Part shown: positions 1-56,332 of the stretch, piece after piece
How positions within the stretch are numbered: position 1 is the first letter of the stretch
How the letters are laid out: each line of letters starts with the position of its first letter
DNA from: Escherichia phage HelliStehle_Bas95
Length of the DNA: 56,332 nt
Reading direction: 5' to 3' (one strand)
Sequence record: PQ850607.1
Position numbers and translations under genes: made by a program
Notes under the pieces: generated by a model
Seen by the model: the letters and a program-made list of their open reading frames with translations, nothing else
What the model was told of the DNA's origin: nothing
The model's database searches: none

Positions 1-747
1 ATGACACCAGAAACCCGCGCGGGGTTTATCCTGGAGTACATCGAAGGCGACCTGACCGATCAGTTACTGGCGGCTAAGTACGGCCTGGATGATTACCAGT
101 TTAAGACCGCAGTACATATAGGAACCGGGAACATCATTAAGCCGGAACCGCTAACCCGTGGCCTCAAGCGTGGTATGCATAACAGCGTAGCTGTAACTAA
201 ACTCGCCACCGAAACACTTGACGCTGAAGACATGGCACTCAGTCCTCTACAATCGGCTGAGATTATCGAACCTAAGTCCCGTGACCTGGCGCTCTACCTT
301 AATAACGCGGAACTCAGCTTCGCCAACAACGTGCTCAGGGGAATGAACGCCACCGCCGCCGCCGCCGCCAGCTTTGAGATCTTCAATAAACAACTGGCTG
401 ATAAGAAGGCCGCCGAGTTATTGCGGTCATCTCACGTTGCCGACTACCTGGCGAGCATGAAGGGCCGCAGCTTATTCGCGCCAGTAAGGAACAAAGCGTA
501 TCTTGAGGCCGTGCTATGGCAGGTCATCGACCGTGGCTTACAGCTTAAGCAGGAAGTCGACACGCTTACCGGTATGCCAGTCGAGGGTCAATGCAAATAC
601 GATCCGAAGTCGGTCATTGCCGCAAGTGCGCTACTCTCACGCCTCAAAGGCTGGGATAACGTGGAACAAGGACAAGGCGAAGCAGAAACACAGCGCGACC
701 GCTTACGCCGACTGCAAGCAAACTTTAAACAGATTGGGAGTGAGTAA
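1..747 (+). CDS. hypothetical protein; candidate terminase small subunit (by position only)
   Basis: 248-aa ORF starting at window position 1; stop overlaps terL start at 747; SD AAGGA at 56319-56323 if sequence is circular. Confidence 0.5.
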   Translation: MTPETRAGFILEYIEGDLTDQLLAAKYGLDDYQFKTAVHIGTGNIIKPEPLTRGLKRGMHNSVAVTKLATETLDAEDMALSPLQSAEIIEPKSRDLALYLNNAELSFANNVLRGMNATAAAAASFEIFNKQLADKKAAELLRSSHVADYLASMKGRSLFAPVRNKAYLEAVLWQVIDRGLQLKQEVDTLTGMPVEGQCKYDPKSVIAASALLSRLKGWDNVEQGQGEAETQRDRLRRLQANFKQIGSE

Positions 748-2375
748 TGTCTAAACGTGACGTGTGGGAGTTTGAAACAGACGAAGATGTATGGCTACTG
801 GCCGACTATCTGGAACAGAAAGCCAACAGCGTTAACTTTACATTTGAGGATGACTCAGAGGTAGACGCATTCTTCCTTAAATGTAAGAACGAGTTCCAGT
901 TCTTCGCTGAACGGTGCTGTACCATCCGCACGAAGGATAACACCCTGGAGCCGATACGCCTCAACAAGGCTCAGAAGTATATGTGTGCTATTGCGGCATG
1001 GCAGGCCCATCACACCGGTAAAGTACGCCTCATTATTGTTAAGGGACGTCAGCAAGGGATGAGTACGGTTGTTCAGGCTCGTGCATTCTGGAAGACCATC
1101 CACACTGAAGCGTACAACGCGTTGATCATGGCACACCAGGCTAAGTCCTCCGCTGCACTATTCGATATGACCAAGCGTTACTATCAATATTGCCCAGAGG
1201 ACTTGCAGCCTTCCAAAGGTCACGATAACGGCTTCGTACTTAAGTTTGCTGAACTTGACTCACAATATAGCGTGGCCACCGCTGGTAGCTCTGCCGCTGG
1301 TCGTGGTATGACAGCATCTTATTTTCATGCGTCGGAAGCAGCCTACTTTGCAGATGGTGCCGAGATCGCATCAGGTATCATGCAGGCCATCCCTAACGCT
1401 GACGGTACCGAAGTATTCCTTGAGTCGACCGCTAACGGTGCGTCAGGCTACTTCTATAACCAGTGGATGCAGGCATCCCCGCCACGTGACACGTCGTTGA
1501 AGGATGCTGATAGCTCCGGGTTCATTCGCGTATTCGTACCGTGGTTCTGGCAACCTGAGTACGCTGAACCAGCACCTGAGAGCATGGTGTACACTGACGA
1601 GGAGAGTAAATACGCACGTTTACATGGTCTTACCCGTGATCAGATGTTCTGGCGTCGCATGAAGGTGAAGTCGCTTGATGGTGATACCCGTCGATTTAAC
1701 CGCGATTACCCTGCTACGGCTGAAGAAGCATTCCAGTCTACTGGTGACAACTTGCTGATCAGCGGTGATATGATCGCCTCAGCTCTCTACTGGGCACGCT
1801 CCGGTAAGCTGGACCCGGTAGGTGCTACCGTTATGGGCGTAGACGTTGCTGCTATGGGTGACGACCAGACTGCAATAGTCATTCGCCGTGGCCGCGTGGT
1901 GCAACATGCCGAGACGTTAAGTAAGGCCACCAACAGGGAGATTGCCAACCGTATTCACGTGCTGCGTGAGATGTACGGCGTCAACCACACGTTCATCGAT
2001 GGTACTGGTGGCTTTGGTACAGGTGTACATGACGTAATGACCGAGCGCGGAATGTCCCACGGTGTGACGATGGTTCACTTTGCAGAGAAGGCTACCGAAG
2101 ACCACAAGTACAACAACAAGCGCTCGGAGATGTGGGCGAAAATGCGCGACTGGCTACGTAACGCCGCCGCACTCCCGCCCGGTCATGACTGGGGTCGCGA
2201 CTTATGCGGCGCTACCTATCGCTTTGAAGGTGACAGGTTGAGACTGGAACCGAAGGCTGACATCAAGAAGCGTATCGGTCGCTCGCCGGATATCGGGGAT
2301 GCACTGGCGTTAACCTTCGCGTTCCCTGTGGTCGAGGGTGGCTACAACGACTCTTACGAGCCGGAGTACGCTTAA
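747..2375 (+). CDS. terL: terminase large subunit
   Basis: 542 aa; P-loop-like VKGRQQGMST near N-terminus, acidic nuclease-type C-terminal half; sits upstream of portal/scaffold/capsid. Confidence 0.85.
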   Translation: MSKRDVWEFETDEDVWLLADYLEQKANSVNFTFEDDSEVDAFFLKCKNEFQFFAERCCTIRTKDNTLEPIRLNKAQKYMCAIAAWQAHHTGKVRLIIVKGRQQGMSTVVQARAFWKTIHTEAYNALIMAHQAKSSAALFDMTKRYYQYCPEDLQPSKGHDNGFVLKFAELDSQYSVATAGSSAAGRGMTASYFHASEAAYFADGAEIASGIMQAIPNADGTEVFLESTANGASGYFYNQWMQASPPRDTSLKDADSSGFIRVFVPWFWQPEYAEPAPESMVYTDEESKYARLHGLTRDQMFWRRMKVKSLDGDTRRFNRDYPATAEEAFQSTGDNLLISGDMIASALYWARSGKLDPVGATVMGVDVAAMGDDQTAIVIRRGRVVQHAETLSKATNREIANRIHVLREMYGVNHTFIDGTGGFGTGVHDVMTERGMSHGVTMVHFAEKATEDHKYNNKRSEMWAKMRDWLRNAAALPPGHDWGRDLCGATYRFEGDRLRLEPKADIKKRIGRSPDIGDALALTFAFPVVEGGYNDSYEPEYA

Positions 2376-3910
2376 CGCTCCATACGGGCTGTACCAGAGT
2401 TAAACAACTGGCCGCAGCCCGCTTTCTCCCACGCATCACGCTGAGAAGTGTAGTCGCCTATCACCTTGCCCATCTCCTTCAAAGTTGACTCAATGTTAGC
2501 GTGCTGCCACTTCTGGCGACTCATGAAGTACCCGCGATCGCTCCAGATACGGAACGACTCGACCACGCTCACAACCTTGAAACCTATAGCTTCGTAAGCG
2601 CTACCGGTGAAGTAGTCATAGTCGGTGAACGTGTAGGTACAGGGTGTTCCTTTCAGCAGACGCGACAGGCCACCTTGCACTGTACATGACGTTGCATATC
2701 TCACCAGTTCCCCATCGTTGGCTACACCAATTGCAGCAACCAGACCGAGCGTCGGGTGTACCAGACCTTTGCGGATAGCTGCCACTCGCCCACGCTGAAC
2801 GTGGTTGTCTTCCATGAATGACATGTAGTCACTCGATGACAACTCAACAACCTTACACTTACGTGCGCCAACCTTTGGCTCACTCGACTTACCCAGCGCG
2901 TGCGCAATGATGCGTTCAATCTGCGGGCGACGCTCTGACCAATCCGTGGCCGACACAGAGATTAGACGGTAACCCTGAGCGTTGCAGAGTTCACGTTTCA
3001 TCATATGATAACCCTTGCGGTCCTTATGCCAGTACTCACCGTTAAACTCGATGGCAACCTTGCACGACTCGATGACGATGTCGAGTTCATAAGGTGCGAT
3101 GATGGACTTGACGTTGTGGGCAACTGTTACACCAAGTGACTCGATATACTCACGCACTTCAATCTCACCACGTGAAACCTGCGTTGACTGTGCACAATGA
3201 GGGCAACCGCTCTTATTCACGATGACATTGTTGACCCGAGCAACCCATTGCTTCCCGCAGTCACCGCACTCGAATTCGCTGTCACCCTTACTTTCTTTGT
3301 AGGTGAGTAGGGTGAGGTTGGAAGGTAAACGACGCTCAATCTCTTCACGTGGTATTACTCGCGCTTTCCCATTGCGACGTTGCCCACAACCTTTACAATA
3401 ACGCTGCCCTGTCATCACGCCGTGCGCGGATGTTTCACGCTCACACCCGCAATCAGCACAGGTGAACACGCTCTTACCTTCCGCTGTCCCACAGTATCTG
3501 ACAAGCTTCACGCCTTCCGGTAAGCGTGCAATAACATCAGATTCGCTAAGCGCGTTACGTTGAGCGGCGCACACCTTGCATCCGCTCCCTTTGGTTAACA
3601 GGTCTTTACACGTAGTTTCCCACTCGTGACCCTCAGTGCAACGGAAGGTACTGCGTTCACGCCGTGATCCACCGTAGGTGACCAGGGTGATACCTTCGGG
3701 CATTGCTGGTGCAGGTTTAACGAAGCGTTGACCGCGGTTACGCTCGGAGCACGCAGGGCAACCTGATGATCTGAATTGTGCGTTGGTTGTACGTGACCAA
3801 TGGTGGCCGCACTCGACGCAACGGAATTCACACACCTTGTCAAGTTTCAGGAGCACCACACCTTTCTGTAAGCGCGGGATAACGTCGGCGTGAGTTAGTT
3901 TAGCTGGCAT
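2372..3910 (-). CDS. zinc-ribbon repeat protein with PD-(D/E)xK (DUF559/Vsr-like) nuclease motif; putative free-standing homing endonuclease
   Basis: 512 aa; four tandem CxxC...HxW...CxxC ribbons, then ELDIV ... AIEFNGEYWH motif; opposite strand inserted between terL and tail-fibre genes. Confidence 0.65.
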   Translation of the reverse strand: MPAKLTHADVIPRLQKGVVLLKLDKVCEFRCVECGHHWSRTTNAQFRSSGCPACSERNRGQRFVKPAPAMPEGITLVTYGGSRRERSTFRCTEGHEWETTCKDLLTKGSGCKVCAAQRNALSESDVIARLPEGVKLVRYCGTAEGKSVFTCADCGCERETSAHGVMTGQRYCKGCGQRRNGKARVIPREEIERRLPSNLTLLTYKESKGDSEFECGDCGKQWVARVNNVIVNKSGCPHCAQSTQVSRGEIEVREYIESLGVTVAHNVKSIIAPYELDIVIESCKVAIEFNGEYWHKDRKGYHMMKRELCNAQGYRLISVSATDWSERRPQIERIIAHALGKSSEPKVGARKCKVVELSSSDYMSFMEDNHVQRGRVAAIRKGLVHPTLGLVAAIGVANDGELVRYATSCTVQGGLSRLLKGTPCTYTFTDYDYFTGSAYEAIGFKVVSVVESFRIWSDRGYFMSRQKWQHANIESTLKEMGKVIGDYTSQRDAWEKAGCGQLFNSGTARMER

Positions 3911-3974
3911 TGTTTTAGTCTCTCGATGGTGATATCAGACGATTAGCTTACTCTGTTTGTTTAACGCGCGCAAT

Positions 3975-3987
3975 GACTGTTACAGTC
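3975..3987. promoter_or_regulatory. perfect 13-bp palindrome GACTGTTACAGTC upstream of tail-fibre gene (possible operator)
   Basis: read directly; lies in 133-bp intergenic region. Confidence 0.3.
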
Positions 3988-4043
3988 ACGGGTGGTTATA
4001 TGTTAGGCTACCCGGGCATCATTAACTTAAGGAGATCTTAACA

Positions 4044-4784
4044 ATGCCCGGAATTATCTTACATGATGAGGACGTTTATCGTCTGGCTCAGTCAGTAAAC
4101 GTCAAGCAAACAGAAGGTTACGCGCCAATGGGTGGCATCCTTGCCAACAACGGCATGTACTATCAGCCAATGGTTGAAGGTAGCGTTACCGCTCAGTACG
4201 TGGTGGTCCGCGAGCAGGAGTCACAAAACTTTATTGCTCGCTCGGAGACTACCACAGGATCGGCCCTCGGCGACATCCAGTACGTTGACGGCTTTTTCCT
4301 ACAAGCCTTCGGTGAGGAACCGGGCGGCGGGTCAGCTACCGTAGCGTGGGGCGATGTTACAGGTAAGCCGGCAACCTTCCCGCCAACCACGGGCACCACT
4401 GCGGGTACAGCACTCGCTGGTACACAAACGCTTGCAACCATTCCCGGTACCGTAACCATTGCTAAAGGTGGTACTGGGGCAACTACGGCTGACGCGGCGT
4501 GGACTGCACTCGGCGGCGGTGCTGTCGGCAAACTGGCCTCCCTGCCTGCGGCAACTACTGCTGCTGCTGGTGTGGTGCGTAAAGCTGTGGCCGTTACTGA
4601 CGCTACAAGCTCGGCGTCTACGGTACCCGCAGCACTGGCACCTGACGCTGACCTGGCAACTACTGTGACGGCGGTAAACGCTATCATTACCGCACTGACC
4701 GCAGTGCGCAGCAATTCCGGCAGCAGCGTTACGCAACTTAACGCACTGTTAGCGGCACTGAGGACAGCGCTGGTTGTATCGTAA
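4044..4784 (+). CDS. tail fibre-like protein
   Basis: 246 aa; WGDVTGKPATFPP motif typical of phage side tail fibre proteins; Gly/Thr/Ala-rich repeats. Confidence 0.65.
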   Translation: MPGIILHDEDVYRLAQSVNVKQTEGYAPMGGILANNGMYYQPMVEGSVTAQYVVVREQESQNFIARSETTTGSALGDIQYVDGFFLQAFGEEPGGGSATVAWGDVTGKPATFPPTTGTTAGTALAGTQTLATIPGTVTIAKGGTGATTADAAWTALGGGAVGKLASLPAATTAAAGVVRKAVAVTDATSSASTVPAALAPDADLATTVTAVNAIITALTAVRSNSGSSVTQLNALLAALRTALVVS

Positions 4785-4790
4785 TATCAG

Positions 4791-4804
4791 GGGGCTTCGG
4801 CCCC
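4791..4804 (+). other. GC-rich RNA hairpin GGGGC(UUCG)GCCCC directly after fibre gene
   Basis: C(UUCG)G tetraloop stem-loop; same element recurs after the capsid gene. Confidence 0.5.
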
Positions 4805-4826
4805 TTATTCATGGAGAAGTGACACA

Positions 4827-5129
4827 ATGGAATATCAAATCGTCAAAGGTTATTACCACGCACAAAAGTTACCGCAGATTGGTGACGCTGTAGCACGGGC
4901 GCTGGCGGCTGGCTGGGTACCGTGGGGCACTCCTGTAATAACTCATCCCGGTTGTGTCTGGCAACCGATGGTCAAAGATATGACGCGAGTCATCACTAAA
5001 TATCAAATCGTTGAAGGTTTTATCGACGGGGCCAGGTTGCCAACACTCCACATGCCCGAAGGCTGGACGCCACACGGTGACACGGTGCACGTCGGTAACG
5101 GCTATTTGCTGCAAGCCTGCGTACAGTGA
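4827..5129 (+). CDS. hypothetical protein with internal duplication (YQIVKGYY / YQIVEGFI)
   Basis: 100-aa ORF; N-terminal motif shared with next gene. Confidence 0.5.
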   Translation: MEYQIVKGYYHAQKLPQIGDAVARALAAGWVPWGTPVITHPGCVWQPMVKDMTRVITKYQIVEGFIDGARLPTLHMPEGWTPHGDTVHVGNGYLLQACVQ

Positions 5130-5166
5130 TACTATGGCTTGTCAATAACCAAACCGGAGATTTGCA

Positions 5167-6435
5167 ATGGCAATCACAAGTTATAAGGCGGTCGTGGGCT
5201 ACTACAATAGCGCCGGGACGCCCAGCATTACTACGGCTGTTACAGGCCAGTTGTCGGACGGGTGGATCCCTATCGGTGCGCCTATCCTGACCGACGCATA
5301 CGGGCAGTGTACTCAGATGATGGCAAAGACTGACGCTACGCCAGTTATCGCTACGTCAGCTTACACCGTGGTTACGGCAGCCAACCCGCAGCCGCCGGAC
5401 GCTACCTGGGATGCTCAGGGTGAGCCGCTATGGATTGACACGACCACGTATCTCCAGGCGTACACTAAGGGCGGCGCGTATCTGCAAGGTGTAATCAATT
5501 TAGGGTCCAGTCAGGTGACAGGTACGTTACCTGTTGCTAACGGGGGCACAGGTGCTAATGACGCTGCTACAGCACGTGCAAACTTAGGTTTAGGTGCAGT
5601 AGCCACACTCAACACTATTCCTGTTGCTAACGGGGGTACCGGTGCTAATGACGCTGCTACAGCACGTGCAAACTTAGGTTTAGGTTCGACAGCTACCCTA
5701 AATATCATACCTGTTGCTAATGGTGGTACAGGTGCTAGTGATGCTGCTGGTGCAAGGAGCAATCTAGGAGCACTGAGTAATACCCCAGCAAACACAGGTA
5801 CAGGCGGTATTGGTGCGCGAGTCCAGCATGCCTCCGGGGGCGGTCTGTTTAATTTAGACATGTTTAACTGCTACTGGTACATGCAGCCAGAGGATACTAA
5901 CTTCTGGATTGCCCACGGTGTGTCATATGCAGGAGCTGGTGGCGAAGCCTCAAACTACGGTCGTGTAGCTTACGCAATAAAAATCGCAGATGGAACAATA
6001 AAATATGTCCAGTGTCGTACAGACAAAAATACCACTGTCGACGTAAACGGGTTTATCAAAGCTGCATCTCCGGTAGTTAATATTTATGCCAATGGTCGAT
6101 ATGAAACGAATGATGAATCTGAGAAGGTCAGTGTCATTCGGCAGGGTGTTGGTGAATATCTGATTACCGGTTGCCTCGGTTTAAACGCAGACGCACGCTG
6201 GGGAGGTATCGACGGCGGCTTTGAAATTCCTGTTGACCGGAACAAACAACCCAGGGTTTGGCTGGATTATGATGTTAAAGAAGATGGTTCTATTTTAGTT
6301 AAGACCTATCATAGAACCCATTCAACATCCCCAGCTTTTGCTAGAAACGAGTTGGAAGGTTTTTCTGACGGCGACCCGATCGACATTCCCGCCGATGCTT
6401 TCGTATCAGTTCGTGTCGAAATGCCTTCTGAGTAA
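5167..6435 (+). CDS. tail fibre protein with collagen-like repeats
   Basis: 422 aa; three tandem 30-aa repeats PVANGGTGANDAATARANLGLG...; globular C-terminal domain. Confidence 0.75.
   Translation: MAITSYKAVVGYYNSAGTPSITTAVTGQLSDGWIPIGAPILTDAYGQCTQMMAKTDATPVIATSAYTVVTAANPQPPDATWDAQGEPLWIDTTTYLQAYTKGGAYLQGVINLGSSQVTGTLPVANGGTGANDAATARANLGLGAVATLNTIPVANGGTGANDAATARANLGLGSTATLNIIPVANGGTGASDAAGARSNLGALSNTPANTGTGGIGARVQHASGGGLFNLDMFNCYWYMQPEDTNFWIAHGVSYAGAGGEASNYGRVAYAIKIADGTIKYVQCRTDKNTTVDVNGFIKAASPVVNIYANGRYETNDESEKVSVIRQGVGEYLITGCLGLNADARWGGIDGGFEIPVDRNKQPRVWLDYDVKEDGSILVKTYHRTHSTSPAFARNELEGFSDGDPIDIPADAFVSVRVEMPSE
5530..5799 (+). repeat. 3 x 90-bp in-frame tandem repeat (collagen-like fibre repeat)
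   Basis: CCTGTTGCTAACGGGGG unit starts at 5530, 5620, 5710; third copy diverged. Confidence 0.8.
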
Positions 6436-6557
6436 TTTAACAATGCTTCTTGATTCAATGCGCGTAGTGCCGACTATTCGGCTGAACTGTCCGCTCTCAA
6501 ATCTGGCAAGTAATCCCCAGTCCTGCTATGATGCTCTGATTAACGGAGGATGAAATC

Positions 6558-6737
6558 ATGGCAGGACGTCAAGTTACCTACACAACCCGTAGCTTAGGCG
6601 AGATTGTGAATCGCCTTGATCCTAAACGTTTAACGGAACCTGAAGTAGTTTATGTTCTGGATAACGGGAAGACGATTAAGGAGATTCCAACCTTGCCGGG
6701 CCACGATTATCGCTGGACAAAGGACATTGAAGAATGA
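6558..6737 (+). CDS. small hypothetical protein
   Basis: 59-aa ORF filling gap, ATG at 6558; below six-frame track cutoff. Confidence 0.35.
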   Translation: MAGRQVTYTTRSLGEIVNRLDPKRLTEPEVVYVLDNGKTIKEIPTLPGHDYRWTKDIEE

Positions 6738-7102
6738 CAACAATTAACCACGCAGTCGTCGTAACTCGCGGTACCGGAACGGACCAGATTGAAATTGCAA
6801 ACTACGAACTGGCCTCTATCGTCGGTGAATGTCTGCACACGGCATACCCCGGTTATCTGTGGCGTGTAAACGCTGAGATTGAAGGCGGTGTTGTGAATAT
6901 CATCTGTGGCGACGTATCGTATGAGTCAGGTTGCACTATCATGATCGCTGACCTGGCGGAACCTACGGCGGCCAAGCGTCACGTGCTGAAAGCTGGCGGC
7001 GAAATCCTCGAACGCGCTAAGCTGCACCGTGGTCGTATGCGTGAGCATGAACTGGCGGAAGCCAAACGCGATATTCGCGGCAACATCATCGGTCTGAACT
7101 GA
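6734..7102 (+). CDS. hypothetical protein
   Basis: 122-aa ORF immediately upstream of portal. Confidence 0.55.
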   Translation: MTTINHAVVVTRGTGTDQIEIANYELASIVGECLHTAYPGYLWRVNAEIEGGVVNIICGDVSYESGCTIMIADLAEPTAAKRHVLKAGGEILERAKLHRGRMREHELAEAKRDIRGNIIGLN

Positions 7103-7112
7103 GGAAGCAAAG

Positions 7113-9491
7113 ATGGCTAACGCTGAAAAAGGAATCGCAAGTTCCCTCGTTGGTCGCGCACCGGACACCCAGTCGCCTTACGGCGGCGGGGGTTCTCGCG
7201 GGATTACACAGGTGAACGACAGTCCGTACCGCGCTAACGAAACTATTCCTGGCGCGGCACTGGACATCAACCCGACTGACTTCGGTGAGATGGACTCCTT
7301 CTCGCAATTCGAGAAAGAAGGGGATGTGCTCCAGGTTGAAGAACAAACCTATGATGACGCCGCAACCGACATGTCGGGCATGAGCGAAACCGAGTGGGTA
7401 GACCTCGGTCGTCGTTGCTATGACACCGGGCGTACTTTCTATCGTCAGGGCTACCAGACGCAGCACCTGAACAACACTCGCATGTTTAAAGGTCGCCATG
7501 AGTTCGGCAGCAAGTATGACAGCGAAGCGTTCCGCAATCGGTCTAAGGTATTCCGCCCGTTAACCCGCATGGCCTCCCGTAGCTGGGAAGCAGACATTGC
7601 AACGTCACTGTTCCTGAACGATGACTACATGCACATTTCCCCACGCAACGTATCCGACGTGGATGCTGTGAAAGCTGCGGCTGTGCTGAAAGAAATCGTG
7701 AACATGCGACTGGATAAAATCTGGTACCCGATTTGTATCGGTGCAGCGCAGGACACTTTCATCAACGGTCCGGCAATAGCTAAGGTTTTCTGGTGGCATG
7801 AGACGGCCACGACTACGCGTGAAGTTGCGGTAACCGACGAGATGGGTAACATCATCGGTCTGGAGACTGTGAAGGAAGAGAAGGTTGTTCACGACGAACC
7901 TTACATCGACCTGATCCTGCCGGAAAACTTTATCTTCGACCCGACCGCAAAAGCACACGATGTGATCGGTACTGGCAATTATTTCATTCACAGAAAAATG
8001 ATGTCAGTGGATGACGTTATGGTGCGCATGAACTCCGGCGAATGGAACTTGCTGTCACCTGGTGAAATCCTGACGTGCCGCTGGGCGATGGAAGATGACG
8101 CGGTTAAGCAATCCAAACGCGGGGAAGGTAAACCGGACCCGGTGAACAACGACAACGCTGACACCCGTTACGAAGCTGTGATGGTCAACGAAGTCTTCGT
8201 GCGCCGCAACGGTATCTGGTACACCTATCACATGATGGGTACCCAGTTCCTTCTAGAAGAACCCGTCGAGTTGCCGCAGCGCTATCACCACGGTCGTCTG
8301 CCGTTCGCTTACGGTACCGCGATGATTGAATCTCACAACAACGTGCCGGATTCCAAAACCCAGTTGGGTAGCGAATTGCAGCGCGCGGTGAACGAGATCA
8401 GCAACCAGCGTATCGACAACGTGAAGTTGGCCCTGAACAAACGTTACCTCGCGCGTCGTGGCGCAACTATCGACCTGGCCGCTCTGACACGCTCAACTCC
8501 CGGCGGCGTAATCTTCACCAACGACCCGGTAAACGACCTTGTTGCACAGGAAGTCAGCGACGTTACCGCCAGCAGCTACGAAGAAGTCCAGCGCCTTACG
8601 ATGGAAATGAACGAAGCTCAGGGTACTTTCAGCGGCCAGGCTGTGGCTAACAACCGTGAGATGAACGAGACTGTCGGCGGTATGAAGTTGCTCAGCAACG
8701 CAGCGACTAAAGTCAACGACTTCGACATCCGTACCTTCGTGTTCACCTTCGTTCGCCCGGTGCTGGAATTGTTCATGCTGACCATTCAGTATTATGAGAA
8801 TGATCGGACCATCATGGCGATTGCTGCGGATAACTCGGCATACTTCCCGCGCCTCAAGCTGGAAGACCTGACCGACGACCTCATGACCAAGCAGCTTGAG
8901 ATGAAGGTTGACACTGGCATCGGCGCAACTGACCCGGTACAGCGTGTAAACACCCTCATGTACGGCGTGTCAACGGTAATGAACTTACCTGGCATGGCTG
9001 AGAATATGGATGCTAAAGCAGTCAGTAGCGCTATCTTCTCAACGCTGGGTCAGGGCGACGGTGCTAAATTCTTCCCAAATCTGGCGAAGAACTTCCAGGA
9101 GCCGCCTCCGTCTGAGCCGCCAATGGACCCGCTGGTACAGGCTGCACAGGAAGAAGCAGCAGGTCGAGTACAGGAAGCGCAGATCCGCGCAGAACTGGAA
9201 CTCACCAAGCAGCAAAACCAACTGGCCGCCGAGCGTGAAATCAAACTCCTGCAAATGGCGCTTGATTCAGAACTGCAAGGTAAGCAAGGTCAGCTTGATA
9301 TGTTGCTCGCAATGCTGGACAATGAGACTCGGTTACGGATTGCCAACGCGCAGGATAAGACTAAACGTCAGACCACAGCGTTACAGCACGGAAGCTCATT
9401 GCAACAGACGGCGATGCAGCAGGCGGCCACTATTGGCGCTCAGGTAACGCCGACTCAACAGGAAGTAATCAATGAGTCGAGAAACCAGTAA
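7113..9491 (+). CDS. portal protein (inferred)
   Basis: 792 aa; large acidic protein followed by scaffold and major capsid genes; coiled-coil Q/E-rich C-terminus. Confidence 0.65.
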   Translation: MANAEKGIASSLVGRAPDTQSPYGGGGSRGITQVNDSPYRANETIPGAALDINPTDFGEMDSFSQFEKEGDVLQVEEQTYDDAATDMSGMSETEWVDLGRRCYDTGRTFYRQGYQTQHLNNTRMFKGRHEFGSKYDSEAFRNRSKVFRPLTRMASRSWEADIATSLFLNDDYMHISPRNVSDVDAVKAAAVLKEIVNMRLDKIWYPICIGAAQDTFINGPAIAKVFWWHETATTTREVAVTDEMGNIIGLETVKEEKVVHDEPYIDLILPENFIFDPTAKAHDVIGTGNYFIHRKMMSVDDVMVRMNSGEWNLLSPGEILTCRWAMEDDAVKQSKRGEGKPDPVNNDNADTRYEAVMVNEVFVRRNGIWYTYHMMGTQFLLEEPVELPQRYHHGRLPFAYGTAMIESHNNVPDSKTQLGSELQRAVNEISNQRIDNVKLALNKRYLARRGATIDLAALTRSTPGGVIFTNDPVNDLVAQEVSDVTASSYEEVQRLTMEMNEAQGTFSGQAVANNREMNETVGGMKLLSNAATKVNDFDIRTFVFTFVRPVLELFMLTIQYYENDRTIMAIAADNSAYFPRLKLEDLTDDLMTKQLEMKVDTGIGATDPVQRVNTLMYGVSTVMNLPGMAENMDAKAVSSAIFSTLGQGDGAKFFPNLAKNFQEPPPSEPPMDPLVQAAQEEAAGRVQEAQIRAELELTKQQNQLAAEREIKLLQMALDSELQGKQGQLDMLLAMLDNETRLRIANAQDKTKRQTTALQHGSSLQQTAMQQAATIGAQVTPTQQEVINESRNQ

Positions 9492-9864
9492 GAAACGACC
9501 TACGGATGCGCGCGTGAAATACGCGCGTAACATCGATCAGGTGGACATGCGGCAAGGCGATTTAATGACAGATACCTTGCCGACTAATTTTCTTTACAGT
9601 AAGATAGCAGTCGGTGAGCAGGCAGCAGCTTTCTTCACCGAGACGATGCTGGGCGCAGATTTCGATGTGCGCCTTCGCCAGAAATTCCAGGTGGGCTTTG
9701 AGAAATTACTAAAAGCTAACCCTCAGAATCCCGGCGAAATCGCAGAAGCACAGATAGCTTGCTTGACGGTCATCGAAGTTTACAACACGATCGGCAGTCA
9801 GATTGAGGAAAAGGATTCCAGCGAGCAGCAGTTGATAAATGCACAATTGGAAGAAGAGGAATAA
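9472..9864 (+). CDS. hypothetical acidic protein
   Basis: 130-aa ORF overlapping portal stop. Confidence 0.5.
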   Translation: MSRETSKKRPTDARVKYARNIDQVDMRQGDLMTDTLPTNFLYSKIAVGEQAAAFFTETMLGADFDVRLRQKFQVGFEKLLKANPQNPGEIAEAQIACLTVIEVYNTIGSQIEEKDSSEQQLINAQLEEEE

Positions 9865-9867
9865 GTC

Positions 9868-11148
9868 ATGACTATCCAAAAGGACGCCACGACTCAACCG
9901 TACGGCAATATTACCAAACAATCTGTTGTTGCTGAGAACGAGGCCGCAGCCGCCGCAGCGGGTTACACTGACCCTGAACAAGCTGGCGCAAGCGATAATC
10001 TCGACGCTGACCAGGCTCCGCAAGAAGCTGGCAAAAGCGTGGTCGATACGGTCCGCGAGCAACAAGCAGCACAAGCGAAAGACTCCGAAGACTTCCTCGC
10101 AAACATTGCAGAACGTCGCCGCGCCCACTTACGTGAAGGTGCCGATGAGTCGCAAGATTTATATGGACTTGACATTGAGGACGAAAGTCAGGAAAATCAG
10201 GTACAGGACGTAGGAACCGAGGTTGAGCAGGAAGCTCAGGTGCAGCAGGAAGCCGCTCCAGCACAGGATTTAAATGCACCTCGTTTCTTCACCGATGCCG
10301 ACGGTAGCCAGAAAGTTGAACTTCTGGTAAACGGCAAGGTTCAAGTAGTCGATGCTTCACGCGTAATCGCGGCAGCCCAAAAGCTGGAAGCAGGAGACGA
10401 GCGGTTGCGCCAGGCCGCAGAAGAACGCCAGCGTTTAGAACGCGAACGTGCTGAACTTGAACAGTTGAGACTGGCCTCGCAACAGAATCAACAGCTATCC
10501 AATGCGGACGCTGATCCTGATCTGAAAGCGAAATTGCGACAAGGTTTTGAACGCCTTTATAATGAGGGCGACGAGAGTGCACTGGAAGAACTGGTAGATA
10601 CTCTGGCAAAGGGACGTCAACAGGCTATCCCTCAGATTGATCCTAATCAGTTAGTCGAGCAAGTTCTCGTAAAGCAAAACCATAAAGCATGGGACCATGC
10701 ACTGCAAGTTGACGCTCAGGCTTACGAGACTGATCCAGCATTTGCAGATGTGGTCGGTAACCCGGTGCTCAGTGCTAAAGCTACACAGTACGCTCGGCAG
10801 TTGGTACGTGAAACGAAAGCACGCGACAATAACATCCGCCCGTTGGATATTATGGCTCGCGCAGCAGAAATGGCACGTAACGAAGCGCGTGAACTGGCAG
10901 CAGCTTTGGGTTACACTGACCAGCAGCAGGTTACAACGCAGCAGGTAAGCTCGCGCGCGGCGGCCACGGAAGCCCGTAAGAGTCAGGTAGGAAACACCGT
11001 ATTGGGTAGCGGGACTCAGCGCGGAAACGTGCAGTCGAAACCAGCAGCAGTACCGGATGGTGGTAAGAGTCCGTCTTCTATGGACGCGAAACTTGCAGCC
11101 TTCGCAGGTCTGACGCAGGGCAGAACCGCCCCAGCAATTAAACGTTAA
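9868..11148 (+). CDS. scaffolding protein (inferred)
   Basis: 426 aa, acidic, Q/E/A-rich coiled-coil composition; directly upstream of major capsid gene. Confidence 0.6.
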   Translation: MTIQKDATTQPYGNITKQSVVAENEAAAAAAGYTDPEQAGASDNLDADQAPQEAGKSVVDTVREQQAAQAKDSEDFLANIAERRRAHLREGADESQDLYGLDIEDESQENQVQDVGTEVEQEAQVQQEAAPAQDLNAPRFFTDADGSQKVELLVNGKVQVVDASRVIAAAQKLEAGDERLRQAAEERQRLERERAELEQLRLASQQNQQLSNADADPDLKAKLRQGFERLYNEGDESALEELVDTLAKGRQQAIPQIDPNQLVEQVLVKQNHKAWDHALQVDAQAYETDPAFADVVGNPVLSAKATQYARQLVRETKARDNNIRPLDIMARAAEMARNEARELAAALGYTDQQQVTTQQVSSRAAATEARKSQVGNTVLGSGTQRGNVQSKPAAVPDGGKSPSSMDAKLAAFAGLTQGRTAPAIKR

Positions 11149-11169
11149 ATCGTAAAGGAGAGTAACACT

Positions 11170-12141
11170 ATGGCAGGTCAATTGTGGGGCGTTGAGCGTC
11201 TCGGCGGGTTCATGTACTCAGACCAACTGAGTCAGTATCTGCGTAAAGAAGTGCAGCCGATGATGCGTTTCCGCCAGTTCTGCTCGGCGAAAGAAGCGTT
11301 TACCTACGGTCGCGGTGACATCTTCCATTGGGATATTTTCACCAACGTACGCACCCAGGGTGGCCGCCTGAAAGAAGGTCAAGCTCTGCCAGAAACCAAC
11401 TTCGAAATCCGCCAGGGTTCCTTGCAGATCGACGAGTTTGGTAACTCCGTACCGTACACCAAAAAACTGGACAACCTGTCCAAAGTTCCGGTTGAGAACA
11501 TTATCCAGTCCGCTCTGAAAGATGACTGCGCTAAGACCCTCGACTATGAAGCGTACGCACAGTTCAACCAGACTCGTCTAGTAGCCGTAGCAACTGGCGG
11601 TACCTCTCCGACTTCCGTGACCATCGAAGCAGTGGCCACCGCTGGCGCTCACACCGCTACCGTGAACGACTCTGCTCTGACGCTGGACCACGTGAAAGGC
11701 ATCATCGACGAGATGAAAGAACGTAACATCCCTGGCTACGACGGCGATGACTACTTCGCTCTGGCGCGTCCGACGACTTTCCGTCCGATCCGCAACGAGA
11801 TTGAAGAACTGTCTAAGTACGTAGAAAGCGGCTGGCGTAACATTCGCCTGGGCGAAATCGGTAAGTATGAAGGTTGCCGTTTCGTTGAGCAGACTAACAT
11901 TCCGTCCAAAGGCTGGACCAATGGCAAGTCTGACGAAGCGTTCTTCTTCGGCGGCGATACCGTAACTGAAGCAGTTACCGATCCTGAACAGATTCGTGGT
12001 AAACTGCCTACCGACTACGGTCGTTCCAAAGGTGTTGCATGGTACTACATGGGCGGCTTCGGTATCGTTCACAACCAGTCTCTGGCTGACGATCCGCAGG
12101 CGCTTCAGAACCGCATCATCCGTTGGGATTCCGCATCCTAA
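11170..12141 (+). CDS. major capsid protein
   Basis: 323 aa; strong SD; follows scaffold; followed by stable hairpin and terminator as for highly expressed capsid genes. Confidence 0.75.
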   Translation: MAGQLWGVERLGGFMYSDQLSQYLRKEVQPMMRFRQFCSAKEAFTYGRGDIFHWDIFTNVRTQGGRLKEGQALPETNFEIRQGSLQIDEFGNSVPYTKKLDNLSKVPVENIIQSALKDDCAKTLDYEAYAQFNQTRLVAVATGGTSPTSVTIEAVATAGAHTATVNDSALTLDHVKGIIDEMKERNIPGYDGDDYFALARPTTFRPIRNEIEELSKYVESGWRNIRLGEIGKYEGCRFVEQTNIPSKGWTNGKSDEAFFFGGDTVTEAVTDPEQIRGKLPTDYGRSKGVAWYYMGGFGIVHNQSLADDPQALQNRIIRWDSAS

Positions 12142-12149
12142 TTGACCAC

Positions 12150-12165
12150 GGGGGCTTCGGCCCCC
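12150..12165 (+). other. GC-rich RNA hairpin GGGGGC(UUCG)GCCCCC after capsid gene
   Basis: second copy of the UUCG-tetraloop element. Confidence 0.5.
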
Positions 12166-12184
12166 AAATTTAAGGAGAAGTAAA

Positions 12185-12385
12185 ATGGCTCAGAACAAAG
12201 CATACGGTATGCCTATCAACGATAGCGCAACTGGCATCCACGAAAAAGTAACTGGCGAAGCACGTTGCGGCCTGTCCAGTCTGGAAAAGTTCAAACCGGA
12301 AGAGTATCCGCTGACCGAACAGGCGCGCTTCTCTGCGGGTGAACGTAACGAAGACGTCGGTGGCGGCTTCAAACTCGTACAGTAA
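12185..12385 (+). CDS. small hypothetical virion-module protein
   Basis: 66-aa ORF with SD GGAGAAG. Confidence 0.5.
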   Translation: MAQNKAYGMPINDSATGIHEKVTGEARCGLSSLEKFKPEEYPLTEQARFSAGERNEDVGGGFKLVQ

Positions 12386-12399
12386 TGGAGAATATCTAA

Positions 12400-12774
12400 A
12401 TGGCTTATTCTTACGATGAGACACTTCGCGTCCAGTTCGCTTTAGCAGAGTTCGCATCTCTGCCAGTAGCGATGGCCGCTGAAGGTGGTAACCGTAAACT
12501 GGAAGGCTCTGTTGTTCTCGGTTTCGTTGGCGTCGGTACCACCGCTGGTGCGCTGACTCTGAACATCGGTGACAGCACTTCCGCTACTCGCTACGGCGTG
12601 TTTGTTGCAGACACTGTGGTTGTCGGTCAGCCTATCACTGGTAAACTGACTCTGACCGAAGAAGGTTACCACATGGGCGTCAGCAACGCGGCTACTACTC
12701 CACAGACCTTCGCTATCACAAGTGTTGGTACTGGTGCGGCAACTGGCCTGAAAGCTGTAGTCGGTTACTATTAA
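12400..12774 (+). CDS. hypothetical structural protein (possible decoration/fibre-anchor); C-terminus ...KAVVGYY
   Basis: 124-aa ORF; C-terminal motif matches N-terminus of fibre gene at 5167. Confidence 0.55.
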   Translation: MAYSYDETLRVQFALAEFASLPVAMAAEGGNRKLEGSVVLGFVGVGTTAGALTLNIGDSTSATRYGVFVADTVVVGQPITGKLTLTEEGYHMGVSNAATTPQTFAITSVGTGAATGLKAVVGYY

Positions 12775-12792
12775 TCGACAACGCTCCCGATC

Positions 12793-12822
12793 GGGGTCGC
12801 CTTGTGCGGCCCCTTTTTATTA
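12793..12822 (+). terminator. rho-independent terminator
   Basis: GGGGTCGC-cttgt-GCGGCCCC stem followed by TTTTTATTAT. Confidence 0.7.
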
Positions 12823-12854
12823 TGTATCATTGGTAGACTATTGGAGGACACACT

Positions 12855-13160
12855 ATGAAACCATCGTACAATCAGGATGACGCAATGTCATGGGGCCAGC
12901 GTGCAGAGTTTGACGTTGATGCTCTGAACAGCCAAATGGATTATGGCCGCATGGGTGATTACCTGCCGCCTTCCGATGGCACCCGTGGCGCTGAAGATGA
13001 TCATCCGAATATGGAGAGCTTCGATATTCGTGACGGTTACCTGGCTAACAAAGGTCTGGAATCTTTCCGCCCACACAATGACTGCGGTACTTCGGTCAAA
13101 CCGATGTACGATCAGCAGGCTGTTTACAAAGGTTACGGAGACAAGCGTTATGACAAGTAA
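12855..13160 (+). CDS. hypothetical protein
   Basis: 101-aa ORF. Confidence 0.5.
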   Translation: MKPSYNQDDAMSWGQRAEFDVDALNSQMDYGRMGDYLPPSDGTRGAEDDHPNMESFDIRDGYLANKGLESFRPHNDCGTSVKPMYDQQAVYKGYGDKRYDK

Positions 13161-13395
13161 ATTAGACACGAATAAACCTTACGGTAAAGTGCTCGGTTTT
13201 GTACAGGGTGTTGTTGGTGCTCGCTTCTCACAGGACGGCAAACTCTTTAACGCTCAACACGAACAGGTATTCCCGGTGAAAGAGCCTGAACCGGAAGTGG
13301 TTGAAGAAGTGAAAGAGCCTGAAGTGAAAGCACCAGTGAAGGCCGGTAAAGCTAAAGCAGCGCAACTCCCACCGGGACTGCCAACTAAGGAGTAA
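13148..13395 (+). CDS. hypothetical protein (Pro/Glu/Lys-rich C-terminus)
   Basis: 82-aa ORF, ATG at 13148 overlapping upstream stop. Confidence 0.45.
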
Positions 13396-13399
13396 TACT

Positions 13400-14062
13400 A
13401 TGGCACGGACATATCTTTCAATGGCGCAGGCCGTAGCGAGTGATGCAGGCTACGCCGGAAATATTCAGTCCGTAGCCGCAGTAACTGGCGACGCCGCACG
13501 TATCGTGCGGTTTGTCAGTGAGGCTTGCGAATACGTTGAAGCTCTTTGGGGCGACTGGCGTTTCCTGTGGGGTGGCCTCTACGAAGGTATTACCCTCGCC
13601 AATGTAAAAACCATCGCACCACCTGTCGGACTGTATCGTTGGGATCAGGCCCGAATGTTTATCGGCGACTTCCATTGCTCACCGATTCCTTATCATGAGT
13701 TCCATCCGTATCGGGGTATTGACCGCGCTGGCTACGTTGAAACCGTAGTCATCATGCCGGACAACTCCTTGAACATGTATCCTCATCCAGACAAGGACAT
13801 GAACTTTACGCTGTCATGGTACAAGTCACCTATGGTCCTGGTGAACGATGAAGATGAACCGAATATGCCGGATAAATTCCGCAAGATTATCGAGTCCTAC
13901 GCGCTGTGGCTTTACGCGATGTACGACGATTCTCAGGAACTGGCCGCTAAATCCCAGGGCGAATACGAGAAGTGGTTGCGTCTTCTTGAAGCTGACCAGC
14001 GTCCGGGCGGATACCCCACCAACCAGTCCTACGGCAACCACGTCGTAATTTCTGCGGAGTAA
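13400..14062 (+). CDS. virion structural protein (possibly adaptor / tail tubular A-like, by position)
   Basis: 220 aa; position after capsid module. Confidence 0.45.
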   Translation: MARTYLSMAQAVASDAGYAGNIQSVAAVTGDAARIVRFVSEACEYVEALWGDWRFLWGGLYEGITLANVKTIAPPVGLYRWDQARMFIGDFHCSPIPYHEFHPYRGIDRAGYVETVVIMPDNSLNMYPHPDKDMNFTLSWYKSPMVLVNDEDEPNMPDKFRKIIESYALWLYAMYDDSQELAAKSQGEYEKWLRLLEADQRPGGYPTNQSYGNHVVISAE

Positions 14063-14066
14063 TAAA

Positions 14067-16328
14067 ATGGGTGAATATGATCGCTTCTCGCTGGCGGGCG
14101 GCCTGGATTCGTCCACGCCATACATCGCCCGTACACCGGGAACGCTATTACAAAGCCGTAACTTTTCACCGGACACTGACGGCGGCTACCGCCTGCGTGG
14201 CGGCTTTGAGCGGTACGATGGCCGCCTGTCTCCGTCTTCAGTATCCATCACTAACCTTCATATGACCGACGTTGTGACGGGCATTCTGTGCGGCGATACG
14301 GTGACTGGCGCTACGTCCGGTGCAATCGGCGTCGTCGGTAAAGTGGCGAACCGTGAGATTTGGGTGGACGTACAGTCCGGTGAGTTCCAGTCAGGCGAAC
14401 TGGTGGCAGGTTTCACGCTGGACTTCATCACATTCGAACCGGTGGCAACCAGCAGCTATGTCCCCAACACCGTGGACGAACCGAGCATTATCATCGTCAC
14501 ACCTCAGCCTGGATTTAATCCTGTCGTCGGCGGGAAGATTCGCGGCGACCTGACGGGGGCCACGGCTTCGGTTACCGCAGTGCTGGTATCGGCTACCAAT
14601 ATGTGGATTTATGTAATGCCGCTGGAAGGCACCATCTCCGCTGACGAACCTGTACGCGACCAGGCTGGCGGTTACGCTGATACGTCATACTCCCAAAGCG
14701 TCGAGAACATGATTGCTAACCCCGATACTCCAGCGGGTGTATGGTTTTATCTGTCCGAATTACGCCGTGCAAAAATCCAGCCTGTACCTGGCGACGGTAA
14801 CGTGATGGGCGTGTGGGAACTGGCCGATTCAGTGTACGCCTTCCGTGACCAGAAAATGTTTAAGTCCACAGCTAACGGCTGGTCTGAAGTTGACCTGGGC
14901 TTCCTCATGACCTGGACAGACCGAGCAGCAACCGTGGTGGACAACGACCTGGGAACAGGAGACGTTCTTCGCGGCGCTACATCCGGCGCTACGGGGAAAG
15001 TAGGCTTTGTGGGCTACAGCACGCAGAATCATTCTGACGGTTACTTCTCCGTGACCGATATTACCGGTACTTTCGTGCTGGGTGAAGACCTGGTGAACAC
15101 GTCCGCTGGCGACGAGGTTGTCGGCAAAGTGGGACAACTCCCTGTTGCCAATGAACTCCCAGATTTGTCGCTGGGTATGCGCTTTGTCAACCACAACTTC
15201 TTCGCTACCGTCGACACTATGGCGATGTACGCAACCACAGGTACTGGCCCGGCGTTTGCCTACAACCCTAACATCGGCTTCTGTCCAATCCTGACCGGGC
15301 GCGACGCGGAAGATCCGTACGACGTAATCGTGCACAAGGATCATTTATTCCTGGCCTATCCGAAAGCCAGCTTGCAACATAGCGTCGTCGGCAATCCTTT
15401 CGACTGGTCCGGCAGTATCGGTGCGCTGGAAGTCGGCGTGGGTAGTGACGTGACCAGTCTGGTATCATCCCCTAAATCACTCATCATCTGTACCGAGAAA
15501 GACGTGCAGTCACTGAGCGGTGAAGGTATCGATAGCTGGGTTAAAGACATCGTGACGTCACACAACGGCATTGCCCGGTACTCCGGTCAGTACCAGTCAC
15601 AGACGTTCGTGCTGTCGCGTAACGGCATTGTCGCAATCGACCGTACGGATCAGTTCGGTAACTTTAGCGATAGCGCAACAAGCGACCGTATCCGTAACCT
15701 GCTCCGTCCACGCTATGACAAGTGCGTGTGCGCGGTGGCACGTAAAGACAAAGGTGTGTACGCCGTGTATTATAACGACGGTACGTGCATCGGTATGGCG
15801 ACGTATCAGGGACAACTGATCGGCTTCTACACGTTCGACCACGGCGGCCAGATTGTACGCAATGCGGTGGCCCCCTACAGTCGTGTGTGGTTTTACACTG
15901 ACTCAGGTTTCATCTATCAGGACGACGTTGGCTTCAGTTGTGACGGCGCGCCGAAGGTGGCATCTTTCCGTACATCCTACGCAAACCAGGGTGACCCGGA
16001 CACACGCAAGCGCTTCCGTCGCTGCGACATTACCTTTAATGCTGAATCGTATGTTAACGTGTTCGTCAACTTCAGTTTCGATAAGGGTAACGGTGACGCA
16101 CAGTCGACAATCGACTACGGTCTGATCTCGTCGAACGGCGGTCGCTGGGATTCATCAAACTGGAACCAGGTGTTTTGGGATGCGTCAGAGTTCCCGACTA
16201 TCGCCACGGATATTTCTGGTGTAGGTTTTGACATCAGCACTATGGTTTACATTTCCTCCCGCATTCATCCTGAGTTTGTGGTCGAGGATATTTCCTTCGA
16301 ATGGTCAGCACGCAGGAAGGTACGATAA
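14067..16328 (+). CDS. large tail structural protein (possibly tail tubular B-like, by position and size)
   Basis: 753 aa; follows the 220-aa protein as in podovirus tail modules. Confidence 0.45.
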   Translation: MGEYDRFSLAGGLDSSTPYIARTPGTLLQSRNFSPDTDGGYRLRGGFERYDGRLSPSSVSITNLHMTDVVTGILCGDTVTGATSGAIGVVGKVANREIWVDVQSGEFQSGELVAGFTLDFITFEPVATSSYVPNTVDEPSIIIVTPQPGFNPVVGGKIRGDLTGATASVTAVLVSATNMWIYVMPLEGTISADEPVRDQAGGYADTSYSQSVENMIANPDTPAGVWFYLSELRRAKIQPVPGDGNVMGVWELADSVYAFRDQKMFKSTANGWSEVDLGFLMTWTDRAATVVDNDLGTGDVLRGATSGATGKVGFVGYSTQNHSDGYFSVTDITGTFVLGEDLVNTSAGDEVVGKVGQLPVANELPDLSLGMRFVNHNFFATVDTMAMYATTGTGPAFAYNPNIGFCPILTGRDAEDPYDVIVHKDHLFLAYPKASLQHSVVGNPFDWSGSIGALEVGVGSDVTSLVSSPKSLIICTEKDVQSLSGEGIDSWVKDIVTSHNGIARYSGQYQSQTFVLSRNGIVAIDRTDQFGNFSDSATSDRIRNLLRPRYDKCVCAVARKDKGVYAVYYNDGTCIGMATYQGQLIGFYTFDHGGQIVRNAVAPYSRVWFYTDSGFIYQDDVGFSCDGAPKVASFRTSYANQGDPDTRKRFRRCDITFNAESYVNVFVNFSFDKGNGDAQSTIDYGLISSNGGRWDSSNWNQVFWDASEFPTIATDISGVGFDISTMVYISSRIHPEFVVEDISFEWSARRKVR

Positions 16329-16987
16329 TGGCTAACACTTATTTCAACTACGCAAACCCGGTTACGCCGGGTGCAACAATTCTGTCGAGCAAATACAACG
16401 GTGACTTCCGTGCCGTCGAGCGCGCTTTCGACACGTTACCAGCACCTAACGAACTGGTCGCAAGCTATAAAAACGTGGGGACTACCGCAGGTACCGCTAC
16501 AGCATTCACGCTCAACCTTCCGGCGTTCGACGCGTCGTTCGGTTACACGATGGGGATGCAGGTCGTCGTCAAGCTGCATGTCACCAACACCGGACCGTCA
16601 ACGATTTCGGTGAACGGACTTCCAGCGAAGAACATTCTCAACCTGATTTCTGGCCTCGGTCCGCTGGACTCGGGTGACCTGCGTGCAGGCGCGATGTACT
16701 CGCTGCGTTACGACGGTACCGACTTCCAGTTGATGAACGCCACGTCGAACGTGATCGCTAAGACTGTAGCGAACGCTAATGCTGCGGCAGCCAGTGCGGC
16801 CACGGCTACTAACGCTGTCAACACCGCCATCCCGGCGTACAACAACATGCTCGCTACAGTCCTGAAGGTGGGTAGCGTTAAGTTCTTTGACCCGACGCTC
16901 GACCCCAACCTGTCGTATCCGGGCACTACCTGGGTGCAACTGGCAGGCACATCAGCAGCAGCTAAAGGGTGGAGACGTACAGCATGA
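16328..16987 (+). CDS. virion protein, paralogue 1
   Basis: N-terminus ANTYFNYANPVTPGATI... homologous to next gene. Confidence 0.55.
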   Translation: MANTYFNYANPVTPGATILSSKYNGDFRAVERAFDTLPAPNELVASYKNVGTTAGTATAFTLNLPAFDASFGYTMGMQVVVKLHVTNTGPSTISVNGLPAKNILNLISGLGPLDSGDLRAGAMYSLRYDGTDFQLMNATSNVIAKTVANANAAAASAATATNAVNTAIPAYNNMLATVLKVGSVKFFDPTLDPNLSYPGTTWVQLAGTSAAAKGWRRTA

Positions 16988-17631
16988 GCAACCTGTATTT
17001 TAACTTCACGCTCCCGGCAGTGCCGGGGGCTTTGATTGATGCGGTGATCTACAACGAAGAGATGGTAAACATCTCCGAGGCGTTTGACATCATCCCGCCG
17101 TCTACGCAGTTAATCGACGGTACTCTGATTTACTCTGCCTGCTACGGGTCGGGCAGCAATAAAGCTACGGAACTGACGTTCAGTCCAATTGGCCCTTACA
17201 TCTTCGGTGAGCAGGTGGCGCTCCGGGTGAACATTCCGAACAACTCGCTGTCCACGCTGAGCATCAATCACCGTGGCGCACGTCCGGTATGGTTTGACCA
17301 GGTGGGCGGCTCGGTCGCGGGAGACATGCAGCGCGGCGGATTCTATACCCTGATTTTTGATGGATCGCGCTTTGCGTGTCTGGAGATGTCACGCCGTGGT
17401 ATCGTTGGCGCTGAGATGTTCGCAAACGTGGCCGCCGCTGCCGCTGACAGAATGAAGGGTATGGTGTACGGTGGTACAGTAATAGGTTCGATTGAGTTTT
17501 TCGGCGTTGGCGAAACGCCTTCCGACTATTACCCGCTGACAACCTGGGACATCATGACCGACTCGGTAGATTCGTTGACCGACGGCGTGGTATCATCTAC
17601 GGACCTCGTAGCCTGGATTCGGAGATTATAA
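16984..17631 (+). CDS. virion protein, paralogue 2
   Basis: N-terminus SNLYFNFTLPAVPGALI...; ATGA overlap with paralogue 1. Confidence 0.55.
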   Translation: MSNLYFNFTLPAVPGALIDAVIYNEEMVNISEAFDIIPPSTQLIDGTLIYSACYGSGSNKATELTFSPIGPYIFGEQVALRVNIPNNSLSTLSINHRGARPVWFDQVGGSVAGDMQRGGFYTLIFDGSRFACLEMSRRGIVGAEMFANVAAAAADRMKGMVYGGTVIGSIEFFGVGETPSDYYPLTTWDIMTDSVDSLTDGVVSSTDLVAWIRRL

Positions 17632-17633
17632 AC

Positions 17634-18521
17634 ATGGCACTTGATACACAATCGGCGGTAGCCACCACTACCCCGGATCAGTTACAAACAACCACCACAC
17701 CTTCATCTACTGCGGGTGCTGAGGGTTCAAGCTCTATTCAAAGCGCTATGTCGCAGGCTGCACAACCGCAGCAGACGACCACCAATGGTAACGTTACGGC
17801 GAACAATAACGCCAACAGTGCATACAATTACCAGACTGTAGACCAGGCTTATAACAATCTGGTTGACACCAACAGTCCTATGATGCAGCAAGCAGCGGCC
17901 ACGGCTCAGCGCGAAGCGGCACGTCGCGGGTTGGGTAACTCGTCTATGGCGGTTGGTTCAGCGCAAGGTGCGGTAGCTAACACAGCGGCATCAATGGCCT
18001 CACAGATGGCGCAGCAGTCGCAGAATCAGTCGCAGTTCAACCGTGGTACCGACGTACAGGAATCACAGTATGACCGCAGCCAGACCGAGCAAGAACGCGC
18101 CCAGCAGAAAGCGGAAGAGTTCACAGGTCGTCAGATGACTGAAGCTGAACGTGCCGCACTGGTGGGTGAGTCTCAAAATCAGCAGCAGATCAATAACCAG
18201 AATCAGCAGTTCCAGCAATCCCTGTCTCAACAGCAGCAGGAATTTAACCGGAACATGGAACTCGAAAACCGTAAGATTAGCGAGCAGGCCAAACAGTTTT
18301 CAAATTCTATTCAAGCAAACGCCCGTGGCGCTTATACTGATTCGGTCAACAACCTGTTGAATAACAGTTCGGTGAACATCAACAATATCTCATCGAATGC
18401 GAACATTTCCCAGGCTGACAAGAATGCTCTAATTCAGCAGGAATTGAACAACCGTAACAATGACTTACAGTATCTGCAATCGCTGTACGGCAACGTTACA
18501 TCATGGTCTGACCGTCTGTAA
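17634..18521 (+). CDS. Gln/Asn-rich low-complexity virion protein
   Basis: 295 aa, Q/N/S/A-rich. Confidence 0.5.
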   Translation: MALDTQSAVATTTPDQLQTTTTPSSTAGAEGSSSIQSAMSQAAQPQQTTTNGNVTANNNANSAYNYQTVDQAYNNLVDTNSPMMQQAAATAQREAARRGLGNSSMAVGSAQGAVANTAASMASQMAQQSQNQSQFNRGTDVQESQYDRSQTEQERAQQKAEEFTGRQMTEAERAALVGESQNQQQINNQNQQFQQSLSQQQQEFNRNMELENRKISEQAKQFSNSIQANARGAYTDSVNNLLNNSSVNINNISSNANISQADKNALIQQELNNRNNDLQYLQSLYGNVTSWSDRL

Positions 18522-18532
18522 GGAGACGAACG

Positions 18533-18889
18533 ATGGGTTTCTTCGATAGCTTTCTCGACACCGCCAGCAGCGCTTTCAACTGGTTGGGTAACAACAAGAC
18601 AGCACTGGATTTGATTTCCGGCGCGGCGAAAGGATACGGTACCTACATGCAGTACCAGCAGAACAAGGAGGCGGCCAACCTCCAGAAGCAACAGATGAAA
18701 CAAGCACAGTCGCAGTACGATCAGTCACTGGCCTTCCAGAAGCAGCAGTACGAGGATGAGCAGCGACGAATCAAAGATAACACAGCAGCGCCAACCGCAT
18801 ACAACAACGCGTTACCTATGTCGGCTTTCGAGGCTGGCAATCTACTTTCGGGTAACATGGCTGACGCAATGAAGAAAGGAGCATTCTAA
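18533..18889 (+). CDS. hypothetical protein
   Basis: 118-aa ORF. Confidence 0.5.
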   Translation: MGFFDSFLDTASSAFNWLGNNKTALDLISGAAKGYGTYMQYQQNKEAANLQKQQMKQAQSQYDQSLAFQKQQYEDEQRRIKDNTAAPTAYNNALPMSAFEAGNLLSGNMADAMKKGAF

Positions 18890-19932
18890 TGTCATTCACA
18901 GGATTCGGTGGCGGCAAAGGGTCAATCAACTCCGGTAACCAGAACATGGCTTCCGGCAACCCTTCGTCCGCAAACTACGGCGGTGGCGGCAAGAGTAATA
19001 GCAGCTCATCCGGTAACGGTGGGAAGAACACTGGCGGAAACCTTTCGTCAAGTGCTAAAGCCAGTGACTCAGCTAAATCGTCGGCAACCAAATCGTCATC
19101 GACATCTACCGGTGGTGGAATCATGGGTGGTCTCACCAGTGCTGTACAATCTGCACGGTCAGCTCGCTCCACCACATCAACCACAGGTAAGTCGTCGATG
19201 TCCAGTAATATCGGCAACGCTGTAGCAAATGCGTTCGGTGGAAAGGATCAGTCGTCCAACTCAATGGGTACTGGCGCTTCAGGTTACGGCAACGACACCG
19301 CAGGTAGCGTGAGTAACAGCGTGGGTGCAATGAATACCGGGGAAGCCAAAGCCAAAGCCGCCAGCCAGATGAACGCGTTTAAATCCGGTTACCGTGACCA
19401 GGCTAACTCCAGCATGACGGGCGCAGCGTTCGGTGCTACCGGATCTATCGGTTCAGCTATCGGCGCTGGCATCGGTAAGGTGACAGGTACAGGTTACGCG
19501 CCGGGCAGCGACGAGGCCAATACGGCGTCGCGTGGTGCTGCATATGCTAACCAGAATGGTCTGAGTTCCACCGCGCGCGGATTAGGTTCAATGGCGGCTG
19601 GTATCCTCGGTGGTCCTGTAGGTTCGGCAATCGCCAGCCTGGCGCTGGGCGGTACGTCATATGCAATGCAGCGTAACGCCTTTCCGTCGGCCTTTGATGG
19701 TCAGCAGGATAAAGGGATCACCAGCGGTATGGCTATGAACAACGGCTCGGAAACCATGCGCGAAGGTGGTAATCAGGCAGGTGGCATCGCGGCATCCATG
19801 CAGCAAGCAGCGCAACCTGAACCCGTGGCCGCCGCACAACCAGCGCAGCAGGAACCTAACTTTGAGCACGCCAGCGATTACACTAACCAGCGTAACAGCA
19901 TGTGGAATCTCAACATGGGGAGTATCATCTAA
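18889..19932 (+). CDS. Gly/Ser/Ala-rich low-complexity virion protein (possible internal/ejection protein)
   Basis: 347 aa, extreme G/S/A/N composition. Confidence 0.5.
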   Translation: MSFTGFGGGKGSINSGNQNMASGNPSSANYGGGGKSNSSSSGNGGKNTGGNLSSSAKASDSAKSSATKSSSTSTGGGIMGGLTSAVQSARSARSTTSTTGKSSMSSNIGNAVANAFGGKDQSSNSMGTGASGYGNDTAGSVSNSVGAMNTGEAKAKAASQMNAFKSGYRDQANSSMTGAAFGATGSIGSAIGAGIGKVTGTGYAPGSDEANTASRGAAYANQNGLSSTARGLGSMAAGILGGPVGSAIASLALGGTSYAMQRNAFPSAFDGQQDKGITSGMAMNNGSETMREGGNQAGGIAASMQQAAQPEPVAAAQPAQQEPNFEHASDYTNQRNSMWNLNMGSII

Positions 19933-20450
19933 TGGGACTCAGCCAAGAATACATCCAGCGTCAACAGGCGCTGGCAGCACTGGTAACACAGTACAAAGCC
20001 GACGGCATTGATCATAACCAGGCGTGGAAGAAAGCCGAGCAAGTATACGACAGTGGTCAGTGGCAACCAGCAGTATCCGCTATCCAGAACGGTACCTGGG
20101 ATTCCGCTACGTCAGCACCACAGGCGCAAACCACGCAAACCACCCCGGCTGTAGATCCGGCAGGTAGTTACGCATCCACCGGGTCACAGTCAGTTCGCTA
20201 CCGTGGCTCGACGTCGCAGTCACGCGTCGGTAGTGATACTCGCGTACGTGGTGGTGTTGGCGATGTGGGTGAAGAAACTGCTAACATGGGTACTGCCATG
20301 CAACAGGCTGCTAACGAGGGCAAGCAAGTGGCCACTCCGGTAACCGAGCAAAACGTATCGTGGCAGGCTACACGTCAACCTACCGACCTAGCGTCAGTGC
20401 GTCAACGTGTGTTACAGTCAGTTTCCAATAACGTCAGAGGTGCACAATAA
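19932..20450 (+). CDS. hypothetical protein
   Basis: ATG at 19932 overlapping upstream stop (TAATG). Confidence 0.5.
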   Translation: MGLSQEYIQRQQALAALVTQYKADGIDHNQAWKKAEQVYDSGQWQPAVSAIQNGTWDSATSAPQAQTTQTTPAVDPAGSYASTGSQSVRYRGSTSQSRVGSDTRVRGGVGDVGEETANMGTAMQQAANEGKQVATPVTEQNVSWQATRQPTDLASVRQRVLQSVSNNVRGAQ

Positions 20451-21133
20451 TGTCAATGATGGATGCTATGAGCATGGGCGCACAGCCTGAACAACCTCAG
20501 CAGCCGCAGGGAGGCCAGCAACCGGGGCAATCTTTCATGCGCATGGGTGGCGATGACCCTGAAGAAATGCAGGCGCTTTTCACCAAAGTGATGACGCTCA
20601 TTTCTGAAGAGATTTGGGAAGGTCAGGGTGCCGACCAGGTTACCGCTCAACTGGTACAGGATGACTCCGAACCCGCTGAAGTTGTCGGCAAGTTTGTCGG
20701 ATTCTACATTCTCATGGCGATGTCAGCAGCTAAAACGAAAGGCGGCATGTTGCCCCCAATCGTACTGGTGGCCGCAGCAGGTGAGACGTCAAGCCAGCTT
20801 ACCGACATCGCGTTGATGCTCAAGCTGATCAGTCCTGAAGAAGCTGACGACGTGGCGGATGCCGGGGCGCTGATCGGTCTGGAAGTATTGCTGGCTAACG
20901 GCGGTAACCAGATGGAAGGTGACGAGTACCAGGAGTTTGCCGACATCACTAAGGCGATCATCAATGCTTCACCTGACGCTCAGGAAATGGCAGCAGACGG
21001 CGCTGAAGATGCAATCGAAGACTTCGAAGAAATGGGCGCACCTGAAGACAGCGGTGAAGAAGAAATGGTGCAAGAAGATATTGATGACGACGTTAAACCG
21101 CGGGGCATGGCCGCTGCAATGGGAGGCATGTAA
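20450..21133 (+). CDS. hypothetical acidic protein
   Basis: 227 aa, Asp/Glu-rich. Confidence 0.5.
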   Translation: MSMMDAMSMGAQPEQPQQPQGGQQPGQSFMRMGGDDPEEMQALFTKVMTLISEEIWEGQGADQVTAQLVQDDSEPAEVVGKFVGFYILMAMSAAKTKGGMLPPIVLVAAAGETSSQLTDIALMLKLISPEEADDVADAGALIGLEVLLANGGNQMEGDEYQEFADITKAIINASPDAQEMAADGAEDAIEDFEEMGAPEDSGEEEMVQEDIDDDVKPRGMAAAMGGM

Positions 21134-22116
21134 TGAGCATCGGTGAAGCACTGGCGTCAATGTTTGCGGGTGCCGCTGGCGAAGCAGCAGGTAATCGGGC
21201 GGTAGAGATCCGCGACGAAGAAAAGGCACGCATCGCTGAAGCACGCGAAATGAAAATGATGGCACTCCAGCAGAAGTACCAGACGTCCGAGCGTGAGGCC
21301 AGTCAGGCTTACGGCACCGCTGAGCGTCAGGATACTCAGGGTTGGCAGTCTGGCGAGAAGCAGAAAGACCGTGACTTCCAGTCGTCTGAACGTGCTGCGT
21401 CTCAATCCTTCCAGGCGGTACAATCGGATAAAGCGCGTGCTTACCAGGACGCTAAAGAGAAGAAAGCGCAACTGGCGGCACAACAAGAATCCGCAGCGGC
21501 GGTAGGTAGTGTTGACGATTTAGGTAACGCTATCAAACTCGACGGTACACCTTATAAATTGGGTGGCCAGTGGTTGCGCGCTAAACAGTATGCTAACGGT
21601 CGCATTGTGGCTGAACCGCTGGGTGCTACCGCTGCCGAGAAGATGGATAGACGCGTAGCGCTTGAGAATGACGACGGTGACACGCAGAAGTCTCGTGATC
21701 TCACAATCGTTAAAGAAGGTATTAAATCCGGCGACACAACAGGTGTATTCGGTTCGTTTATCAACGCAGGCAACATGGCAGGTGACCTGGCGAGTGCTAA
21801 ACTCGGTAGCGAGAAATCACGCGATGTTTACAACGCTGTAAACCGTATCAATGGTGCGTTGTTGGCACAAGGCGTGGCCGATGCGAAAGCGATGGGTGCA
21901 TCGGGCATCAACACCGCGGCAGAAGCACAGATGTACTTCAAAGGATTGCCGTCGCTTGACTTGTCAAGCCCCGAAGCAGCAATGCGTGCCATTAACCAAA
22001 TCGATGCGTATAATAAAGACTTCAAGCAAAAGCAGCGGCAAGAAGTCGGGCTACCAGCGAACCCCGTGTCTAAACAAAGTAGCGACGGGTCGTTCGGTAG
22101 CAAATACGGTTATTGA
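21133..22116 (+). CDS. hypothetical virion protein
   Basis: 327 aa. Confidence 0.5.
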   Translation: MSIGEALASMFAGAAGEAAGNRAVEIRDEEKARIAEAREMKMMALQQKYQTSEREASQAYGTAERQDTQGWQSGEKQKDRDFQSSERAASQSFQAVQSDKARAYQDAKEKKAQLAAQQESAAAVGSVDDLGNAIKLDGTPYKLGGQWLRAKQYANGRIVAEPLGATAAEKMDRRVALENDDGDTQKSRDLTIVKEGIKSGDTTGVFGSFINAGNMAGDLASAKLGSEKSRDVYNAVNRINGALLAQGVADAKAMGASGINTAAEAQMYFKGLPSLDLSSPEAAMRAINQIDAYNKDFKQKQRQEVGLPANPVSKQSSDGSFGSKYGY

Positions 22117-22122
22117 TTCAAG

Positions 22123-22142
22123 CCGCCCTACGGGGCGGTTTT
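22123..22142 (+). terminator. intra-operon terminator/attenuator hairpin
   Basis: CCGCCC-tacg-GGGCGG followed by TTTT. Confidence 0.5.
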
Positions 22143-22157
22143 CACAGGAGTACTATC

Positions 22158-24362
22158 ATGGCACGTCCTTTTTCTGAAATCGCAGCATCCCCCGAGTTTC
22201 AGGCTGAAACACCGGAGACTCAGGAAGCAATCAAACAAGACTATTTCAATAAGGTGATCCGCCCACAGGTTGAGGCCAATGGGGACGACCCTGACGAGGT
22301 TTTCAACGACTTCTCGTCAAAGTACACATTCAAACAACCTGAAGCGCCTGTGCAGCAACCTGAAGCGCCTGTGCCGCAACAACAGGTTCAACCTTCACCG
22401 GAAGAACAGCAGGCCGCAGCAACCGTTCAGAACTATCTGAACAAGCCCGCTGAAACAGGTTACACCCTGGCCTCATCAGGTAGTGAACCACAGGAAACTA
22501 ATACCGGTATCATCGGTGCTATCAAAAATGCTGTTACTGGTGGTGACGCGGCGGAAGGTAGTGCCGCAAGTTTACCTCTGGCAGGTGAAGCGCCTGAGTT
22601 CTTTGGTAACGGTGTGGACGAAGAACTGAAGAACGGCGACGCACTAGACCAAATGCTCAATTGGGCTGGCAACAGGCTCGGAGGCATCGCTACGAATATG
22701 TTTGGTGGTGACGATTCAATCATCAAACGTGCGGAGTCTCGCGGTGGTAAGGTGTCACAGGATGAGCAGGGTAATGTAATCATTACTTTCCCGTCGGGTA
22801 AATATCAGGTTAACAAACCCGGTCTGGACATCAACGACGTTGCTAAATTTACGGCACAGGCAGCCCCTGCGGTCGCTACAGGTGGAGCGGGTGCAGCATT
22901 AGGTCTCGGCGGACGAATGGTCGCGCAGGGAGCGATTCAGGGCGGTTTAAACTACGCTCAGCAAAAAGCTGTAGAAGCTGGCGACGGTCAGAATGTTGAC
23001 ATGGGTGATGTTGCACTTAACGCGACACTGGGTGGTACTGGTGAGTTACTTGGCCCGGCCCTGCGCGGTGGTCGTGAAATTTTCAAACGCGGCTTAGGTA
23101 ATGCTGACGAGGCCACGAAAGAAGCGTTGAAGATTGCCGACGAAACAGGTATCCCAATCGCCACTTCCGACATGATTGCCGCAGGTGATCTCGGTGGCGG
23201 TGTAACAAAATACGCATCTGCGGTTACAGACAAGCTCGACCCGTTTGCCGCAGGTCGCCTGCGGCAACAGGAACTGATCCCGGAAAAGACCGCCGACATT
23301 TTTGTTGACCCTGAAGTCGCCGCAAAATATACAGACGAAGCTATGATTGAAGCGCTTGATAAAGGTAGTCGCGCACGCATGGCCGACGCTGGTAAACGCT
23401 TCGAAGAAGTGAAGACAGCTATGGGTGACCAGCCGATTCCCGTCCGAAATACCTCAGCGGCTATTGACGACGTGCTGAAAGAATGGGAACGCCCTGGGAC
23501 ACTCGTCGACAAAGGTGACATTGAATACCTGAAAGACATTCAGGCGAAGCTCACAGAAGCGCCACAAGATGTGATTATGCTTCGCGAAAACCGCACGCGC
23601 CTGCGTCAGTCGTTCGGATCCGGTATGAACAAAATGCTGGGTAAAAATGACCTTCAGAAAGCAGGGCGTAAAATTTACGACGCTTTGACTAAGGACATGC
23701 ACGAAGGTGTTGAAAACACGCTGGGTGCTGATGCTTTGACAACGCTCAAATCGGCCGACAAAGACTGGGCGTCTATCAATAGCGATTTAGGTTTCCAGAA
23801 AATTGCGGCAGCCGTTAAGAAAGGCGAGGCCGACCCCGCGCGACTGCGTGAAACGTTAACATCATTCGGCACGGGCGATCTACAAGCGCTTGACCGCAAT
23901 CTCAACGCCGAAGGTCGGAATATGATCAAAGGCGCTGTACATAAAAACTTAATGGCAGCTGCAACCAACGCTGACGGAGAATTTCAACCAGGGGCAATGT
24001 TGCGTGCCATTGAGAAAAACAAGGACGTCATCAAGCAGTTCTACACTCCCGAACAGGCCAAGCAGATTGAAGGTGTGAAGAAACTTCTGTCCACTGCGCG
24101 CGGTGCTAAGGCTGCAACGACCATTGCTAACAACGGTGGCTTGATGCTTCCTATCACTGCGGCGATGGGTGTTGGTTCGGCGGGAATCGGTGGTATTGCG
24201 GCGGCTGCGGGTGGTATTGCGGCTAAACGTTTGAGTAACTCTCGCCCAATGCGAAACGCGCTGATTCGTCTGTCCACCATGAAACCCGGCAGCATGGCCT
24301 ATTACAAGACAGTGAGACAAATCAACGCGATCATCGCGAATCAAGCATCTACCGACGAGTGA
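22158..24362 (+). CDS. large virion protein (possible internal/injection protein)
   Basis: 735 aa from ATG 22158 with SD ACAGGAG; last gene of the + morphogenesis block. Confidence 0.5.
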   Translation: MARPFSEIAASPEFQAETPETQEAIKQDYFNKVIRPQVEANGDDPDEVFNDFSSKYTFKQPEAPVQQPEAPVPQQQVQPSPEEQQAAATVQNYLNKPAETGYTLASSGSEPQETNTGIIGAIKNAVTGGDAAEGSAASLPLAGEAPEFFGNGVDEELKNGDALDQMLNWAGNRLGGIATNMFGGDDSIIKRAESRGGKVSQDEQGNVIITFPSGKYQVNKPGLDINDVAKFTAQAAPAVATGGAGAALGLGGRMVAQGAIQGGLNYAQQKAVEAGDGQNVDMGDVALNATLGGTGELLGPALRGGREIFKRGLGNADEATKEALKIADETGIPIATSDMIAAGDLGGGVTKYASAVTDKLDPFAAGRLRQQELIPEKTADIFVDPEVAAKYTDEAMIEALDKGSRARMADAGKRFEEVKTAMGDQPIPVRNTSAAIDDVLKEWERPGTLVDKGDIEYLKDIQAKLTEAPQDVIMLRENRTRLRQSFGSGMNKMLGKNDLQKAGRKIYDALTKDMHEGVENTLGADALTTLKSADKDWASINSDLGFQKIAAAVKKGEADPARLRETLTSFGTGDLQALDRNLNAEGRNMIKGAVHKNLMAAATNADGEFQPGAMLRAIEKNKDVIKQFYTPEQAKQIEGVKKLLSTARGAKAATTIANNGGLMLPITAAMGVGSAGIGGIAAAAGGIAAKRLSNSRPMRNALIRLSTMKPGSMAYYKTVRQINAIIANQASTDE

Positions 24363-24964
24363 TTACGGAAAGGGGTGTTGTACAGCCCCTTAATTTCTTT
24401 AATTGCTGCGGTCACGTTCGTAAACCAGACGATTCTAGCAAAGAACACGACCCCCAACGTACACCATGAAATGAACCATGTCATCGGGTCCATAACACCG
24501 AAGAATGCTGGCGCAAACGTCAGGGTGAACGCCATACCGACATAACCTACAACATTCATGACAGCATTAAACCACGACTTTTTAAGCATCTCGGTCATAG
24601 CAAAACGCATGGCTTCTTCTGTCAACTCTCCGCGATTAGTGCGCTTGATTTTGGATACGGTAGGTGTTTTCGACATGTTCAGGACAAACCACACACCACC
24701 AGTGATCACTAAAGTACCAACACTCAGTACATCAAAGGATAAACCTGCGACGATAAGTAACAGACCTACAGTCCAGTTGAAGGTGCGGGATGTACCGAAC
24801 AATGCGCCAAACACCGCCTGTGTAGTCCGCTGACCAACGTATTTCTTCAACGTCTCCAGGTCTTCAACTTTATAGCGATTTAACGACACTACGCGTACAG
24901 CGTGCAATCTGTTGTCAGCACCGTAGTATTTAACGTTTCTGTTTTTCTTCTCTGAATATTTCAT
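24341..24964 (-). CDS. polytopic membrane protein of unknown function
   Basis: 207 aa with about 4 hydrophobic helices; 3' end overlaps the convergent 735-aa gene. Confidence 0.5.
   Translation of the reverse strand: MKYSEKKNRNVKYYGADNRLHAVRVVSLNRYKVEDLETLKKYVGQRTTQAVFGALFGTSRTFNWTVGLLLIVAGLSFDVLSVGTLVITGGVWFVLNMSKTPTVSKIKRTNRGELTEEAMRFAMTEMLKKSWFNAVMNVVGYVGMAFTLTFAPAFFGVMDPMTWFISWCTLGVVFFARIVWFTNVTAAIKEIKGLYNTPFRNHSSVDA
24370..24391 (+). terminator. terminator hairpin closing the morphogenesis block
   Basis: AAGGGG...CCCCTT stem followed by AATTTCTTT. Confidence 0.5.
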
Positions 24965-25472
24965 AATTTTCTCTCACTATTCGTGTATAGCCGCGATTGT
25001 ATTTGAACTCTGGTCCCCAGTCTGTGACACGTGCCACATTGTGGAAATTATGCATTTCGATTCTGATTTGCGATTCTTTACAGCCAAACATGGCCGCTAT
25101 CTTGTCGCACCAGCTGAGATCCGTTTCAGCAATTCTGGCGACAACCTCATCGGCCACGGTTTGTGGAGAATCGATACCGTAAAGGTCTTCTATTTCCAGC
25201 CATAACTTAGTACCTGCCAGCCGCCTGGTCACCGACCACAACCATTGTGTATGTGCTGTTTGACCCAATGCTTTACGGGGTGACATATGCCCCAGTATTT
25301 CGTGCCTGGCGACTTCTTTCAGTCTGTAGGCAGGCATCGGGAAGAACACTACAGCTTCCTCACTGTACAGCGCCACCGCCTCAACGTTATAGGGCATCGG
25401 GTGAAACGACTCACACTTCAGATAATGAACGTCACATATACCGTCAACCAACCTGTCTACATAAGCACTCAT
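24930..25472 (-). CDS. HExxH-motif protein (putative ImmA/SprT-like zinc metallopeptidase)
   Basis: 180 aa containing VARHEILGHM; strong SD AAGGAGG; overlaps downstream membrane-protein gene. Confidence 0.45.
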   Translation of the reverse strand: MSAYVDRLVDGICDVHYLKCESFHPMPYNVEAVALYSEEAVVFFPMPAYRLKEVARHEILGHMSPRKALGQTAHTQWLWSVTRRLAGTKLWLEIEDLYGIDSPQTVADEVVARIAETDLSWCDKIAAMFGCKESQIRIEMHNFHNVARVTDWGPEFKYNRGYTRIVRENYEIFREEKQKR

Positions 25473-25492
25473 AGAGCCTCCTTTTCACGTCA

Positions 25493-25528
25493 AATATACT
25501 TGACGATGTTAACGCTGTCAAGTATATT
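25493..25528. promoter_or_regulatory. overlapping divergent sigma70-type promoters embedded in a 12-bp perfect inverted repeat
   Basis: + strand TTGACG-17-TATATT (25500-25528); - strand TTGACA-17-TATATT (25493-25522); AATATACTTGAC/GTCAAGTATATT dyad around GTTAAC. Confidence 0.6.
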
Positions 25529-25557
25529 CGGAAAACCACTAAACGGAGATCACATCA

Positions 25558-25769
25558 TGAATTTACCACCGTTACCACCATCGTCACAGATATTCAGAGA
25601 AACCCTGAAAATTGTCAGTGACGCTAAGTCACGCGGAGTAACCATCGGCAGCACTGTAAACTACGGCGGGTCGACGTATGTCGTCGATAAGTTTCACGGT
25701 AGGGCGGTACGTCTTCTTAACGACACAGGTGGCGCGATTATAGTTGACGTCAGAGAGGTCAACCGATAA
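25558..25769 (+). CDS. small hypothetical protein
   Basis: 70 aa; SD ACGGAG; downstream of + promoter. Confidence 0.5.
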
Positions 25770-25810
25770 GCTGTAGTTTCTCGATGACATTCCCTGTAGA
25801 TTGATAGCGC

Positions 25811-25841
25811 GCCCTTTCCACTTTGGTTAGGGCTTTTTTTT
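25811..25841 (+). terminator. rho-independent terminator
   Basis: GCCCT...AGGGC stem followed by T8. Confidence 0.5.
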
Positions 25842-25887
25842 GTGCTATTCTCTAGTCTGGAGTTACAGGGTGCATGGAGCATTTCAT

Positions 25888-26262
25888 ATGGACATGGGAT
25901 ATTACAACATGAACAAGCAGATTAGAGTGGAAATGCTTGTCGGCATGGTGACACTTGCATGGTCAATCGTGGCGGCAGTCTTCAAACAGCCGATCATTAT
26001 CGACGAGTTATCTGGTGTTATGCCGGGCGCATATTGGGTATTCTCAGGTATCGTAATCGGAGGCGCACAAATCTTCATCTCCCGCAATCCCGACCGATGG
26101 ATGGGAACATTCAGTCACTGGTGTGTAGCGTTCTTCAGTTGTATCTTCTGGTGTTATCTCGGCATGGCCGCACAGGCTGCCGCAGTAGGAGTTCTTCCCG
26201 TCCTGATTTTCTGGTCAACCGCTGGTATCACTTTATGGGAGTTGGCTCATGTTCGAACTTAG
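25888..26262 (+). CDS. membrane protein
   Basis: about 125 aa, several hydrophobic helices; start codon uncertain. Confidence 0.45.
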   Translation: MDMGYYNMNKQIRVEMLVGMVTLAWSIVAAVFKQPIIIDELSGVMPGAYWVFSGIVIGGAQIFISRNPDRWMGTFSHWCVAFFSCIFWCYLGMAAQAAAVGVLPVLIFWSTAGITLWELAHVRT

Positions 26263-26482
26263 TTCAATTCCTGTGGATGCGCCGTTACCTTTCATTGCCA
26301 TCGCTGTGTTATTCAACCTGGTGCGCCATGCGTTGAATCTTCACCACGAACGTAAGAAGGAAGCTGCGGAAGAGGCCACGAACGAAAGGATTGTTTTGTT
26401 GTCAGCTAAACTGGCGAGGGCGGAACAGACTATCGAGCACTTGAGGGAAGAAGTGGAACGCTTAGTAAACAAAGGGGCTTAA
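26249..26482 (+). CDS. small membrane-anchored coiled-coil protein
   Basis: 77 aa; N-terminal hydrophobic helix then charged helical region. Confidence 0.45.
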   Translation: MFELSSIPVDAPLPFIAIAVLFNLVRHALNLHHERKKEAAEEATNERIVLLSAKLARAEQTIEHLREEVERLVNKGA

Positions 26483-26493
26483 CGCCCCTTTTT
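26471..26493. terminator. bidirectional terminator shared by convergent genes
   Basis: AAAGGGGC-ttaac-GCCCCTTTTT; both stop codons (TAA 26480-26482 on +, TAA at 26479-26481 on -) lie in the loop. Confidence 0.6.
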
Positions 26494-26679
26494 AATACTC
26501 GCTGCAATTTTTAACTGCACAGGTACACGGTCAGGATCGCGGTGAATACCTACATCCGACGGTGCGGAAATGCGTAGACCGACGTTACCGTTCTCGGAGT
26601 TCTCCACCGTCACGACAATATCGTTACCGATGTAAACACTCTGACCTTCACGTCTGGTAATACGAAGTCCCTTAGCCAT
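26479..26679 (-). CDS. csrA: CsrA/RsmA-family RNA-binding regulator homologue
   Basis: 66 aa MAKGLRITRREGQSVYIGNDIVVTVENSENGNVGLRISAPSDVGIHRD matches CsrA pattern L-I-T-R-R-x-G-x4-I-G-x4-V-T-V...AP..V..HR. Confidence 0.75.
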   Translation of the reverse strand: MAKGLRITRREGQSVYIGNDIVVTVENSENGNVGLRISAPSDVGIHRDPDRVPVQLKIAASIKKGR

Positions 26680-26905
26680 TGATCTCCGCCTTAGCTTTCT
26701 TAGCTTTGATGACGCGACTAATCGCCACCAGTAAAGTGATAACACCAGACACGACCGGGAGATATTCCTCCGGTACCACAGCCTGGAATAAATGTGGGGC
26801 AGTTTGCCACACGATGAGTGCTGCGTCAGGTACGGTGGTCAGTACGGTGGTCACAGCGATACCAATAGTAATACCAGCATCATGCAATGCTTTAGATTTA
26901 TCCAT
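26672..26905 (-). CDS. holin-like small membrane protein
   Basis: 77 aa, two hydrophobic helices and basic C-terminus; immediately downstream of endolysin. Confidence 0.55.
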   Translation of the reverse strand: MDKSKALHDAGITIGIAVTTVLTTVPDAALIVWQTAPHLFQAVVPEEYLPVVSGVITLLVAISRVIKAKKAKAEING

Positions 26906-26961
26906 CGTGGATACTCCTTGATTTGGCGTCCTTGCCAGGATGAGCGACCCCGACTGGCCGC

Positions 26962-27492
26962 TTAGATATTGACGCGATTAGCAACCCACCCGTAAATGAA
27001 CGAGCGATTTTTAGCGTTGCTTTCGGTAAGCTCAATATACCGTACGCACTGGAGACTGTTAAGCATTTTCAGTAATACTTTAGTGCCAACGCTACCGCGT
27101 GAACGCAGGAAGTCTGCGAGGGCATTCACTGTACGCTTACCGATAGCACCATCCACTACGAGGCCAGCGCCTGACACAGCGTTGAGTGCACGCTGGAGGA
27201 ATTTACCAGCCACCGTCGGACCCATGTTCACGCCAGTGTCCACCACTTCCGCAGCTACAGCCGGGTCAAGTTCAGCCAGTCGGTGATAGCCGGGATTGAT
27301 CACGTAGTCTTTGTAGTAGATGTCGTAGGCTGTGGTAACAGGTAAGTCCCGCATGTTACCTTTATATCCGGCAGCACGGGCAACCTTTTCAGTGATGCCG
27401 TATTTGGTAGCGCCGCCCGGATCATTCGGATGGTCTACGTATCCACCTTCAACGCGAATAATCTCGTCGATGATTTCACGGATGCTTGTCAT
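26962..27492 (-). CDS. endolysin, glycoside hydrolase family 108 with C-terminal peptidoglycan-binding domain
   Basis: EGGYVDHPNDPGGATKYGIT signature near N-terminus; 176 aa. Confidence 0.8.
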   Translation of the reverse strand: MTSIREIIDEIIRVEGGYVDHPNDPGGATKYGITEKVARAAGYKGNMRDLPVTTAYDIYYKDYVINPGYHRLAELDPAVAAEVVDTGVNMGPTVAGKFLQRALNAVSGAGLVVDGAIGKRTVNALADFLRSRGSVGTKVLLKMLNSLQCVRYIELTESNAKNRSFIYGWVANRVNI

Positions 27493-28343
27493 AGCGTTGC
27501 TCCTTTTTCAGTTACGTATGGCTCGCAAACTTCTGCGAGGATGTCAAGATACCGACTGGCCTTGTCGTACTGCAACAGGATGTCGCCGCAGTCATCAGCT
27601 TCCTTATCCTTATCGTACGGTACCACCATATCGGTGTACCGGGTACACGCGAAGTAACCTTCGTCACCCGCGTAAGAGAAGTTGGCCGCCTGCACATTCG
27701 GGAAGTCCTTCAGCGTGGAGAACACCTTGTCGTTGCCTGACAGGTTTTCCATTTTGCGGAAGGTTGCCGTAGCTTTGAAAGCACCGTACAGGTCCAGGCT
27801 GTCGCCCAGTTCCAGAGGATGCTCATCTTCCCGGTCGATGTTCAGCGTAGCTCGTACCATTTGGCAAAACGCCGTAGGCTGGAGATAACTTTCAATCGGC
27901 AGGCTGTTAAAAGCCTGACGCAATAGTTGCGTGACCTTTTCAACCACACGGGGAGAAGCGCCCACAAAAAGAGCATCTCGATCTGGGTCATACGCCACCC
28001 AGCCGTAGTCGTTAGAAGGGAGTACGTTCTCCCACATTTCCGCTTTAACTTGTTCATAAATGGCATTGGATTCATCCCGGTTAAAAGTTTTATCTTTAGT
28101 GCGGCGAGCGAACTCAGCACGCAACCACTTGTCCGGCACCTTGCGTTTCTGGTACTGGAACTGTAGGAAGGTGATGCCCTTGTGTACCCAGGTCATCTCG
28201 TCCTGCATAGGGTTAGCCGCGATGAGGCCAATGCTTTCTTCGTTCCCTGCAGTGCACGGTTTGAAGTACGCATCCTCATTCGGCTTCGACAGGTCAAGTT
28301 CCTTCTCGACCGTGAACGCGGTGACTTTAAATTTTGCCGTCAT
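27489..28343 (-). CDS. hypothetical protein (weak resemblance to recombination-associated RdgC)
   Basis: 284 aa; call is tentative. Confidence 0.45.
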   Translation of the reverse strand: MTAKFKVTAFTVEKELDLSKPNEDAYFKPCTAGNEESIGLIAANPMQDEMTWVHKGITFLQFQYQKRKVPDKWLRAEFARRTKDKTFNRDESNAIYEQVKAEMWENVLPSNDYGWVAYDPDRDALFVGASPRVVEKVTQLLRQAFNSLPIESYLQPTAFCQMVRATLNIDREDEHPLELGDSLDLYGAFKATATFRKMENLSGNDKVFSTLKDFPNVQAANFSYAGDEGYFACTRYTDMVVPYDKDKEADDCGDILLQYDKASRYLDILAEVCEPYVTEKGATL

Positions 28344-28692
28344 GTTCTTCCCACCAGATTAATTTTTCCAGGCAGTCTTTCGCCTTGTTCAAATCTTCCA
28401 GACGCTTCGCCTTGTCGCCTTTCTTGCGCAGGTATTTAACCACGCTGAACTCCAGGCTACTCAGGTTGTTCACCATTGCATATTCGAAAGGTTGAATGCC
28501 TTTCTTATAGTGCTGGCCGCCCACCTGGTTATCCCACGGATTGACACGCGGCGCGACACTGAATGAATTACCAAACACTGTACCGGTATCAGTTTTCGGT
28601 ATACCCAGGTCGACACCACTGACCGCAGGCTTCCACGGGCAGTCAACGTTGTCGTGGTTTTTACCACAGGCTGAGCAATATGATTGAGTCAT
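28327..28692 (-). CDS. DUF3310-like phage protein with N-terminal zinc ribbon
   Basis: GGQHY..GIQP.EY ... KYLRKKGDKAKRLEDLNKA pattern. Confidence 0.55.
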   Translation of the reverse strand: MTQSYCSACGKNHDNVDCPWKPAVSGVDLGIPKTDTGTVFGNSFSVAPRVNPWDNQVGGQHYKKGIQPFEYAMVNNLSSLEFSVVKYLRKKGDKAKRLEDLNKAKDCLEKLIWWEEHDGKI

Positions 28693-29255
28693 CAGAATTT
28701 CTTCCCATGTGCTTCAGCGCGAGCGCCAGGTTGATGGTCGGCACGCTTACGGTTGTAAGCAACCTTCTCCATGATGGCCCCGATGATATCCAGGTTTTCG
28801 CTTTCGGCGATGTCGAGAATGCGGATGATTGCGTCGGCCAGTTCCACTTCCAGCATGGAGCGGTTCGGCAGGTGGTCATCCATCAGGTTCTTACGTGCAC
28901 CTTCCATCGCTTCAGAGATCTCACTGTGCACCAGGCACAACAGAGTACCCATCTCACGCGGCTTATCCCACCAACCCATCTGACGATTCTGACGGTGGAT
29001 GCGACGTTGCAGGATAGCGAACGGGATACTGCGGTACAGTTCGGTGCTGGCCGACTCGACACGCTTGCAACCCATCACTTCAGACTCAACTTCCACTTTC
29101 CCATCTTCAGCTTTGATCGGATTAATACTCATCTTTTCGGAATCCTTATTAGGTTGATTGTCTTTCATGAAACTGTGACCACCATGAATCGATTGATTGC
29201 AGCCGGGTGATGCACCAACTTCGTTTACACCACAGTGTATGCAAGATCTACTCAT
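28692..29255 (-). CDS. MazG-like nucleoside triphosphate pyrophosphohydrolase
   Basis: C-terminal EMGTLLCLVHSEISEAMEGARK...ELADAIIRILDIAE; start placed at ATG 29255 with SD GGGGA. Confidence 0.6.
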   Translation of the reverse strand: MSRSCIHCGVNEVGASPGCNQSIHGGHSFMKDNQPNKDSEKMSINPIKAEDGKVEVESEVMGCKRVESASTELYRSIPFAILQRRIHRQNRQMGWWDKPREMGTLLCLVHSEISEAMEGARKNLMDDHLPNRSMLEVELADAIIRILDIAESENLDIIGAIMEKVAYNRKRADHQPGARAEAHGKKF

Positions 29256-29382
29256 CTTTTTCATTCCCCTTTTTACGACCGATTTTACCACTGCATACAG
29301 GGCATTCCTCGCCCCACTTCTTAGCACTGTAATGACCGTGCTCGCCACACTTCCGTAAATCGTTAAGCCATAAGATAGCCAT
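29248..29382 (-). CDS. small zinc-ribbon protein
   Basis: 44 aa MAILWLNDLRKCGEHGHY...CPVCSG; below six-frame track cutoff; downstream of promoter at 29416-29444. Confidence 0.4.
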   Translation of the reverse strand: MAILWLNDLRKCGEHGHYSAKKWGEECPVCSGKIGRKKGNEKDE

Positions 29383-29415
29383 TGTATTTTCCTAGCTGGT
29401 TTACTTGACGGGGCT

Positions 29416-29444
29416 AATGTACCCCGCATTGAAACTTGTGTCAA
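29416..29444 (-). promoter_or_regulatory. sigma70-type promoter TTGACA-17-TACATT
   Basis: read on - strand; GGGG...CCCC palindrome in spacer. Confidence 0.5.
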
Positions 29445-29448
29445 TTAA

Positions 29449-30039
29449 TTATTTTATTAAAAGTTTGTGCGCTTGAAAAATGTACCAAAGGTAATTCACA
29501 TTATTCCAGTCGAGACGGGAGGCCAGGCTACAATCTGATACAAGTTGACCTGAGCACATGCTTGATTCTGTCACATCACCCCATCGACTTTTATTCTTCG
29601 TGTGGATGCGCTCGTCGTGCGGCACCCCGGCAGCGTCCAGCTTGCGCAACATGGCGATCACCGGGTCAGCCAGCAGTTCCGCAACCACGCTGTCGTAATA
29701 CTGGTCCGTCAGTTTGTTCTTACGCTTCCACGTTCCGGGCGTACCCTTCGGTGCCGTGCGCTTAACTAGTGTGCCGCCGGACTGCGCGACGTAATACCGG
29801 ATAGTGTTGGACAACTTCTCTTCGTGGCCGTCCGGGTAAACCAGATGCAGCGACGAGTCACGGTTAACCTTGCCACGTAACATGAAGTCGTAAGGGTCAC
29901 GGTGGTTGATAATGAACGACGTTAAGTCTTTACCATAAACCATATGCTCCACCACCGCCTTCTGCACCACCAGGGCGGAGTGATCTTTATGCCACTCACG
30001 ATCGAATGCGTAAGCGCCTTTCAATTTCAACTTGCTCAT
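29449..30039 (-). CDS. hypothetical protein downstream of DNA polymerase
   Basis: 196-aa ORF, different frame from polymerase ORF, in-frame TGA 7 codons upstream of its ATG. Confidence 0.5.
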   Translation of the reverse strand: MSKLKLKGAYAFDREWHKDHSALVVQKAVVEHMVYGKDLTSFIINHRDPYDFMLRGKVNRDSSLHLVYPDGHEEKLSNTIRYYVAQSGGTLVKRTAPKGTPGTWKRKNKLTDQYYDSVVAELLADPVIAMLRKLDAAGVPHDERIHTKNKSRWGDVTESSMCSGQLVSDCSLASRLDWNNVNYLWYIFQAHKLLIK

Positions 30040-30169
30040 ACAGCCACCCTCTCGACGTCATAACCTTTACACTCGTGTCTATCACCAGCATGTCTGTGGA
30101 AATACGACGGTACCGATGTATGTAGTTTCATTTTCACCAAACCTTAATTACTTGACGATAGCAATATAG

Positions 30170-31711
30170 TTATTCGTACTCCGCAATATAATTGTTGCAA
30201 TCTCGAATGAACATTCGACTGTAACACGCTTCTTCAAGCTCTAACTGGGTAACCTGTTCCCACCACTTACACACGTTGTCAACATGTTCCAGATATTCCA
30301 CCGGACAGTAGTACGTGATACCGTCGGTATTACACTGAATCATCCGAAGGCCCGGAACTTTCAGTAATTGCTCAACCAACATACACAGTGAAAGCTGGCC
30401 TGATACAGTAATCGTGAGTGTGTACTGAGAATCGTAAAACGGGCTGTACGCATTGTTACTGTTGCCGTACGTACCGTTGAGGGCCAGCTTGAAAGCTCCG
30501 CCCATCATCGTCTTTTTACCTACACGCAGACGTTCGTTATACAAAAACTCGTATATCTCACAAAACTTTTCTGACAGGTGCGCAGGGTAAATCTTATTTT
30601 TGATTGCAAGGTTTGGGTAATAACTCGCAACGTCACGATCCCGCACTTTCATCTTATCGTCACTAACTATTATTTCTCTGTGTAACGATGCGTGCAATCC
30701 CCCTGTACCGAAGTCGTAATTGAAATCGTTGATACGACAATGCAAGCTGGCCGCCACAAACTTCGCACCCTCAAGGTCTGTACCCTCTGGCAAGTTGCAT
30801 AAGCGACGTGGCTTTTTAGAACCCTTCACCCACACTTTGATACGCTTCGGGTCCATCCACTTAATCATCTCAGGTGTACATACAATGTCTGAAAACGCAC
30901 CTTTAGTTTCCTTGATTGTCTGAGCGGCCAGGTAGTTCATTACCATTTGAAACGCGGGATGTTCCAGTTTGATGTAAGGTATGATGCATTCTTTCAGCGG
31001 TATCTCTTTACGAATGGTCTGACGAGGTACACGTTTACCGCCTTTCTTTTCGTAACACGGTACACCAGATTTCTCCAGTTCCGTGATGAACACCTCGGCC
31101 CCGATCTTAGTGTCATTATGGTTCATGAAGTCTTTTCCGTATTTCTCGGTAAGCTCTTCACGAAATTGAATCATGTCGTACGACGCCTTGTAAAACTCTA
31201 ATGTCGCATCAACGTCATGGTCGTTGTACGCCCACAGAATTTTCTTTTGGTCATCGTCCAGATGGGTACCGACCGGGAACGGCAGGTCTTCCACACTGTC
31301 CATACGCATTGATATCTCCAGCGCCTTCAGACTGGTAGCCTTAGCCTTGTTATCGAAGTGGTGGATCTTCAGCAGGTCAATCTGCGGTATCAGTCGAGCG
31401 TCAGCCCACATCGGGTAAGCGTTGTCACCTTTAATACGCTGCATGGCCTTCTGATAAATACCTGCTACGGATGCCCACGGATTTTCGTACAACCACTGCA
31501 AAATTTCCCAGTCAAACCACAGGTTGTTGTAACCTACCATACGCTGGTCGTTGTTACGCAGGTAGTTCATGAAATAGAAAAGTTTCTCCCTATCATCTCG
31601 ACGGTCAGATATTTCATAACGGTATCTGTTACCAGACACAGCATGAACCGCACTGAACGTGAAGATGTTGGGGTACGTTTCCAAATCGTAAACATAATCG
31701 CGAGCATCCAT
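30170..31711 (-). CDS. family B DNA polymerase (compact, exonuclease + polymerase motifs)
   Basis: YDLETYPN (Exo I), YNNLWFDWE (Exo II), DVASYYPNL (motif A), KLALNGTYGNSNN (motif B), NTDG in place of DTDS (motif C); 513 aa. Confidence 0.75.
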   Translation of the reverse strand: MDARDYVYDLETYPNIFTFSAVHAVSGNRYRYEISDRRDDREKLFYFMNYLRNNDQRMVGYNNLWFDWEILQWLYENPWASVAGIYQKAMQRIKGDNAYPMWADARLIPQIDLLKIHHFDNKAKATSLKALEISMRMDSVEDLPFPVGTHLDDDQKKILWAYNDHDVDATLEFYKASYDMIQFREELTEKYGKDFMNHNDTKIGAEVFITELEKSGVPCYEKKGGKRVPRQTIRKEIPLKECIIPYIKLEHPAFQMVMNYLAAQTIKETKGAFSDIVCTPEMIKWMDPKRIKVWVKGSKKPRRLCNLPEGTDLEGAKFVAASLHCRINDFNYDFGTGGLHASLHREIIVSDDKMKVRDRDVASYYPNLAIKNKIYPAHLSEKFCEIYEFLYNERLRVGKKTMMGGAFKLALNGTYGNSNNAYSPFYDSQYTLTITVSGQLSLCMLVEQLLKVPGLRMIQCNTDGITYYCPVEYLEHVDNVCKWWEQVTQLELEEACYSRMFIRDCNNYIAEYE

Positions 31712-31720
31712 TTTAAGTCC

Positions 31721-32401
31721 TTACATTTTCGGCAGTGGTGGTAAACCTGGTGCGTCCGGCAGCTTCGGTGGTAATGACGGTGCGCCCGGTAGCGGTGGTA
31801 ATGATGGTGTCGCCAGTGACGGTGCGGCAGTCTTCAGGATCTTCACGTTCGGACTGTCAACGTCATGCCCCAGCAGCTTCTTAGCTTTGTAGAAGAGTTC
31901 TTCCAGCATCGCCAGACCTTTGTCCGGGCTATCGGTCATCGTCGGGATACTGCGTTCTTGCTCAGCGACAAAACGGTTGGCCGCGTTAAGTGTCGAGCCG
32001 TCAAAGTTGTGACCCTTCAGCATCAGTTGCTTCTTGTCATTCGTCACCGCGTACAGATAAGCGTAGTGGCTGACGTGTGACTCGTAGTGATTCTGCCAGA
32101 TGGTAGCGTTGCACTGGTGCTGAGTCTGGCGACCGACGATGCGGGAGGCCATCATATTGGCGCCAATCAATTCGGCCCCGGAGTTTACCAGCGTCTGCAC
32201 GTTGGAGTAAATGAACTTTTTGAAAACGTCATCACCGTAGTGGTCTGTAACTTTCTCCCAGTCCTGCAACACGTAATCGTAGCGGTGTTTCTCTTCACCG
32301 AAGATTGAGATGGATGCAGCGATAACGGGAGAACCTAATACGGCGTTGGCGGTGATGAGGTGTATTGCAGCGATTCGTTGTGCCATGATTTCGGATTCCA
32401 T
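31721..32401 (-). CDS. hypothetical protein with Pro-rich C-terminal tail
   Basis: 226-aa ORF directly upstream of polymerase. Confidence 0.5.
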   Translation of the reverse strand: MESEIMAQRIAAIHLITANAVLGSPVIAASISIFGEEKHRYDYVLQDWEKVTDHYGDDVFKKFIYSNVQTLVNSGAELIGANMMASRIVGRQTQHQCNATIWQNHYESHVSHYAYLYAVTNDKKQLMLKGHNFDGSTLNAANRFVAEQERSIPTMTDSPDKGLAMLEELFYKAKKLLGHDVDSPNVKILKTAAPSLATPSLPPLPGAPSLPPKLPDAPGLPPLPKM

Positions 32402-32427
32402 AAAACGCCATCCGTGGCGTGGGATTA

Positions 32428-32742
32428 TTATAAGCAGTTGACCAGGTATGCCAGCTTGTCACCCAAATCATTCAACTTGATAGAAAGCTCTTTGGCATGA
32501 CCTGTCAGACTGGCAAGACTTTTCGTGTCAGCTACAGCGAACTCAGCGACCGAAACAGTGTTACAGTTGTTGCCGTGGAGACGACAGTGTAATACTTCGA
32601 GCAAACCTTCGATGCGGTCCTGACTCATCGCCAGGTTATTCAGATGATCCTGAAGCTCGTCGGTCATGGTCATAGGCATGGCCTTTTCGCTGTACTGTGA
32701 TTCCAAAGCTGCCTTCAGTTCTTTCTCGTTGCACATAATCAT
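32428..32742 (-). CDS. hypothetical protein
   Basis: 104-aa ORF. Confidence 0.5.
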   Translation of the reverse strand: MIMCNEKELKAALESQYSEKAMPMTMTDELQDHLNNLAMSQDRIEGLLEVLHCRLHGNNCNTVSVAEFAVADTKSLASLTGHAKELSIKLNDLGDKLAYLVNCL

Positions 32743-32781
32743 TTCCTCTTCAATGATGGCCCCTTGCGGGGCCGGGAGTGG

Positions 32782-33819
32782 TTACGCGTTGTAAGGGTGA
32801 CCGCCTGGTGCAGCAGGTGCTGCAGGTGCCGCAGGTGCTGCCGGAGGTGTCATCGGTGCTGCGGCTGCCGCAGGTTGCATCTTACCGTTAGCGACCAGGG
32901 CTTCTTCTGTCCAGCCGCTTGCGATGTACTGATCGTAAGTGTAATCAGTAGCAATCATGCGGCTCTGCGGCGTCGGTGCTACAGGCGCAGCAGGAGGTAC
33001 AGCAGGAGCGGCGGCAGGTGCAGGAGCAGCAGGAGGCATACCAGCACCCGGAGTAACCGGAGCAGCGGGAGTTGCCGGAGGCATACCAGCGCCCGGTAAA
33101 CCAGGCATCCCGCCAGCAGCCGGAGGCATACCAGGTTGTGCACTCATCGCCGGAGTAGTACCGCCCACAGGCATAGTGCTCATGCCAGTCAGTGATGCAG
33201 CAGGTTCCTGATTCAGAATGCTGGTGTAGTCAGGACCGCTCACGATCGGCGTACCGTAACCCACACGCTGAATCATGTGGAAGTTAATGTAAATGCCGGA
33301 CTGCGGTGGCGCTGAGTCGTTGCACTTGATAGAGCACAGTACGCGAACATAGTGGCCGCACGGGAAAGTGTGAGCGCCTTTAAGCTGTTGCACTTTCTTA
33401 CCGTCAGGACCAACGGTGTCGTTGTACGGAGATGGTACCGCAGACTGATCAACGTCGAACACCTGTGGCTGGAAGCCGTTCTTGAATTTGATAACCCAGC
33501 AACCTTTCCAGCCAGGCTTGTTCACGTTTTGCGGAGCGTCGCCATCTTCCATCTTCCAGTGAAAACCTACCCACTGAGTCGCCTGATATGACGCAGCGTA
33601 TTTATGCTTAGCAGCTTCCTGTTGCATCAGCGCATACAGTTCATCAAAGCGCGTGGCCGCTGGCTGGTCTTTCGGGAAGGCCACTGCGCAGAAATATTCC
33701 TCACGACCGTCCTTCAGCGCAACGCCCTGGAAGCCAGTGGTGTTAGCACGGAACGGGTCGCCGGATACCAGGATGCCAGTACCAGTCAGGAATTGATCAG
33801 CAGAGTTTTGAATAGCCAT
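32782..33819 (-). CDS. putative ssDNA-binding protein (DUF2815-like) with Pro/Ala/Gly/Met-rich linker
   Basis: 345 aa; low-complexity PAAPGMP linker and aromatic/acidic C-terminus; adjacent to Cas4-like nuclease and polymerase. Confidence 0.5.
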   Translation of the reverse strand: MAIQNSADQFLTGTGILVSGDPFRANTTGFQGVALKDGREEYFCAVAFPKDQPAATRFDELYALMQQEAAKHKYAASYQATQWVGFHWKMEDGDAPQNVNKPGWKGCWVIKFKNGFQPQVFDVDQSAVPSPYNDTVGPDGKKVQQLKGAHTFPCGHYVRVLCSIKCNDSAPPQSGIYINFHMIQRVGYGTPIVSGPDYTSILNQEPAASLTGMSTMPVGGTTPAMSAQPGMPPAAGGMPGLPGAGMPPATPAAPVTPGAGMPPAAPAPAAAPAVPPAAPVAPTPQSRMIATDYTYDQYIASGWTEEALVANGKMQPAAAAAPMTPPAAPAAPAAPAAPGGHPYNA

Positions 33820-33822
33820 TAA

Positions 33823-34998
33823 TTACTTCTCCAGTTTTGTAATAGGTTGGTTTAGTGCAATCATCATCGGGCTTTGTTCCGGGGTACCAGCTTCTTCGAT
33901 ACCACGTAGCGCCAACGTTTCGGTTTTCGGTTCGCTCAGCATCTTAGCCACGGCGTCACCGTACGTCTTCCTTATTTCTGACAGCGCCCCAATCTTACGC
34001 GGTGCTATCTTGTCCATGTCTGGTTCCATCCCGGTCACCAGCTTAATTGCTTTGGCCGCTTCCTCGACCGTGATGTTTTTCTTAGGCGCTTCCCTGGATT
34101 TTACTTTGACCATCTTCAGGTCTTTCATCACCGTGCCTTGACGCGCTAACTGTAATCCCCACTGATACGCCCCGTCAATAAAATTCTTCACCAATTTTGA
34201 TTGTTTGATGATTTTCTGAACTTCTTCCGAGGATAACAGGTTCGGGTTAAACTTCACTGGCTCAGCCATGCTCATGACATACTCAGCATTAGCGCGGCAC
34301 CGACCGATAGCTTCACACCAGATACAGTGTGGGCCAGCGGTTGCTAACTGGATTTCGTTGCTGTGGTTAGCGGTTTGATATTCTGCCGCCACACCTGCAA
34401 ATAACTCCAGTTCAGCACGCGTATACGTTGCTGTGCGTATTGCTCCCGTTGCGCCGAGGCATCGTGGCTGGATGATTTCAAAGCGTACTTCCTCCACGTT
34501 CGGGTAACGCAATACGATGTCCAGCGCATAGCACATTAGCTGGCGGTTATCTTCAGCCGACACAAACGTCCTGCCGAATTTTAGATCCGCAACAATGGCC
34601 CAGTTACTGTGTATCGCAATCGCATGTAAATCTCGGGTGCCGAAGAAGCCTGGGTGAATGTGGGTCAGGTCGACCCGATACTCCGATCTAATGTCGACCG
34701 GAACATCCAAAGCGCTACACATGTCGACTAGTTGCTTGACGCGGCCAGTGTACACGTTGCAGAACTCTGCCATTTCCTCAGTGCATTCTATCCCTGTGCG
34801 GTCATAGACTTGTCCAACAAATTGATGAACATCGTAATGACCGCGCTTGATTGCTTCTTCTGAAAAGTGGTGAGCAGTAGTCCCTTCCTGGGCTGCGTAC
34901 CCGGATTCTTCTTCCGGGCAGTTGCGGCGCATCTGGAGATAGGCTTTACAGTTCGACCACAATTCGGCACTCGATGGTCCGGTTATAAAGTGTTCCAT
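33823..34998 (-). CDS. PD-(D/E)xK nuclease, Cas4/RecB-like (DUF2800-type)
   Basis: IVADLKFG motif plus Cys cluster HCIWCEAIGRC; 391 aa. Confidence 0.65.
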   Translation of the reverse strand: MEHFITGPSSAELWSNCKAYLQMRRNCPEEESGYAAQEGTTAHHFSEEAIKRGHYDVHQFVGQVYDRTGIECTEEMAEFCNVYTGRVKQLVDMCSALDVPVDIRSEYRVDLTHIHPGFFGTRDLHAIAIHSNWAIVADLKFGRTFVSAEDNRQLMCYALDIVLRYPNVEEVRFEIIQPRCLGATGAIRTATYTRAELELFAGVAAEYQTANHSNEIQLATAGPHCIWCEAIGRCRANAEYVMSMAEPVKFNPNLLSSEEVQKIIKQSKLVKNFIDGAYQWGLQLARQGTVMKDLKMVKVKSREAPKKNITVEEAAKAIKLVTGMEPDMDKIAPRKIGALSEIRKTYGDAVAKMLSEPKTETLALRGIEEAGTPEQSPMMIALNQPITKLEK

Positions 34999-35010
34999 CG
35001 AGTGATCCCC

Positions 35011-35727
35011 TTAGATAACTGACTGGCTACGCAGGAAGTCATCGTTGGTGGCGTACTGCCAGAAGGTAAATTTATAACCCGCCTGGATGTCTTTCGCAGT
35101 CTTACCGCCAGCGATACCGAACAGGCCGTACAGTTTTTCCAGTGCATCGGCACCATGCTTGTGGGCCAGCGCCGCAGCGGTCTGTTCCATCGCTTCGTCG
35201 GTAGCACCGGACTCATCAGCGATTGTCGGGAAGTCGATCGCAACAGGCATTTGTGGTACCAGCGGCGGCAGACCTACACCAGTCAGCGGCGGTAAACCCG
35301 GTTGCGGTGCAACAGGTGCCTGTGGCGCTTCGACAGCAGGTGCCTGCGGTGCTTCAACCTCTTCAGCAGTGGCAACTTCACCACGTAGTTCAGCTTCAAC
35401 CTGTGGTACCAGCACTTCACGGTCAACACCACGCAGATATTTCCAGGTGCCGTCTGCGTTGAAGGTCTTAGCGGCAGAGTGAATACGGGAGTCCCACGGT
35501 AGACCGTTCTTATCCAGCGTGGTAGCATCCGTTTCCTGGCCGATTGACTGAGCTACTTCTTCAGCAACTTCGTCAGCCGCATCAGCGAATGACTGTTGGT
35601 TACCAGCTACCGTATCGACTACGGTCAGCGTACAGCGTTGTTCTTTACCGTAAGCGCCAGCGATGACTTCCAACAGGGAAATGATTTTGGTATTTTGTTC
35701 GACCAGCGTTTCAAAGATTCCAGACAT
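35011..35727 (-). CDS. hypothetical protein
   Basis: ATG at 35727 with SD CCTGGAG; longer annotated ORF would overrun the divergent promoter. Confidence 0.5.
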   Translation of the reverse strand: MSGIFETLVEQNTKIISLLEVIAGAYGKEQRCTLTVVDTVAGNQQSFADAADEVAEEVAQSIGQETDATTLDKNGLPWDSRIHSAAKTFNADGTWKYLRGVDREVLVPQVEAELRGEVATAEEVEAPQAPAVEAPQAPVAPQPGLPPLTGVGLPPLVPQMPVAIDFPTIADESGATDEAMEQTAAALAHKHGADALEKLYGLFGIAGGKTAKDIQAGYKFTFWQYATNDDFLRSQSVI

Positions 35728-35779
35728 TTGTATTACTCCAGGTTGATTAAAGTTTTGTTGTGTCGTGTTGACGGAATGA

Positions 35780-35832
35780 ATCATACACTCAACCAAAAAC
35801 CGATTGCAATACTTTTTTAAAAATTTTATTAT
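35780..35832. promoter_or_regulatory. back-to-back divergent promoters sharing one palindromic -35 hexamer TTGCAA
   Basis: + strand TTGCAA(35804-35809)-17-TATTAT; - strand TTGCAA-18-TATGAT (35780-35785). Confidence 0.55.
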
Positions 35833-35867
35833 CCTCCTCGTCAACACACATATAAGAGAACATCGAG

Positions 35868-38732
35868 ATGGCAAAACGTACCGCACGCCCCTATCAGGCG
35901 AAGGTTATCAATGAGTATTTCACCTGCCTACACGCAGGCTATAAGGCACCTGTGGTGATTCTCCCTACAGGCGGCGGCAAGTGCCTGGGTAAAGACACAC
36001 CCGTAATGTTAGCTGACGGAACAGTCGTTCCCGTGCAAAACATCAAGGTTGGCGATCAGTTAATGGGGCCGGATTCCAAACCGCGCAACGTGCTGTCATT
36101 AGCCCGTGGCCGCGAGGAGTTGTTCCGCGTGACTCCTGTTAAAGGCGACAGCTATGTTGTGAACCGTAGTCACATCCTCAGTGTTCGTCACACTGAGACG
36201 GGTGAAATTGTAAACCTGTCAATTGACGAGTGGTTGAGTAAGTCCAACTGGTTCCGTCATTGTCACAAAGGGTGGCGTACAGGTGTCAACTTCAGCGGCC
36301 AGGTTGATGACCCGTATCTCCCACCTTACCTGTTAGGTCTGTGGTTGGGTGACGGAACCAGCATTCACGCGGAGATAACGTCCGAAGACAGAGAGATTGC
36401 TGACTATCTTCGCAACTTCGCTAACGAAACAGGTCAGGAAATCCGCATCTGCGAACAACCAGGAAACAATTCTCACATCATAAAGATTGTGAATAACTGG
36501 TCGCGCGGTAAAACCATGACATCTTTACGCGACAATAATCTTGTAGACAACAAGCATATACCTCACGTTTACCTGACAGCATCAGCAGATCAACGTAAAC
36601 AACTGTTAGCAGGTCTGATTGATTCCGATGGTTGCGAACATCACGGAGGTTACGACTTCTGTTTCAAATCGGAAGCACTGGTTGACGATGTAGCGTACCT
36701 GTGTCGTTCACTCGGTCTGGCTGCATACGTCACTCCGTGCAAGAAGACAATCAAGTCTCGTAACTTCACGGGCAATTACTTCCGTCTGTCAGTGTCCGGC
36801 GACTGTTCAGATATTCCGGTTCTGTTACCACGTAAAAAGTGTGAACCACGTCAACAAAAGAAAAATGTTTTGAACACAGGTATCACGGTCGAGTCAATCG
36901 GTGAAGGTGACTACTACGGATTTGAGATTGACGGTGATCACTTGTTCCTGTTGGGTGACTTCACTGTCACACATAACACATTCATCTTTACTGAGATCAT
37001 CTCCATGATGGCCGCCGCAGGACACCGCTGCATAGTAATGTGTCACCGCTCGGAACTGGTGCGCCAAATTTCAATGAGTCTGGCAACACAGGAGTTGCAT
37101 CACGACTTTATATGCAGCGACAAGACTCGCGCGATCTGCGGTAACGTGCAGCAGGCAGAGTTCGGTCGCACATATTATCGTCCCGGCGCACCTATCGTTG
37201 TCGCTTCAGTACAGACAATCAACGCACGTATCAAAGAAAACCTGAAGGCTACCCCTCAGCGTAAAGCTATGCGCGAGGCCACGTTGCGGTTACTCGACAA
37301 CACCACGTTCGCCGTATTCGATGAGTCGCACCACCTCACCCGTGAGAATACTTTCGGTCGCCCTCTACAATACATGCGTGACACCACAAAGTTTTTGCTG
37401 GTGACAGCAACACCGGAACGTGCCGACGGTAAAGGTATGGGTGCTGTGTCAATGCAGGGTAGCGGGATTGCCGACGTGGTAATCAAAGGACCGGAAATGC
37501 GCTGGCTGATTGACCAGGGCAACTTATGCGACTATAAAATTTATGAGCCACCTACGGAACAGGCGGACTTTACTAAGGTGCGCGTGACGGCCAGCGGGGA
37601 CTACAACCAGCAGGACCAGGCGCGTGAAATGGACAAGGCTAAAATCACTGGCGATGTAGTGCGCCACTACCAGGAACTCATCAATGGAAAACTCACAATT
37701 GTATTTTGCTGTGACATCTCCCACGCTCAGTCTGTGGCCGACGCTTACCAACGGGCTGGCATTCCTGCCGCCGTACTCCACGGCGGAGACGACGAATCGA
37801 CGCGTTTCAAGACCCTCCAGTCTTTCGAGCGTCGTGAAATACTCGTGCTGGTTACCGTCGATCTTGTCTCAGAAGGGTTCGACTTACCAGCGATTGAAGC
37901 AGCCCAATTCTTACGACGTACAATGTCGCTATCCTGGTTCATGCAGGCGTTCGGTCGTGTCCTACGCCCGTCGCCAGGAAAAGAATATGCTGTTATTCTC
38001 GACCATGTGGGAAACTGGAGGGAGCATGGCCTTCCCGATAAGCCACGCGTCTGGTCAATGGCAGACAGAAAAGGCGGCAAGTCTTCGAGCAGCGATGATG
38101 ACACAGTTCCGGTTACCCGTTGTCGTGTCCCTGTCGACAAGTCCGGCAGGTTCACACCTGAGCAATGCGCAGTTATGTCGGCTGACGAACAATTTAACAA
38201 CGGGATTCGACCATGTGGATACATCTACGAAATTACCGAGTCACGCTGTCCTGATTGCGGCTGCCGACAGCCTCTGGCCCCACGTGGTGAACCCGTCATG
38301 GTTAAAGGTCAATTAGTGGAAGTGTCCGCTGAAGAACTGGCAAAGATGCGAGCGGGTGACGAGTCCATCAGCGACCAGGCTGCGGTGTGGCGTCAGGAGA
38401 TTCAGGAAGATTTACTCAAACTGAAGATGTCACCCGAAGAATACGTAGCCCGGATGCACGTACCAGCTATCGCTAAGAACACTCAGATCAATAACCATCG
38501 CCGCTGGCGCGCAATGCACGCTACTCGTCAACTATTACAGGACGAATGGATGGAGCACCACCAGAAAGGTGATGTGACTAAGGAAGCCGCACAACAGCTT
38601 TTCTTAAACCGCTTCGGCATCAACGTCTACTATGCGCAGGTGCTGAAACCTAAAGAGTGCTTTGAACTGATTGAGAAAATCAAAGCACACCTCGAAGAGA
38701 TTCATGCCAAAGGAGGCTTGACCTATGCGTAA
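35868..38732 (+). CDS. SF2 DNA helicase interrupted by an intein
   Basis: Walker A ILPTGGGK|(intein)|TFIF restored as GGGKT; DESHH motif II; VTATPER motif III; QAFGRVLR motif VI. Confidence 0.85.
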   Translation: MAKRTARPYQAKVINEYFTCLHAGYKAPVVILPTGGGKCLGKDTPVMLADGTVVPVQNIKVGDQLMGPDSKPRNVLSLARGREELFRVTPVKGDSYVVNRSHILSVRHTETGEIVNLSIDEWLSKSNWFRHCHKGWRTGVNFSGQVDDPYLPPYLLGLWLGDGTSIHAEITSEDREIADYLRNFANETGQEIRICEQPGNNSHIIKIVNNWSRGKTMTSLRDNNLVDNKHIPHVYLTASADQRKQLLAGLIDSDGCEHHGGYDFCFKSEALVDDVAYLCRSLGLAAYVTPCKKTIKSRNFTGNYFRLSVSGDCSDIPVLLPRKKCEPRQQKKNVLNTGITVESIGEGDYYGFEIDGDHLFLLGDFTVTHNTFIFTEIISMMAAAGHRCIVMCHRSELVRQISMSLATQELHHDFICSDKTRAICGNVQQAEFGRTYYRPGAPIVVASVQTINARIKENLKATPQRKAMREATLRLLDNTTFAVFDESHHLTRENTFGRPLQYMRDTTKFLLVTATPERADGKGMGAVSMQGSGIADVVIKGPEMRWLIDQGNLCDYKIYEPPTEQADFTKVRVTASGDYNQQDQAREMDKAKITGDVVRHYQELINGKLTIVFCCDISHAQSVADAYQRAGIPAAVLHGGDDESTRFKTLQSFERREILVLVTVDLVSEGFDLPAIEAAQFLRRTMSLSWFMQAFGRVLRPSPGKEYAVILDHVGNWREHGLPDKPRVWSMADRKGGKSSSSDDDTVPVTRCRVPVDKSGRFTPEQCAVMSADEQFNNGIRPCGYIYEITESRCPDCGCRQPLAPRGEPVMVKGQLVEVSAEELAKMRAGDESISDQAAVWRQEIQEDLLKLKMSPEEYVARMHVPAIAKNTQINNHRRWRAMHATRQLLQDEWMEHHQKGDVTKEAAQQLFLNRFGINVYYAQVLKPKECFELIEKIKAHLEEIHAKGGLTYA
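35982..36977 (+). mobile_element. intein (332 aa) with LAGLIDADG homing endonuclease domain
   Basis: Starts with Cys after GGGK, ends His-Asn before Thr; two LAGLIDADG motifs LLGLWLGDGTS and LLAGLIDSDGC. Confidence 0.85.
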
Positions 38733-38807
38733 ACTATGGGAGTGGGTGTTTGTTAGTACAGTCATCGCATGTTTCGTGATTGATTTACTTTACGGCTTAT
38801 AAATAGT

Positions 38808-38836
38808 TTGCAAGTTTCTTGTAAGCTGTGTATGCT
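38808..38836 (+). promoter_or_regulatory. sigma70-type promoter TTGCAA-17-TATGCT
   Basis: upstream of VRR-NUC gene. Confidence 0.45.
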
Positions 38837-38860
38837 CGGTTTCTCACTGGAGGAATTACC

Positions 38861-39271
38861 ATGTCACAAGCAGAGAAAAAGCTATTCGACCACAGCGCGA
38901 TGAAGATGCAGCGCGAGTACAAAGGGTTGTTGTATCGCAACAACTCCGGTGCATTACCCGACCGCAACGGTACGCTCGTTCGCTTTGGACTCGGCAATGA
39001 CTCCAAGCAACTCAACGAAGTGTGGAAGTCACCCGACTCCATCGGCGGCACGCCAATCACCATTACGCCTGAGATGGTAGGTCGCACGTTTCTTGTGTTA
39101 ACCGGATTCGAATTTAAGAAACCAGGCTGGCACATGACACCGGGGGACAAACGAGCGAAAGCCCAGCACGCCTGCATCCTCGACTGGCGACAGGCAGGTG
39201 GTATCGCAGGCTTCGTAACCGACGTTACCCATATCGACTACTACATTCAGGAATTTAAAAATGGCAAGTAA
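38861..39271 (+). CDS. VRR-NUC domain nuclease
   Basis: 136 aa; D...GFEFKK PD-(D/E)xK-type motif; SD GGAGGA. Confidence 0.55.
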   Translation: MSQAEKKLFDHSAMKMQREYKGLLYRNNSGALPDRNGTLVRFGLGNDSKQLNEVWKSPDSIGGTPITITPEMVGRTFLVLTGFEFKKPGWHMTPGDKRAKAQHACILDWRQAGGIAGFVTDVTHIDYYIQEFKNGK

Positions 39272-39455
39272 TAAAGAGTTACACCCGAACACTCAGAAGC
39301 TGGCTGAACTTATCGAAACGCACGGTCTGGAAAAAGTGATGGCCGCTACCGGATACAAGATTAGTACGCTTGTCCAGTACATGAAAGGCCATTGCGGTGT
39401 TATCCCTGACGCGCGCCTGAACATTGCTATCGTGGTATTGAACTCTAATAAATAA
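39261..39455 (+). CDS. small hypothetical protein
   Basis: 64-aa ORF. Confidence 0.45.
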   Translation: MASNKELHPNTQKLAELIETHGLEKVMAATGYKISTLVQYMKGHCGVIPDARLNIAIVVLNSNK

Positions 39456-39464
39456 GGTTATCTC

Positions 39465-41885
39465 ATGACCTATAAGCCTGAACAGGCGCAGTTGTTTTAT
39501 GCCGCGCTAACTGGAATGCAAAACCCGCCGCTTGTATGGCAGTGGTTCTGTGACTATGACAAAGACCGACGCGACCTGGCTGGCTGGGAATACGCGTATA
39601 TGAATCCGACAAAGCTGGCTGACCTTCAGGCTCGCGGCTGCGGCGTGTTCACGTCTGTCAATGGTTCGACTACAGGCGGTCGTGGTAAGAATGACATCGA
39701 CATCTTCCGCGCTGTCTTCATGGACAGTGACGGTGCTCCGTTCCCGGACCAGTGGCCTATTCCACCACACGCTATCGTCAAGCGCGACGACACGCACTTC
39801 CACGCTTACTGGTTTATCGACGGCGACTGCTCTGCTATGGAGTGGATGATCGCACAGAAGCAGATCGCTCTGCACTTCGGTAGCGACGAGTCAATGGTAA
39901 ACCCTGACCGCGTTATGCGTGTACCGGGATTCATGCACCAGAAGTCACTGAACAACCGCGTTCTCTACGAACTGGCGGAACTCCACGCTGACATGCCACG
40001 CTACAAACTGCGCGACGTTATCTCACGCTTCACGTTGACCGACGAGAAGATGATGAAGATGGGCGAGTGGGTACGCCAGCGCAGCGCTCAGTACGTGGGC
40101 GGTATGGATGATTTCGACGACAACGATCACAACTGCAAACAGTTTATCACCTACCTGAAGGAGCGCGCCGAGCAATCCATCAGCGGCCAGGGTGGTAACC
40201 ATGTGCTGTTCAAGACTGCCGCCGCCGGACGTGACTACCAACTGTCACCGCAGAAAACCTACGAGTTAATGATTGACTACTGGGACGCTAACAACGAACC
40301 GCCGTGGGGCGATGAGATGTGGCCGACCGTCCAAAACGTTTACAAGTACAGCCAGAATGGTGTCGGTGCGCGCTCTTTCGCTGCACGTATCACTGAGCAG
40401 GCCGCTATGCTGCCGGGTATGTCACTGACTCCGGTTGAGCAGGCTATCTATGTGCCGGAAGCGCCAGTCGTTGACGAGAAGCAGCAAATGGCCGAGTCAG
40501 TAGCACGCCTGGCTGCGGCAATCGAGTCCGGCGATGACAGCATGATGCAGCCTGACGACATGGTTTACAGTTCCAACCATACGCGTAACGCTATGCTGTT
40601 TATGTGGTTGCACTGCCGCAACGGTGAGTACCTTGTCGACGATGGTATCATGTACCAGTTCAACGGTAAGATTTACGAAGCTCAAGCGCCGGACTTCCTG
40701 AAGGTTAAACTGGCTACTGAGATGCAACTCAGCTTCCCTTCGGAGTCAACCATCAACGGTACCGCCAACCTCATCAAGCTGTTACTGGCACGCTCTGCTC
40801 CGTCCAAATGGCCTGAGTGGAAAGGTGATCCCGATAAGGATACATCCGGCTTGATATGCTTCAACAATGGCATTCTGGATATTAACGAGAATCTCTGGTA
40901 TGAACACACGCACTTACTGCGCATTCGTACCATTCTCCCGTTCGATTATGATCATCAGGCCACTTGCCCTACGTGGGAAAACTTCCTGCGTGACGTGTGG
41001 GGTAACAGCAAATACGAACCACTGATTGAACAGTTACAGATGTGGTTTGGCTATATGCTTATGGATGATACCAGTCAGCAGAAGATGCTCATCATGTCCG
41101 GTACCGGGGGCGCTGGTAAGTCGACCATCATGCGCACGCTTAACAAAATGGTAGGCGACTACAACTGCGCGTTCCCTAACCTGAACGGCTTAACTAAAGA
41201 TTCGCAACTGGCAGCTTTATTCGACAAGCCTGTGGCAATCCTGAACGACGTGTCTGATCCGTCACCATCTAACGCTACAGCAGTGGTTGAACGTATCAAA
41301 GGTATCGTAGGTCAGGACAAGTTAACGATTGACCGCAAGTACCTGACGTCAATCGAGGTCAGTTTCCGGTGCCGTCTGAACGTTACCTGCAACGCCTTCC
41401 CGCGTTTGTCAGAGTCATCAAACGCTATGCTTCGTCGTGGTCTGTTCTTCACAACCAAGCGTTCGTTTGTCGGCAAGGAAGACATGACGCTGGAACCGCG
41501 CATCGAAAAAGAGATGACAGGCATTATCAACTGGGCGATCACAGGTATCAAAAAGTTACAGAAGATTGGCAAGCTGGAAAACCACCCTTGCATGAATGAC
41601 GACATTGAAATCTTCCGTATGTTGACGTCGCCGCTTGAAACGTTCGTGCAGGATGCGCTGGTATACCGTGAGGATGCTTACATCACCATCTCAGATCTGT
41701 GCAAGCGTTACAAAGCATGGTCAACCCTGAACGAAGGTTCGCGCATGTTCAGTAACCAGTCATTTATAAGTAAGATCGGTGTGTTCCCTGGTTTGAGTCT
41801 GGCGAAACGTGGCCGCGACTATGTACTGGAAGGTGCTTACCTTCGACCGGATGACGAACCAGACAACGGAGTTATTTACCAGTGA
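39465..41885 (+). CDS. DNA primase / D5-type NTPase (primase-helicase)
   Basis: 806 aa; N-terminal primase-polymerase-like region (GCGVFTSVNG, FMDSDGAP), C-terminal P-loop SGTGGAGKST. Confidence 0.7.
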   Translation: MTYKPEQAQLFYAALTGMQNPPLVWQWFCDYDKDRRDLAGWEYAYMNPTKLADLQARGCGVFTSVNGSTTGGRGKNDIDIFRAVFMDSDGAPFPDQWPIPPHAIVKRDDTHFHAYWFIDGDCSAMEWMIAQKQIALHFGSDESMVNPDRVMRVPGFMHQKSLNNRVLYELAELHADMPRYKLRDVISRFTLTDEKMMKMGEWVRQRSAQYVGGMDDFDDNDHNCKQFITYLKERAEQSISGQGGNHVLFKTAAAGRDYQLSPQKTYELMIDYWDANNEPPWGDEMWPTVQNVYKYSQNGVGARSFAARITEQAAMLPGMSLTPVEQAIYVPEAPVVDEKQQMAESVARLAAAIESGDDSMMQPDDMVYSSNHTRNAMLFMWLHCRNGEYLVDDGIMYQFNGKIYEAQAPDFLKVKLATEMQLSFPSESTINGTANLIKLLLARSAPSKWPEWKGDPDKDTSGLICFNNGILDINENLWYEHTHLLRIRTILPFDYDHQATCPTWENFLRDVWGNSKYEPLIEQLQMWFGYMLMDDTSQQKMLIMSGTGGAGKSTIMRTLNKMVGDYNCAFPNLNGLTKDSQLAALFDKPVAILNDVSDPSPSNATAVVERIKGIVGQDKLTIDRKYLTSIEVSFRCRLNVTCNAFPRLSESSNAMLRRGLFFTTKRSFVGKEDMTLEPRIEKEMTGIINWAITGIKKLQKIGKLENHPCMNDDIEIFRMLTSPLETFVQDALVYREDAYITISDLCKRYKAWSTLNEGSRMFSNQSFISKIGVFPGLSLAKRGRDYVLEGAYLRPDDEPDNGVIYQ

Positions 41886-42376
41886 AACCTTTCTACGCAA
41901 GCAAGACACCAAAGGAGTTACGCGATTGCTGGGGTACGCCCCAGTGGTTGATTGATCGCCTGTCGCTGGAGTTTGATTTCGCAATCGACGCGGCGGCAGA
42001 TGAGCACAACAGAAAGTTCCCCCTGTATTTTAAGCAGGGGTTGGGCTTTAACTGGGCGGACTTCTGCCCGGAAGGTAAATGGGTATGGAACAACCCGCCG
42101 TTCTCTGACGTCGACCCGTGGGTGGATCAGTGGATACAGTGCAGCGAATCGGACCGTGGCGTGGTGTCAATCGTCAACGCACAGACGAGCAGCCGCTGGT
42201 TTCATAAGGCGCTGGAGGCTTGCTCAGAGGCCAGGTTTAGTATCGGGCGTGTGGCCTTCATTCACCCCGTTACCGGAAAGCGTGTAGCCGGAAACAACCT
42301 GGGGCAAGTGCTGTTCGTATTTGAACCGGGCAAGCTGGGTGAAAAAAGAATTGGCACTTTCAAAGGAACCAAGTAG
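41882..42376 (+). CDS. phage Dam-like DNA N6-adenine methyltransferase
   Basis: DCWGTPQWL and NPPF motifs; GTG start overlapping primase stop. Confidence 0.65.
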   Translation: MKPFYASKTPKELRDCWGTPQWLIDRLSLEFDFAIDAAADEHNRKFPLYFKQGLGFNWADFCPEGKWVWNNPPFSDVDPWVDQWIQCSESDRGVVSIVNAQTSSRWFHKALEACSEARFSIGRVAFIHPVTGKRVAGNNLGQVLFVFEPGKLGEKRIGTFKGTK

Positions 42377-42403
42377 AATGGATTACTTGACAAAGGAGGA
42401 TGT

Positions 42404-42592
42404 ATGAAAATCACACCACTGAAGGAATGGATTGAAGGTCACCGCTCGTTAACGGCTGCGGCTGAAGTGCTCGACGTTCCAAAACAAAACCTGTCGTTTG
42501 CTTTGAACAAAGTGAAGGGCGCTACGTTTGTGCTGGAGGAAGACGACGGGACACTGCGGTTGTTACGTGAGGTTGCAAAAAGGGGCGCATAA
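42404..42592 (+). CDS. small hypothetical protein
   Basis: 62 aa; SD AAGGAGGA. Confidence 0.5.
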   Translation: MKITPLKEWIEGHRSLTAAAEVLDVPKQNLSFALNKVKGATFVLEEDDGTLRLLREVAKRGA

Positions 42593-42617
42593 GCGCCCTT
42601 AGTTTTTTTTTTTTTTT
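42582..42617. terminator. strong terminator separating + replication block from - early block
   Basis: GGGCGC-ataa-GCGCCC stem followed by T15 and preceded by A5. Confidence 0.8.
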
Positions 42618-42810
42618 ATGATGCCAGGTGTATCAACACTTGAATTGCTGCAACACCCAGTCCGGTTAGTATTCCAATGAATGACCCACCGATCGCACCC
42701 AATGTACGCTCACGCCAGTTAACACTTTCGAATGTTTCAGCCAGGATGTAAGCCACTACACTGAACATCAGACACGCGAACGACGATAAAATTATGGCTA
42801 CAGAAAACAT
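42616..42810 (-). CDS. small membrane protein
   Basis: 64 aa, two hydrophobic helices. Confidence 0.5.
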   Translation of the reverse strand: MFSVAIILSSFACLMFSVVAYILAETFESVNWRERTLGAIGGSFIGILTGLGVAAIQVLIHLAS

Positions 42811-42819
42811 AATTACCTC

Positions 42820-43071
42820 TTAGTGAAACGTTAGTTTGAGTTGCTCAAAGATTACCGGATCATCAAGCTGAATCTCCAGTTCTTCATCATGCACCTGATA
42901 CTCATCGACATCACTCGCCGCCAGCACCAGTTGCACACCGTCAACCACACCCAGTATAGCAAAGACTCCCTGGCTACGGTCGCTGTTTACGATACTGAGC
43001 ATGTCGCTCAGCACTTCCCCCAGTCCGTTTGGGTCAACACAAAGGTCGATATGTTTCGCTTCATCTGACAT
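42820..43071 (-). CDS. hypothetical acidic protein
   Basis: start placed at internal ATG; uncertain. Confidence 0.4.
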   Translation of the reverse strand: MSDEAKHIDLCVDPNGLGEVLSDMLSIVNSDRSQGVFAILGVVDGVQLVLAASDVDEYQVHDEELEIQLDDPVIFEQLKLTFH

Positions 43072-43372
43072 GGCGGCTGGCCTCCTGTGCATCAACGATT
43101 GCTTCGTTTGTGGCGACAATGAGATCCACCACATGTTTTGCGAGTACGGTAAGATTCCCGTGTCGCGCTTGATTCACCACGTTGATCGCGGTGTTCTCAT
43201 CCGTCATCATTTCCACGCCGTCAATCAGGTCGACGATGAATTTGTGGCGGTCATACTCCCGGTTAAAGCTGGCGATGTCCGGGTGGTTATCAAGATGAAA
43301 GCAACACCTGTATCCTTTAGGTAAATTGGTAACGCGATCACCTACTCGCGGCCCGTCGATTAAAAGAATCAT
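43061..43372 (-). CDS. hypothetical protein
   Basis: start at MILLIDGP...; ATGA overlap with HNH gene. Confidence 0.45.
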   Translation of the reverse strand: MILLIDGPRVGDRVTNLPKGYRCCFHLDNHPDIASFNREYDRHKFIVDLIDGVEMMTDENTAINVVNQARHGNLTVLAKHVVDLIVATNEAIVDAQEASRHVR

Positions 43373-43974
43373 GCTTTGTGTTCTCCGTGGTTGGCAAATT
43401 CTCCATGTGCCAGTCGTTGAGCCTGTAACCATTCCACGGCGAGGCGTTTACCTTCTTCAGTTAAAGGGAAGTATTTAACATTCTTGCATACTCCCGCACG
43501 ATAACACTTTCCTTTATTTACAGACAAACCTTTGATACCCGTCGAACTATCAAACCGCGTTTGTCTATTCCAACTGTTCTCGTCCGGTTCAGCTTCCCGT
43601 AAATTAGAGATTCGATTATCATCACGAATCCCGTTAAGATGGTCTAACCATCCGTTAGGTGGTTCACCGTAATACATTTCCCATATAATACGGTGAACCT
43701 TCCAACACTTGCCGTCAAACGTGCATTGTCTATAACCTTTCGGATCAAGCGAACCAACCTCATCACCAGCTTTAACGCGACGAGCCGTTGGTCTTTTCCA
43801 GAACAGCTTCCCGGTAACAGGGTCGTAACGAAAATGATGCTCAAATAAATGTAGCGACAATTTGAGCCTCCTTGCGATGTGATCTGTGAATGGTAACGAC
43901 TCCAGCCGTTTCAAGTTTCTTCGCCGCCTTGCGCACATGCTCTTTGTCATAGCCGGTATAGGAGGCCAGTTCAT
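43369..43974 (-). CDS. HNH homing endonuclease with AP2-like DNA-binding domain
   Basis: GKLFWK...GYRQC..DGK.WKVHRIIWEMYYGEPP.GW.DHLNG.RDDNR.SNL; start uncertain (overlaps upstream ORF). Confidence 0.7.
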   Translation of the reverse strand: MNWPPIPAMTKSMCARRRRNLKRLESLPFTDHIARRLKLSLHLFEHHFRYDPVTGKLFWKRPTARRVKAGDEVGSLDPKGYRQCTFDGKCWKVHRIIWEMYYGEPPNGWLDHLNGIRDDNRISNLREAEPDENSWNRQTRFDSSTGIKGLSVNKGKCYRAGVCKNVKYFPLTEEGKRLAVEWLQAQRLAHGEFANHGEHKA

Positions 43975-44092
43975 CGAACGTTACAGGTGCGTCAGCCGAT
44001 GCTATACAGCATAGCAGGTAACGACCCAGGGTGTTAATGTTGTGTACGTCCAGCGCGGCGCGCTCGCCCGGCGTGAATACCTTAATTGCCAA
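43841..44092 (-). CDS. small winged-helix/HTH-like protein
   Basis: 83 aa; DELASYTGYDKEHVRKAAKKLETAGVV. Confidence 0.45.
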   Translation of the reverse strand: MAIKVFTPGERAALDVHNINTLGRYLLCCIASADAPVTFDELASYTGYDKEHVRKAAKKLETAGVVTIHRSHRKEAQIVATFI

Positions 44093-44432
44093 GATAGTAA
44101 CCCTCCACGATTTTTCTAACGTCGAGCATTTTCACGTCATCATATTTTCGCTCATCATCATAAACACCTTTGACGTTAGCGATCACGTCGTTGGCTTTCA
44201 CCAGTTTGGATTCCAGGTCAGCGGCACGCTCATAGTCATACACCTGTTGGTTTGCTAACTTCAGGTTTTGCTTTACAACTTCGTTGTCATACTGCGTGAA
44301 CTGAGTATTGGTAGCCGCGACAGGTGCGTCAGCGTTACGCAGCTTGTTAGCCAGCGACTTGACGTTATTCATCGTCATGCCTTCGGCAATCAGGACCAGT
44401 GCTTCATTAAAGGTAAGGGTGATAGTTTTCAT
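44082..44432 (-). CDS. hypothetical protein
   Basis: 116-aa ORF. Confidence 0.5.
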   Translation of the reverse strand: MKTITLTFNEALVLIAEGMTMNNVKSLANKLRNADAPVAATNTQFTQYDNEVVKQNLKLANQQVYDYERAADLESKLVKANDVIANVKGVYDDERKYDDVKMLDVRKIVEGYYLGN

Positions 44433-44695
44433 TTAATACGCTCCACTTCATATGCAAACGCAGAGTAGGTGTTGGCCGCCAGCAGTCCGGCGGTCGGTGA
44501 TGCGGGTAAACGCAGTTTCTTGAGTGCCAGGCGCACGACGAGTACGCGCAGCCAGACTACAGATTGCTCCTTGTCAGGTGTGGTTTGAGTGATACGACGG
44601 TGCCTGTCGTCGACAACGTAGTAGCCGGCGGCTTCACGTTTGATGTGGTAGGTTGCTTCTGCTTCACGCAGGATATTGATTTGGAATCTGAACAT
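44429..44695 (-). CDS. hypothetical protein
   Basis: 88-aa ORF downstream of consensus promoter. Confidence 0.5.
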   Translation of the reverse strand: MFRFQINILREAEATYHIKREAAGYYVVDDRHRRITQTTPDKEQSVVWLRVLVVRLALKKLRLPASPTAGLLAANTYSAFAYEVERIK

Positions 44696-44730
44696 GACTA
44701 TTTACCCCATTGCTCGTTAGCGATAGGGTA

Positions 44731-44759
44731 AATATAGGTTAGTTAAATCTGACTGTCAA
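44731..44759 (-). promoter_or_regulatory. near-consensus sigma70 promoter TTGACA-17-TATATT
   Basis: read on - strand. Confidence 0.6.
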
Positions 44760-44764
44760 TAGAT

Positions 44765-45460
44765 TTATTTATAGGCTTCCAGTGCTAGTCTACAAATATG
44801 TGATCTAACGCAATCATTTTCATGGAAGAGAATACCCTGAACGTCGTCAGAGTCATGGAAACGGGCCAGCGCGTCGCTCAGACCGTCTTGCATACCTTTC
44901 GGTAAATCACACTGAGTGACGTCACCGTTGACGACCACGATACAGTTTTCCCCGATACGCGTGAGGAAAGTTTTCATCTGTTTTACGGTTGTGTTCTGCG
45001 CTTCGTCGAGGATGATGAACGCGTTGTCAAAGCTGCGGCCACGCATGTAGGCGAACGGTGCAATCTCAATCTTACCGTGGTCCATGCAGTATTTGAAATG
45101 CGTCTCGCCCAAGCGTCGCTTCAGGGTTTCGGATACAGGTTTAAAATACGGATCAAACTTAGCGTTAATGTCACCCGGCAGGAAGCCCATGTCTTCATCC
45201 GCGTTGAGTACAGGGCGGGTAACGATGATTCGTTCAACGACTTTGTCAGTGAGGTACTCAGCAGCCTTACACGCCGCGATAAATGTCTTCCCGCATCCGG
45301 CAGCACCGCTGGCGAAAATAAGGGATTTGGTTCGAATGGCCTCAAGATATGACTCCTGATTTACGGTGCGCGGTTCAATCGGTGATTTATCTGCGCGGGT
45401 GACGGGGGAAGGGTTGGTGTTAAGCTCGACAACTTCAGCAGTGTTGCGTTTCTTACCCAT
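44765..45460 (-). CDS. phoH: PhoH-like ATPase
   Basis: GAAGCGKTF Walker A, IILDEAQN, GDVTQCDL; start at ATG 45460 with SD GAGGTG. Confidence 0.8.
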   Translation of the reverse strand: MGKKRNTAEVVELNTNPSPVTRADKSPIEPRTVNQESYLEAIRTKSLIFASGAAGCGKTFIAACKAAEYLTDKVVERIIVTRPVLNADEDMGFLPGDINAKFDPYFKPVSETLKRRLGETHFKYCMDHGKIEIAPFAYMRGRSFDNAFIILDEAQNTTVKQMKTFLTRIGENCIVVVNGDVTQCDLPKGMQDGLSDALARFHDSDDVQGILFHENDCVRSHICRLALEAYK

Positions 45461-45505
45461 AGAGCACCTCGTTTGAGAGGGGCGCGGGATTGCGCCCATC
45501 GTTTA

Positions 45506-45706
45506 CTACATCCAGCCAGCAATCGCCCCCGGTAACCAGGTGAAAATGCCTACGATGCGTATGACAGTTTCAGCCGTGGAGTCGGACGCGTTACCACCAC
45601 CAATATACGCCAGGCAGTGTGCAAGGTTCAAGAACCAGCCAATCCAGCCGAATATAAAGAGTCCGACGGTACTGAACGCTGCGAACAACCCGAGGTATTT
45701 ACCCAT
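45506..45706 (-). CDS. small membrane protein
   Basis: 66 aa hydrophobic. Confidence 0.5.
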   Translation of the reverse strand: MGKYLGLFAAFSTVGLFIFGWIGWFLNLAHCLAYIGGGNASDSTAETVIRIVGIFTWLPGAIAGWM

Positions 45707-45960
45707 TACTCCGTCTCCACGCTGTAACCCTGATCGCGAACGTAGTCTAAGATTTCGTTCAGACTAACGCCACCTTTGTTAATCCAGTCTTCAAAACCAC
45801 CCATAGCGTTTAGAAGCGTATCCGCACCGTATTCATCAACAATGATTTCGGCGTCCACGCAGTCGGCCAGTGCAAGACCTTCGATTGCCATTGTGATTTC
45901 GGCATAGTTTGCTACTTCAACTTTAACGCTTTGTGCTACAACCTGAATGTCGATACTCAT
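45706..45960 (-). CDS. hypothetical acidic protein
   Basis: 84-aa ORF. Confidence 0.5.
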   Translation of the reverse strand: MSIDIQVVAQSVKVEVANYAEITMAIEGLALADCVDAEIIVDEYGADTLLNAMGGFEDWINKGGVSLNEILDYVRDQGYSVETE

Positions 45961-46442
45961 GATTTATGACTCCCGCGTGGTCGCGTCACGTGACGCGTGA
46001 TGTTATGCTGTTTACACAGCTTGTAAATGCGTTCCGGGTACACCCCAATCTCACCAGCGTAATCGCTGGCGGTCATGGTTAACATCGCGTGACGCAGATG
46101 ATTAATGTCGACCTTCACGCCCTTCTCAGGACTTTTCCAGCCGTACTTCTTGCGCACTGTGTCAAGCTGGCGCGGGAGTATTCCCAGCAGTTCGGCAGCT
46201 TCAGCACGCGGCTTACGCTCGACAATCATTTTGTTCATCGGCGTGTTTGCCACTGGCACCCGGTACCGTTCGATAGGCTCCCAGTTCTGCCAGACTACCC
46301 GCAGCCTGTAACGATGGTTAACGCGCTGGACCGCCCGGTATTTCCCCTTATACGTCACGACACAATAAGGTTTACCGAGTACCGCAGACATGCGTTCAGC
46401 CTGCTTGATGGCCTCGTCCAGTGTGTCACAGGTGATTGCCAT
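45957..46442 (-). CDS. hypothetical protein (possible DNA-binding)
   Basis: 161-aa ORF. Confidence 0.5.
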   Translation of the reverse strand: MAITCDTLDEAIKQAERMSAVLGKPYCVVTYKGKYRAVQRVNHRYRLRVVWQNWEPIERYRVPVANTPMNKMIVERKPRAEAAELLGILPRQLDTVRKKYGWKSPEKGVKVDINHLRHAMLTMTASDYAGEIGVYPERIYKLCKQHNITRHVTRPRGSHKS

Positions 46443-46633
46443 TAGCGACGCGCCTTACCACGGCTATTGCCAGGGAGCGTACGGACTTCTAAAGGAATGA
46501 TGCGAACACCTTTACGGGTATAGCGCTTCGTGTACGTTACGATCTCGGTGCGCTGCGGTGGTGCCAGGTCACGCAAAGCGGCGGAGAAAGGTGTAGAGAA
46601 AGCGTTACCGAACAGCATTTTAAATAAGCTCAT
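46442..46633 (-). CDS. small basic protein
   Basis: 63 aa. Confidence 0.45.
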   Translation of the reverse strand: MSLFKMLFGNAFSTPFSAALRDLAPPQRTEIVTYTKRYTRKGVRIIPLEVRTLPGNSRGKARR

Positions 46634-46668
46634 TTTGATTTTCCTATTGTCGCGTTTGTAGAATAATG

Positions 46669-46697
46669 AATTTAGTATAGTCGTCCCTGACTGTCAA
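46669..46697 (-). promoter_or_regulatory. sigma70-type promoter TTGACA-17-TAAATT
   Basis: shares ACTTGACAGTCAG core with promoter at 44731-44759. Confidence 0.5.
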
Positions 46698-46701
46698 GTA
46701 A

Positions 46702-47331
46702 TTAATCCGCAGTAATGAAAGAATCTACATCCGGCGGCCACGTGTCTTGCGGCTGCGGCGGTAATGCAGGTTTGTTATTGAGTTTGGCGTAAGCCTTGCA
46801 CACCCACTCAACCTGGTACCGGGCATCATGCAGCGCGTTATGATACTGGATGTGCGCTGGACGCGTGCGGGGCATCTGCATACCTGCAAGCCACATGATA
46901 GTTCTGACGTCTCGCACGTTCCAGAATTTGTACGGGTATTCGTGACCAAACTTCCCAATCTGCGGCGTTGTCTGACGCATCCACCACTCGATAATCGGAA
47001 TGTCAAATACGCTACCATTAGCCCACACCTGACAATCACTCAGGTTGTATTTGACAAACCAGTCACGGAACGACCGTGATGCGTGGCGCGGATCGGACTT
47101 CCCGTTGTAGGCTTCTTCGCGTGCGGCGGCGTCCTGACCTTCCCACCACTTCAAGGTATTGATGTCAGCCAGACCATACTGTTGCGCTTTGTCTTTATCC
47201 ATGCGCTCGTAGAACTCTGCTACAATATCGCCCGTGGTGATGTCGAACGCACAGGCACCGATCGTTAACAGTGGTGCGTTAGGCGTGGTCGCCAACGTTT
47301 CACAGTCAATCATTACATGAAGGTTACTCAT
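46702..47331 (-). CDS. DnaQ-like 3'-5' exonuclease (DEDDh)
   Basis: VMIDCETLA (Exo I), FDIPIIEWW (Exo II), YHNALHDARY (Exo III). Confidence 0.7.
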   Translation of the reverse strand: MSNLHVMIDCETLATTPNAPLLTIGACAFDITTGDIVAEFYERMDKDKAQQYGLADINTLKWWEGQDAAAREEAYNGKSDPRHASRSFRDWFVKYNLSDCQVWANGSVFDIPIIEWWMRQTTPQIGKFGHEYPYKFWNVRDVRTIMWLAGMQMPRTRPAHIQYHNALHDARYQVEWVCKAYAKLNNKPALPPQPQDTWPPDVDSFITAD

Positions 47332-47558
47332 GGTTTAATCTCCATTAATGAGTCTTCGTATTCAATGTCACCAGGGCGGACATAATCGACAGCGTGACAT
47401 TGAGAATCATCACCCAGCTTGATTCTCGGCAACCACACGCCGCCTGATAACTTAGGTTCACGATAGAACGCGTAAATTTCCCCGTCGTGATCAGTTGCCA
47501 GGTGTGTAGCGTTATCCGGTACATTAACGTCATGACCAAAGTATTTTACAGTTTTCAT
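47328..47558 (-). CDS. hypothetical protein
   Basis: 76-aa ORF. Confidence 0.45.
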   Translation of the reverse strand: MKTVKYFGHDVNVPDNATHLATDHDGEIYAFYREPKLSGGVWLPRIKLGDDSQCHAVDYVRPGDIEYEDSLMEIKP

Positions 47559-48049
47559 TTATTGCTATCCTCATCCAGTACAGCAGCACACAGGCTATCA
47601 ACCTGCACCACGATCACCCGGTCTGAAAGCGCTTCGAACGCTGCGCAAACTTCAGGGTCATCATCAAAGCACATAAACTTCTCAGTGCCGTAGGTCTTCA
47701 GCAGGCGGCGCAGGGCGTCAGTTTTGAAATCAGCCGCGCTGCGGTGGTCGTCCATCGGTCGCATCTGCAACTCAATGAGCGTGCGGCTCAACTCCAGATC
47801 GTTATGCAGACGGTCCATCGTCGGCAGGTAGGCAGACTTGCCGCGCCCGGTGAGGAAGCGCACATCTTCACCATTAGCCAACAGTTGCTTGATGATAGCC
47901 AGCGTATTAGGGATCGGCTTATCACCACGGCACGCCCCGTTAAACTGCGCCCAGGCTTCGGTGTCGTTGCGTTTGTCGCCAGTCGGCATCAGGTGCGCGC
48001 GGTGGCGATTGTCGTACAAGGTGCCGTCCAAATCACAGATGTAAATCAT
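47555..48049 (-). CDS. HAD-superfamily phosphatase (nucleotidase / 3'-phosphatase-like)
   Basis: DLDGTL motif I, LTGR motif II, FDDD motif IV. Confidence 0.65.
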   Translation of the reverse strand: MIYICDLDGTLYDNRHRAHLMPTGDKRNDTEAWAQFNGACRGDKPIPNTLAIIKQLLANGEDVRFLTGRGKSAYLPTMDRLHNDLELSRTLIELQMRPMDDHRSAADFKTDALRRLLKTYGTEKFMCFDDDPEVCAAFEALSDRVIVVQVDSLCAAVLDEDSNK

Positions 48050-48384
48050 TTACGCTTACTCCACAGTTTTAAGGTTTCGGTAAAAATATACTCGGCCAGG
48101 TAGGTTAACGCTTCATGGTTGTCATATTCAACCTTAATCCCTACGTGATTTAAAACATCCCATGCTGAGTGTATAGCTTCGTGCATCACCAGCGACGGTG
48201 AAGGCTCCCTGATATACACCACGCACGGCCCTATGTGCTCAACGGTAGCGAAGGCGTTTGTTAACACATAGTCATCACCCTTGCGGTCCGGGAAGTCCTT
48301 CAGGTATTTTTCAAGGCTGAAGTAGACCCGGAGTTTTCCGGGGTATATTTTGAATTTGATGATACCGTCTACCATAGTACCCAC
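48046..48384 (-). CDS. hypothetical protein
   Basis: 112-aa ORF. Confidence 0.5.
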   Translation of the reverse strand: MGTMVDGIIKFKIYPGKLRVYFSLEKYLKDFPDRKGDDYVLTNAFATVEHIGPCVVYIREPSPSLVMHEAIHSAWDVLNHVGIKVEYDNHEALTYLAEYIFTETLKLWSKRK

Positions 48385-48569
48385 TCGTTTCTCTCTTCAC
48401 CCGGTACCAGCCAGCCTTCTTTGACCAGTTGATCACACGTTTCATCAAGACTGGCGGGGACAACCTTCGCCCCTGTCAGCGCCCAGCGGTGGCCGCCTAC
48501 TTGCTGCGGGTAGTGGTGCAGTTTCGCACCCGCTTTAAGCTCGACCGTCAGCACGTAGCCGCGCATCAT
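48369..48569 (-). CDS. hypothetical protein
   Basis: 66-aa ORF. Confidence 0.45.
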   Translation of the reverse strand: MMRGYVLTVELKAGAKLHHYPQQVGGHRWALTGAKVVPASLDETCDQLVKEGWLVPGEERNEWVLW

Positions 48570-48847
48570 GATTTGTTGATTTCCACGCCGTTGATAGTGA
48601 CGTGCAGGATAACGTTCGGTTCATCCTTACGCAACGTGTTTACGGTACGTTTCGCCAGGTCCGCGCAGTCTGCCACGTATACGCGTTGTTCACCGTTAAC
48701 ATCAACCAGACAACCTTCAACTGTGCGATCGTTACCGACAATATCAATGTTGTCGAACTTCATTTCGACAACACCGTTAGCGTGCGCTACGTTCATACCT
48801 ACAGCCATTGCCGCGTATGCAGCCGCAATCATAACAATGTATTTCAT
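48566..48847 (-). CDS. secreted protein with N-terminal signal peptide
   Basis: MKYIVMIAAAYAAMAVGMNVAHA signal-like N-terminus; 93 aa. Confidence 0.5.
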   Translation of the reverse strand: MKYIVMIAAAYAAMAVGMNVAHANGVVEMKFDNIDIVGNDRTVEGCLVDVNGEQRVYVADCADLAKRTVNTLRKDEPNVILHVTINGVEINKS

Positions 48848-48877
48848 CTCGATACCCTCTGTGTTGTTGGTGAACTA

Positions 48878-48906
48878 AATATAATTGATGGCTTCCATGC
48901 CGTCAA
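48878..48906 (-). promoter_or_regulatory. near-consensus sigma70 promoter TTGACG-17-TATATT
   Basis: TACTTGACG core as in other early promoters. Confidence 0.55.
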
Positions 48907-48915
48907 GTAAATCAT

Positions 48916-49125
48916 TTACCAACTAGCTAAACATTTATCAGTCGGTTGGCGAATAATCCAGTTACCATCAGTAAACTTAATCGTCAAAAATGTTTCGTGG
49001 CGGTTGCCTTTAATCTCCTTAACTTTTAGCGATACTTTAATGCACCAGCGCGGTTCGAAAACACGATCACCCGGATTAAGTTTGCCGTAGGTAGTCAGGC
49101 GGAAGTGTGGTTTATTTGTTGCCAT
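48916..49125 (-). CDS. hypothetical protein
   Basis: start at MATNKPHF; uncertain. Confidence 0.4.
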   Translation of the reverse strand: MATNKPHFRLTTYGKLNPGDRVFEPRWCIKVSLKVKEIKGNRHETFLTIKFTDGNWIIRQPTDKCLASW

Positions 49126-49768
49126 CAGAAGGTACCCCGCACAGTGCGTTAAGCGTGGAGACATCAAGCGCAATCTCGGTAGACTTAGGTTTCGGCTGTT
49201 CGGCTTCCGGTAAAAGCTCCACCGCTTCAGGCCACACTTTTAACAGTGCCTTGATGGTGCGTACGGGTTTGACCTGGGCGGTGATGGTGGCGCACAAGGT
49301 ATCATACTCAGCGCGCAGCTTCTTAGCCTCCCCATCCAGCGCCATCAACTCATCGCGTGCGGAGTCGAACGGGTAAACAAGTGTGCGGCCACTATTCCAG
49401 CATGGGGCGAAATGGTGGTCTACTGTTGCTCCACTGTCGCCAAAGAGCGTGGCGGCTTCGTCGTAGCGGCTCCATTTGGTACCGTCCAGCCGCAGATCGT
49501 GATAGTGGCCGCCAACGTTAACACTGAAGCTACTGGTTTCCACACGCAGATCCACGTAGCCAAAGTTTTTGACGAGTTCGTTAATGTGCTCGACGTCACG
49601 CTTTAATTCTGATATTTCCTCAACGCTTAAACCAGCTTGCTTGAGGAAATAATCACGGATACGCAGTGTCACGGCAGAGCGACGGGCGCAGATGTCTTTG
49701 TCGCGTGCGGCAATACCGGACTTGATTGCAGCGTTACAGATGATTGCGTCGATGATAGATTGTTTCAT
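49112..49768 (-). CDS. hypothetical protein
   Basis: 218-aa ORF. Confidence 0.5.
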   Translation of the reverse strand: MKQSIIDAIICNAAIKSGIAARDKDICARRSAVTLRIRDYFLKQAGLSVEEISELKRDVEHINELVKNFGYVDLRVETSSFSVNVGGHYHDLRLDGTKWSRYDEAATLFGDSGATVDHHFAPCWNSGRTLVYPFDSARDELMALDGEAKKLRAEYDTLCATITAQVKPVRTIKALLKVWPEAVELLPEAEQPKPKSTEIALDVSTLNALCGVPSDGNK

Positions 49769-49986
49769 TATTTAATACTCTCCAGGTAGTCAACGTTCCA
49801 GTTACGAAGGTGATAGATTTTGTTGGTGTCGTATTTATAGCGAGTAAGGCACTGTGCGATTTGCTCACCGGCTGATGTGGTATACACGTTCACCACGATA
49901 CAAGGGAATACCAGTTGCTCGGCCAGAGCGCCAATCATACCTTGCGCTTCCGGTTTGAGTTTTACTACGTCGCCGTCAGTTAACAT
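49768..49986 (-). CDS. hypothetical protein
   Basis: start at internal ATG 49986 (TAATG overlap). Confidence 0.45.
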   Translation of the reverse strand: MLTDGDVVKLKPEAQGMIGALAEQLVFPCIVVNVYTTSAGEQIAQCLTRYKYDTNKIYHLRNWNVDYLESIK

Positions 49987-50213
49987 TAGTCTTTCCACCA
50001 TTTCTTTTTTGATTCCAGCCAGGCGCAAGCCTCGTTGATAGTGTCGCAGTTTGACGACATCTCACCGTTGAACCGGGAGAAATACCCCTCGTAAAACTTA
50101 ACGACCGTATTCCCGTTGCGGTCTTCCCATACGGCCGAGTCGTTGCGACCGTCAAAGCTGGTCAGTTTGAAGCCGCCCGGTGTTAATGCTAATGCCTGCT
50201 CAATAGTCATCAT
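49986..50213 (-). CDS. hypothetical protein
   Basis: 75-aa ORF. Confidence 0.45.
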   Translation of the reverse strand: MMTIEQALALTPGGFKLTSFDGRNDSAVWEDRNGNTVVKFYEGYFSRFNGEMSSNCDTINEACAWLESKKKWWKD

Positions 50214-50404
50214 GATATTAATTCCCCTACTGTTACGTTGAGCGCCGCCGCCAGTGCTACCAGCGTTTGAAGGCGCGGATTGTTTGCTTTCAGTACCATG
50301 AACAGTGCGCCACGTTTCCAGCCTGCTCGCCGTTCAACCTCTGATAAACTTATGGCCTCCTTCTCGGCCAGGAGTTGCACACGTTGCTTTAAATTCACTG
50401 CCAC
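50210..50404 (-). CDS. HTH (XRE/Cro-like) transcriptional regulator
   Basis: 64 aa; ISLSEVERRAGWKRGALFMVLK helix-turn-helix pattern; GTG start. Confidence 0.5.
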   Translation of the reverse strand: MAVNLKQRVQLLAEKEAISLSEVERRAGWKRGALFMVLKANNPRLQTLVALAAALNVTVGELIS

Positions 50405-50574
50405 TTAAATTCTCCCATAATGTCGATTGCTTTGATGGGATCCCGCTCACACATTGCCACTAATACAGCGGCGGTGGCGACAATCCCGTTATGTGCTGCG
50501 TTTGTACACCCGATAAGCGCAAATACGATGACCGAGCATACAATCCATAAACAGATATTAAATGTCATCGCCAT
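50395..50574 (-). CDS. small hydrophobic peptide
   Basis: 59-aa ORF MAMTFNICLWIVCSVIVFALIG...; below six-frame track cutoff. Confidence 0.3.
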   Translation of the reverse strand: MAMTFNICLWIVCSVIVFALIGCTNAAHNGIVATAAVLVAMCERDPIKAIDIMGEFKWQ

Positions 50575-50681
50575 AACTCCACCGGAAGGTTAAAGACAAA
50601 GCGGAGAACCGCCCACACCGCCACCATTGACGCCACCCATAACACCAGGGAGACGGTGAGACCTGTGATTATTCCTTGCAT
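50565..50681 (-). CDS. small hydrophobic peptide
   Basis: 38-aa ORF MQGIITGLTVSLVLWVASMVAVWAVL...; ATGA overlap with next ORF. Confidence 0.3.
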   Translation of the reverse strand: MQGIITGLTVSLVLWVASMVAVWAVLRFVFNLPVELWR

Positions 50682-50801
50682 TACAACCGCCTTAATTGCG
50701 TGATGATGTCGTGAAAGGTGCCGTAGTCACATGTCATGATGTACAGCGTCGACAGAATAAACAGCGCGATTGACAGTTTAAGCGCCGCGCTTGCGAATAC
50801 G

Positions 50802-51173
50802 TTAAATCCAGCCATGTGTGCCCCCGCAGTGCGTCATTGCATCATAAAGGTTGGTGAAGACCTGGCCGCGTGTGTCGCCCGTGTAGGTTTCCCAGCGGCC
50901 CGTTTTGTCCAGCTTGATACCACGCTTTAACGTGTCGTGATAGACAGCATTGTTACCATATACCCGAAGCTCGTAAAGAACATTGCGCCCTTTCCGGACA
51001 GTGATCAGATAGCCGCCAAACGTGGTAGATCCGATTAACGTTAAATCGTCGAGTGTGTACACCTGGTACATCTCATCCTGCATACTACCGTACTTGCTAC
51101 GCTCAATCGGAAAGTCGGTAATGTGCGCCACGGCGGCGATGAATCTCGGCAAGTTGTTCACAGGAACCCCCAC
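50802..51173 (-). CDS. hypothetical protein
   Basis: 123-aa ORF. Confidence 0.5.
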   Translation of the reverse strand: MGVPVNNLPRFIAAVAHITDFPIERSKYGSMQDEMYQVYTLDDLTLIGSTTFGGYLITVRKGRNVLYELRVYGNNAVYHDTLKRGIKLDKTGRWETYTGDTRGQVFTNLYDAMTHCGGTHGWI

Positions 51174-51228
51174 AATGTTAAGGACAGATAGCCCAGCGTT
51201 ACGTAGAAACCGATTGTTAATGTAGTGC

Positions 51229-51552
51229 TCACTGGCTGACCTCCTTAACCATCCGGGCAGCCTCGCGCATTATCTTAGCGCGGTTGGCTACTGTGGACTT
51301 AATGCCGTGCATAGCTAACAGGCGGCGCGTCGTAGTAAACTGGTGCGGCGGGAAGATAGCCGCAAAAAAGTTATCGTCGTAACGCTCCAGGCGGTCGAGG
51401 TCCACCAGGTCAGCCACTGCCTGACGCATGGCCTTTGATACAAAGATTGACCAGTCGGTACCAGCCGGAGCCTGGCGCATTAATGCGTTGCGCCCGGTGT
51501 TTTCTGCATAGGCCAGTGCTTCTTGCGGCGTTGGGTATTTAATGTTAGTCAT
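51229..51552 (-). CDS. hypothetical protein
   Basis: 107-aa ORF. Confidence 0.5.
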
Positions 51553-51686
51553 TTTCCCAGCACTCCTTTAGTTTTCAGGTTGTGACGGTAAAACTGCATT
51601 ACGTGTTCGTTAAAGAAATTGCTCATGGTTGTCTCTCCGTTAAGGGGTTTTAATAAGGCACCCCGCGAGATGCCTGATAAAACTAC

Positions 51687-51905
51687 TTACTGCGGCGCTA
51701 CTACCCGGAAGAAATCGAAATCTTTCGGTGTAGCCTTTTTAAGTTTATCCAGTCTGGTGATAGTCATCGGTTCACAGGGCCAACTTACCGTCGCGCCTAA
51801 CTGTGGCTTGCTTGCCAGCACGCTAAACGTTTCCGGTTCCTCGTCGAAAACATAACCCAGGGTGTGACCGTTCATTACGTAATATGTAGCGTTGAAGTGT
51901 TTCAT
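51687..51905 (-). CDS. hypothetical protein
   Basis: 72-aa ORF downstream of repeated promoter/hairpin cassette. Confidence 0.5.
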   Translation of the reverse strand: MKHFNATYYVMNGHTLGYVFDEEPETFSVLASKPQLGATVSWPCEPMTITRLDKLKKATPKDFDFFRVVAPQ

Positions 51906-51917
51906 GATGTTTCTCTC

Positions 51918-51995
51918 TCTGTTTGAGGTGCGAAGCGGTATCGCCTCCCGATGAATTAAAGATACTACTAAACAGATTTAGCGTCAAGTAATTTG
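51918..51995 (-). repeat. about 78-bp promoter + leader-hairpin cassette, copy 1
   Basis: TTGACG(51981-51986)-17-TATCTT(51958-51963), then hairpin GAGGTGCGAAGCGGTATCGCCTC in leader. Confidence 0.6.
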
Positions 51996-52324
51996 TTTAA
52001 ATTAATTACCAATTTGATGTAGTCGATGGCGTCATCCAGTGTCCTGACGTGTACCGGGGGACGGTCCCGCAGATGCACAATCACGTAATTGGTGTGTCGA
52101 ATGCAGCGCGCGAACTCGTCGCCGTCCGGGTAACGCACAGACACAACCGGACCGACTTGCGATACTACGTAACCCTCGATAACCGGATTGCGCACCGGGC
52201 GCTCAGCAGGCGGTGCCAAATCTATGATCGCATCCTTAAGCCAGGCGGTGACCTCTGCGGCTGATTTGCCGTTTTCCAGGGCGTGCAGTGCATTGATAAT
52301 ATTTGCGCGTGCCGTATTACACAT
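51968..52324 (-). CDS. hypothetical protein
   Basis: 118-aa ORF. Confidence 0.5.
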   Translation of the reverse strand: MCNTARANIINALHALENGKSAAEVTAWLKDAIIDLAPPAERPVRNPVIEGYVVSQVGPVVSVRYPDGDEFARCIRHTNYVIVHLRDRPPVHVRTLDDAIDYIKLVINLNKLLDAKSV

Positions 52325-52718
52325 AATTGGTACCTTTGATTGAGCAGGTTAGAAATAGATCCATTATTGTATTAGTCCACTGTTCCCGGTCGCCTTCCTG
52401 ATCGGCCAGTTTGAACATTTCCACGTTAGGCGCTACCAGGTAGACGGCGTTCGACGTGAACGACAGGCGCACGCTGGAGTAATTGAGGCACTCATTGACA
52501 GCGTGACGCGTGTCATCGGTGCAATGTCTGGTACTCCACATGAAATCAAATTTACTATCAGGGCGGTGAACGCGTACAGCAATCTCGCCGCCTTCCATCT
52601 GTACGATCCCGTAGTGTCGCCCGGTTGACTGGTTGCGCACCCTGGCCGCTTTGATAGCCGCCGGAATGGACGAGTAGTGCCGATAACCTGGCGCACCTTT
52701 AAGCTGGTTAGCGTGCAT
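52317..52718 (-). CDS. hypothetical protein
   Basis: 133-aa ORF. Confidence 0.5.
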   Translation of the reverse strand: MHANQLKGAPGYRHYSSIPAAIKAARVRNQSTGRHYGIVQMEGGEIAVRVHRPDSKFDFMWSTRHCTDDTRHAVNECLNYSSVRLSFTSNAVYLVAPNVEMFKLADQEGDREQWTNTIMDLFLTCSIKGTNYV

Positions 52719-52826
52719 TGGTGTTAGCCTTATCGCAAAGCCATTCGATTAGCTCATAAGCCGGGGCCGTCTTAGGGATAATGCAGGCGTAATCTTCACG
52801 CAGTTTTTGATAGTGGCTTAACGTTT

Positions 52827-53081
52827 TCATTTGGTTAACTCCTTGATAGCTGCGTTAGCGTAACGCTTTGCGTCACCGTAAGCGTTGGGTGTATGGCGTG
52901 ACTCGCGGTGACCTGCAAACCACGCGTTGACTAATAGCTCTTTGACTAACTCACTGTTGAGCAGGTCAAACGCGCCGCTAGTGTAAGGATGCGTGTAAGG
53001 GTTGGCCTTATCACGCTGCGTCGGGTCGCGGTCCTTGTCCGTCATGTGGGCGTTGTTGATCCACTTCTCGAACTCTGTCAT
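52827..53081 (-). CDS. hypothetical protein
   Basis: 84-aa ORF. Confidence 0.5.
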   Translation of the reverse strand: MTEFEKWINNAHMTDKDRDPTQRDKANPYTHPYTSGAFDLLNSELVKELLVNAWFAGHRESRHTPNAYGDAKRYANAAIKELTK

Positions 53082-53237
53082 TTAAATTTACCCTCCAGTA
53101 TTTTAGCGATGACCGCATCAATCCACATGTCACGCTGCGATGGCTCATAGGTCTGGCTGAGAACCTGGCCGATAGTGGCACCGGGGGCAAACGTGGTAAT
53201 CAGGATCACCGTTTGCCCGATAAACTTTAGCTTAAGG

Positions 53238-53528
53238 TTACTGATTGTTTGCATGGTCTTTCACCCACTTGATGCGCTCAGGGTTAGTGTGCATAGCCCG
53301 ATTCTTTAAATCTATATCGAACTGAGGTACGCCGCCGAACGGGTACAATGAATCGAGTCCGGCCTCTACGAATTGCTTTTTGATTTCCCTAAGACGTACG
53401 CGGTATGGTCGTTTCATTGCTTGCGAGCATAACCCTTCGCCGCGCGTGAACTGTTTATCGTCTTCCGGTGCGCCAGCGTCAAGCCAGGTCGCATAGTCGT
53501 TATAGAATTGCTGAAGTGTTTTATTCAT
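53238..53528 (-). CDS. hypothetical protein
   Basis: 96-aa ORF. Confidence 0.5.
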   Translation of the reverse strand: MNKTLQQFYNDYATWLDAGAPEDDKQFTRGEGLCSQAMKRPYRVRLREIKKQFVEAGLDSLYPFGGVPQFDIDLKNRAMHTNPERIKWVKDHANNQ

Positions 53529-53663
53529 TTGATGAGATCCTCTATAGCTAAGTGGATACCTACCAGCCGCGCCCGGTCACGCTGGGCTTTAATGCGGCTT
53601 ACTACAGTGGCGAGGGACTCCCCGCCGTTCAGGGTGATTTTAAATATGGCCGTTACCCGGCTG

Positions 53664-53957
53664 TTATATTTTACGCAGAGCGTTAATGGCGTCATTGTAA
53701 TACCCCATCATTTCTATAATAAGGCGCTGACTCACGTCCTCGCCGGTCCAGATTAGCCAGTCGCCGGGTGACGCGTTGGCGATAAACTCCTCCCAGTAGC
53801 CCAGGTCACGCGCCGAGAGTACCTGGCGTGCGGCAAACTGGTGGCGGCAATCGAAGCCAGCGTCAAAGATTTGCTGACAGATAGCGGCCAGGGTGGGGCG
53901 TAATGCAAGTTTGCGGAAGTAGCGCGCGGCTTCAGCGTCGATAATTTGATTGGTCAT
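53664..53957 (-). CDS. hypothetical protein
   Basis: 97-aa ORF downstream of cassette copy 2. Confidence 0.5.
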   Translation of the reverse strand: MTNQIIDAEAARYFRKLALRPTLAAICQQIFDAGFDCRHQFAARQVLSARDLGYWEEFIANASPGDWLIWTGEDVSQRLIIEMMGYYNDAINALRKI

Positions 53958-53974
53958 GATATTTCTCGCTCTTA

Positions 53975-54052
53975 GTTGAGGTGGGAAGCCGTATTGCCTC
54001 CCGATGAATTAAAGATACTACTAATTAGAGTTAGCGTCAAGTAATTTGTTTA
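53975..54052 (-). repeat. about 78-bp promoter + leader-hairpin cassette, copy 2
   Basis: TTGACG(54035-54040)-17-TATCTT(54012-54017), then hairpin GAGGTGGGAAGCCGTATTGCCTC. Confidence 0.6.
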
Positions 54053-54373
54053 TGAGTTTGCGTGATAGATTTCGGGTAATGCATCATAACGCGTATTGTG
54101 GTCAATAGCCGCGAAGCATTCACTAGGCCCCGAAAGGTTGTGATACTCGGTACCGTCCAGCAATGTGACGCTCCACACGTTACCCAGACAACGGATGTGA
54201 ATGTCGCCCAGCTTATAATCGCCAGAGTCACACTTAACGAAACCGCGCGAGGTTAACATGTGGTTGATTGCGTAAGCGAGTAGCGAATCATAGTTAACGT
54301 CAATCATCCCGTTATACTGGTATTCAAGATACATGCGCCAGGATGGTAATGCCGTGCGATTGTGAATGAACAT
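54050..54373 (-). CDS. hypothetical protein
   Basis: 107-aa ORF. Confidence 0.5.
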   Translation of the reverse strand: MFIHNRTALPSWRMYLEYQYNGMIDVNYDSLLAYAINHMLTSRGFVKCDSGDYKLGDIHIRCLGNVWSVTLLDGTEYHNLSGPSECFAAIDHNTRYDALPEIYHANS

Positions 54374-54519
54374 ACCAATCCTTAACGCCGAGGAATGTTT
54401 CCACCTGGTCGCGCTCTACTGGTCCGCGAGCGGCATAGTTTGCGAAGTCTGCCTGATGACCTTTGTGGTTGATATACGATTTGAACATGTTTATTGCCTC
54501 TTTAAGTTAGATTAGTTGC

Positions 54520-54774
54520 TTACTTATGCTTAGGTTGCCAGTGTTTTAAGAGCACCTCCTTATCTTCAGGGTAATTTAACGAAGCACTCGCCGAAAATGT
54601 GCTCATGGTTGTGTAAACCTTACCGCCTACCATAAAACTTTCACTGCGTTGATGCGGTACCTCGACACGGCGACCGGAAGGTAGTACGCCTACAAAGGTA
54701 TCTCCGACTATTGACGACTTACCAAGCTGTAACCCACCCGGACAAACGTTATTGAACACGTCGTAAGGTCTCAT
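54520..54774 (-). CDS. hypothetical protein
   Basis: 84-aa ORF. Confidence 0.5.
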   Translation of the reverse strand: MRPYDVFNNVCPGGLQLGKSSIVGDTFVGVLPSGRRVEVPHQRSESFMVGGKVYTTMSTFSASASLNYPEDKEVLLKHWQPKHK

Positions 54775-55814
54775 AATTTAATCTCCCGTTTAAAGTTATC
54801 AGCTTTATTAGCGTTACTGGCATTGCGCATCAACATATAAGCCTGCATGGCCTCGCGGATCACGTGGCGGATGTGCTGCAGTATATCGAAGTGTCCCCCG
54901 GTTAAGCCTGGAGTGGTCAAAGCAATATTATTAATCCACGCCATATCTTCAGGGTATTCCATCACATCCTTACCCGTCTTGAGTCTGCCGCCAACACCAA
55001 CACCCTTGGCGTCCGTGTAGCGCAGGCTCCAGTCTTTGCGACCCTGGAGGCAAGGCAACTTATCATAAAGGTAAGCTACCGCAGGCGCTGGCGGCTCATT
55101 AACCCACATAAAAGCCATAGTGTCATGATGGTAGACGCTGGCCCGTGCCTGGCGGTAACGCTCAGACGCTGAATCAACGCACTTAACACAGCCGCCGTTG
55201 GACGTGTAGCGTTGAGTGGATGCGCAACGTTTGCAGGGTGTCGACTCGTAGAACTTTAAGCCCTGCTCTAAAGCCTGGCCTCGCGGCGACTCAACGCTTG
55301 GCCCTTTAATGCACATCACACAGCCGCCGTTAGAGGTGAAGCGCTCCGTAGTCCCACACTTACCACAAGGTGAACCGTCGTACCTTTTGAGGCCATTGGC
55401 TTTAGCTAACTGGCGGGGAGTCGGTGTACGGTCAAGCGGCTTTAAGCTGGCAATATGACATTGCTGACATTTTGTGGTTGTCACCAGTCTTGTGGTTGAA
55501 CCACATTTAACGCACGGCTGCCCTTCATATGTTTTAGCACCCGACGCTTTAGCTGCGATGCGTGCATCTACTATCGGCGACGGTCGACCGCCTCCACATC
55601 CTTTGCGCTGACACTCAACACAGGAACCGTTAGCTGTGTAACGTTCAGATCGCACACCTTCAAAACATTGTATACAAGGGCGTCCCCAGTAACGAGGGTT
55701 GCGCTCGGCGCGCGCTTCTCTTCTTGAGTCGGCTGGCGGTTGCCGCTTCCCTTTCTCCTCAGGTACGTTCTCATCCATCCAGGCGAAAACTTCGTTCATG
55801 TCTAACTCTTCCAT
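54771..55814 (-). CDS. early protein with five tandem zinc-ribbon repeats
   Basis: 347 aa; repeats of Y-x-G-x-PC-x-KCG-(S/T)-T-x-R-(Y/F)-T-S-N-G-x-C-V-x-C; first gene after the leftward early promoter. Confidence 0.6.
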   Translation of the reverse strand: MEELDMNEVFAWMDENVPEEKGKRQPPADSRREARAERNPRYWGRPCIQCFEGVRSERYTANGSCVECQRKGCGGGRPSPIVDARIAAKASGAKTYEGQPCVKCGSTTRLVTTTKCQQCHIASLKPLDRTPTPRQLAKANGLKRYDGSPCGKCGTTERFTSNGGCVMCIKGPSVESPRGQALEQGLKFYESTPCKRCASTQRYTSNGGCVKCVDSASERYRQARASVYHHDTMAFMWVNEPPAPAVAYLYDKLPCLQGRKDWSLRYTDAKGVGVGGRLKTGKDVMEYPEDMAWINNIALTTPGLTGGHFDILQHIRHVIREAMQAYMLMRNASNANKADNFKREIKL

Positions 55815-55846
55815 TGGTATACCTCCAGTTGTTTAGTTGAGATTGC

Positions 55847-55875
55847 AGTTTACTACAGGTTAGATAGCAGGTCAA
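55847..55875 (-). promoter_or_regulatory. leftward early promoter TTGACC-17-TAAACT
   Basis: read on - strand; AT-rich upstream region; about 26-nt leader with SD GGAGGT. Confidence 0.45.
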
Positions 55876-55881
55876 CTAACC

Positions 55882-56055
55882 AAACTCGTAGCCCTCCTAA
55901 AATATTCAAAAACTTTCTTAGAAATTTTGTAGAACACTAACTAAGTAATACTTATATATCTAACTTAATATACTATAATCTATTGCTTGCGATAATATAT
56001 ATCTAACTTAATGTACTATTCAGCAGCTTAAATATTTTGGGTGGGCTACGAGTTT
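55882..56055. repeat. control-region repeats: 13-bp inverted repeat pair flanking two 24-bp direct repeats
   Basis: AAACTCGTAGCCC (55882-55894) / GGGCTACGAGTTT (56043-56055); TATATATCTAACTTAAT(A/G)TACTAT at 55953-55976 and 55996-56019; CTAACTAAGTAA at 55937 and 56141. Confidence 0.6.
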
Positions 56056-56267
56056 AATACTTTAACGTTAGGTCTAACCTATACGTGGGTCTTCTTCTCT
56101 TCCTTCCAAATATTTTCAGGGTGCTAACACCCGTGGCCCCCTAACTAAGTAAAGCAGCCGTTAGCATCTAACTAAGCTCAAAGTTTAGCCAATTCCTGTA
56201 GCGCTATGCGAAATCTAAGAAAGCAGCAGGGTAAGACATCTGGCCTTTTTACGCAGACGCGCGATAT

Positions 56268-56311
56268 TTGTGTGACACGCATCACACTGTTATGATGTGC
56301 AGGTGATCACA
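56268..56311 (+). promoter_or_regulatory. candidate rightward promoter for gene 1, overlapped by two CRP-like sites
   Basis: TTGTGT-17-TATGAT (56268-56296); TGTGA-N6-TCACA at 56271-56286 (perfect half-sites) and TGTGC-N6-TCACA at 56296-56311. Confidence 0.4.
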
Positions 56312-56332
56312 AACACCTAAAGGAATGACGTC

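Follow-up and report, generated by a model that had tools for sequence, protein, structure and literature searches.

A cassette of three genes (1.4 kb, 24341-25778) is located between the ejection-protein and lysis genes of the E. coli podophage HelliStehle_Bas95, and sequence comparison indicates that it joins free-standing copies of two polyvalent-protein domains to a membrane protein, rather than being a wholly new kind of system. The best, still tentative, reading is that of an early, membrane-tethered metallopeptidase drawn from the polyvalent-protein toolkit and expressed by the host RNA polymerase. The cassette would then be a compact and testable example of phages repackaging the invasion toolkit. 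All positions refer to the window, i.e., the whole stretch of 56,332 nt that was analyzed (record PQ850607.1).

Organization of the Locus

A preliminary description treated the 2.1 kb at 24341-26482 as one island of five genes, and all five ORFs are present as described, those of 207 and 180 aa on the minus strand and those of 70, 124, and 77 aa on the plus strand; each is under purifying selection among the relatives compared (dN/dS 0.03-0.32). However, two different things had been merged in this island, namely, the left-hand cassette at 24341-25778 and the right-hand genes at 25888-26482. The region is split by a strong intrinsic terminator, T2 (25811-25841, plus strand; hairpin 25811-25833 followed by U8), which had been missed and which ends the 70-aa unit, and, when the loci are compared, the part that the Xuquatrovirus phages PTXU04 and Pondi lack is 24341-25778 alone. 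Homology to these sister phages restarts about 10 nt past the stop codon of the 70-aa gene. T2 (folding energy -12.7 kcal/mol, z -2.0) is homologous to the terminator that follows gp25 in PTXU04 and Pondi; at the same position, the relative L003 has a different hairpin, and the relative L006 has a second terminator further downstream. What stands of the earlier claim is a self-promoted, terminator-flanked accessory cassette between ejection-protein and lysis genes.

On the left, the cassette is preceded by two ejection-protein genes. The product of the first (21133-22116, plus strand) is an ejection protein whose C-terminal part is homologous to the C-terminus of P22 gp20 (blastp 40.6% identity, E 6e-21), and the nucleotide homology to PTXU04 stops within this gene, at about 21393. 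The second (22158-24362, plus strand), which is the final gene of the rightward virion operon, encodes a P22 gp16-type DNA-transfer (ejection) protein of 734 aa that matches PHROG 770 "DNA transfer protein" (E 2.6e-40), N7 ORF13 (blastp E 2e-65), and P22 gp16 (blastp E 7e-27; tblastn to gene 16, E 1e-16 to 3e-17); no similarity of this product to PTXU04 gp25 was found. Where this subclade has the P22-type gp20/gp16 homologues, PTXU04 and Pondi have one giant essential protein, gp25, and its gene occupies the cassette locus in these two phages.

Promoters and Terminators

Two interdigitated divergent sigma-70-type promoters were assigned by consensus match at 25488-25528. The leftward promoter (-35 at 25521-25516, -10 at 25498-25493; TTGACA-17-TATATT on the minus strand) scores 11/12, and the rightward one (-35 at 25500-25505, -10 at 25523-25528; TTGACG-17-TATATT on the plus strand) scores 10/12; together, they are two of only eight such sites in the 56 kb. 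Identical hexamers occur at 44759 and 48906, both on the minus strand, in a leftward block of small ORFs. The promoters sit in a 12-nt perfect inverted repeat, and an extra GTCAA half-site is conserved at 25489-25493. The palindromic divergent promoters noted earlier are therefore real, but the dyad does not demonstrate an operator, as its arms are the -35/-10 hexamers. Because these hexamers are conserved while the 12-nt center is freely variable (L003-L008), the palindrome is accounted for by the two interdigitated promoters.

Once this DNA enters the cell, the host RNA polymerase would transcribe the cassette independently of the rightward virion operon, and the two overlapping promoters would compete over a single polymerase-binding site. 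The rightward promoter would drive the 70-aa arm, ending at T2, and the leftward promoter would drive the arm that consists of the peptidase and the membrane protein.

The flanking hairpins reported earlier, at 24370-24391 and 26471-26491, are both present, but the left one does not terminate the leftward operon. This terminator-like hairpin (T1, 24370-24391, plus strand), detected by a scan and assigned to the rightward virion operon, is embedded in the 207-aa gene, at its 3' end, and has its T-run on the plus strand only, so that it would not end leftward transcription. Its folding is modest (-11.3 kcal/mol, z -1.65), and its sequence is identical in L003, L006, and L008, while the flanking wobble positions vary.

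The 180-aa Metallopeptidase-like Protein

The 180-aa protein (24930-25472, minus strand) contains VARHEILGHM, which had been read as an HExxH motif and is instead HEXXXH (HEILGH); the proposed pairing of a metallopeptidase-like protein with a membrane protein is otherwise supported. Profile comparison identifies the 180-aa protein as a stand-alone member of the HEXXXH domain family, probably a zincin-like metallopeptidase (MPTase) family, that resides within giant phage polyvalent proteins. It aligns with the gp25-type domain (hhalign Prob 95%, E 4e-8), and the domain HMM matches this ORF alone among the 665 ORFs of the window (hmmsearch E 3.6e-6). The sole invariant columns of the alignment are H57, E58, H62, E109, and E116, so that the residues which a zincin is expected to use for zinc binding and catalysis (H57, E58, and H62, plus E109/E116 on a later helix) are intact. 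The family is tiny, with four further clusters in a search of about 15 billion proteins, and the gene evolves under constraint (dN/dS 0.06-0.11). No significant match to a Pfam or PDB profile was found. The AF2 model is poor (pLDDT 46), and at this low confidence it runs from three strands to the motif helix and then to more helices, as in the described core; a Foldseek search returned nothing meaningful.

The closest known relatives are the HEXXXH MPTase domains of large polyvalent proteins (PMC5512222, Iyer et al. 2017), such as PTXU04 gp25 at about residues 1110-1235 and the giant proteins of the Vibrio phages 1.232.O, douglas 12A4, and 1.205.O, of Aeromonas phiARM81mr, and of Dolichospermum Dfl-JY45. 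Judging from its motif and context, the gp25 domain is a likely member of the published set of HEXXXH peptidases (PMC5512222). The 180-aa protein shares with these domains the RHE[ILV]xxH motif, the downstream [AG][DE]E[VIA]...E helix, and the phage context, and it is encoded in the same genomic slot as gp25 of the sister phages. It differs in that it is free-standing, whereas the others are one domain in a protein of 1,200-3,300 aa, and in that its gene runs against the virion operon, has a sigma-70-type promoter to itself, and is coupled to a membrane-protein gene; in addition, the protein is extended by about 60 residues at the C-terminus.

Two other groups may be compared. ArdC-type and other conjugative-element MPTases fall in the same broad zincin-like group and are used by invading DNA in its early phase (PMC5512222), but, by description, the ArdC-type domains differ from the 180-aa protein in their canonical HEXXH, in their fusion to a domain that binds ssDNA, and in that they accompany the DNA. 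ImmA/IrrE (M78) pairs recall the cassette in having a small zincin-like protein beside a divergent small protein, with a palindromic promoter region. However, no member of the 180-aa family matches Pfam Peptidase_M78/DUF955 at any E value up to 10, the motif has HEXXXH spacing, and the 70-aa protein matches no DNA-binding family and is a homologue of a polyvalent-protein domain.

The 207-aa Membrane Protein

The 3' end of the peptidase gene overlaps the start of the 207-aa gene (24341-24964, minus strand) by 35 nt. The overlap is maintained, at 35 nt in the clade and at 1 nt in the distant lineage L009, and on this ground the two genes are probably translationally coupled. Hydropathy predicts the 207-aa product to be a polytopic inner-membrane protein with four TM segments in two hairpins, and it places the C-tail, the basic N-terminus, and a loop at residues 97-131 in the cytoplasm. 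In alignment A2, the soluble segments show conservation, whereas TM3 varies; the AF2 model is poor (pLDDT 48). The homologues form only five clusters (63-96% identity), tblastn against phages found none, and no homologue is detectable outside the clade, L009 included, where the membrane-protein counterpart has diverged past recognition and the peptidase still has 34% identity. The gene is the fastest evolving of the cassette (dN/dS 0.10-0.32, dN up to 0.28).

The peptidase and the membrane protein, when produced together, would form a complex that holds the peptidase at the inner membrane. The cytoplasmic face is proposed for this site because the soluble portions of the membrane protein are predicted to lie almost entirely in the cytoplasm. 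The peptidase would there cleave a protein target in the invasion phase.

The main rival to this scheme is superinfection exclusion like that of P22 SieA, in which the 207-aa protein and the tethered peptidase would block or destroy, at the inner membrane, the gp20/gp16-type or polyvalent DNA-delivery conduit of later related phages. It is a somewhat unlikely explanation and yet a live one, given the sieA-like position. As in the sieA/immI slot of P22-like phages, the cassette lies downstream of, and convergent to, a gene 16 homologue; in P22 and N7, a self-promoted gene for a membrane or accessory protein is transcribed leftward there, and divergent promoters that overlap and a small gene in the rightward direction likewise follow. 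Furthermore, the gene pair is linked to a gp16 homologue in two distant lineages, SieA is also a polytopic inner-membrane protein, and the rapid divergence of the membrane protein up to an unrecognizable L009 counterpart would be expected of a specificity determinant. On the other hand, no sequence or profile homology between the 207-aa protein and SieA was found (hhalign Prob 0.2%), PHROG and PADLOC searches gave no match, the conserved cytoplasmic SieA motif FxRYPxEAxxFNK is missing from the 207-aa sequence (by eye), and the predicted periplasmic loops are tiny. SieA works alone, whereas the 207-aa protein is always paired with the peptidase gene, and sieA-type genes are sporadic (22/66 P22-like phages), in contrast to a cassette present in all the clade contigs seen. 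No integrase or repressor was noticed in passing among the ORFs examined, and PTXU04 serves in experiments as a lytic phage that forms plaques.

The 70-aa Protein and the Polyvalent Protein gp25

The 70-aa protein (25557-25769, plus strand) is a stand-alone copy of a second, uncharacterized gp25 domain: it aligns with residues 633-692 of PTXU04 gp25 (blastp 51% identity, E 2e-18; tblastn E 2e-13) and is the only pairwise-detectable match to gp25 in the window. Its gene has a dN/dS of 0.06-0.15, and neither a DNA-binding nor any other family was matched in Pfam, PHROG, or NCBIfam. The metallopeptidase-like and membrane-protein pairing had been put forward as the best candidate for an undescribed system, but the system is not wholly undescribed, since two of the three cassette proteins are free-standing homologues of gp25 domains. 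gp25 itself counts among the large polyvalent proteins by its match to Pfam LPD38 (E 1.6e-38); a CRISPRi-ART study of PTXU04 likewise names it polyvalent and gives it the score "Fit" (PMC11879866).

The prediction for polyvalent proteins is that they act as effectors on the side of the invader and come in together with the DNA; zincin-like peptidases of the HEXXXH variant are reported in those of the phage type, autoprocessing or effector roles are proposed for their peptidases, and solo versions of some of their domains are encoded near polyvalent genes (PMC5512222). The prediction of invader-side effectors points away from host-protecting defense cargo. An invader-side role is favored, which could consist in removing or processing proteins where the DNA enters, or in disabling a factor of the host envelope or of host defense; the newly synthesized peptidase would do in trans the job proposed for the peptidase domain of an injected polyvalent protein. 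Two counterpoints may be added. A peptidase that stands alone lacks a polyprotein to act on, and its role may differ from that of the in-cis domain; and the position beside gp16, convergent and self-promoted, is the one of P22 sieA, which favors exclusion.

A related but improbable explanation is that the peptidase, as a trans replacement of the in-cis domain, has virion or ejection proteins of the phage itself as substrates and processes them at assembly or just after ejection. The gene adjoins ejection-protein genes in two lineages, the cassette is in all the clade members seen, autoprocessing of packaged proteins has been proposed for polyvalent-protein peptidases (PMC5512222), and P22 gp7 is cut by the host protease OpdA, according to its record annotation. 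However, the peptidase gene runs against the virion operon and has a separate sigma-70-type promoter, and coupling to a membrane protein would be unexpected for a cytoplasmic assembly protease. Processing is also not known to be required by P22-type gp16 and gp20, which counts against this explanation.

Distribution of the Cassette

The cassette was found in every contig spanning the site in its clade, a subclade of Xuquatrovirus-like E. coli podophages with P22-type ejection proteins, and the peptidase and membrane-protein gene pair occurs also in the more distant lineage L009. Its occurrence is thus stable in the clade and not sporadic. Searches of 185,579 species genomes of bacteria and archaea, of E. 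coli genomes, and of a viral-contig collection gave no homologues, so the cassette is not a circulating defense island.

These data bear on the first proposal of defense cargo, considered here as host-protecting defense or abortive-infection cargo, or as a toxin-antitoxin-like module, in which a cytoplasmic sensor/peptidase activates a membrane-disrupting 4-TM effector in the style of lambda RexAB. The architecture agrees with it, with one cytoplasmic and one 4-TM inner-membrane protein in an adjacent two-gene phage unit, as in RexA/RexB, and a promoter independent of the virion operon; the GC content dips modestly (0.45-0.47 versus 0.50-0.57 in the flanks), and the slot takes moron-like extras, as L006 has added a 72-aa gene with its own terminator. 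The likeness to RexA/RexB is architectural only, with no homology in any library searched. In addition, PADLOC, Pfam, and NCBIfam matches are absent, and the sole detectable relatives are the invader-side polyvalent proteins, all of which makes this proposal very improbable; a host-protecting role is less likely than an invader-side one.

The Right-Hand Genes

The genes at 25888-26482 encode separate, genus-conserved membrane proteins that lie outside the cassette. The first (25888-26262, plus strand; 140 aa in the ORF list, which used a TTG start) encodes the 124-aa protein with four TM segments, a homologue of PTXU04 gp26 with 92% aa identity to PTXU04/Pondi; no homologues were found in phages besides these two, and its dN/dS is about 0.1. 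The second (26249-26482, plus strand) encodes the 77-aa protein, which combines a TM segment at the N-terminus with a coiled coil that the charge distribution predicts to be cytoplasmic; it is a homologue of PTXU04 gp27 (95-99% aa identity) and matches PTXU04 and Pondi only. At the nucleotide level, the two genes are 89-92% identical to PTXU04/Pondi. They had been counted as cargo, but they are conserved core genes of the genus, behind their own terminator.

Whether they are lysis accessories, such as a spanin, an antiholin, or holin regulators of the adjoining lysis cassette, was also considered and seems unlikely. Both products are small membrane proteins, their genes overlap and adjoin the convergent csrA-holin-endolysin genes, and the PTXU04 annotation has no spanin. 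Against this, neither has a significant match to a holin or spanin family or a lipobox, the 77-aa protein giving only sub-threshold matches (PHROG "hol-like", E 0.027; PspB, E 0.041), and its cytoplasmic coiled coil would be the opposite of an i-spanin. The earlier statement that none of the products resemble core phage functions agrees, as regards lysis, with the searches of Pfam, PHROGs, NCBIfam, and PADLOC, in which spanin, holin, and known defense families were unmatched. PTXU04 gp26 and gp27 are both "Not Fit" in CRISPRi-ART (PMC11879866 supplement), i.e., their knockdown has no fitness effect, which is weak evidence as the holin is also "Not Fit". The 77-aa gene and the csrA-holin-endolysin operon converge on a bidirectional terminator, T3 (26471-26491), which is strong on both strands (-14.4 kcal/mol, z -4.2 on the plus strand; -17.5 kcal/mol, z -4.5 on the minus strand) and whose position carries a terminator annotation in PTXU04.

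Genome setting and extent of the variable locus

HelliStehle_Bas95 has a podophage genome related to those of PTXU04 and Pondi, Xuquatrovirus phages of E. coli. In the left 25 kb, 39% of the sequence aligns at about 82% nucleotide identity; over 25779-27000 the identity is 89-92%. The left arm of the window is a rightward virion operon. At the locus treated here PTXU04 and Pondi carry gp25 (2,197 aa), a terminator, gp26 and gp27, followed by the convergent lysis genes. The right homology boundary with these sister phages lies at 25779, about 10 nt past the stop codon of a 70-aa gene and just ahead of a terminator (T2, 25811-25841), so that the variable unit proper, called here the cassette, spans 24341-25778. 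It consists of the genes for a 207-aa membrane protein (24341-24964, - strand), a 180-aa putative peptidase (24930-25472, - strand) and the 70-aa protein (25557-25769, + strand).

The idea that an island had simply been inserted into a genome like that of PTXU04 was rejected, because the left homology break with PTXU04 lies at about 21393, which makes the event a swap of 21393-25778 (4.4 kb) for PTXU04 22054-29292, that is gp24C-gp25 (7.2 kb). The segment in the window holds a gp20-like C-terminus at the position of gp24C-gp25 (E 6e-21), a gp16-like ejection protein of 734 aa (PHROG 770; P22 gp16, E 7e-27; phage N7 ORF13, E 2e-65) and the cassette, and its counterpart in PTXU04 and Pondi holds gp24C and the essential 2,197-aa polyvalent protein. 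No similarity was detected between the 734-aa protein and gp25. Since P22-type ejection proteins together with the cassette are replaced there by gp24C and gp25, the swap implies that gp25 also provides DNA delivery in PTXU04 and Pondi. The locus offers a natural experiment: between near-identical flanks, some phages encode the 2,197-aa polyvalent protein and others two of its domains as small solo proteins next to ejection proteins of the P22 type.

The preliminary description had taken 24341-26482 as one self-contained accessory island of five genes and 2.1 kb. All five ORFs are present and are real genes by purifying selection, with dN/dS of 0.03-0.32 at dS of 0.07-1.5 (mostly 0.2-1.5) in four lineages. 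The single island was not sustained, as T2, a hairpin at 25811-25833 followed by U8 that had been overlooked, splits the region into two units. The cassette was found only in the window and in a handful of metagenomic contigs (L003-L009), and no relatives were found in complete E. coli genomes, IMG/VR viral contigs, 185,579 bacterial and archaeal species genomes or JGI metagenome contigs. As for its supposed moron character, the cassette has its own promoters and T2 and is missing from PTXU04 and Pondi; on the other side, it lies within a larger module swap, is present in all relatives of the clade and has a modest GC dip. One relative (L006, 3467-3685) has an additional 72-aa gene (PHROG 3909, function not assigned), with a terminator of its own, where the 70-aa gene's terminator adjoins the gp26 homologue, which marks this junction as a hot spot for moron-like insertions.

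Conserved genes to the right of the cassette

The genes for the 124-aa (25888-26262, + strand) and 77-aa (26249-26482, + strand) proteins had been counted as cargo. Their products are homologues of gp26 and gp27 of PTXU04 and Pondi at 92-99% aa identity, with no other phage records, and are conserved proteins without assigned function, not cargo. PTXU04 gp26 and gp27 scored "Not Fit" in CRISPRi-ART knockdown, as did the holin, which is weak evidence (PMC11879866 supplement). A role as spanins or holins had been named as an objection to the accessory reading; neither protein has a significant PHROG or Pfam match to a lysis function, the 77-aa protein lacks Cys altogether, and no lipobox was seen by eye in the 124-aa protein. 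Behind its TM segment the 77-aa protein carries positive charges, which predict a cytoplasmic coiled coil.

The terminator that closes this unit (T3, 26471-26491), first proposed from the sequence alone, is strong and bidirectional (z -4.2 and -4.5) and is annotated as a terminator in PTXU04. To its right lies the leftward csrA-holin-endolysin operon on the - strand (CsrA, Pfam E 2.6e-12; holin, PHROG 1356; GH108 plus a peptidoglycan-binding domain). The CsrA homologue (66 aa, 26479-26679, - strand) is encoded by the last gene of this lysis operon, and the start of that gene overlaps the stop of the holin gene. Knockdown of its PTXU04 counterpart, gp28, gave smaller plaques and a 'Semi-fit' score. 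Because both cassette genes have GGA-containing ribosome-binding sites, control of these genes by CsrA is conceivable.

Relation of the cassette proteins to giant polyvalent proteins

Phages and plasmids widely encode giant polyvalent proteins, which are, to our knowledge, almost entirely uncharacterised because of their huge size and their toxicity on expression. That gp25 is one of them was proposed by Adler et al., who described it as a putative polyvalent protein the knockdown of which causes a strong plating loss (PMC11879866). In agreement, gp25 carries the Pfam domain LPD38, "large polyvalent protein associated domain 38" (E 1.6e-38), which is confined to phage-type polyvalent proteins (PMC5512222).

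The clearest connection to gp25 is made by the 70-aa protein. It has no family match in Pfam or PHROGs, and tblastn against 50,697 phage records found it in PTXU04 and Pondi only, in frame inside gp25; by blastp it is 51% identical to gp25 residues 633-692 (E 2e-18), the only pairwise-detectable gp25 match in the window.

The 180-aa protein had been noted for an HExxH motif. The sequence reads R-H57-E58-I-L-G-H62-M, which is HEXXXH, and a distant homologue (P0004) has HELYGH. The solo family is tiny: in collections that comprise 5.8 billion clusters and 1.84 billion representatives only four further clusters turned up, P0004 at 34% identity and the other three at 83-92%. Comparison of the 180-aa protein with gp25 by blastp gave a weak match (E 0.018), in which VARHEILGHMSPR was paired with LLRHEIIVHYGLR, where gp25 has its single HE...H motif, and ADEVVARIAE was aligned to AEEVLALAAE of gp25. 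Homologues of this gp25 segment occur in proteins of 1,186-3,293 aa from Vibrio, Aeromonas and Dolichospermum phages and in an Achromobacter record, and all five that were fetched share [RQL]HE[ILV]xxH[YH]GL and AEE[VA]...E.

Further support for this relationship was provided by profile comparisons. The alignment of the solo family to that of the polyvalent domain with hhalign gave Prob 95% and E 4e-8 over 93 columns, and when the polyvalent-domain HMM was run against the 665 ORFs of the window, the 180-aa ORF was the sole hit (E 3.6e-6; next best 0.85). Across four solo and six polyvalent sequences, H57, E58, H62, E109 and E116 are the only invariant columns. The zincin-like peptidase is the commonest domain of polyvalent proteins, and its core has been described as a three-stranded sheet, a motif-bearing helix and a second helix with a glutamate, a subset having HEXXXH (Iyer et al., PMC5512222). 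The 180-aa family likewise has the HEXXXH motif on one helix and a conserved glutamate on the following one; the AF2 model, with a pLDDT of only 46, places strands at 15-19, 32-36 and 39-43 and helices at 48-69 and 103-117. It is concluded from these alignments that the 180-aa protein is most probably a stand-alone peptidase of the HEXXXH polyvalent type. The motif, the LPD38 context and the sub-threshold hits to Peptidase_M76 and Zincin_1 (E 0.1), obtained with Pfam for some members of the combined alignment, suggest that the gp25 domain belongs to the same set as the published HEXXXH MPTases.

Other assignments were not supported. Membership in ImmA/IrrE, as the motif might suggest, is ruled out by the lack of an M78 hit and by the wrong motif spacing. 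Sequence and profile searches of the PDB gave chance hits only, tblastn of the peptidase against phage records gave nothing, and Foldseek with the pLDDT-46 model found no meaningful match in the PDB (best E 0.37); this model and that of the membrane protein (pLDDT 48) are too poor to use.

A large polyvalent protein combines 2-15 effector domains in one polypeptide and is delivered with the DNA, whereas the 180-aa and 70-aa proteins have a single domain each; they are related, as solo proteins, to individual domains of polyvalent proteins and do not make up such a protein themselves. Both this class of domain and the notion that solo versions exist have already been published, and the system, first put forward as a candidate for an undescribed one, is not fully undescribed; what is new is the pairing of the peptidase with a membrane protein, the exchange of polyvalent and P22-type modules at one locus and the possibility of a protease-based exclusion, all of which are testable.

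The putative membrane partner of the peptidase

The 207-aa protein has two hydrophobic hairpins, at about 63-96 and 132-183. As its N-terminus, the loop 97-131 and the C-tail are all basic, an N-in/C-in topology with very small periplasmic turns is predicted. The conserved parts are the soluble segments. With identities of 63-96% and a dN of up to 0.28, the protein changes more quickly than its neighbours. Its homologues form five clusters, and it has no match in Pfam, PHROGs, NCBIfam, PADLOC or, by tblastn, phage records.

In all clade members the start of the 207-aa gene overlaps the peptidase stop by 35 nt. In the distant contig L009, the gene of the P0004 peptidase overlaps by 1 nt that of a 176-aa protein. 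The latter is built much like the 207-aa protein, with a basic N-terminus, a DP turn and two hairpins joined by a loop of some 30 residues, and shows no detectable homology to it. This pair, too, is convergent to a gp16 homologue (39-54% identity). Because the L009 pair sits in the same way and its partner lacks homology, the pairing and its position are older than the sequence of the membrane partner. The 180-aa solo HEXXXH peptidase with its obligate membrane partner is a tractable handle on the role of the class, its substrate and its site of action.

Promoters and terminators of the cassette

The palindromic divergent promoters first noticed between the two arms match sigma-70 promoters, rightward TTGACG-17-TATATT (+ strand) and leftward TTGACA-17-TATATT (- strand), and are two of the eight sites in 56 kb that score 10/12 or better. 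They are interdigitated in a perfect 12+12-nt inverted repeat, with the order -10L, -35R, 12 nt, -35L, -10R on the + strand. The dyad had been read as an operator, a reading that is unnecessary because its arms coincide with the promoter hexamers, which the relatives keep, and its central 12 nt, completely different in the relatives, are not conserved. The palindrome is thus best read as the signature of two mutually exclusive divergent promoters, and not as proof of an operator. Centred on the leftward -10 is a further palindrome, GTCAA-N6-TTGAC (25489-25504), to which a third conserved GTCAA (25489-25493) contributes. It is kept in all relatives although the neighbouring bases change, and this GTCAA could be a candidate operator half-site acting on the peptidase-membrane protein operon only. 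Hexamers identical to those of the two promoters recur at 44759 (-) and 48906 (-), among the small ORFs of a leftward block. A search of 23800-27200 with Rfam gave no RNA family, and a structured leader of the 70-aa gene was rejected, the hairpin at its RBS being no better than shuffled sequence (z -0.18).

At the left end, the hairpin T1 (24370-24391) exists and is invariant across relatives, with a modest stability (-11.3 kcal/mol, z -1.65). It lies within the last codons of the 207-aa gene, which shares a 22-nt 3'-end overlap (24341-24362) with the convergent gp16-like gene. Its T-run is on the + strand alone, and T1 therefore terminates the virion operon and not the leftward operon. The hairpin is encoded where the membrane protein has its invariant C-terminal tail (KGLYNTPFRNHSS), so the conservation of this tail may reflect a constraint on DNA or RNA rather than protein function.

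Possible functions of the cassette

The domain assignments, the overlap of the two genes, the arrangement of promoters and terminators and the purifying selection are regarded here as established, and on this basis a mechanism may be outlined. Host sigma-70 RNA polymerase would transcribe both arms independently of the virion operon, with the overlapping promoters competing with each other. The peptidase would be made together with its membrane partner, dock on the cytoplasmic face of the latter and cleave a target at the inner membrane in the invasion phase. Domains of polyvalent proteins could in this way change from being injected together with the DNA to being synthesised early from promoters of the host type.

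The main rival is a superinfection exclusion of the SieA type, and the layout of the locus argues for it. Like sieA, the 207-aa gene lies just downstream of a gene 16 homologue and encodes an inner-membrane product, a likeness of position and architecture only. In P22 and N7 the slot past gene 16 is occupied by leftward, self-promoted accessory genes, beyond which lie divergent promoters that overlap (Pant/Pmnt) and a small gene read rightward; the window has this layout. However, there is no homology to SieA: hhalign of the 207-aa protein against P22 SieA gave Prob 0.2%, P22 SieA matches PHROG 7745 and the 207-aa protein no PHROG, and the cytoplasmic motif FxRYPxEAxxFNK of SieA types A-C is absent from the 207-aa sequence by inspection. 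The products of N7 ORF14-16 and P22 orf59a showed no similarity, as was the case for P22 SieA and the L009 membrane protein.

A role on the side of the invader is favoured, as the cassette is a fixed component of the clade and its proteins have no relatives other than the invader-side polyvalent proteins. Cargo that protects the host by abortive infection is considered less likely; a known defence system was sought among all five proteins, and PADLOC returned no family at E up to 1, with nothing significant in Pfam, PHROGs or NCBIfam either. Autoprocessing or effector roles have been proposed for the peptidases of polyvalent proteins (PMC5512222), and processing of the phage's own ejection proteins, such as the gp16-like product encoded next to the cassette, is also thought less likely.

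A more specific reading is put forward as a speculation, with the odds clearly against it. The peptidase and its 4-TM partner would be a new inner-membrane two-component system that arose by unbundling of a polyvalent-protein domain and proteolytically dismantles the injected conduit or cargo, be it gp16/gp20-type ejection proteins or the polyvalent proteins of rivals, for exclusion or for clearing of the entry site; the 70-aa domain would be a third, separately promoted component. If incoming ejection proteins are the target, this would be a new protease-based mechanism of exclusion. Overall, the preliminary observation is partly confirmed and its interpretation partly supported.

Other features of the window

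The DNA polymerase gene is split (29455-31711, - strand). Residues 1-512 of the PTXU04 polymerase map to 31711-30176 and residues 524-716 to 30036-29455 in another frame, and the roughly 130 nt between the parts contain a stop codon, a new ribosome-binding site and an ATG. In the metagenomic relative L003 and in PTXU04 the polymerase is a single gene of 715-721 aa, and Rfam found no family, introns included, in 29700-30500.

The gene at 35868-38732 (+ strand) encodes a 954-aa helicase (ResIII, DEAD, Helicase_C), in which Hint, Hom_end and LAGLIDADG domains near the N-terminus indicate a probable intein with a homing endonuclease. Finally, on the opposite strand, a 512-aa ORF (2372-3910, - strand) separates the structural genes from a 542-aa ORF (747-2375) that synteny with PTXU04 assigns to the terminase region. 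The 512-aa ORF encodes a treble-clef zinc finger of DUF4379 and matches REase_MTES_1575 below the threshold, and may be a mobile insertion of the endonuclease type.

What the first reader, a model, noticed from the sequence alone, without database searches (positions are those of the whole stretch)
25493..25528. Two mutually overlapping divergent promoters built into one inverted repeat
AATATACTTGAC-gatgttaacgct-GTCAAGTATATT is a 12-bp perfect inverted repeat. Read rightward it gives TTGACG-17-TATATT; read leftward it gives TTGACA-17-TATATT. Each promoter's -35 lies inside the other's spacer/-10, so RNA polymerase cannot occupy both, and the dyad is an ideal site for a dimeric regulator. It could act as a compact bistable or autoregulatory switch for the island.
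Basis: seen in the sequence. Interest (0 to 1): 0.55.

Follow-up and report, generated by a model that had tools for sequence, protein, structure and literature searches.

The report
Two overlapping back-to-back phage promoters
A 36-base symmetric stretch in a coliphage genome is best read as two strong, ordinary host-type promoters that fire in opposite directions and share the same DNA; this is a tidy example of a known arrangement, not a new kind of switch.

Summary
The inverted repeat is real: AATATACTTGAC at 25493-25504 and GTCAAGTATATT at 25517-25528, 12/12 complementary. Both sigma-70 readings hold. TTGACG-17-TATATT points right and TTGACA-17-TATATT points left. Each faces a gene with a Shine-Dalgarno site at a sensible distance.

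The window is a relative of the virulent E. coli podophage genus Xuquatrovirus. The repeat lies inside a three-gene cassette of unknown function that the two sequenced members, Pondi and PTXU04, lack.

Five distinct versions of the site were recovered from metagenomes. In them all 24 hexamer positions are invariant, and all 12 other positions vary (P = 8e-10). The varying positions include the central GTTAAC and both linker bases. The linker changes are not compensatory. Selection therefore acts on four promoter hexamers, not on the palindrome. The same TAC-TTGAC-N17-TATNTT design recurs at the phage's early promoters.

Mutual exclusion of RNA polymerase is inferred from the geometry and fits published work on overlapping promoters. 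The proposed dimeric regulator, bistability and autoregulation have no support: no DNA-binding gene was found, and this phage group shows no lysogeny.

One feature is unexplained: an invariant TGAC next to the leftward -10. Nothing here was tested experimentally.

Verdict: a new member of a known kind, of modest interest.

The parts
25493..25528 (.). The 36-bp core. It consists of 12-bp perfect inverted-repeat arms (25493-25504 and 25517-25528) around a 12-bp centre (25505-25516) that contains GTTAAC.
   Evidence: Four of the five haplotypes lack the central GTTAAC, and two of the five lack the perfect 12/12 symmetry.
25500..25528 (+). Rightward promoter P_right: -35 TTGACG (25500-25505), 17-nt spacer, -10 TATATT (25523-25528). 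The predicted start is near A25535.
   Evidence: 10/12 match. Both hexamers are invariant in 5 haplotypes. The start site is predicted from the usual 7-nt rule and has not been measured.
25493..25521 (-). Leftward promoter P_left: -35 TTGACA (25521-25516), 17-nt spacer, -10 TATATT (25498-25493). The predicted start is near 25486 or 25485.
   Evidence: 11/12 match. Both hexamers are invariant in 5 haplotypes. The start site is predicted, not measured.
25489..25504 (.). A 16-bp near-palindrome, GTCAAATATACTTGAC, centred on the P_left -10. Its outer GTCA (25489-25492, TGAC on the - strand) is invariant although it lies outside the hexamers. It is either the discriminator and start region of P_left or half of an unidentified operator.
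   Evidence: only copy in the window. (T99 G100 A101 C102 invariant). Unexplained.
25557..25769 (+). Gene for a 70-aa protein, served by P_right. Its Shine-Dalgarno site GGAGA lies at 25545-25549 and the predicted leader is about 22 nt.
   Evidence: 80-93% identical in relatives. The model has pLDDT 86 and shows a helix plus a small SH3-like barrel; there is no significant PDB match. No family hit.
25811..25841 (+). Intrinsic terminator: GCCCU-UU-CCA/CUU/UGG-UU-AGGGC followed by U8. It closes the P_right unit and also marks the start of homology with phage Pondi.
24930..25472 (-). Gene for a 180-aa protein with a conserved HEILGH (HExxxH) motif; it is the first gene of the P_left unit. Its Shine-Dalgarno site AGGAGG lies at 25482-25477 and the predicted leader is about 13-14 nt.
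   Evidence: There is only one remote homologue among 1.84 billion cluster representatives. No family hit. The model has pLDDT 46 and is unusable.
24341..24964 (-). Gene for a 207-aa protein with long hydrophobic stretches, probably a membrane protein; it is the second gene of the P_left unit. It overlaps the 180-aa gene by 35 nt and converges on the 749-aa structural-region gene.
   Evidence: The gene order is conserved in L002-L008. No family hit. The membrane assignment rests on reading the sequence only.

Best explanation
The element is the shared control region of a small accessory cassette in a Xuquatrovirus-like virulent coliphage. It holds two near-consensus promoters for host sigma-70 RNA polymerase, placed back to back and overlapping by 22 bp. 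P_left drives the 180-aa HExxxH protein gene and the 207-aa putative membrane protein gene. P_right drives a single-gene unit, the 70-aa protein gene followed by its terminator. The inverted repeat is a by-product of the layout. Two copies of the phage's standard promoter (TAC-TTGAC-N17-TATATT) sit in opposite orientation, so each -10 lies one base from the other's -35. That alone makes 11 of the 12 arm bases complementary. Because the two polymerase footprints overlap almost completely, only one promoter can be occupied at a time. The two units therefore share one initiation site, and each polymerase acts as a transient repressor of the opposite promoter. The output ratio is set by the relative binding and escape rates. 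The layout gives a compact two-way promoter that should be active as soon as host polymerase meets the DNA, without any dedicated regulator. Shown here: the sequence, the geometry, the gene arrangement, the conservation pattern and the similarity to the phage's other promoters. Inferred: the start sites, the promoter activity, the mutual exclusion and the early timing.
For: Sequence and scan. Conservation: five haplotypes, with flanking proteins 80-93% identical to the window's, keep all 24 hexamer positions. All 12 other core positions vary, with no indel in the 36 bp although the flanks have one. The probability of that split is 1/C(36,12) = 8e-10. Both spacers stay at exactly 17 nt in every haplotype. 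Each promoter faces an ORF with a conserved Shine-Dalgarno site and start codon. Six intergenic minus-strand promoters at 44759-55875 all have 17-nt spacers. Four of them (46697, 48906, 51987, 54040) carry TAC immediately before TTGAC(A/G) and a TA(A/T)(A/C)TT -10, as both promoters here do. An overlapping pair of this quality never arose in 300 shuffles. A terminator lies just after the 70-aa gene. No cassette gene resembles a DNA-binding protein. Literature: polymerase at one promoter excludes polymerase at an overlapping one and can act as a repressor (PMC3167631; PMC4207663). Such competition becomes appreciable only when the promoters are strong (PMC12825309), and these are near consensus.
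Against: There are no transcription data of any kind; the start sites, activity and timing are predictions. The relatives are close (five haplotypes, one lineage), so the conservation test cannot tell RNA polymerase apart from another protein that recognises the same 11 bases per arm. An invariant TGAC just downstream of the P_left -10 is not explained by the hexamer model. The predicted P_left leader is short (13-14 nt), with only 4 nt between the Shine-Dalgarno site and the ATG. How this phage group transcribes its genes is unstudied, and a phage factor could modify polymerase specificity.
Confidence: 0.72

Rival explanations
1. The element is an operator as well as a promoter. An unidentified dimeric or tetrameric regulator, from the phage or the host, binds TCAA/TTGA boxes. 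The candidate sites are the 16-bp palindrome GTCAAATATACTTGAC (25489-25504) over the P_left -10 and the 36-bp dyad. Binding would shut one or both promoters and impose timing or autoregulation.
For: The arms form a perfect 12-bp dyad. An invariant TGAC lies outside the hexamers and completes a GTCAA-N6-TTGAC palindrome. In unrelated soil-bacterial loci the same 36-bp layout carries TCAA-ATATAT-TTGA palindromes on both -10 elements. In those loci it sits next to a gene for a protein with a weak HTH match, or in L022 a clear Xre-type HTH, where autoregulation is plausible. In phage P22, Arc represses the overlapping divergent promoters Pant and Pmnt (PMC2724298).
Against: The conserved positions coincide exactly with the four sigma-70 hexamers. 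Both linker bases inside the proposed half-sites change without compensation, and the centre is free to vary. The right arm has no outer TTGA box. The motif occurs once in the window, so there is no regulon. No HTH or RHH protein passed a Pfam threshold among the cassette genes or the 20 larger ORFs scanned. The 70-aa protein models as a helix plus an SH3-like barrel. The arm centres are 24 bp apart, about 2.3 helical turns, which is awkward for one dimer.
Confidence: 0.17
2. The element is an RNA or DNA hairpin, for example a processing site, a stability element or a terminator for read-through transcripts, or a cruciform. On this view the promoter-like hexamers are incidental.
For: The + strand RNA of 25480-25545 folds to -17.5 kcal/mol, with z = -5.3 against shuffles.
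Against: No U-tract follows the stem on either strand. The only variable stem pair changes without compensation: C-G becomes a C/T mismatch in L003-L005 and a G/T pair in L006-L007. The other 11 stem pairs are invariant, so the alignment offers no compensatory change to support a helix, while the loop turns over completely. If the predicted promoters work, neither of their transcripts contains the hairpin. The fold score follows automatically from the inverted repeat.
Confidence: 0.05
3. It is a chance palindrome in an AT-rich intergenic spacer and has no function.
For: A 12-bp perfect inverted repeat appears somewhere in 12.7% of shuffled windows. A partial look-alike at 48878-48913 has one good promoter and only a poor mirror image.
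Against: The 24/24 against 0/12 split in conservation. Its position exactly between divergent genes that have Shine-Dalgarno sites. No shuffle in 300 produced an overlapping promoter pair of this quality.
Confidence: 0.03

Closest known systems
Overlapping divergent (tail-to-tail) promoters with RNA polymerase competition. Examples: the synthetic pairs and E. coli survey of Bendtsen et al. 2011 (PMC3167631), pLS20 Pc/Pr (PMC4207663), P22 Pant/Pmnt (PMC2724298) and aroP P1/P3 (cited in PMC3167631).
   Same: Two divergent promoters have overlapping polymerase footprints, so one bound polymerase excludes the other. About 14% of E. coli 'forward' promoters are reported to overlap a reverse promoter. 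Both promoters here are near consensus, which is the regime where interference is expected.
   Different: The natural examples named in those papers involve a regulator: RcoLS20 at pLS20, Arc at P22, TyrR at aroP. At pLS20 the two promoters differ several hundred-fold in strength. Here the two promoters are nearly equal (11/12 and 10/12), the layout is almost perfectly symmetric, and no regulator was found. The exact base-pair geometry of the named examples was not checked here.
Bidirectional promoters in the sense of the Grainger laboratory, where shared or overlapping -10 elements drive divergent starts (bioRxiv 10.1101/2020.01.31.928960; PMC12825309).
   Same: A pseudo-symmetric DNA segment lets polymerase bind in either orientation. 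One binding event blocks the other. Competition becomes significant only at high promoter activity.
   Different: In that class the divergent starts are most often 18 bp apart, with 10 and 23 bp also common, because the two -10 elements coincide (PMC12825309). Here the -10 elements are separate and lie outermost, and the predicted starts are about 49 bp apart. Each promoter has a full -35 that lies in the other's spacer. By that paper's definition these are two separate promoters, although they clash.
Phage 'morons': accessory genes carrying their own promoter and terminator, inserted between conserved phage genes. This concept is recalled from the lambdoid phage literature and was not checked here.
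   Same: The cassette genes are ORFans, have their own promoters and a terminator, and are absent from the two sequenced genus members at the same genomic position.
   Different: The host is a virulent podophage, not a prophage. The cassette comes together with a different upstream 749-aa gene, not as a clean insertion. It uses a two-way promoter.
The same 36-bp layout in unrelated bacteria. One case is a soil metagenome family lying between a SocA/Panacea-domain gene and a gene for a 145-156-aa protein with a weak HTH match. Another is a Ktedonobacteraceae MAG with an Xre-type HTH gene (L009-L023).
   Same: The pattern AATATAnTTGAC-N12-GTCAAnTATATT is identical, it lies between divergent genes, and the central 12 nt vary.
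   Different: The genes are not homologous to the phage cassette. There the arms extend by TCA/TGA, so that each -10 sits in a 14-bp palindrome. The gene next to the element there encodes a protein with a weak or, in L022, clear HTH match, and it starts 6-14 nt after the -10, so its mRNA is probably leaderless. The phage has only one such extension and no HTH gene. Those loci were found with a pattern that fixes the hexamers, so their hexamer identity says nothing about conservation.

Membership tests
Sigma-70 (housekeeping) promoter, for each of the two | A -35 hexamer close to TTGACA and a -10 hexamer close to TATAAT, separated by 16-18 bp | tested here: met
   TTGACA-17-TATATT (11/12) and TTGACG-17-TATATT (10/12).
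Sigma-70 (housekeeping) promoter, for each of the two | Hexamers conserved in relatives while neighbouring bases drift | tested here: met
   24/24 hexamer positions are invariant and 12/12 other core positions vary across 5 haplotypes, P = 8e-10.
Sigma-70 (housekeeping) promoter, for each of the two | Placed upstream of a gene on the same strand at a workable distance | tested here: met
   The predicted leaders are about 22 nt (70-aa gene, GGAGA) and about 13-14 nt (180-aa gene, AGGAGG).
Sigma-70 (housekeeping) promoter, for each of the two | A transcription start about 7 nt downstream of the -10, dependent on the hexamers | not testable with these tools
   No RNA data are available. This needs 5' end mapping or in vitro transcription.
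Overlapping divergent promoters with polymerase competition | The reverse promoter's start lies within about -80 to +20 of the forward start, the criterion of PMC3167631 | tested here: met
   The predicted starts at about 25535 and about 25486 put the reverse start near -49. The core elements overlap by 22 bp (25500-25521).
Overlapping divergent promoters with polymerase competition | Weakening one promoter raises output of the other | not testable with these tools
   This is inferred from geometry and literature only.
Bidirectional promoter (Grainger definition) | The two -10 elements coincide on opposite strands, with divergent starts about 10, 18 or 23 bp apart | tested here: not met
   The -10 elements lie at 25493-25498 and 25523-25528, 24 bp apart edge to edge, and the predicted starts are about 49 bp apart (definition from PMC12825309).
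Repressor operator (dimeric regulator site) | Dyad symmetry maintained in relatives, including positions that do not belong to promoter hexamers | tested here: not met
   The linker bases change C to G and G to T without compensation, and the central GTTAAC is lost. One exception is the invariant TGAC at 25489-25492.
Repressor operator (dimeric regulator site) | A cognate DNA-binding protein encoded nearby, or repeated operators in the genome | tested here: not met
   No HTH or RHH protein passed threshold among the cassette genes or the 20 larger ORFs scanned. The 70-aa protein model has no DNA-binding fold. The motif is unique in the window. ORFs shorter than 90 aa outside the cassette region, and host factors, were not examined.
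Intrinsic terminator | A GC-rich stem followed by a U-tract | tested here: not met
   The stem is AT-rich and no T-run follows it on either strand.

The most novel reading that the evidence does not exclude
The 36-bp layout AATATAnTTGAC-N12-GTCAAnTATATT could be a distinct class of symmetric two-way promoter that arises repeatedly. Each -10 abuts the other's -35, and the starts lie about 49 bp apart. It would then be separate from the shared -10 bidirectional promoters described so far, whose starts are 10, 18 or 23 bp apart. It would have arisen independently in a coliphage cassette and in soil-bacterial modules that pair a SocA/Panacea gene with a gene for a protein with a weak HTH match. 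In it, polymerase competition alone would couple the two outputs negatively, and regulators, where present, would bind palindromes centred on the -10 elements.
Probability: 0.3. Interest if true: 0.45.

Novelty: new member of a known kind. Interest (0 to 1): 0.3.

Why it matters
The result gives a clean, testable annotation for a phage group whose biology is almost unstudied: two promoters, two transcription units and one terminator. It also marks a three-gene ORFan cassette as an independently expressed accessory module that deserves functional testing. More generally, it is a natural case of two nearly equal, near-consensus promoters forced to share one site. That is the regime in which polymerase competition is predicted to matter, so it would suit quantitative tests of promoter interference. 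It does not open a new mechanism.

Tried and rejected
1. DNA searches of 24900-25800 against phage records (distant mode) and of 24341-25790 against complete E. coli genomes found nothing. The cassette is absent from both collections.

2. Looking up the window's exact 180-aa protein in the assembly collection found nothing.

3. The 36-bp pattern has no match in IMG/VR viral contigs. A protein-guided scan of the same collection for the 180-aa protein also found nothing. All relatives come from Logan and ENA assemblies.

4. Pfam, PHROGs, PADLOC and NCBIfam gave no hit for the three cassette proteins.

5. An exhaustive HMMER scan of 1.84 billion representatives with the 180-aa protein found only one remote homologue (34% identity). 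Its contig is cut 24 nt upstream of the gene, so the promoter region could not be compared.

6. The AlphaFold model of the 180-aa protein has pLDDT 46, so no fold search was run on it. A profile search against PDB sequences gave nothing meaningful.

7. A Foldseek search with the 70-aa model gave only weak matches (E of 6e-3 or higher) to the beta domain of MscS-type channels and other small barrels. This gives no functional assignment.

8. The idea that the cassette is a simple insertion into a conserved gene was rejected. The upstream 749-aa protein shows no similarity to the giant protein that occupies this position in Pondi.

9. The extra TTGAC on the - strand (25494-25489) was considered as the -35 of a third promoter and rejected. 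No -10 follows it at 16-18 nt; that position lies inside the coding sequence.

10. FNR-, CRP- and ArcA-type host sites were considered from memory. The spacing and orientation do not fit, and the centre is not conserved. No formal test was run.

Full report
**1. The observation**

The sequence is exactly as described. AATATACTTGAC occupies 25493-25504, gatgttaacgct occupies 25505-25516, and GTCAAGTATATT occupies 25517-25528. The repeat finder reports 12-nt arms, 100% complementary, 12 nt apart. Counting the central GTTAAC, it also reports a 21-nt palindrome at 86%.

The promoter scan finds both readings:
- On the + strand: TTGACG (25500-25505), 17 nt, TATATT (25523-25528), matching 10/12.
- On the - strand: TTGACA (25521-25516), 17 nt, TATATT (25498-25493), matching 11/12. 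This is the best score between 20000 and 32000.

Each -35 sits one base from the other promoter's -10, at positions -14 to -19 of that promoter.

This is the only perfect 12-bp inverted repeat with a loop of 40 nt or less in the window. By itself that is not rare, because 12.7% of 300 Markov shuffles contain one. An overlapping divergent pair of promoters at 10/12 or better was seen in none of the 300 shuffles.

**2. Context**

The window is a phage genome.
- It carries an SU10-type portal, a helicase interrupted by an intein, a D5-type primase, a GH108 endolysin, a holin, and RdgC-like, MazG-like and CsrA-like genes.
- Its only DNA relatives in the phage collection are Escherichia phages Pondi and PTXU04, genus Xuquatrovirus. 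Identity is 84.7-94% over the parts that align.
- The literature describes these as podoviruses of about 60 kb whose biology is largely unknown (PMC11990801).

Homology with Pondi stops at about 25779, just right of the 70-aa gene. In Pondi a giant protein gene (6.6 kb, about 2,190 aa) occupies the position. The window instead has an unrelated 749-aa gene followed by three ORFan genes.

The three ORFan genes are arranged around the repeat:
- On the - strand lie a 180-aa protein gene (25472-24930, with a conserved HEILGH motif) and a 207-aa hydrophobic protein gene (24964-24341). They overlap by 35 nt.
- On the + strand lies a 70-aa protein gene (25557-25769).
- The 180-aa gene has AGGAGG 4 nt before its ATG. 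The 70-aa gene has GGAGA 7 nt before its ATG.
- With the usual 7-nt rule the starts would be at about 25486 or 25485 (-) and about 25535 (+). That gives leaders of about 13-14 nt and about 22 nt.
- A good intrinsic terminator lies at 25811-25841: GCCCU..AGGGC followed by eight U. It follows the 70-aa gene and is conserved in Pondi. The rightward unit is therefore essentially a single gene.

**3. Comparative test**

The 180-aa and 70-aa proteins have close homologues, 80-93% identical, on metagenome contigs with the same gene order. These contigs give five distinct versions of the intergenic region: the window, L002, L003-L005, L006-L007 and L008.

Across the 36-bp core the pattern is sharp:
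- All 24 hexamer positions are invariant.
- All 12 other positions vary. These are the two linker bases and the ten central bases.
- The chance that 12 variable columns all avoid 24 pre-specified columns out of 36 is 1/C(36,12) = 8e-10.
- Both spacers stay at exactly 17 nt, and the core has no indel although the flanks have one.
- The central GTTAAC is lost in the other four haplotypes.
- The linker changes are not complementary. The pair C/G becomes C/T in L003-L005 and G/T in L006-L007. The perfect 12-bp dyad therefore exists in only three of the five haplotypes.

Selection thus acts on the four hexamers and their spacing. It does not act on the palindrome or on a hairpin.

**4. Relation to the phage's other promoters**

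The minus-strand block of small genes at 42.8-56 kb has intergenic promoters at 44759, 46697, 48906, 51987, 54040 and 55875. All have 17-nt spacers. Four of them read (A/T)TAC-TTGAC(A/G)-N17-TA(A/T)(A/C)TT.

Both promoters of the repeat fit this design, including the TAC before the -35. The repeat is therefore two copies of the phage's standard host-type promoter in mirror orientation. That placement makes 11 of the 12 arm bases complementary by construction.

A partial look-alike at 48878-48913 has one good leftward promoter and a poor mirror image. No rightward gene follows it.

**5. Mechanism**

The best-supported reading is two overlapping, back-to-back sigma-70 promoters. They serve two small transcription units of an accessory cassette.

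The predicted starts lie about 49 bp apart, so the two polymerase footprints overlap almost entirely. One sigma region 4 would have to sit where the other polymerase holds its spacer and -10. Simultaneous occupancy is therefore very unlikely. This step is inferred, not shown.

It agrees with published work:
- Overlapping promoters bind one polymerase at a time, and polymerase can act as a repressor of the other promoter (PMC3167631; PMC4207663).
- Such competition becomes appreciable only at high promoter activity (PMC12825309). Both promoters here are near consensus.

The expected outcome is a fixed division of initiations between the two directions. Memory is not expected.

**6. What is not supported**

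No evidence was found for a dedicated dimeric regulator, for autoregulation or for bistability.
- The three cassette proteins hit nothing in Pfam, PHROGs, PADLOC or NCBIfam.
- The 70-aa protein models confidently (pLDDT 86) as a helix plus a small SH3-like barrel. It has only weak matches to solved structures.
- The 180-aa protein has one remote homologue among 1.84 billion representatives, and its model is unusable.
- None of the 20 larger ORFs scanned outside the cassette passed a Pfam threshold for a DNA-binding regulator domain. One match to a ribbon-helix-helix model fell just below threshold.
- The TTGAC/GTCAA arrangements occur only here in the window.
- The element spans 36 bp with arm centres 24 bp apart. 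That is long for a single-dimer operator.

**7. An unexplained residue**

On the leftward side, the four bases after the -10 (TGAC on the - strand, 25492-25489) are invariant in all haplotypes. With the rightward -35 they form GTCAAATATACTTGAC, which is self-complementary at 14 of 16 positions.

This could be the discriminator and start region of P_left. It could also be half of an operator for an unknown factor. I keep the second possibility as the main rival, at about 0.17.

**8. The same layout elsewhere**

The exact pattern AATATAnTTGAC-N12-GTCAAnTATATT occurs in 12 JGI metagenome contigs and 5 MAG contigs. None is related to the phage.

Most of these belong to one soil family.
- The element lies between a SocA/Panacea-domain gene (Pfam E = 1e-13) and a gene for a protein of 145-156 aa with a weak HTH match.
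- That second gene starts only 6-14 nt after the -10.
- In this family both arms extend to TCAAATATATTTGAC, so each -10 sits in a 14-bp palindrome.

A Ktedonobacteraceae contig has the layout next to a clear Xre-type HTH gene.

These loci were found with a pattern that fixes the hexamers. They do not count as conservation evidence. They do show that the geometry recurs in nature, and that regulators may be attached to it there.

**9. Comparison with known systems**

The element works like the known overlapping divergent promoter pairs: P22 Pant/Pmnt, pLS20 Pc/Pr, aroP P1/P3 and the synthetic pairs of Bendtsen et al.

It does not meet the definition of the recently described bidirectional promoters. 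In those the -10 elements coincide and the starts are 10, 18 or 23 bp apart (PMC12825309).

It differs from the classical pairs in three ways: the near-perfect symmetry, the near-equal strength of the two promoters, and the absence of any visible regulator.

**10. Verdict**

The promoter reading is strongly supported by comparative evidence. The switch and regulator reading is not supported.

The element is a new member of a known kind and of modest interest (0.3). All functional statements still need 5' end mapping and reporter or in vitro transcription tests.

Noticed in passing
L009-L025 (e.g. L009:2689-2724, L023:5271-5306, L022:2843-2878): The exact 36-bp layout AATATAnTTGAC-N12-GTCAAnTATATT occurs in 17 unrelated metagenome and MAG loci. 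Most belong to a soil family in which the arms extend to TCAAATATATTTGAC. There the element lies between a SocA/Panacea-domain gene and a gene for a 145-156-aa protein with a weak HTH match, which starts 6-14 nt after the -10 and is probably leaderless. L022 has a clear Xre-type HTH gene next to it.
   Followed up: partly
window 25489-25492: An invariant TGAC (on the - strand) lies immediately downstream of the leftward -10 and completes the 16-bp near-palindrome GTCAAATATACTTGAC. The right side of the element has no counterpart. Its role is unexplained.
   Followed up: partly
window 22113-25779: This segment holds the 749-aa gene plus the three-gene ORFan cassette. It replaces a single giant gene (6.6 kb, about 2,190 aa) found at the same position in phages Pondi and PTXU04. 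The 749-aa protein shows no similarity to the giant protein.
   Followed up: partly
window 24930-25472 (-): The 180-aa ORFan has a conserved HEILGH (HExxxH, not HExxH) motif and predicted strands before a long helix, which hints at a small metallohydrolase. It has only one remote homologue (34% identity) among 1.84 billion representatives, found in the same gene context (L026).
   Followed up: partly
window 35868-38732 (+): The replicative-type helicase gene (ResIII and Helicase_C domains) is interrupted by an intein with Hint and LAGLIDADG homing-endonuclease domains.
   Followed up: no
window 51925-52000 and 53985-54060: Two copies of an almost identical segment of about 70 bp comprise a promoter (AAATTAC-TTGACG-17-TATCTT) and a leader with GGGAGGC, in front of two different small minus-strand genes. 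A promoter-leader module appears to have been duplicated in the presumed early region.
   Followed up: no
window 48878-48913: A partial look-alike of the finding with the same 12-12-12 geometry: AATATAATTGAT-N12-GTCAAGTAAATC. Only the leftward promoter (TTGACG-17-TATATT) is good, and no rightward gene follows.
   Followed up: yes
window 26479-26745 (-): A phage-encoded CsrA homologue (Pfam CsrA, E = 2.6e-12) lies next to the holin and endolysin genes. It is conserved in Pondi, PTXU04 and all the metagenomic relatives.
   Followed up: no
window 24370-24391 (+): A terminator-like hairpin (AAGGGGTGTTGTACAGCCCCTT followed by a weak T-run) starts 8 nt after the stop of the 749-aa gene. It lies inside the 3' end of the convergent 207-aa gene, so it may end the structural operon and limit antisense read-through into the cassette.
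   Followed up: no
window 43369-43974, 44765-45499, 46702-47331, 49112-49768 (-): The minus-strand gene block at 42.8-56 kb, presumed early, encodes an HNH endonuclease, a PhoH-like ATPase, an Rv2179c-like 3'-5' exoribonuclease and an Nmad5 (nucleotide-modification-associated) protein.
   Followed up: no

Follow-up and report, generated by a model that had tools for sequence, protein, structure and literature searches.

A Divergent CsrA-Family Protein Encoded behind the Lysis Genes of Xuquatrovirus Phages

The last gene of the lysis cassette of Escherichia phage HelliStehle_Bas95 encodes a 66-residue protein of the CsrA/RsmA family. With a probability of roughly 0.8, it is a functional, divergent member of that family that adds CsrA-type translational repression during infection, with targets that may lie among the host mRNAs, in the mRNA of the adjacent holin gene, or in both. 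The source phage is a virulent Escherichia coli podophage of the genus Xuquatrovirus (the PTXU04 group), and the window analyzed here is a stretch of 56,332 nt from this phage (PQ850607.1). Genes of this type were carried by about 1% of the phage genomes covered by a 2020 survey, and a global RNA-binding regulator borne by a phage represents a plausible route by which viruses might rewire host translation.

The csrA gene of this clade is already known from GenBank annotation and from three papers. The additions made here are the conservation of the cassette order down to 61% identity, a GGA-bearing hairpin in the leader of the holin gene, and the resemblance of that leader to a regulatory region of the colicin plasmid ColE7. 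Control of lysis timing by CsrA should be regarded as a testable lead rather than as a result.

Gene Context and Start Site

The features of the window on which the argument depends are as follows, with the elements of the holin leader given in a later section.

26479..26679, minus strand: csrA-like gene (66 aa), which closes the leftward replication-lysis gene block
26684..26687, minus strand: csrA Shine-Dalgarno sequence GGAG, read from the sequence, lying in the 3'-terminal part of the holin gene
26672..26905, minus strand: holin-like gene (77 aa), DUF7940 / PHROG 1356 holin
26962..27492, minus strand: endolysin, matching Glyco_hydro_108 (5.6e-23) and PG_binding_3 (1.7e-15) in Pfam and PHROG 315 endolysin (3.9e-46)
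26471..26491, both strands: bidirectional terminator hairpin AAAGGGGC-UUAAC-GCCCCUUU, read from the sequence
26249..26482, plus strand: convergent gene for a 77-aa membrane and coiled-coil protein, the homologue of PTXU04 gp27, syntenic in all relatives
25888..26262, plus strand: convergent gene for a 124-aa multi-pass membrane protein, the gp26 homologue, without a family match

The translation of the csrA-like ORF is MAKGLRITRREGQSVYIGNDIVVTVENSENGNVGLRISAPSDVGIHRDPDRVPVQLKIAASIKKGR (abbreviated MAKGLRITRREGQSV...KKGR). The preliminary description of this DNA had placed the 66-aa ORF 3' of endolysin and holin-like genes with an 8-nt overlap with the latter, and this arrangement is borne out on the minus strand, the overlap ATGGCTAA containing both the csrA ATG and the stop codon of the 77-aa holin-like gene, whose homologues carry a holin annotation in many siphophages. 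An alternative start, a GTG at 26745, would extend the csrA ORF to 88 aa. The ATG at 26679 is preferred because it lies 4 nt from the upstream GGAG and because every homologue begins with the common N-terminus M-[AGS]-K-G-L. Upstream of the Shine-Dalgarno sequence, a TAAGG block is invariant in seven relatives. Selection at the RNA level on the GGA codon of Gly4 is unsupported, the codon being GGT in three lineages.

Immediately beyond csrA, the loop of the terminator hairpin holds the stop codons of both csrA and the convergent gene at 26249..26482. This terminator is annotated in PTXU04 (ARNOLD, -14.3 kcal/mol) and is conserved in all relatives. Co-transcription of csrA with the lysis genes is plausible, as all lie on the same strand, are overlapping or closely spaced, and meet their only terminator just after csrA. 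A sigma-70-like promoter within the endolysin gene (27062-27034, 10/12 matches) was considered and set aside, since the number of promoter-like sites equals that expected from shuffled sequence.

Family Membership and Fold

The CsrA profile search that the preliminary description had proposed gives a significant match, with the 66-aa protein scoring 48 bits against Pfam PF02599 (E=1.2e-12; gathering cut-off 27) over residues 5-48, or profile positions 2-45 of 53. PHROG 9500 (“CsrA-like regulator”) is matched at 4e-9, sequence matches in the PDB are to RsmE (2jpp, 8.5e-7) and to RsmA/CsrA chains, and BLASTP aligns the protein without gaps to E. coli CsrA with 16/44 identical residues (36%), 68% positives, and E=3e-10. 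These four lines of comparison uphold the earlier assignment to CsrA/RsmA, so that the protein, whose length also fits the size range of the family (about 55-75 aa), is almost certainly a member.

The structural comparison leads to the same place. An AlphaFold (AF2) monomer model with a pLDDT of 73 contains strands at residues 14-17, 21-27, and 33-38, and in a Foldseek comparison of the model with the PDB, ranks 1-15 are without exception CsrA, RsmA, or RsmE chains, with TM scores of 0.5-0.6 and, for the top 11 matches, probabilities of 0.99-1.00. At the level of the single chain, the fold expected from the preliminary description is thus recovered in 15 of the 15 best PDB matches.

Alanine scanning by Mercante et al. 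in 2006 reportedly identified L2, L4, R6, R7, V40, V42, R44, and I47 as the critical residues of E. coli CsrA. In the phage protein, the corresponding L5, I7, R9, R10, V43, I45, and R47 are kept or conservatively replaced, and only the position of I47 differs, being D, N, S, or G. The β1 motif L5-R-I-T-R9-R10 (LxITRR) and the β5 motif V43-G-I-H46-R47-D48 (VxIHRD) are both kept, and the E. coli residues retained are L2, L4 (as I), R6, R7, V40, V42 (as I), H43, and R44. The arginine of the HR(D/E) motif, which had been described beforehand as conserved, is R47 of the phage protein; it is the equivalent of R44, the essential arginine of E. coli CsrA whose role is described in PMC7366521, and it is invariant across the clade. 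The phage protein probably binds GGA-containing RNAs.

Divergence from Housekeeping CsrA

Membership in the family does not extend to its housekeeping branch. Against the NCBIfam equivalogs for housekeeping CsrA, NF002469 / TIGR00202, the phage protein scores 37.2 bits versus 73 and 29.4 versus 70.1, which is below both cut-offs. The amphipathic C-terminal helix EEIYxRIQ (EEIYQRIQ, including I47) is absent, its place being taken by HRDPDRVPVQLKIAASIKKGR. The C-terminus as a whole reads HRD-P-DRVPV-QLKIAASIKKGR, that is, a proline-containing linker followed by the basic tail LKIAASIKKGR, and the model predicts no helix in this region, where the pLDDT is about 60. A tail of the form LK[IL]AA[SN]xKK is conserved in most of the clade. 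Because the last csrA codons, those for KKGR, also make up the terminator hairpin's 5' arm, part of the conservation of the KKGR tail may reflect a constraint on DNA or RNA. Relative to E. coli CsrA, the residues R31 and G33 are swapped, and three extra residues are present at the N-terminus (MAK-G).

The distance from the equivalog cut-offs, together with the clade-specific C-terminus, identifies the phage protein as a divergent paralogue; judged by its sequence, it is not the orthologue-equivalent of the host CsrA. Since the C-terminal helix is replaced, affinity or specificity may differ from those of the housekeeping protein.

Such departures could also be read as the marks of an antagonist, which would form inactive heterodimers with the host CsrA or compete for its sites without repressing, with de-repression of the CsrA regulon as the consequence. 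The divergent C-terminus with its altered I47 equivalent, the swap of R31 and G33, and scores well under the equivalog cut-offs all fit this reading. Conservation of the principal RNA-contact residues of β1 and β5, invariant in the clade, would however be unexpected in a mere dimer poison and makes an antagonist or heterodimer role less likely, and heterodimers are themselves unlikely to form at 36% identity over a strand-swapped core. An antagonistic function thus appears quite improbable.

Conservation of the Gene and of Its Position

An exhaustive HMMER search places the protein in a small dedicated clade (P0007 at 70%, P0009 at 58%, P0011 at 54%, and P0018 at 51% identity), beyond which come generic bacterial CsrAs. 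Giant proteins with several “CsrA-like” stretches, also returned by this search, proved to be artefacts of Ig-like repeats (SprB and CARDB). Four-fold synonymous sites show identities of only 34-35% when the window is compared with the distant relatives L007 and L003 and so are saturated, yet the CsrA proteins are 76% and 65% identical, respectively; the gene is therefore under purifying selection.

This bears directly on whether the ORF is real. That it might be a non-functional remnant or a chance ORF is suggested by its short length and by its scores below the equivalog cut-offs. Against this stand the significant profile matches, the purifying selection seen against saturated synonymous sites, the conserved start codon and Shine-Dalgarno sequence, and the published knock-down phenotype described below, which together effectively refute the idea and leave it next to no probability.

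The position of the gene is conserved as well. The order of an RdgC-like gene, endolysin, holin, csrA, terminator, and two convergent genes for small membrane proteins is kept in the phages Pondi and PTXU04 and in metagenomic relatives, and the run from endolysin through holin and csrA to the terminator is uninterrupted in L003-L007, L028, and L029, down to about 64% CsrA identity. In L011, a 60-kb contig with 61% CsrA identity, Rz-like and Rz1-like spanin genes intervene between holin and csrA, and csrA is still the last gene of the cassette. In other phages with a csrA gene (F116, phi297, and the IMG/VR contigs L014-L027), the neighbors are cI-type repressors and RecE/RecT, Sak4, or ParB-like genes rather than lysis genes. 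Since csrA adjoins repressor and recombination genes in those phages, the lysis-cassette position is specific to this clade and is stable within it.

A scan of viral contigs with the holin alignment, as a source of related lysis cassettes without csrA for use as a control set, returned only PTXU04. In GenBank phages, homologues of the holin reach only 35-44% identity and lie in a different gene order, and the phage Halfdan has no comparable leader, as its holin gene overlaps the gene upstream; neither source yielded a usable control.

Prior Work on the Same Gene

The Pondi gene Pondi_00074, annotated as “csrA; translational regulator,” encodes a protein 100% identical to that of the window, and gp28 of PTXU04 (QBQ76642.1 / YP_009823384.1) has 94% protein identity. 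These are the same gene as that described here, with identical neighbors, overlap, and terminator. The window is nevertheless a different genome, matching Pondi at about 92% DNA identity where the two align, with another segment beside the lysis module and a split DNA polymerase.

Sobrero and Valverde 2020 (PMC7366521, Table 3) list PTXU04 gp28 among 30 csrA-positive phages. Experimental information comes from Adler et al. 2025 (PMC11879866), in which gp28 is termed a csrA homologue and is scored as Semi-fit by CRISPRi-ART (fitness -0.22, p=0.11). In the same study, single-guide knock-down of gp28 gave smaller plaques, knock-down at the ribosome-binding site of the holin gene gp29 was scored Not fit, and gp28 figures among seven PTXU04 genes that, when expressed from a plasmid in E. 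coli, were toxic or interfered with infection. The guides against gp28 map to the 3'-terminal part of the holin gene. The Not fit score of the guides at the holin ribosome-binding site speaks against simple polarity on the holin, and as the whole cause of the gp28 phenotype such an effect is weakened. Because the gp28 guides fall within the holin gene, the published knock-down cannot separate the models of CsrA function that are considered below.

For phages more generally, Campa et al. 2021 (PMC8450108) proposed that phage RsmA/CsrA proteins manipulate their hosts and may repress CRISPR-Cas, and found that phage csrA genes correlate with hosts having a CsrA of their own. Deletion of the homologue Bci from a temperate Pseudomonas phage lowered infectivity and altered quorum sensing, motility, biofilm formation, and pyocyanin (PMC7546807).

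A Candidate CsrA Operator in the Holin Leader

The 56-nt leader that separates the endolysin and holin genes contains three conserved blocks.

26906..26961, minus strand: endolysin-holin leader (56 nt) with three conserved blocks, from alignments of relatives
26943..26962, minus strand: conserved stem-loop AGCGGCC-AGUCGG-GGUCGCU directly 3' of the endolysin stop codon, predicted by folding single sequences as well as by the RNAalifold consensus
26924..26937, minus strand: small hairpin uGGC-AAGGAC-GCCa with a conserved core and GGA in its loop, candidate CsrA site 1
26914..26919, minus strand: holin Shine-Dalgarno sequence AAGGAG, candidate CsrA site 2; a GGA-containing Shine-Dalgarno sequence is present in all relatives

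The core GCA-N-GGA-N-GC of the small hairpin is invariant in six lineages, although four-fold synonymous sites are saturated with respect to the distant relatives. The flanking stems differ: the window has GGC/GCC, L007 and L029 have CCGC/GCGG, and L003 has GCA/UGC, and one G-C to C-G swap in the stem of L007 and L029 can be seen by eye. The loop and Shine-Dalgarno GGA triplets are 14 nt apart in the window and 12-14 nt apart across the relatives. For dual-site CsrA binding, a spacing of 10-63 nt is said to have been found by Mercante et al. in 2009. In A(N)GGA content, the holin leader ranks second among 82 leaders. The hairpin at 26924-26937 and the stem-loop at 26943-26962 are each unique in the window, so that a repeated phage promoter is rejected as an explanation for either. 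The GCA-N-GGA-N-GC hairpin agrees with RUACARGGAUGU, the SELEX consensus quoted in PMC2896534, including the placement of GGA in a loop.

The closest precedent is the cea-cei-cel operon of ColE7, in which two GGA sites, one in a stem-loop that follows cei and the other in the cel Shine-Dalgarno sequence, are bound by host CsrA, which represses translation and limits production of the lysis protein (PMC2896534). The holin leader shares the layout of cel, namely an upstream stop codon, a stem-loop whose loop contains GGA, a Shine-Dalgarno GGA (14 nt away in the holin leader), and a small lysis-protein gene. The two differ in that the ColE7 regulator is host CsrA and its binding has been demonstrated, whereas binding to the phage leader would follow by analogy and csrA is encoded directly downstream of the lysis gene.

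Other observations temper this picture. Hairpins of at least 3 bp with GGA in the loop account for about 25% of all GGA triplets in the window, and a loose dual-site test is passed by about 11 of ~85 genes. The stability of the leader fold against shuffled sequences is not significant (z-scores of -1.7 to 0.05), and RNAalifold finds both hairpins in the leader alignment with no compensatory pairs, the placement of gaps by MAFFT hiding the G-C to C-G swap. In L011, the most distant relative, the aligned GGA is kept and the neat hairpin is absent. The 10-mer GCANGGANGC occurs genome-wide in eight copies against 2.3 expected; half of these are antisense to genes, which suggests codon or composition bias as the source of the excess.

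The conserved leader elements might accordingly have nothing to do with CsrA and instead determine the ratio of endolysin to holin as a signal for processing, stability, or attenuation, with the GGA incidental. A second conserved stem-loop directly after the endolysin stop codon would be natural for such a signal, fold statistics and covariation are weak, and loops bearing GGA are frequent by chance. Yet the invariant letters are exactly those of the CsrA core (CA-N-GGA-N-G, in the loop) while the stem letters vary, the spacing of the two GGA triplets falls in the dual-site range given above, and the layout has its precedent in ColE7. A signal unrelated to CsrA is therefore a possibility on the unlikely side, and it is likewise doubtful that the leader acts as a true operator in the timing of lysis. 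Moreover, host CsrA, which is abundant, could occupy the same leader sites without any phage copy.

Proposed Mode of Action

For the functional, divergent CsrA that is the preferred reading of the gene, we infer dimerization, RNA binding, each of the targets, and the direction of regulation. On the model of its family, the protein would form a homodimer with two RNA-binding surfaces, each composed of β1 of one chain and β5 of the other, and the dimer would bind GGA both in the loops of hairpins and within Shine-Dalgarno sequences so that ribosome entry is blocked. Two classes of targets, which are not mutually exclusive, may be envisaged. One would comprise mRNAs of the host CsrA regulon, with roles in metabolism, stress, and possibly defense, and targeting of this regulon would explain the appearance of gp28 on the list of toxic or interfering genes. 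The chances that host mRNAs are the main targets appear evenly balanced. The other would be the holin mRNA of the phage itself, bound through the GGA hairpin of its leader and the Shine-Dalgarno GGA. Binding there would create negative feedback in a translationally linked holin-csrA pair and might thereby delay or stabilize the timing of lysis; if translation of the two genes is coupled, repression of the holin would also repress csrA. That csrA and the holin gene together constitute a self-contained lysis timer, which would make the latent period independent of the variable Csr state of the host, seems rather improbable.

A narrower alternative is pure host takeover, in which the protein would act on nothing but host mRNAs or the Csr circuit of the host, for instance by boosting CsrA activity or by soaking up CsrB/CsrC, and would keep the cell in a growth-like, low-defense state, the position of its gene after the holin being accidental. 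The effects of gp28 expression in uninfected E. coli (PMC11879866) are consistent with such a role, as are the published proposals of host manipulation and anti-CRISPR activity with the correlation to CsrA-bearing hosts (PMC8450108), the changes in quorum sensing, motility, biofilm, and infectivity attributed to Bci (PMC7546807), and the lack of linkage to lysis among the csrA genes of other phages. The slot between the last gene of a block and its terminator is also typical for an accessory gene. An accidental position is harder to reconcile with its retention despite large divergence and despite the insertion of spanin genes, and with the conserved CsrA-type candidate site in the adjacent holin leader. 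Action on the host alone is thus a strong contender whose odds fall slightly short of even.

A phage-encoded sponge RNA of the CsrB/CsrC/RsmX-Z type was also considered. Within the window, no Rfam family reaches its gathering score, and the densest stretch of GGA triplets holds 6 per 60 nt compared with a mean maximum of 5.2 in shuffled sequence; a sponge was rejected on these two grounds.

Relation to Other CsrA Systems

E. coli CsrA and Pseudomonas RsmA/RsmE (PDB 1y00, 1vpz, and 2jpp) are of similar size to the phage protein and share with it the five-strand core motifs LxxTRR, IGD, VTV, and APxxVxxHR(D/E). Unlike these housekeeping proteins, the protein described here is encoded by a virulent phage, with no cognate sponge RNA found in the window. 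The “Bci / RsmM-type” CsrA proteins of temperate Pseudomonas phages (AUS531phi, phi297, and F116) are 46-54% identical over the core, but they are 123 aa in length with a long C-terminal extension, in contrast to the 66 aa of the present protein, and their genes lie in the early region near repressor and recombination genes instead of after lysis genes. CsrA paralogues of plasmids and of ICEs (integrative conjugative elements), such as S. meliloti pMBA19a CsrA, Legionella CsrT, and Pseudomonas plasmid Rsm, are likewise mobile-element copies, and such copies are thought to tune the expression of the host or of the element (PMC7366521). They belong to another type of element and to other gene contexts, and a link to lysis genes is seen in none of them.

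The Xuquatrovirus clade is well suited to finding a target of a phage CsrA: the phage is virulent, grows on laboratory E. coli, has a knock-down phenotype, and carries a CsrA-type candidate site next to the gene. Should the link to the holin be true, a global-regulator fold would be tied to the timing of lysis, which is among the key life-history traits of phages and is relevant to the design of phage therapy. A lysis timer, if true, would moreover be the first phage-encoded CsrA with a defined target in cis and would add a new mode of timing to those based on holin/antiholin pairs. If the link is false, csrA of this clade is a further entry in the already catalogued pool of mobile csrA genes.

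The Convergent Membrane-Protein Genes

Two minor observations concern the genes that face csrA across the terminator. The sole family match of the gp27 homologue is a weak one (PspB-like, E=0.04). In the gp26 homologue, the Shine-Dalgarno sequence GGAG lies within a small hairpin, and a second GGA is found 17 nt upstream.

Neighborhood of the lysis genes

The block of endolysin, holin and csrA, the last encoding the 66-aa CsrA-family protein, faces a conserved convergent pair of genes at 25888-26482 (plus strand) for small membrane proteins, homologues of gp26 and gp27 of the related phage PTXU04. The gp26 homologue is a multi-pass membrane protein, while the gp27 homologue combines a transmembrane segment with a coiled coil and gives a weak PspB-like match (E=0.04). 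This pair is present wherever the lysis-csrA block is found, and the two share a terminator whose hairpin loop holds both convergent stop codons. In the CRISPRi-ART knock-down screen of PTXU04, both gp26 and gp27 were scored Not fit (PMC11879866). A role of the homologues in lysis or in the envelope is possible.

No spanin genes lie between holin and csrA in the window (26479-27492), in Pondi or in PTXU04. At this point the related contig L011 (61% identity; 1412-3067 compared) carries two overlapping spanin genes, one Rz-like and one Rz1-like.

Beyond the convergent pair, homology of the window to Pondi and PTXU04 ends at ~25780. In those phages the two small convergent genes are adjoined by the gene for a 2198-aa "polyvalent protein" (gp25, LPD38), scored Fit in the same screen (PMC11879866). 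A counterpart of gp25 is absent from the window at the corresponding position (22113-25780), which is occupied instead by a 749-aa ORF and three small ORFs:

22113..24362, 749-aa ORF
24341..24964, minus strand, small ORF
24930..25472, minus strand, small ORF
25557..25769, plus strand, small ORF

Between these window-specific ORFs is a palindromic stretch (25493-25528) with overlapping, divergent, near-consensus sigma-70-like promoters:

within 25493-25528, minus strand, promoter-like site TTGACA-17-TATATT, 11/12 matches
within 25493-25528, plus strand, promoter-like site TTGACG-17-TATATT, 10/12 matches

The ORFs together with their divergent promoter-like sites look like a self-contained inserted cassette.

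Polymerase and HNH genes

Another departure from Pondi and PTXU04, each of which has one polymerase CDS, is the distribution of the polymerase over two ORFs at 29449-31711 (minus strand):

30170..31711, minus strand, first part of the DNA polymerase, 513 aa
29449..30039, minus strand, second part, 196 aa

The divergent segment between them spans ~210 nt, compared with ~104 nt in PTXU04 and Pondi. Possible explanations are a small insertion or intron, a gene that is truly split, a frameshift and an error of assembly; an Rfam search of the window gave no intron match. Elsewhere, a gene for an HNH endonuclease (PF13392, E=9e-14), possibly a homing endonuclease, lies among small early genes:

43369-43974, minus strand, HNH endonuclease gene

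Other CsrA-related features

Of all leaders in the window, the one with the most GGA motifs (four) is

42344-42409, plus strand, leader of gene 42404..42592

It contains a 6-bp hairpin, caagua-GAAUGGAU-uacuug, and the SD AAGGAGGA, and is a further possible CsrA-type target. The gene (plus strand) is the last of a helicase-primase-Dam operon, and its 62-aa product gives a weak helix-turn-helix match.

Three metagenomic matches from an exhaustive HMMER search with the window CsrA (P0010, P0013 and P0014) carry two to four tandem CsrA domains in one chain, with two in P0010 (Pfam CsrA E=2.6e-32) and four in P0013 (E=2.2e-48). Such proteins would be covalently linked CsrA "dimers."

What the first reader, a model, noticed from the sequence alone, without database searches (positions are those of the whole stretch)
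28692..48049. Nucleotide-processing gene set without recognisable base-modification enzymes
MazG-like pyrophosphohydrolase, HAD phosphatase, DnaQ-like exonuclease, PhoH and a Dam-like methyltransferase are present, but I found no thymidylate synthase or hydroxymethylase homologue, deazaguanine or glycosyltransferase genes. Protection from host restriction therefore probably relies on adenine methylation and early anti-defence proteins rather than hypermodified bases.
Basis: inference. Interest (0 to 1): 0.25.

Follow-up and report, generated by a model that had tools for sequence, protein, structure and literature searches.

The report
Ordinary phage replication genes, unmodified DNA
This stretch is the normal DNA-replication and nucleotide-housekeeping block of a published E. 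coli phage (HelliStehle, Bas95); its only recognisable DNA-modifying enzyme is a Dam-type adenine methylase, and published plating data show that host restriction enzymes cut this phage efficiently.

Summary
The gene list is right. The region holds a MazG-like pyrophosphatase, a HAD phosphatase, a DEDDh (DnaQ-like) exonuclease, PhoH and a Dam-family N6-adenine methyltransferase. These sit inside a replication/recombination module: a split family-B polymerase, gp2.5-like SSB, DUF2800 exonuclease, an intein-bearing helicase and a primase.

Pfam and PHROG scans of essentially every ORF in the window found no thymidylate synthase/hydroxymethylase, QueC/D/E, DpdA/TGT, PurZ, aGPT-Pplase, TET/JBP or glycosyltransferase.

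The window matches Escherichia phage HelliStehle (Bas95, PQ850607) in length, GC content and restriction-site counts. Its authors found it "very sensitive to RM systems". Efficiency of plating was 1e-2 to 1e-6 on EcoKI, EcoCFT_I, EcoRI and EcoRV, and there were no plaques on EcoCFT_II or EcoPI.

So "no hypermodified bases" is supported. [quoted passage not shown] is not: the phage is essentially unprotected against the six systems tested.

One caveat is an orphan Nmad5 ("nucleotide modification associated domain 5") gene 1 kb outside the region. It has no enzyme-like fold and lacks the cytosine-methylase-like neighbour it has in relatives.

The finding is ordinary and already known. Side notes: a helicase intein, and a polymerase split at a homing-endonuclease site.

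The parts
28327..28692 (-). DUF3310 protein, T7 gp1.7-like 'nucleotide kinase' candidate. It lies immediately next to MazG and just outside the finding.
   Evidence: Pfam DUF3310 E=6e-4. PHROGs annotated 'nucleotide kinase': phrog_236 E=6e-9. Its PTXU04 homologue gp32 was re-annotated 'nucleotide kinase (ambiguous)' by HHpred. Phage hits are labelled DUF3310 or nucleotide kinase.
28692..29132 (-). MazG-like all-alpha NTP pyrophosphohydrolase. The mechanical ORF runs on to 29444; the likely start is the ATG at 29132.
   Evidence: phrog_5658 E=1.6e-52. 93% identical to PTXU04 gp33 over residues 27-154. EISE/ELAD motifs. No Pfam hit.
29449..30039 (-). C-terminal (thumb, KxY) fragment of the family-B DNA polymerase, encoded as a separate ORF with its own RBS.
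   Evidence: phrog_1252 E=5e-183 for the two joined halves, and phrog_15833 (a 192-aa profile) for this fragment alone. 80% identical to PTXU04 gp35 residues 524-716. Sequence.
30040..30169 (-). 130-nt non-coding spacer that splits the polymerase gene.
   Evidence: Stop after ...AEYE, then GAGAGGGTGG before the ATG. PTXU04 is continuous here. In L006 a GIY-YIG homing endonuclease ORF occupies the same position. No Rfam hit.
30170..31711 (-). N-terminal fragment of the family-B DNA polymerase: exonuclease domain plus palm motifs A, B and C.
   Evidence: 77% identical to PTXU04 gp35 residues 1-512. Motifs DLE, DVASYYPN, KLALNGTYG and NTDG read.
31721..32401 (-). Conserved hypothetical protein. 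The N-terminal domain has an RNase H/DEDD-like fold without the DxE motif, and the tail is Pro-rich.
32782..33819 (-). gp2.5-like ssDNA-binding / annealing protein.
   Evidence: phrog_7011 E=2e-47. Enc34_ssDNA-bd E=1e-4.
33823..34998 (-). DUF2800 PD-(D/E)XK-type exonuclease.
   Evidence: PF10926 E=1e-45. phrog_69 E=2e-55.
35868..38732 (+). SF2 (ResIII/Helicase_C) helicase. It carries a 331-aa LAGLIDADG intein at nt 35982-36974 inside the Walker A motif (GGGK|C...THN|T).
   Evidence: Hom_end_hint E=1.8e-18, LAGLIDADG_3, Hom_end, ResIII and Helicase_C. Removing residues 39-369 gives 623 aa against 622 aa in PTXU04. Related inteins sit in helicases of Vibrio and Klebsiella phages.
39465..41885 (+). 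Primase / D5-like NTPase.
   Evidence: RepB_primase, D5_N and DUF5906. 97% identical to PTXU04 gp44.
41882..42376 (+). Dam-family phage N6-adenine DNA methyltransferase, the only recognisable DNA-modifying enzyme in the window.
   Evidence: PF05869 E=4.9e-30. TIGR01712 100.8 bits, above the 97.05 cutoff. NPPF motif, and it is the only ORF with such a motif.
42581..42600 (.). Bidirectional terminator-like hairpin between the convergent (+) and (-) operons.
   Evidence: PTXU04 annotates a terminator at the equivalent place.
43369..43974 (-). HNH homing-type endonuclease.
   Evidence: HNH_3 E=5e-13. phrog_99 E=9e-50.
44765..45499 (-). PhoH-like ATPase.
   Evidence: PF02562 E=5e-75. NF007827 326.7 bits. 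Walker A and B motifs.
46702..47331 (-). DEDDh (DnaQ-fold) Rv2179c-like 3'-5' exo(ribo)nuclease.
   Evidence: PF16473 E=1.4e-39. phrog_255 E=3.5e-51. Motifs.
47555..48049 (-). Stand-alone HAD phosphatase of the PNKP-phosphatase type, with no kinase domain.
   Evidence: Acid_phosphat_B E=6e-7 and HAD_PNKP E=2e-5. phrog_415 E=6e-37. DLDGT and DDD motifs.
49112..49768 (-). Orphan Nmad5 domain protein, outside the finding's coordinates. It is the only 'modification-associated' family in the window.
   Evidence: PF18757 E=2e-26. AF2 pLDDT 88, a helical bundle with no enzyme-like match. Its neighbour in relatives, the cytosine-methylase-like gp66, is absent here.

Best explanation
Region 28692-48049 is the replication, recombination and nucleotide-housekeeping module of Escherichia phage HelliStehle (Bas95), a relative of the genus Xuquatrovirus.

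It replicates ordinary A/C/G/T DNA with a family-B polymerase, helicase, primase, gp2.5-like SSB and an exonuclease. The accessory enzymes act on pools or ends, not on bases. By inference, MazG-like hydrolyses (d)NTPs to (d)NMPs, the adjacent gp1.7-like protein may re-phosphorylate dNMPs, the HAD enzyme removes phosphates, the DEDDh enzyme trims 3' ends, and PhoH is an ATPase of unknown role.

The only covalent DNA modification the genome can be predicted to make is N6-methyladenine, from the Dam-family enzyme. By analogy with characterised family members the target is probably GATC (147 sites).

This does not shield the phage. Its DNA is a good substrate for type I, II and III restriction in vivo.

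Shown: gene identities, absence of known modification families, and (published) restriction sensitivity. Inferred: the individual enzyme activities and the methylase specificity.
For: Identity of the window:
- Length 56332 bp, GC 0.515, starts at the small-terminase gene.
- Site counts (EcoKI 4, EcoCFT_I 7, EcoRI 2x2, EcoRV 4x2, EcoPI 75) equal those tabulated for Bas95/PQ850607.
- Nearest records are PTXU04 and Pondi at about 89-90% over 83-85% of the region.

Gene identities.

No known base-modification family in any ORF of the window. No second methylase motif.

Published EOPs of 1e-2 to 1e-6, or no plaques, on six R-M systems, with EOP about 1 on RexAB, PifA, Fun/Z and Old.

PTXU04 DNA is digested with BglI.

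PTXU04 homologues of MazG, Dam, PhoH, the exonuclease, HAD and Nmad5 are all 'Not Fit' on knock-down in BL21, which fits accessory roles.
Against: - An Nmad5 gene is present. In M6-like phages this family sits in the thymidine-hypermodification cassette (PMC9476957).
- Many small early ORFs and several mid-size proteins (31721-32401, 35011-35886, 54771-55814) have no assigned function, so an unrecognised enzyme cannot be excluded.
- Restriction sensitivity excludes dense or global protective modification, but not a sparse or motif-specific one.
- Identity with PQ850607 is inferred from matching statistics, not from a sequence alignment, because that record is not in the searchable collection.
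- The CRISPRi screen also calls the DNA polymerase 'Not Fit', so its negatives are weak.
Confidence: 0.85

Rival explanations
1. One reading: the phage relies on Dam-type adenine methylation plus early anti-defence proteins to escape host restriction.
For: An intact Dam-family methylase with NPPF is present. About 40 small early ORFs of unknown function lie at 48-56 kb. GATC is mildly depleted, 147 observed against 183 +/- 14 in dinucleotide shuffles, so GATC-directed pressure may exist. GATC-specific R-M systems (MboI/DpnII type) were not among those tested.
Against: The phage is strongly restricted by all six R-M systems tested: type I (EcoKI, EcoCFT_I), type II (EcoRI, EcoRV) and type III (EcoCFT_II, EcoPI). 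The authors conclude it lacks potent protection. No Ocr, ArdA, Lar or Dar family was found. The E. coli host already supplies Dam methylation of GATC (established knowledge), so the phage enzyme adds little on this host. The PTXU04 Dam homologue is dispensable on knock-down.
Confidence: 0.12
2. A cryptic modification pathway: Nmad5, with MazG, the gp1.7-like kinase, the HAD phosphatase and unknown ORFs, makes a sparse or motif-specific non-canonical base that the six tested R-M systems do not notice.
For: Nmad5 is clearly present (E=2e-26) and is associated with hypermodification cassettes elsewhere. MazG and a putative nucleotide kinase are adjacent. Several proteins remain unassigned.
Confidence: 0.04

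Closest known systems
Escherichia phage HelliStehle (Bas95, PQ850607), BASEL collection (PMC11990801)
   Same: Length 56332 bp, GC 0.515, about 91 CDS, no tRNA, genome start at the small terminase, and all tabulated restriction-site counts match the window. The published conclusion, RM-sensitive with no potent genome protection, covers the substance of the finding.
   Different: I could not align the window to the record because it is not in the searchable phage collection, so identity is inferred. The paper's main text does not mention an intein. The split polymerase and the Nmad5 gene are absent from the passages about this phage that I read, but I did not search the paper for them.
Xuquatrovirus phages PTXU04 (NC_048193) and Pondi (OP136151)
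   Same: The replication/nucleotide module is collinear. MazG, SSB, exonuclease, primase, Dam, PhoH, DEDDh exonuclease, HAD and Nmad5 are all shared at 65-99% amino-acid identity.
   Different: The window lacks gp25 (2197-aa LPD38 polyvalent protein) and gp66-68, including the cytosine-methylase-like gp66 with FDGSG/FPPC/ENP motifs. It has an intein in the helicase and a split polymerase, both of which are continuous in PTXU04 and Pondi.
Phage Dam methyltransferases (Pfam PF05869 / TIGR01712; e.g. T1 and Stx-phage Dam, from my own knowledge)
   Same: The profile match is above curated cutoffs, the size is similar (164 aa) and the NPPF catalytic motif is present.
   Different: Target specificity is untested here. 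No solved structure of a close relative was found.
Thymidine-hypermodification cassette of Pseudomonas phage M6/SN1 (PMC9476957)
   Same: Shares the Nmad5 family.
   Different: Lacks every catalytic member: pyrimidine hydroxymethylase, nucleotide/5-hmdU kinase, aGPT-Pplase1/2, radical-SAM and PLP enzyme. The phage DNA is restriction-sensitive.
Z-genome (PurZ/MazZ/DatZ/DpoZ) phages
   Same: A MazG-like pyrophosphatase lies next to the DNA polymerase. There is a weak PDB match to MazZ, E=0.15.
   Different: No PurZ (adenylosuccinate-synthetase family) or HD-type DatZ. The polymerase is family B, not PolA.

Membership tests
Phage Dam N6-adenine methyltransferase (PF05869 / TIGR01712) | Profile match above the curated cutoff | tested here: met
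   PF05869 104.9 bits against a cutoff of 28.1. TIGR01712 equivalog 100.8 bits against 97.05.
Phage Dam N6-adenine methyltransferase (PF05869 / TIGR01712) | Catalytic motif IV (D/N)PP(Y/F) | tested here: met
   NPPF at residues 71-74. It is the only such motif among the called ORFs of the window.
Phage Dam N6-adenine methyltransferase (PF05869 / TIGR01712) | Methylation of GATC adenine | not testable with these tools
   Needs a DpnI/MboI digest or SMRT/nanopore calling on phage grown in a dam- host.
MazG / all-alpha NTP pyrophosphohydrolase superfamily | Profile match to a curated MazG family | tested here: inconclusive
   No Pfam or NCBIfam hit. Strong PHROG 'pyrophosphatase' matches, E=1.6e-52. 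Weak PDB matches to MazG, MazZ and DCTPP1, E 0.1-0.3. Korf et al. report CDD cd11542 for the PTXU04 homologue.
MazG / all-alpha NTP pyrophosphohydrolase superfamily | EXXE...EXXD metal-binding motif | tested here: met
   EISE at residue 71 and ELAD at residue 97 of the 146-aa product.
HAD phosphatase (PNKP-phosphatase type) | Motif I DxDG(T/V), motif II T/S, and an acidic motif IV | tested here: met
   DLDGT at 6, FLTG at 65, DDD at 129. Acid_phosphat_B 29.7 bits, above the cutoff of 27; HAD_PNKP 25.1 bits, below its cutoff of 27.6. phrog_415 E=6e-37.
DEDDh (DnaQ-fold) exonuclease, Rv2179c-like | Profile match plus DxE and Hx4D motifs | tested here: met
   PF16473 136 bits against a cutoff of 27. 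DCE at 9 and HNALHD at 164.
PhoH | Profile match plus Walker A and B | tested here: met
   PF02562 251.9 bits. GAAGCGKT and FIILDE motifs.
Pyrimidine hypermodification (T4 hmC / SPO1 hmU / M6-ViI thymidine hypermodification) | Thymidylate-synthase-fold dUMP/dCMP hydroxymethylase | tested here: not met
   No Thymidylat_synt family in any ORF at E<=0.05 or E<=0.01.
Pyrimidine hypermodification (T4 hmC / SPO1 hmU / M6-ViI thymidine hypermodification) | Glycosyltransferase, or 5-hmdU DNA kinase plus aGPT-Pplase | tested here: not met
   None found. Only the non-catalytic associate Nmad5 is present.
7-Deazaguanine DNA modification (DpdA + FolE/QueC/D/E) | TGT-family DpdA and preQ0 synthesis genes | tested here: not met
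   No TGT, QueC, PTPS/QueD or Radical_SAM family.
Z-genome (2-aminoadenine) | PurZ (adenylosuccinate-synthetase homologue) | tested here: not met
   No Adenylsucc_synt family. The 345- and 347-aa ORFs are an SSB and a Zn-ribbon repeat protein.
Nmad5 (PF18757) | Profile match above cutoff | tested here: met
   93.8 bits against a cutoff of 27 for ORF 49112-49768. The family is defined by association only. No activity is known, and the model has no enzyme-like fold.

The most novel reading that the evidence does not exclude
The orphan Nmad5 protein, perhaps with the adjacent-gene pair MazG and gp1.7-like kinase and the HAD phosphatase, belongs to an unrecognised pathway. This pathway would either install a sparse, motif-specific non-canonical base, or manipulate nucleotide pools as a counter-defence. 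Either would be invisible to the six restriction systems tested on this phage.
Probability: 0.04. Interest if true: 0.5.

Novelty: already known. Interest (0 to 1): 0.1.

Why it matters
It matters little. The finding restates, from sequence alone, what is published for this phage: a conventional replication/nucleotide-metabolism module, a Dam-type methylase, and no effective genome protection.

Its practical value is as a negative control. HelliStehle is a mid-sized podophage with unmodified, restriction-sensitive DNA, so it is useful for comparison with its relatives PTXU04 and Pondi. Those carry an extra cytosine-methylase-like gene next to Nmad5 and a giant polyvalent protein.

The comparison gives a clean natural experiment on whether those two elements confer restriction resistance, and on what Nmad5 does.

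Tried and rejected
1. Z-genome (PurZ/MazZ) idea, prompted by MazG lying next to the polymerase. Rejected: no PurZ or DatZ, and the polymerase is family B.

2. Thymidine hypermodification, prompted by Nmad5. Rejected: none of the catalytic cassette genes is present and the phage is restriction-sensitive.

5. A self-splicing intron as the cause of the polymerase split. The spacer is only 130 nt, there is no Rfam hit in the window, and the downstream half has its own RBS. A relative has a GIY-YIG homing endonuclease at the same site, so a 'gene in pieces' left by a homing endonuclease fits better.

6. A second methylase. PTXU04 gp66 has no tblastn match in the window, and there is no PPC motif or second NPPF-type motif.

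7. Strong GATC avoidance. The depletion is only mild: 0.8x against dinucleotide shuffles and 0.59x against a trinucleotide Markov model. I give it little weight.

8. Promoter and terminator scans of the region were not enriched over shuffles, apart from the bidirectional terminator at 42581-42600.

Full report
**What the window is**

The 56,332-bp window has no tRNA genes. It encodes a podophage-type genome whose only near relatives in the annotated phage collection are Escherichia phages PTXU04 and Pondi, genus Xuquatrovirus. They match at 89-90% nucleotide identity over 83-85% of the region in question (annotations).

The BASEL-completion paper (PMC11990801) describes one further relative, HelliStehle (Bas95, PQ850607). 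Its supplementary table gives 56,332 bp, GC 0.515, 91 CDS, 0 tRNA, and recognition-site counts of 4, 7, 4, 8, 131 and 75. The window has the same length and GC. It has 4 EcoKI sites, 7 sites for my guess at the EcoCFT_I motif, 2 palindromic EcoRI sites (4 if both strands are counted), 4 EcoRV sites (8) and 75 EcoPI sites. It also starts at the small-terminase gene, as that paper's genomes do.

I therefore treat the window as HelliStehle. The identity is inferred from these statistics, because the record is not in the searchable collection.

**Checking the observation**

The finding's coordinates sit on ORF boundaries. All five named genes are real.

- **MazG-like protein, 28692-~29132(-).** It gets no Pfam or NCBIfam hit. 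It matches PHROG pyrophosphatase families strongly (E=1.6e-52). It matches MazG, MazZ and DCTPP1 only weakly in the PDB. It has the EXXE...EXXD metal motif.
- **Dam-like enzyme, 41882-42376(+).** It passes Pfam PF05869 (E=4.9e-30) and the NCBIfam equivalog TIGR01712, and has NPPF.
- **PhoH, 44765-45499(-).** PF02562 (E=5e-75) with intact Walker A and B motifs.
- **DEDDh exonuclease, 46702-47331(-).** Rv2179c-like (E=1.4e-39) with intact DCE and HNALHD motifs.
- **HAD phosphatase, 47555-48049(-).** A stand-alone HAD phosphatase of the PNKP-phosphatase type, with intact DLDGT and DDD motifs.

They are embedded in a standard replication/recombination module:

- a family-B DNA polymerase;
- a gp2.5-like SSB;
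- a DUF2800 exonuclease;
- an SF2 helicase;
- a small endonuclease;
- a D5/RepB-type primase;
- an HNH endonuclease.

**Checking the negative**

I scanned essentially every ORF of the window against Pfam. Small ORFs were concatenated with linkers so that the whole genome fitted into three calls (12, 16 and 37). The region and part of the early region, including Nmad5, were also scanned against PHROGs, and eight further window ORFs.

No ORF matched any of the following:

- a thymidylate synthase or hydroxymethylase;
- QueC, QueD or QueE;
- TGT/DpdA;
- an adenylosuccinate synthetase (PurZ);
- aGPT-Pplase;
- TET/JBP;
- a radical-SAM or PLP enzyme;
- a C5- or N4-methylase;
- a glycosyltransferase.

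Only one called ORF has a [DNS]PP[YFWH] methylase motif.

**The caveat: an Nmad5 gene**

One kilobase beyond the finding's end, ORF 49112-49768(-) is a clear Nmad5 protein (PF18757 "nucleotide modification associated domain 5", 93.8 bits). In M6/SN1-type phages this family lies in the thymidine-hypermodification cassette (PMC9476957). In Dhillonvirus a point mutation in nmad5 lets the phage escape the Tmn defence. There the gene is deletable, and no modification has been demonstrated (PMC11846954).

In PTXU04, in Pondi and in a metagenomic relative, Nmad5 is preceded by gp66. This is a 232-aa protein with FDGSG/FPPC/ENP motifs that the CRISPRi-ART authors annotate as a cytosine DNA methyltransferase. 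HelliStehle lacks gp66-68 altogether. Nmad5 here is thus an orphan, and it gives no positive evidence for modified bases.

**Interpretation**

The published phenotype is decisive. Efficiency of plating for HelliStehle:

| System | EOP across three experiments |
|---|---|
| EcoKI | 4e-3 to 8e-4 |
| EcoCFT_I | 1e-3 to 4e-4 |
| EcoRI | 8e-6 to 4e-2 |
| EcoRV | 1e-6 to 1e-3 |
| EcoCFT_II | no plaques |
| EcoPI | no plaques |

Restriction this strong with only two EcoRI sites and four EcoRV sites has three consequences. There is no effective anti-restriction function against type I, II or III systems. Adenine methylation is neither promiscuous nor protective for these sites.

A Dam-type enzyme could at most protect GATC. 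There are 147 such sites, mildly depleted against 183 +/- 14 in shuffles. The Dam+ host methylates GATC anyway.

The PTXU04 homologues of MazG, Dam, PhoH, the exonuclease, HAD and Nmad5 are all "Not Fit" on knock-down. That fits accessory roles. The screen also misses the polymerase, so this evidence is weak.

**Mechanism, as far as it can be stated**

The phage replicates canonical DNA. Three of the accessory enzymes act on nucleotide pools and nucleic-acid ends, not on bases, and the role of PhoH is unknown. These roles are inferred:

- MazG-like: NTP to NMP plus PPi.
- The adjacent DUF3310/gp1.7-like protein (28327-28692): possibly a nucleotide kinase.
- HAD enzyme: phosphatase.
- DEDDh enzyme: 3'-5' exonuclease.
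- PhoH: ATPase of unknown role.

The Dam-family enzyme adds m6A, probably at GATC. None of these individual activities was or could be tested here.

**Seen in passing**

- **Helicase intein.** The helicase (954 aa against 622 aa in PTXU04) carries a 331-aa LAGLIDADG intein inserted in the Walker A motif (GGGK|C...THN|T). Excising it restores a 623-aa helicase. Inteins 51-59% identical sit in helicase genes of Vibrio and Klebsiella phages.
- **Split polymerase.** The family-B polymerase is split into 513-aa and 196-aa ORFs, between motif C and the KxY motif. A 130-nt spacer separates them, and the second half has its own RBS. Of 17 relatives from IMG/VR, 16 are continuous. One is split at the same residue, with a GIY-YIG/NUMOD3 homing endonuclease in between. 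This suggests a "gene in pieces" left by a homing endonuclease.
- **Other mobile endonucleases.** A 512-aa zinc-finger/Vsr-like homing endonuclease lies on the opposite strand after the terminase gene, and an HNH endonuclease lies in the region.
- **Missing polyvalent protein.** The window lacks the 2197-aa polyvalent protein gp25 of PTXU04.

**Verdict**

The matter is already covered by the published description of this phage, so interest is low.

Noticed in passing
window 49112-49768 (-): Orphan Nmad5 (PF18757) gene, 1 kb outside the finding. The confident AF2 model is a helical bundle with no enzyme-like structural match. In PTXU04, Pondi and a metagenomic relative it is preceded by a cytosine-methylase-like gene (gp66), which is missing here and replaced by an unmatched 86-aa ORF at 49768-50028.
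   Followed up: yes
window 35868-38732 (+), intein at 35982-36974: The SF2 helicase carries a 331-aa LAGLIDADG intein inserted in the Walker A P-loop (GGGK|CLGKD...VTHN|T). The helicase is intein-free in PTXU04 and Pondi. Related inteins (51-59% identical) sit in helicase genes of Vibrio and Klebsiella JD001-like phages. The BASEL paper's text does not mention an intein.
   Followed up: yes
window 29449-31711 (-), spacer 30040-30169: The family-B DNA polymerase is encoded in two ORFs (513 + 196 aa), split between motif C and the KxY motif, and the second half has its own RBS. Of 17 relatives, 16 are continuous. One (L006) is split at the same residue, with a GIY-YIG/NUMOD3 homing endonuclease ORF between the halves. 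Whether the two-piece enzyme is functional is untested.
   Followed up: yes
window 2372-3910 (-): 512-aa ORF on the opposite strand between the large terminase and the structural genes. It has three DUF4379 treble-clef zinc fingers plus an MTES_1575/Vsr-like endonuclease domain (phrog_559 and phrog_3339, 'homing endonuclease'). It is probably a free-standing homing endonuclease.
   Followed up: partly
window 28327-28692 (-): DUF3310 protein next to MazG. It matches PHROGs annotated as nucleotide kinase (T7 gp1.7-like). The MazG/kinase adjacency is conserved in PTXU04 and Pondi.
   Followed up: partly
window 22113-25800, compared with L001 2328-8921: The 2197-aa LPD38 polyvalent protein of PTXU04 (gp25, a 'Fit' gene in the CRISPRi-ART screen) is absent. 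Only a 68-aa, 50%-identical stretch remains, at 25575-25778. A 749-aa ORF (no Pfam hit) and two unmatched minus-strand ORFs (24341-25472) take its place.
   Followed up: partly
window 26479-26745 (-): CsrA-family RNA-binding regulator homologue (PF02599, E=5e-11) next to the lysis genes. Its PTXU04 homologue gp28 is 'Semi-fit' in the CRISPRi-ART screen.
   Followed up: no
[not shown]
   Followed up: partly
window 54771-55814 (-): 347-aa early protein made of four CxxC...CxxC zinc-ribbon repeats (phrog_15231, four stretches). It has no Pfam family and its function is unknown.
   Followed up: no
whole window: CTAG is strongly depleted (16 observed against about 77 expected under a trinucleotide Markov model). 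GATC is mildly depleted (147 against 183 +/- 14 in dinucleotide shuffles).
   Followed up: partly
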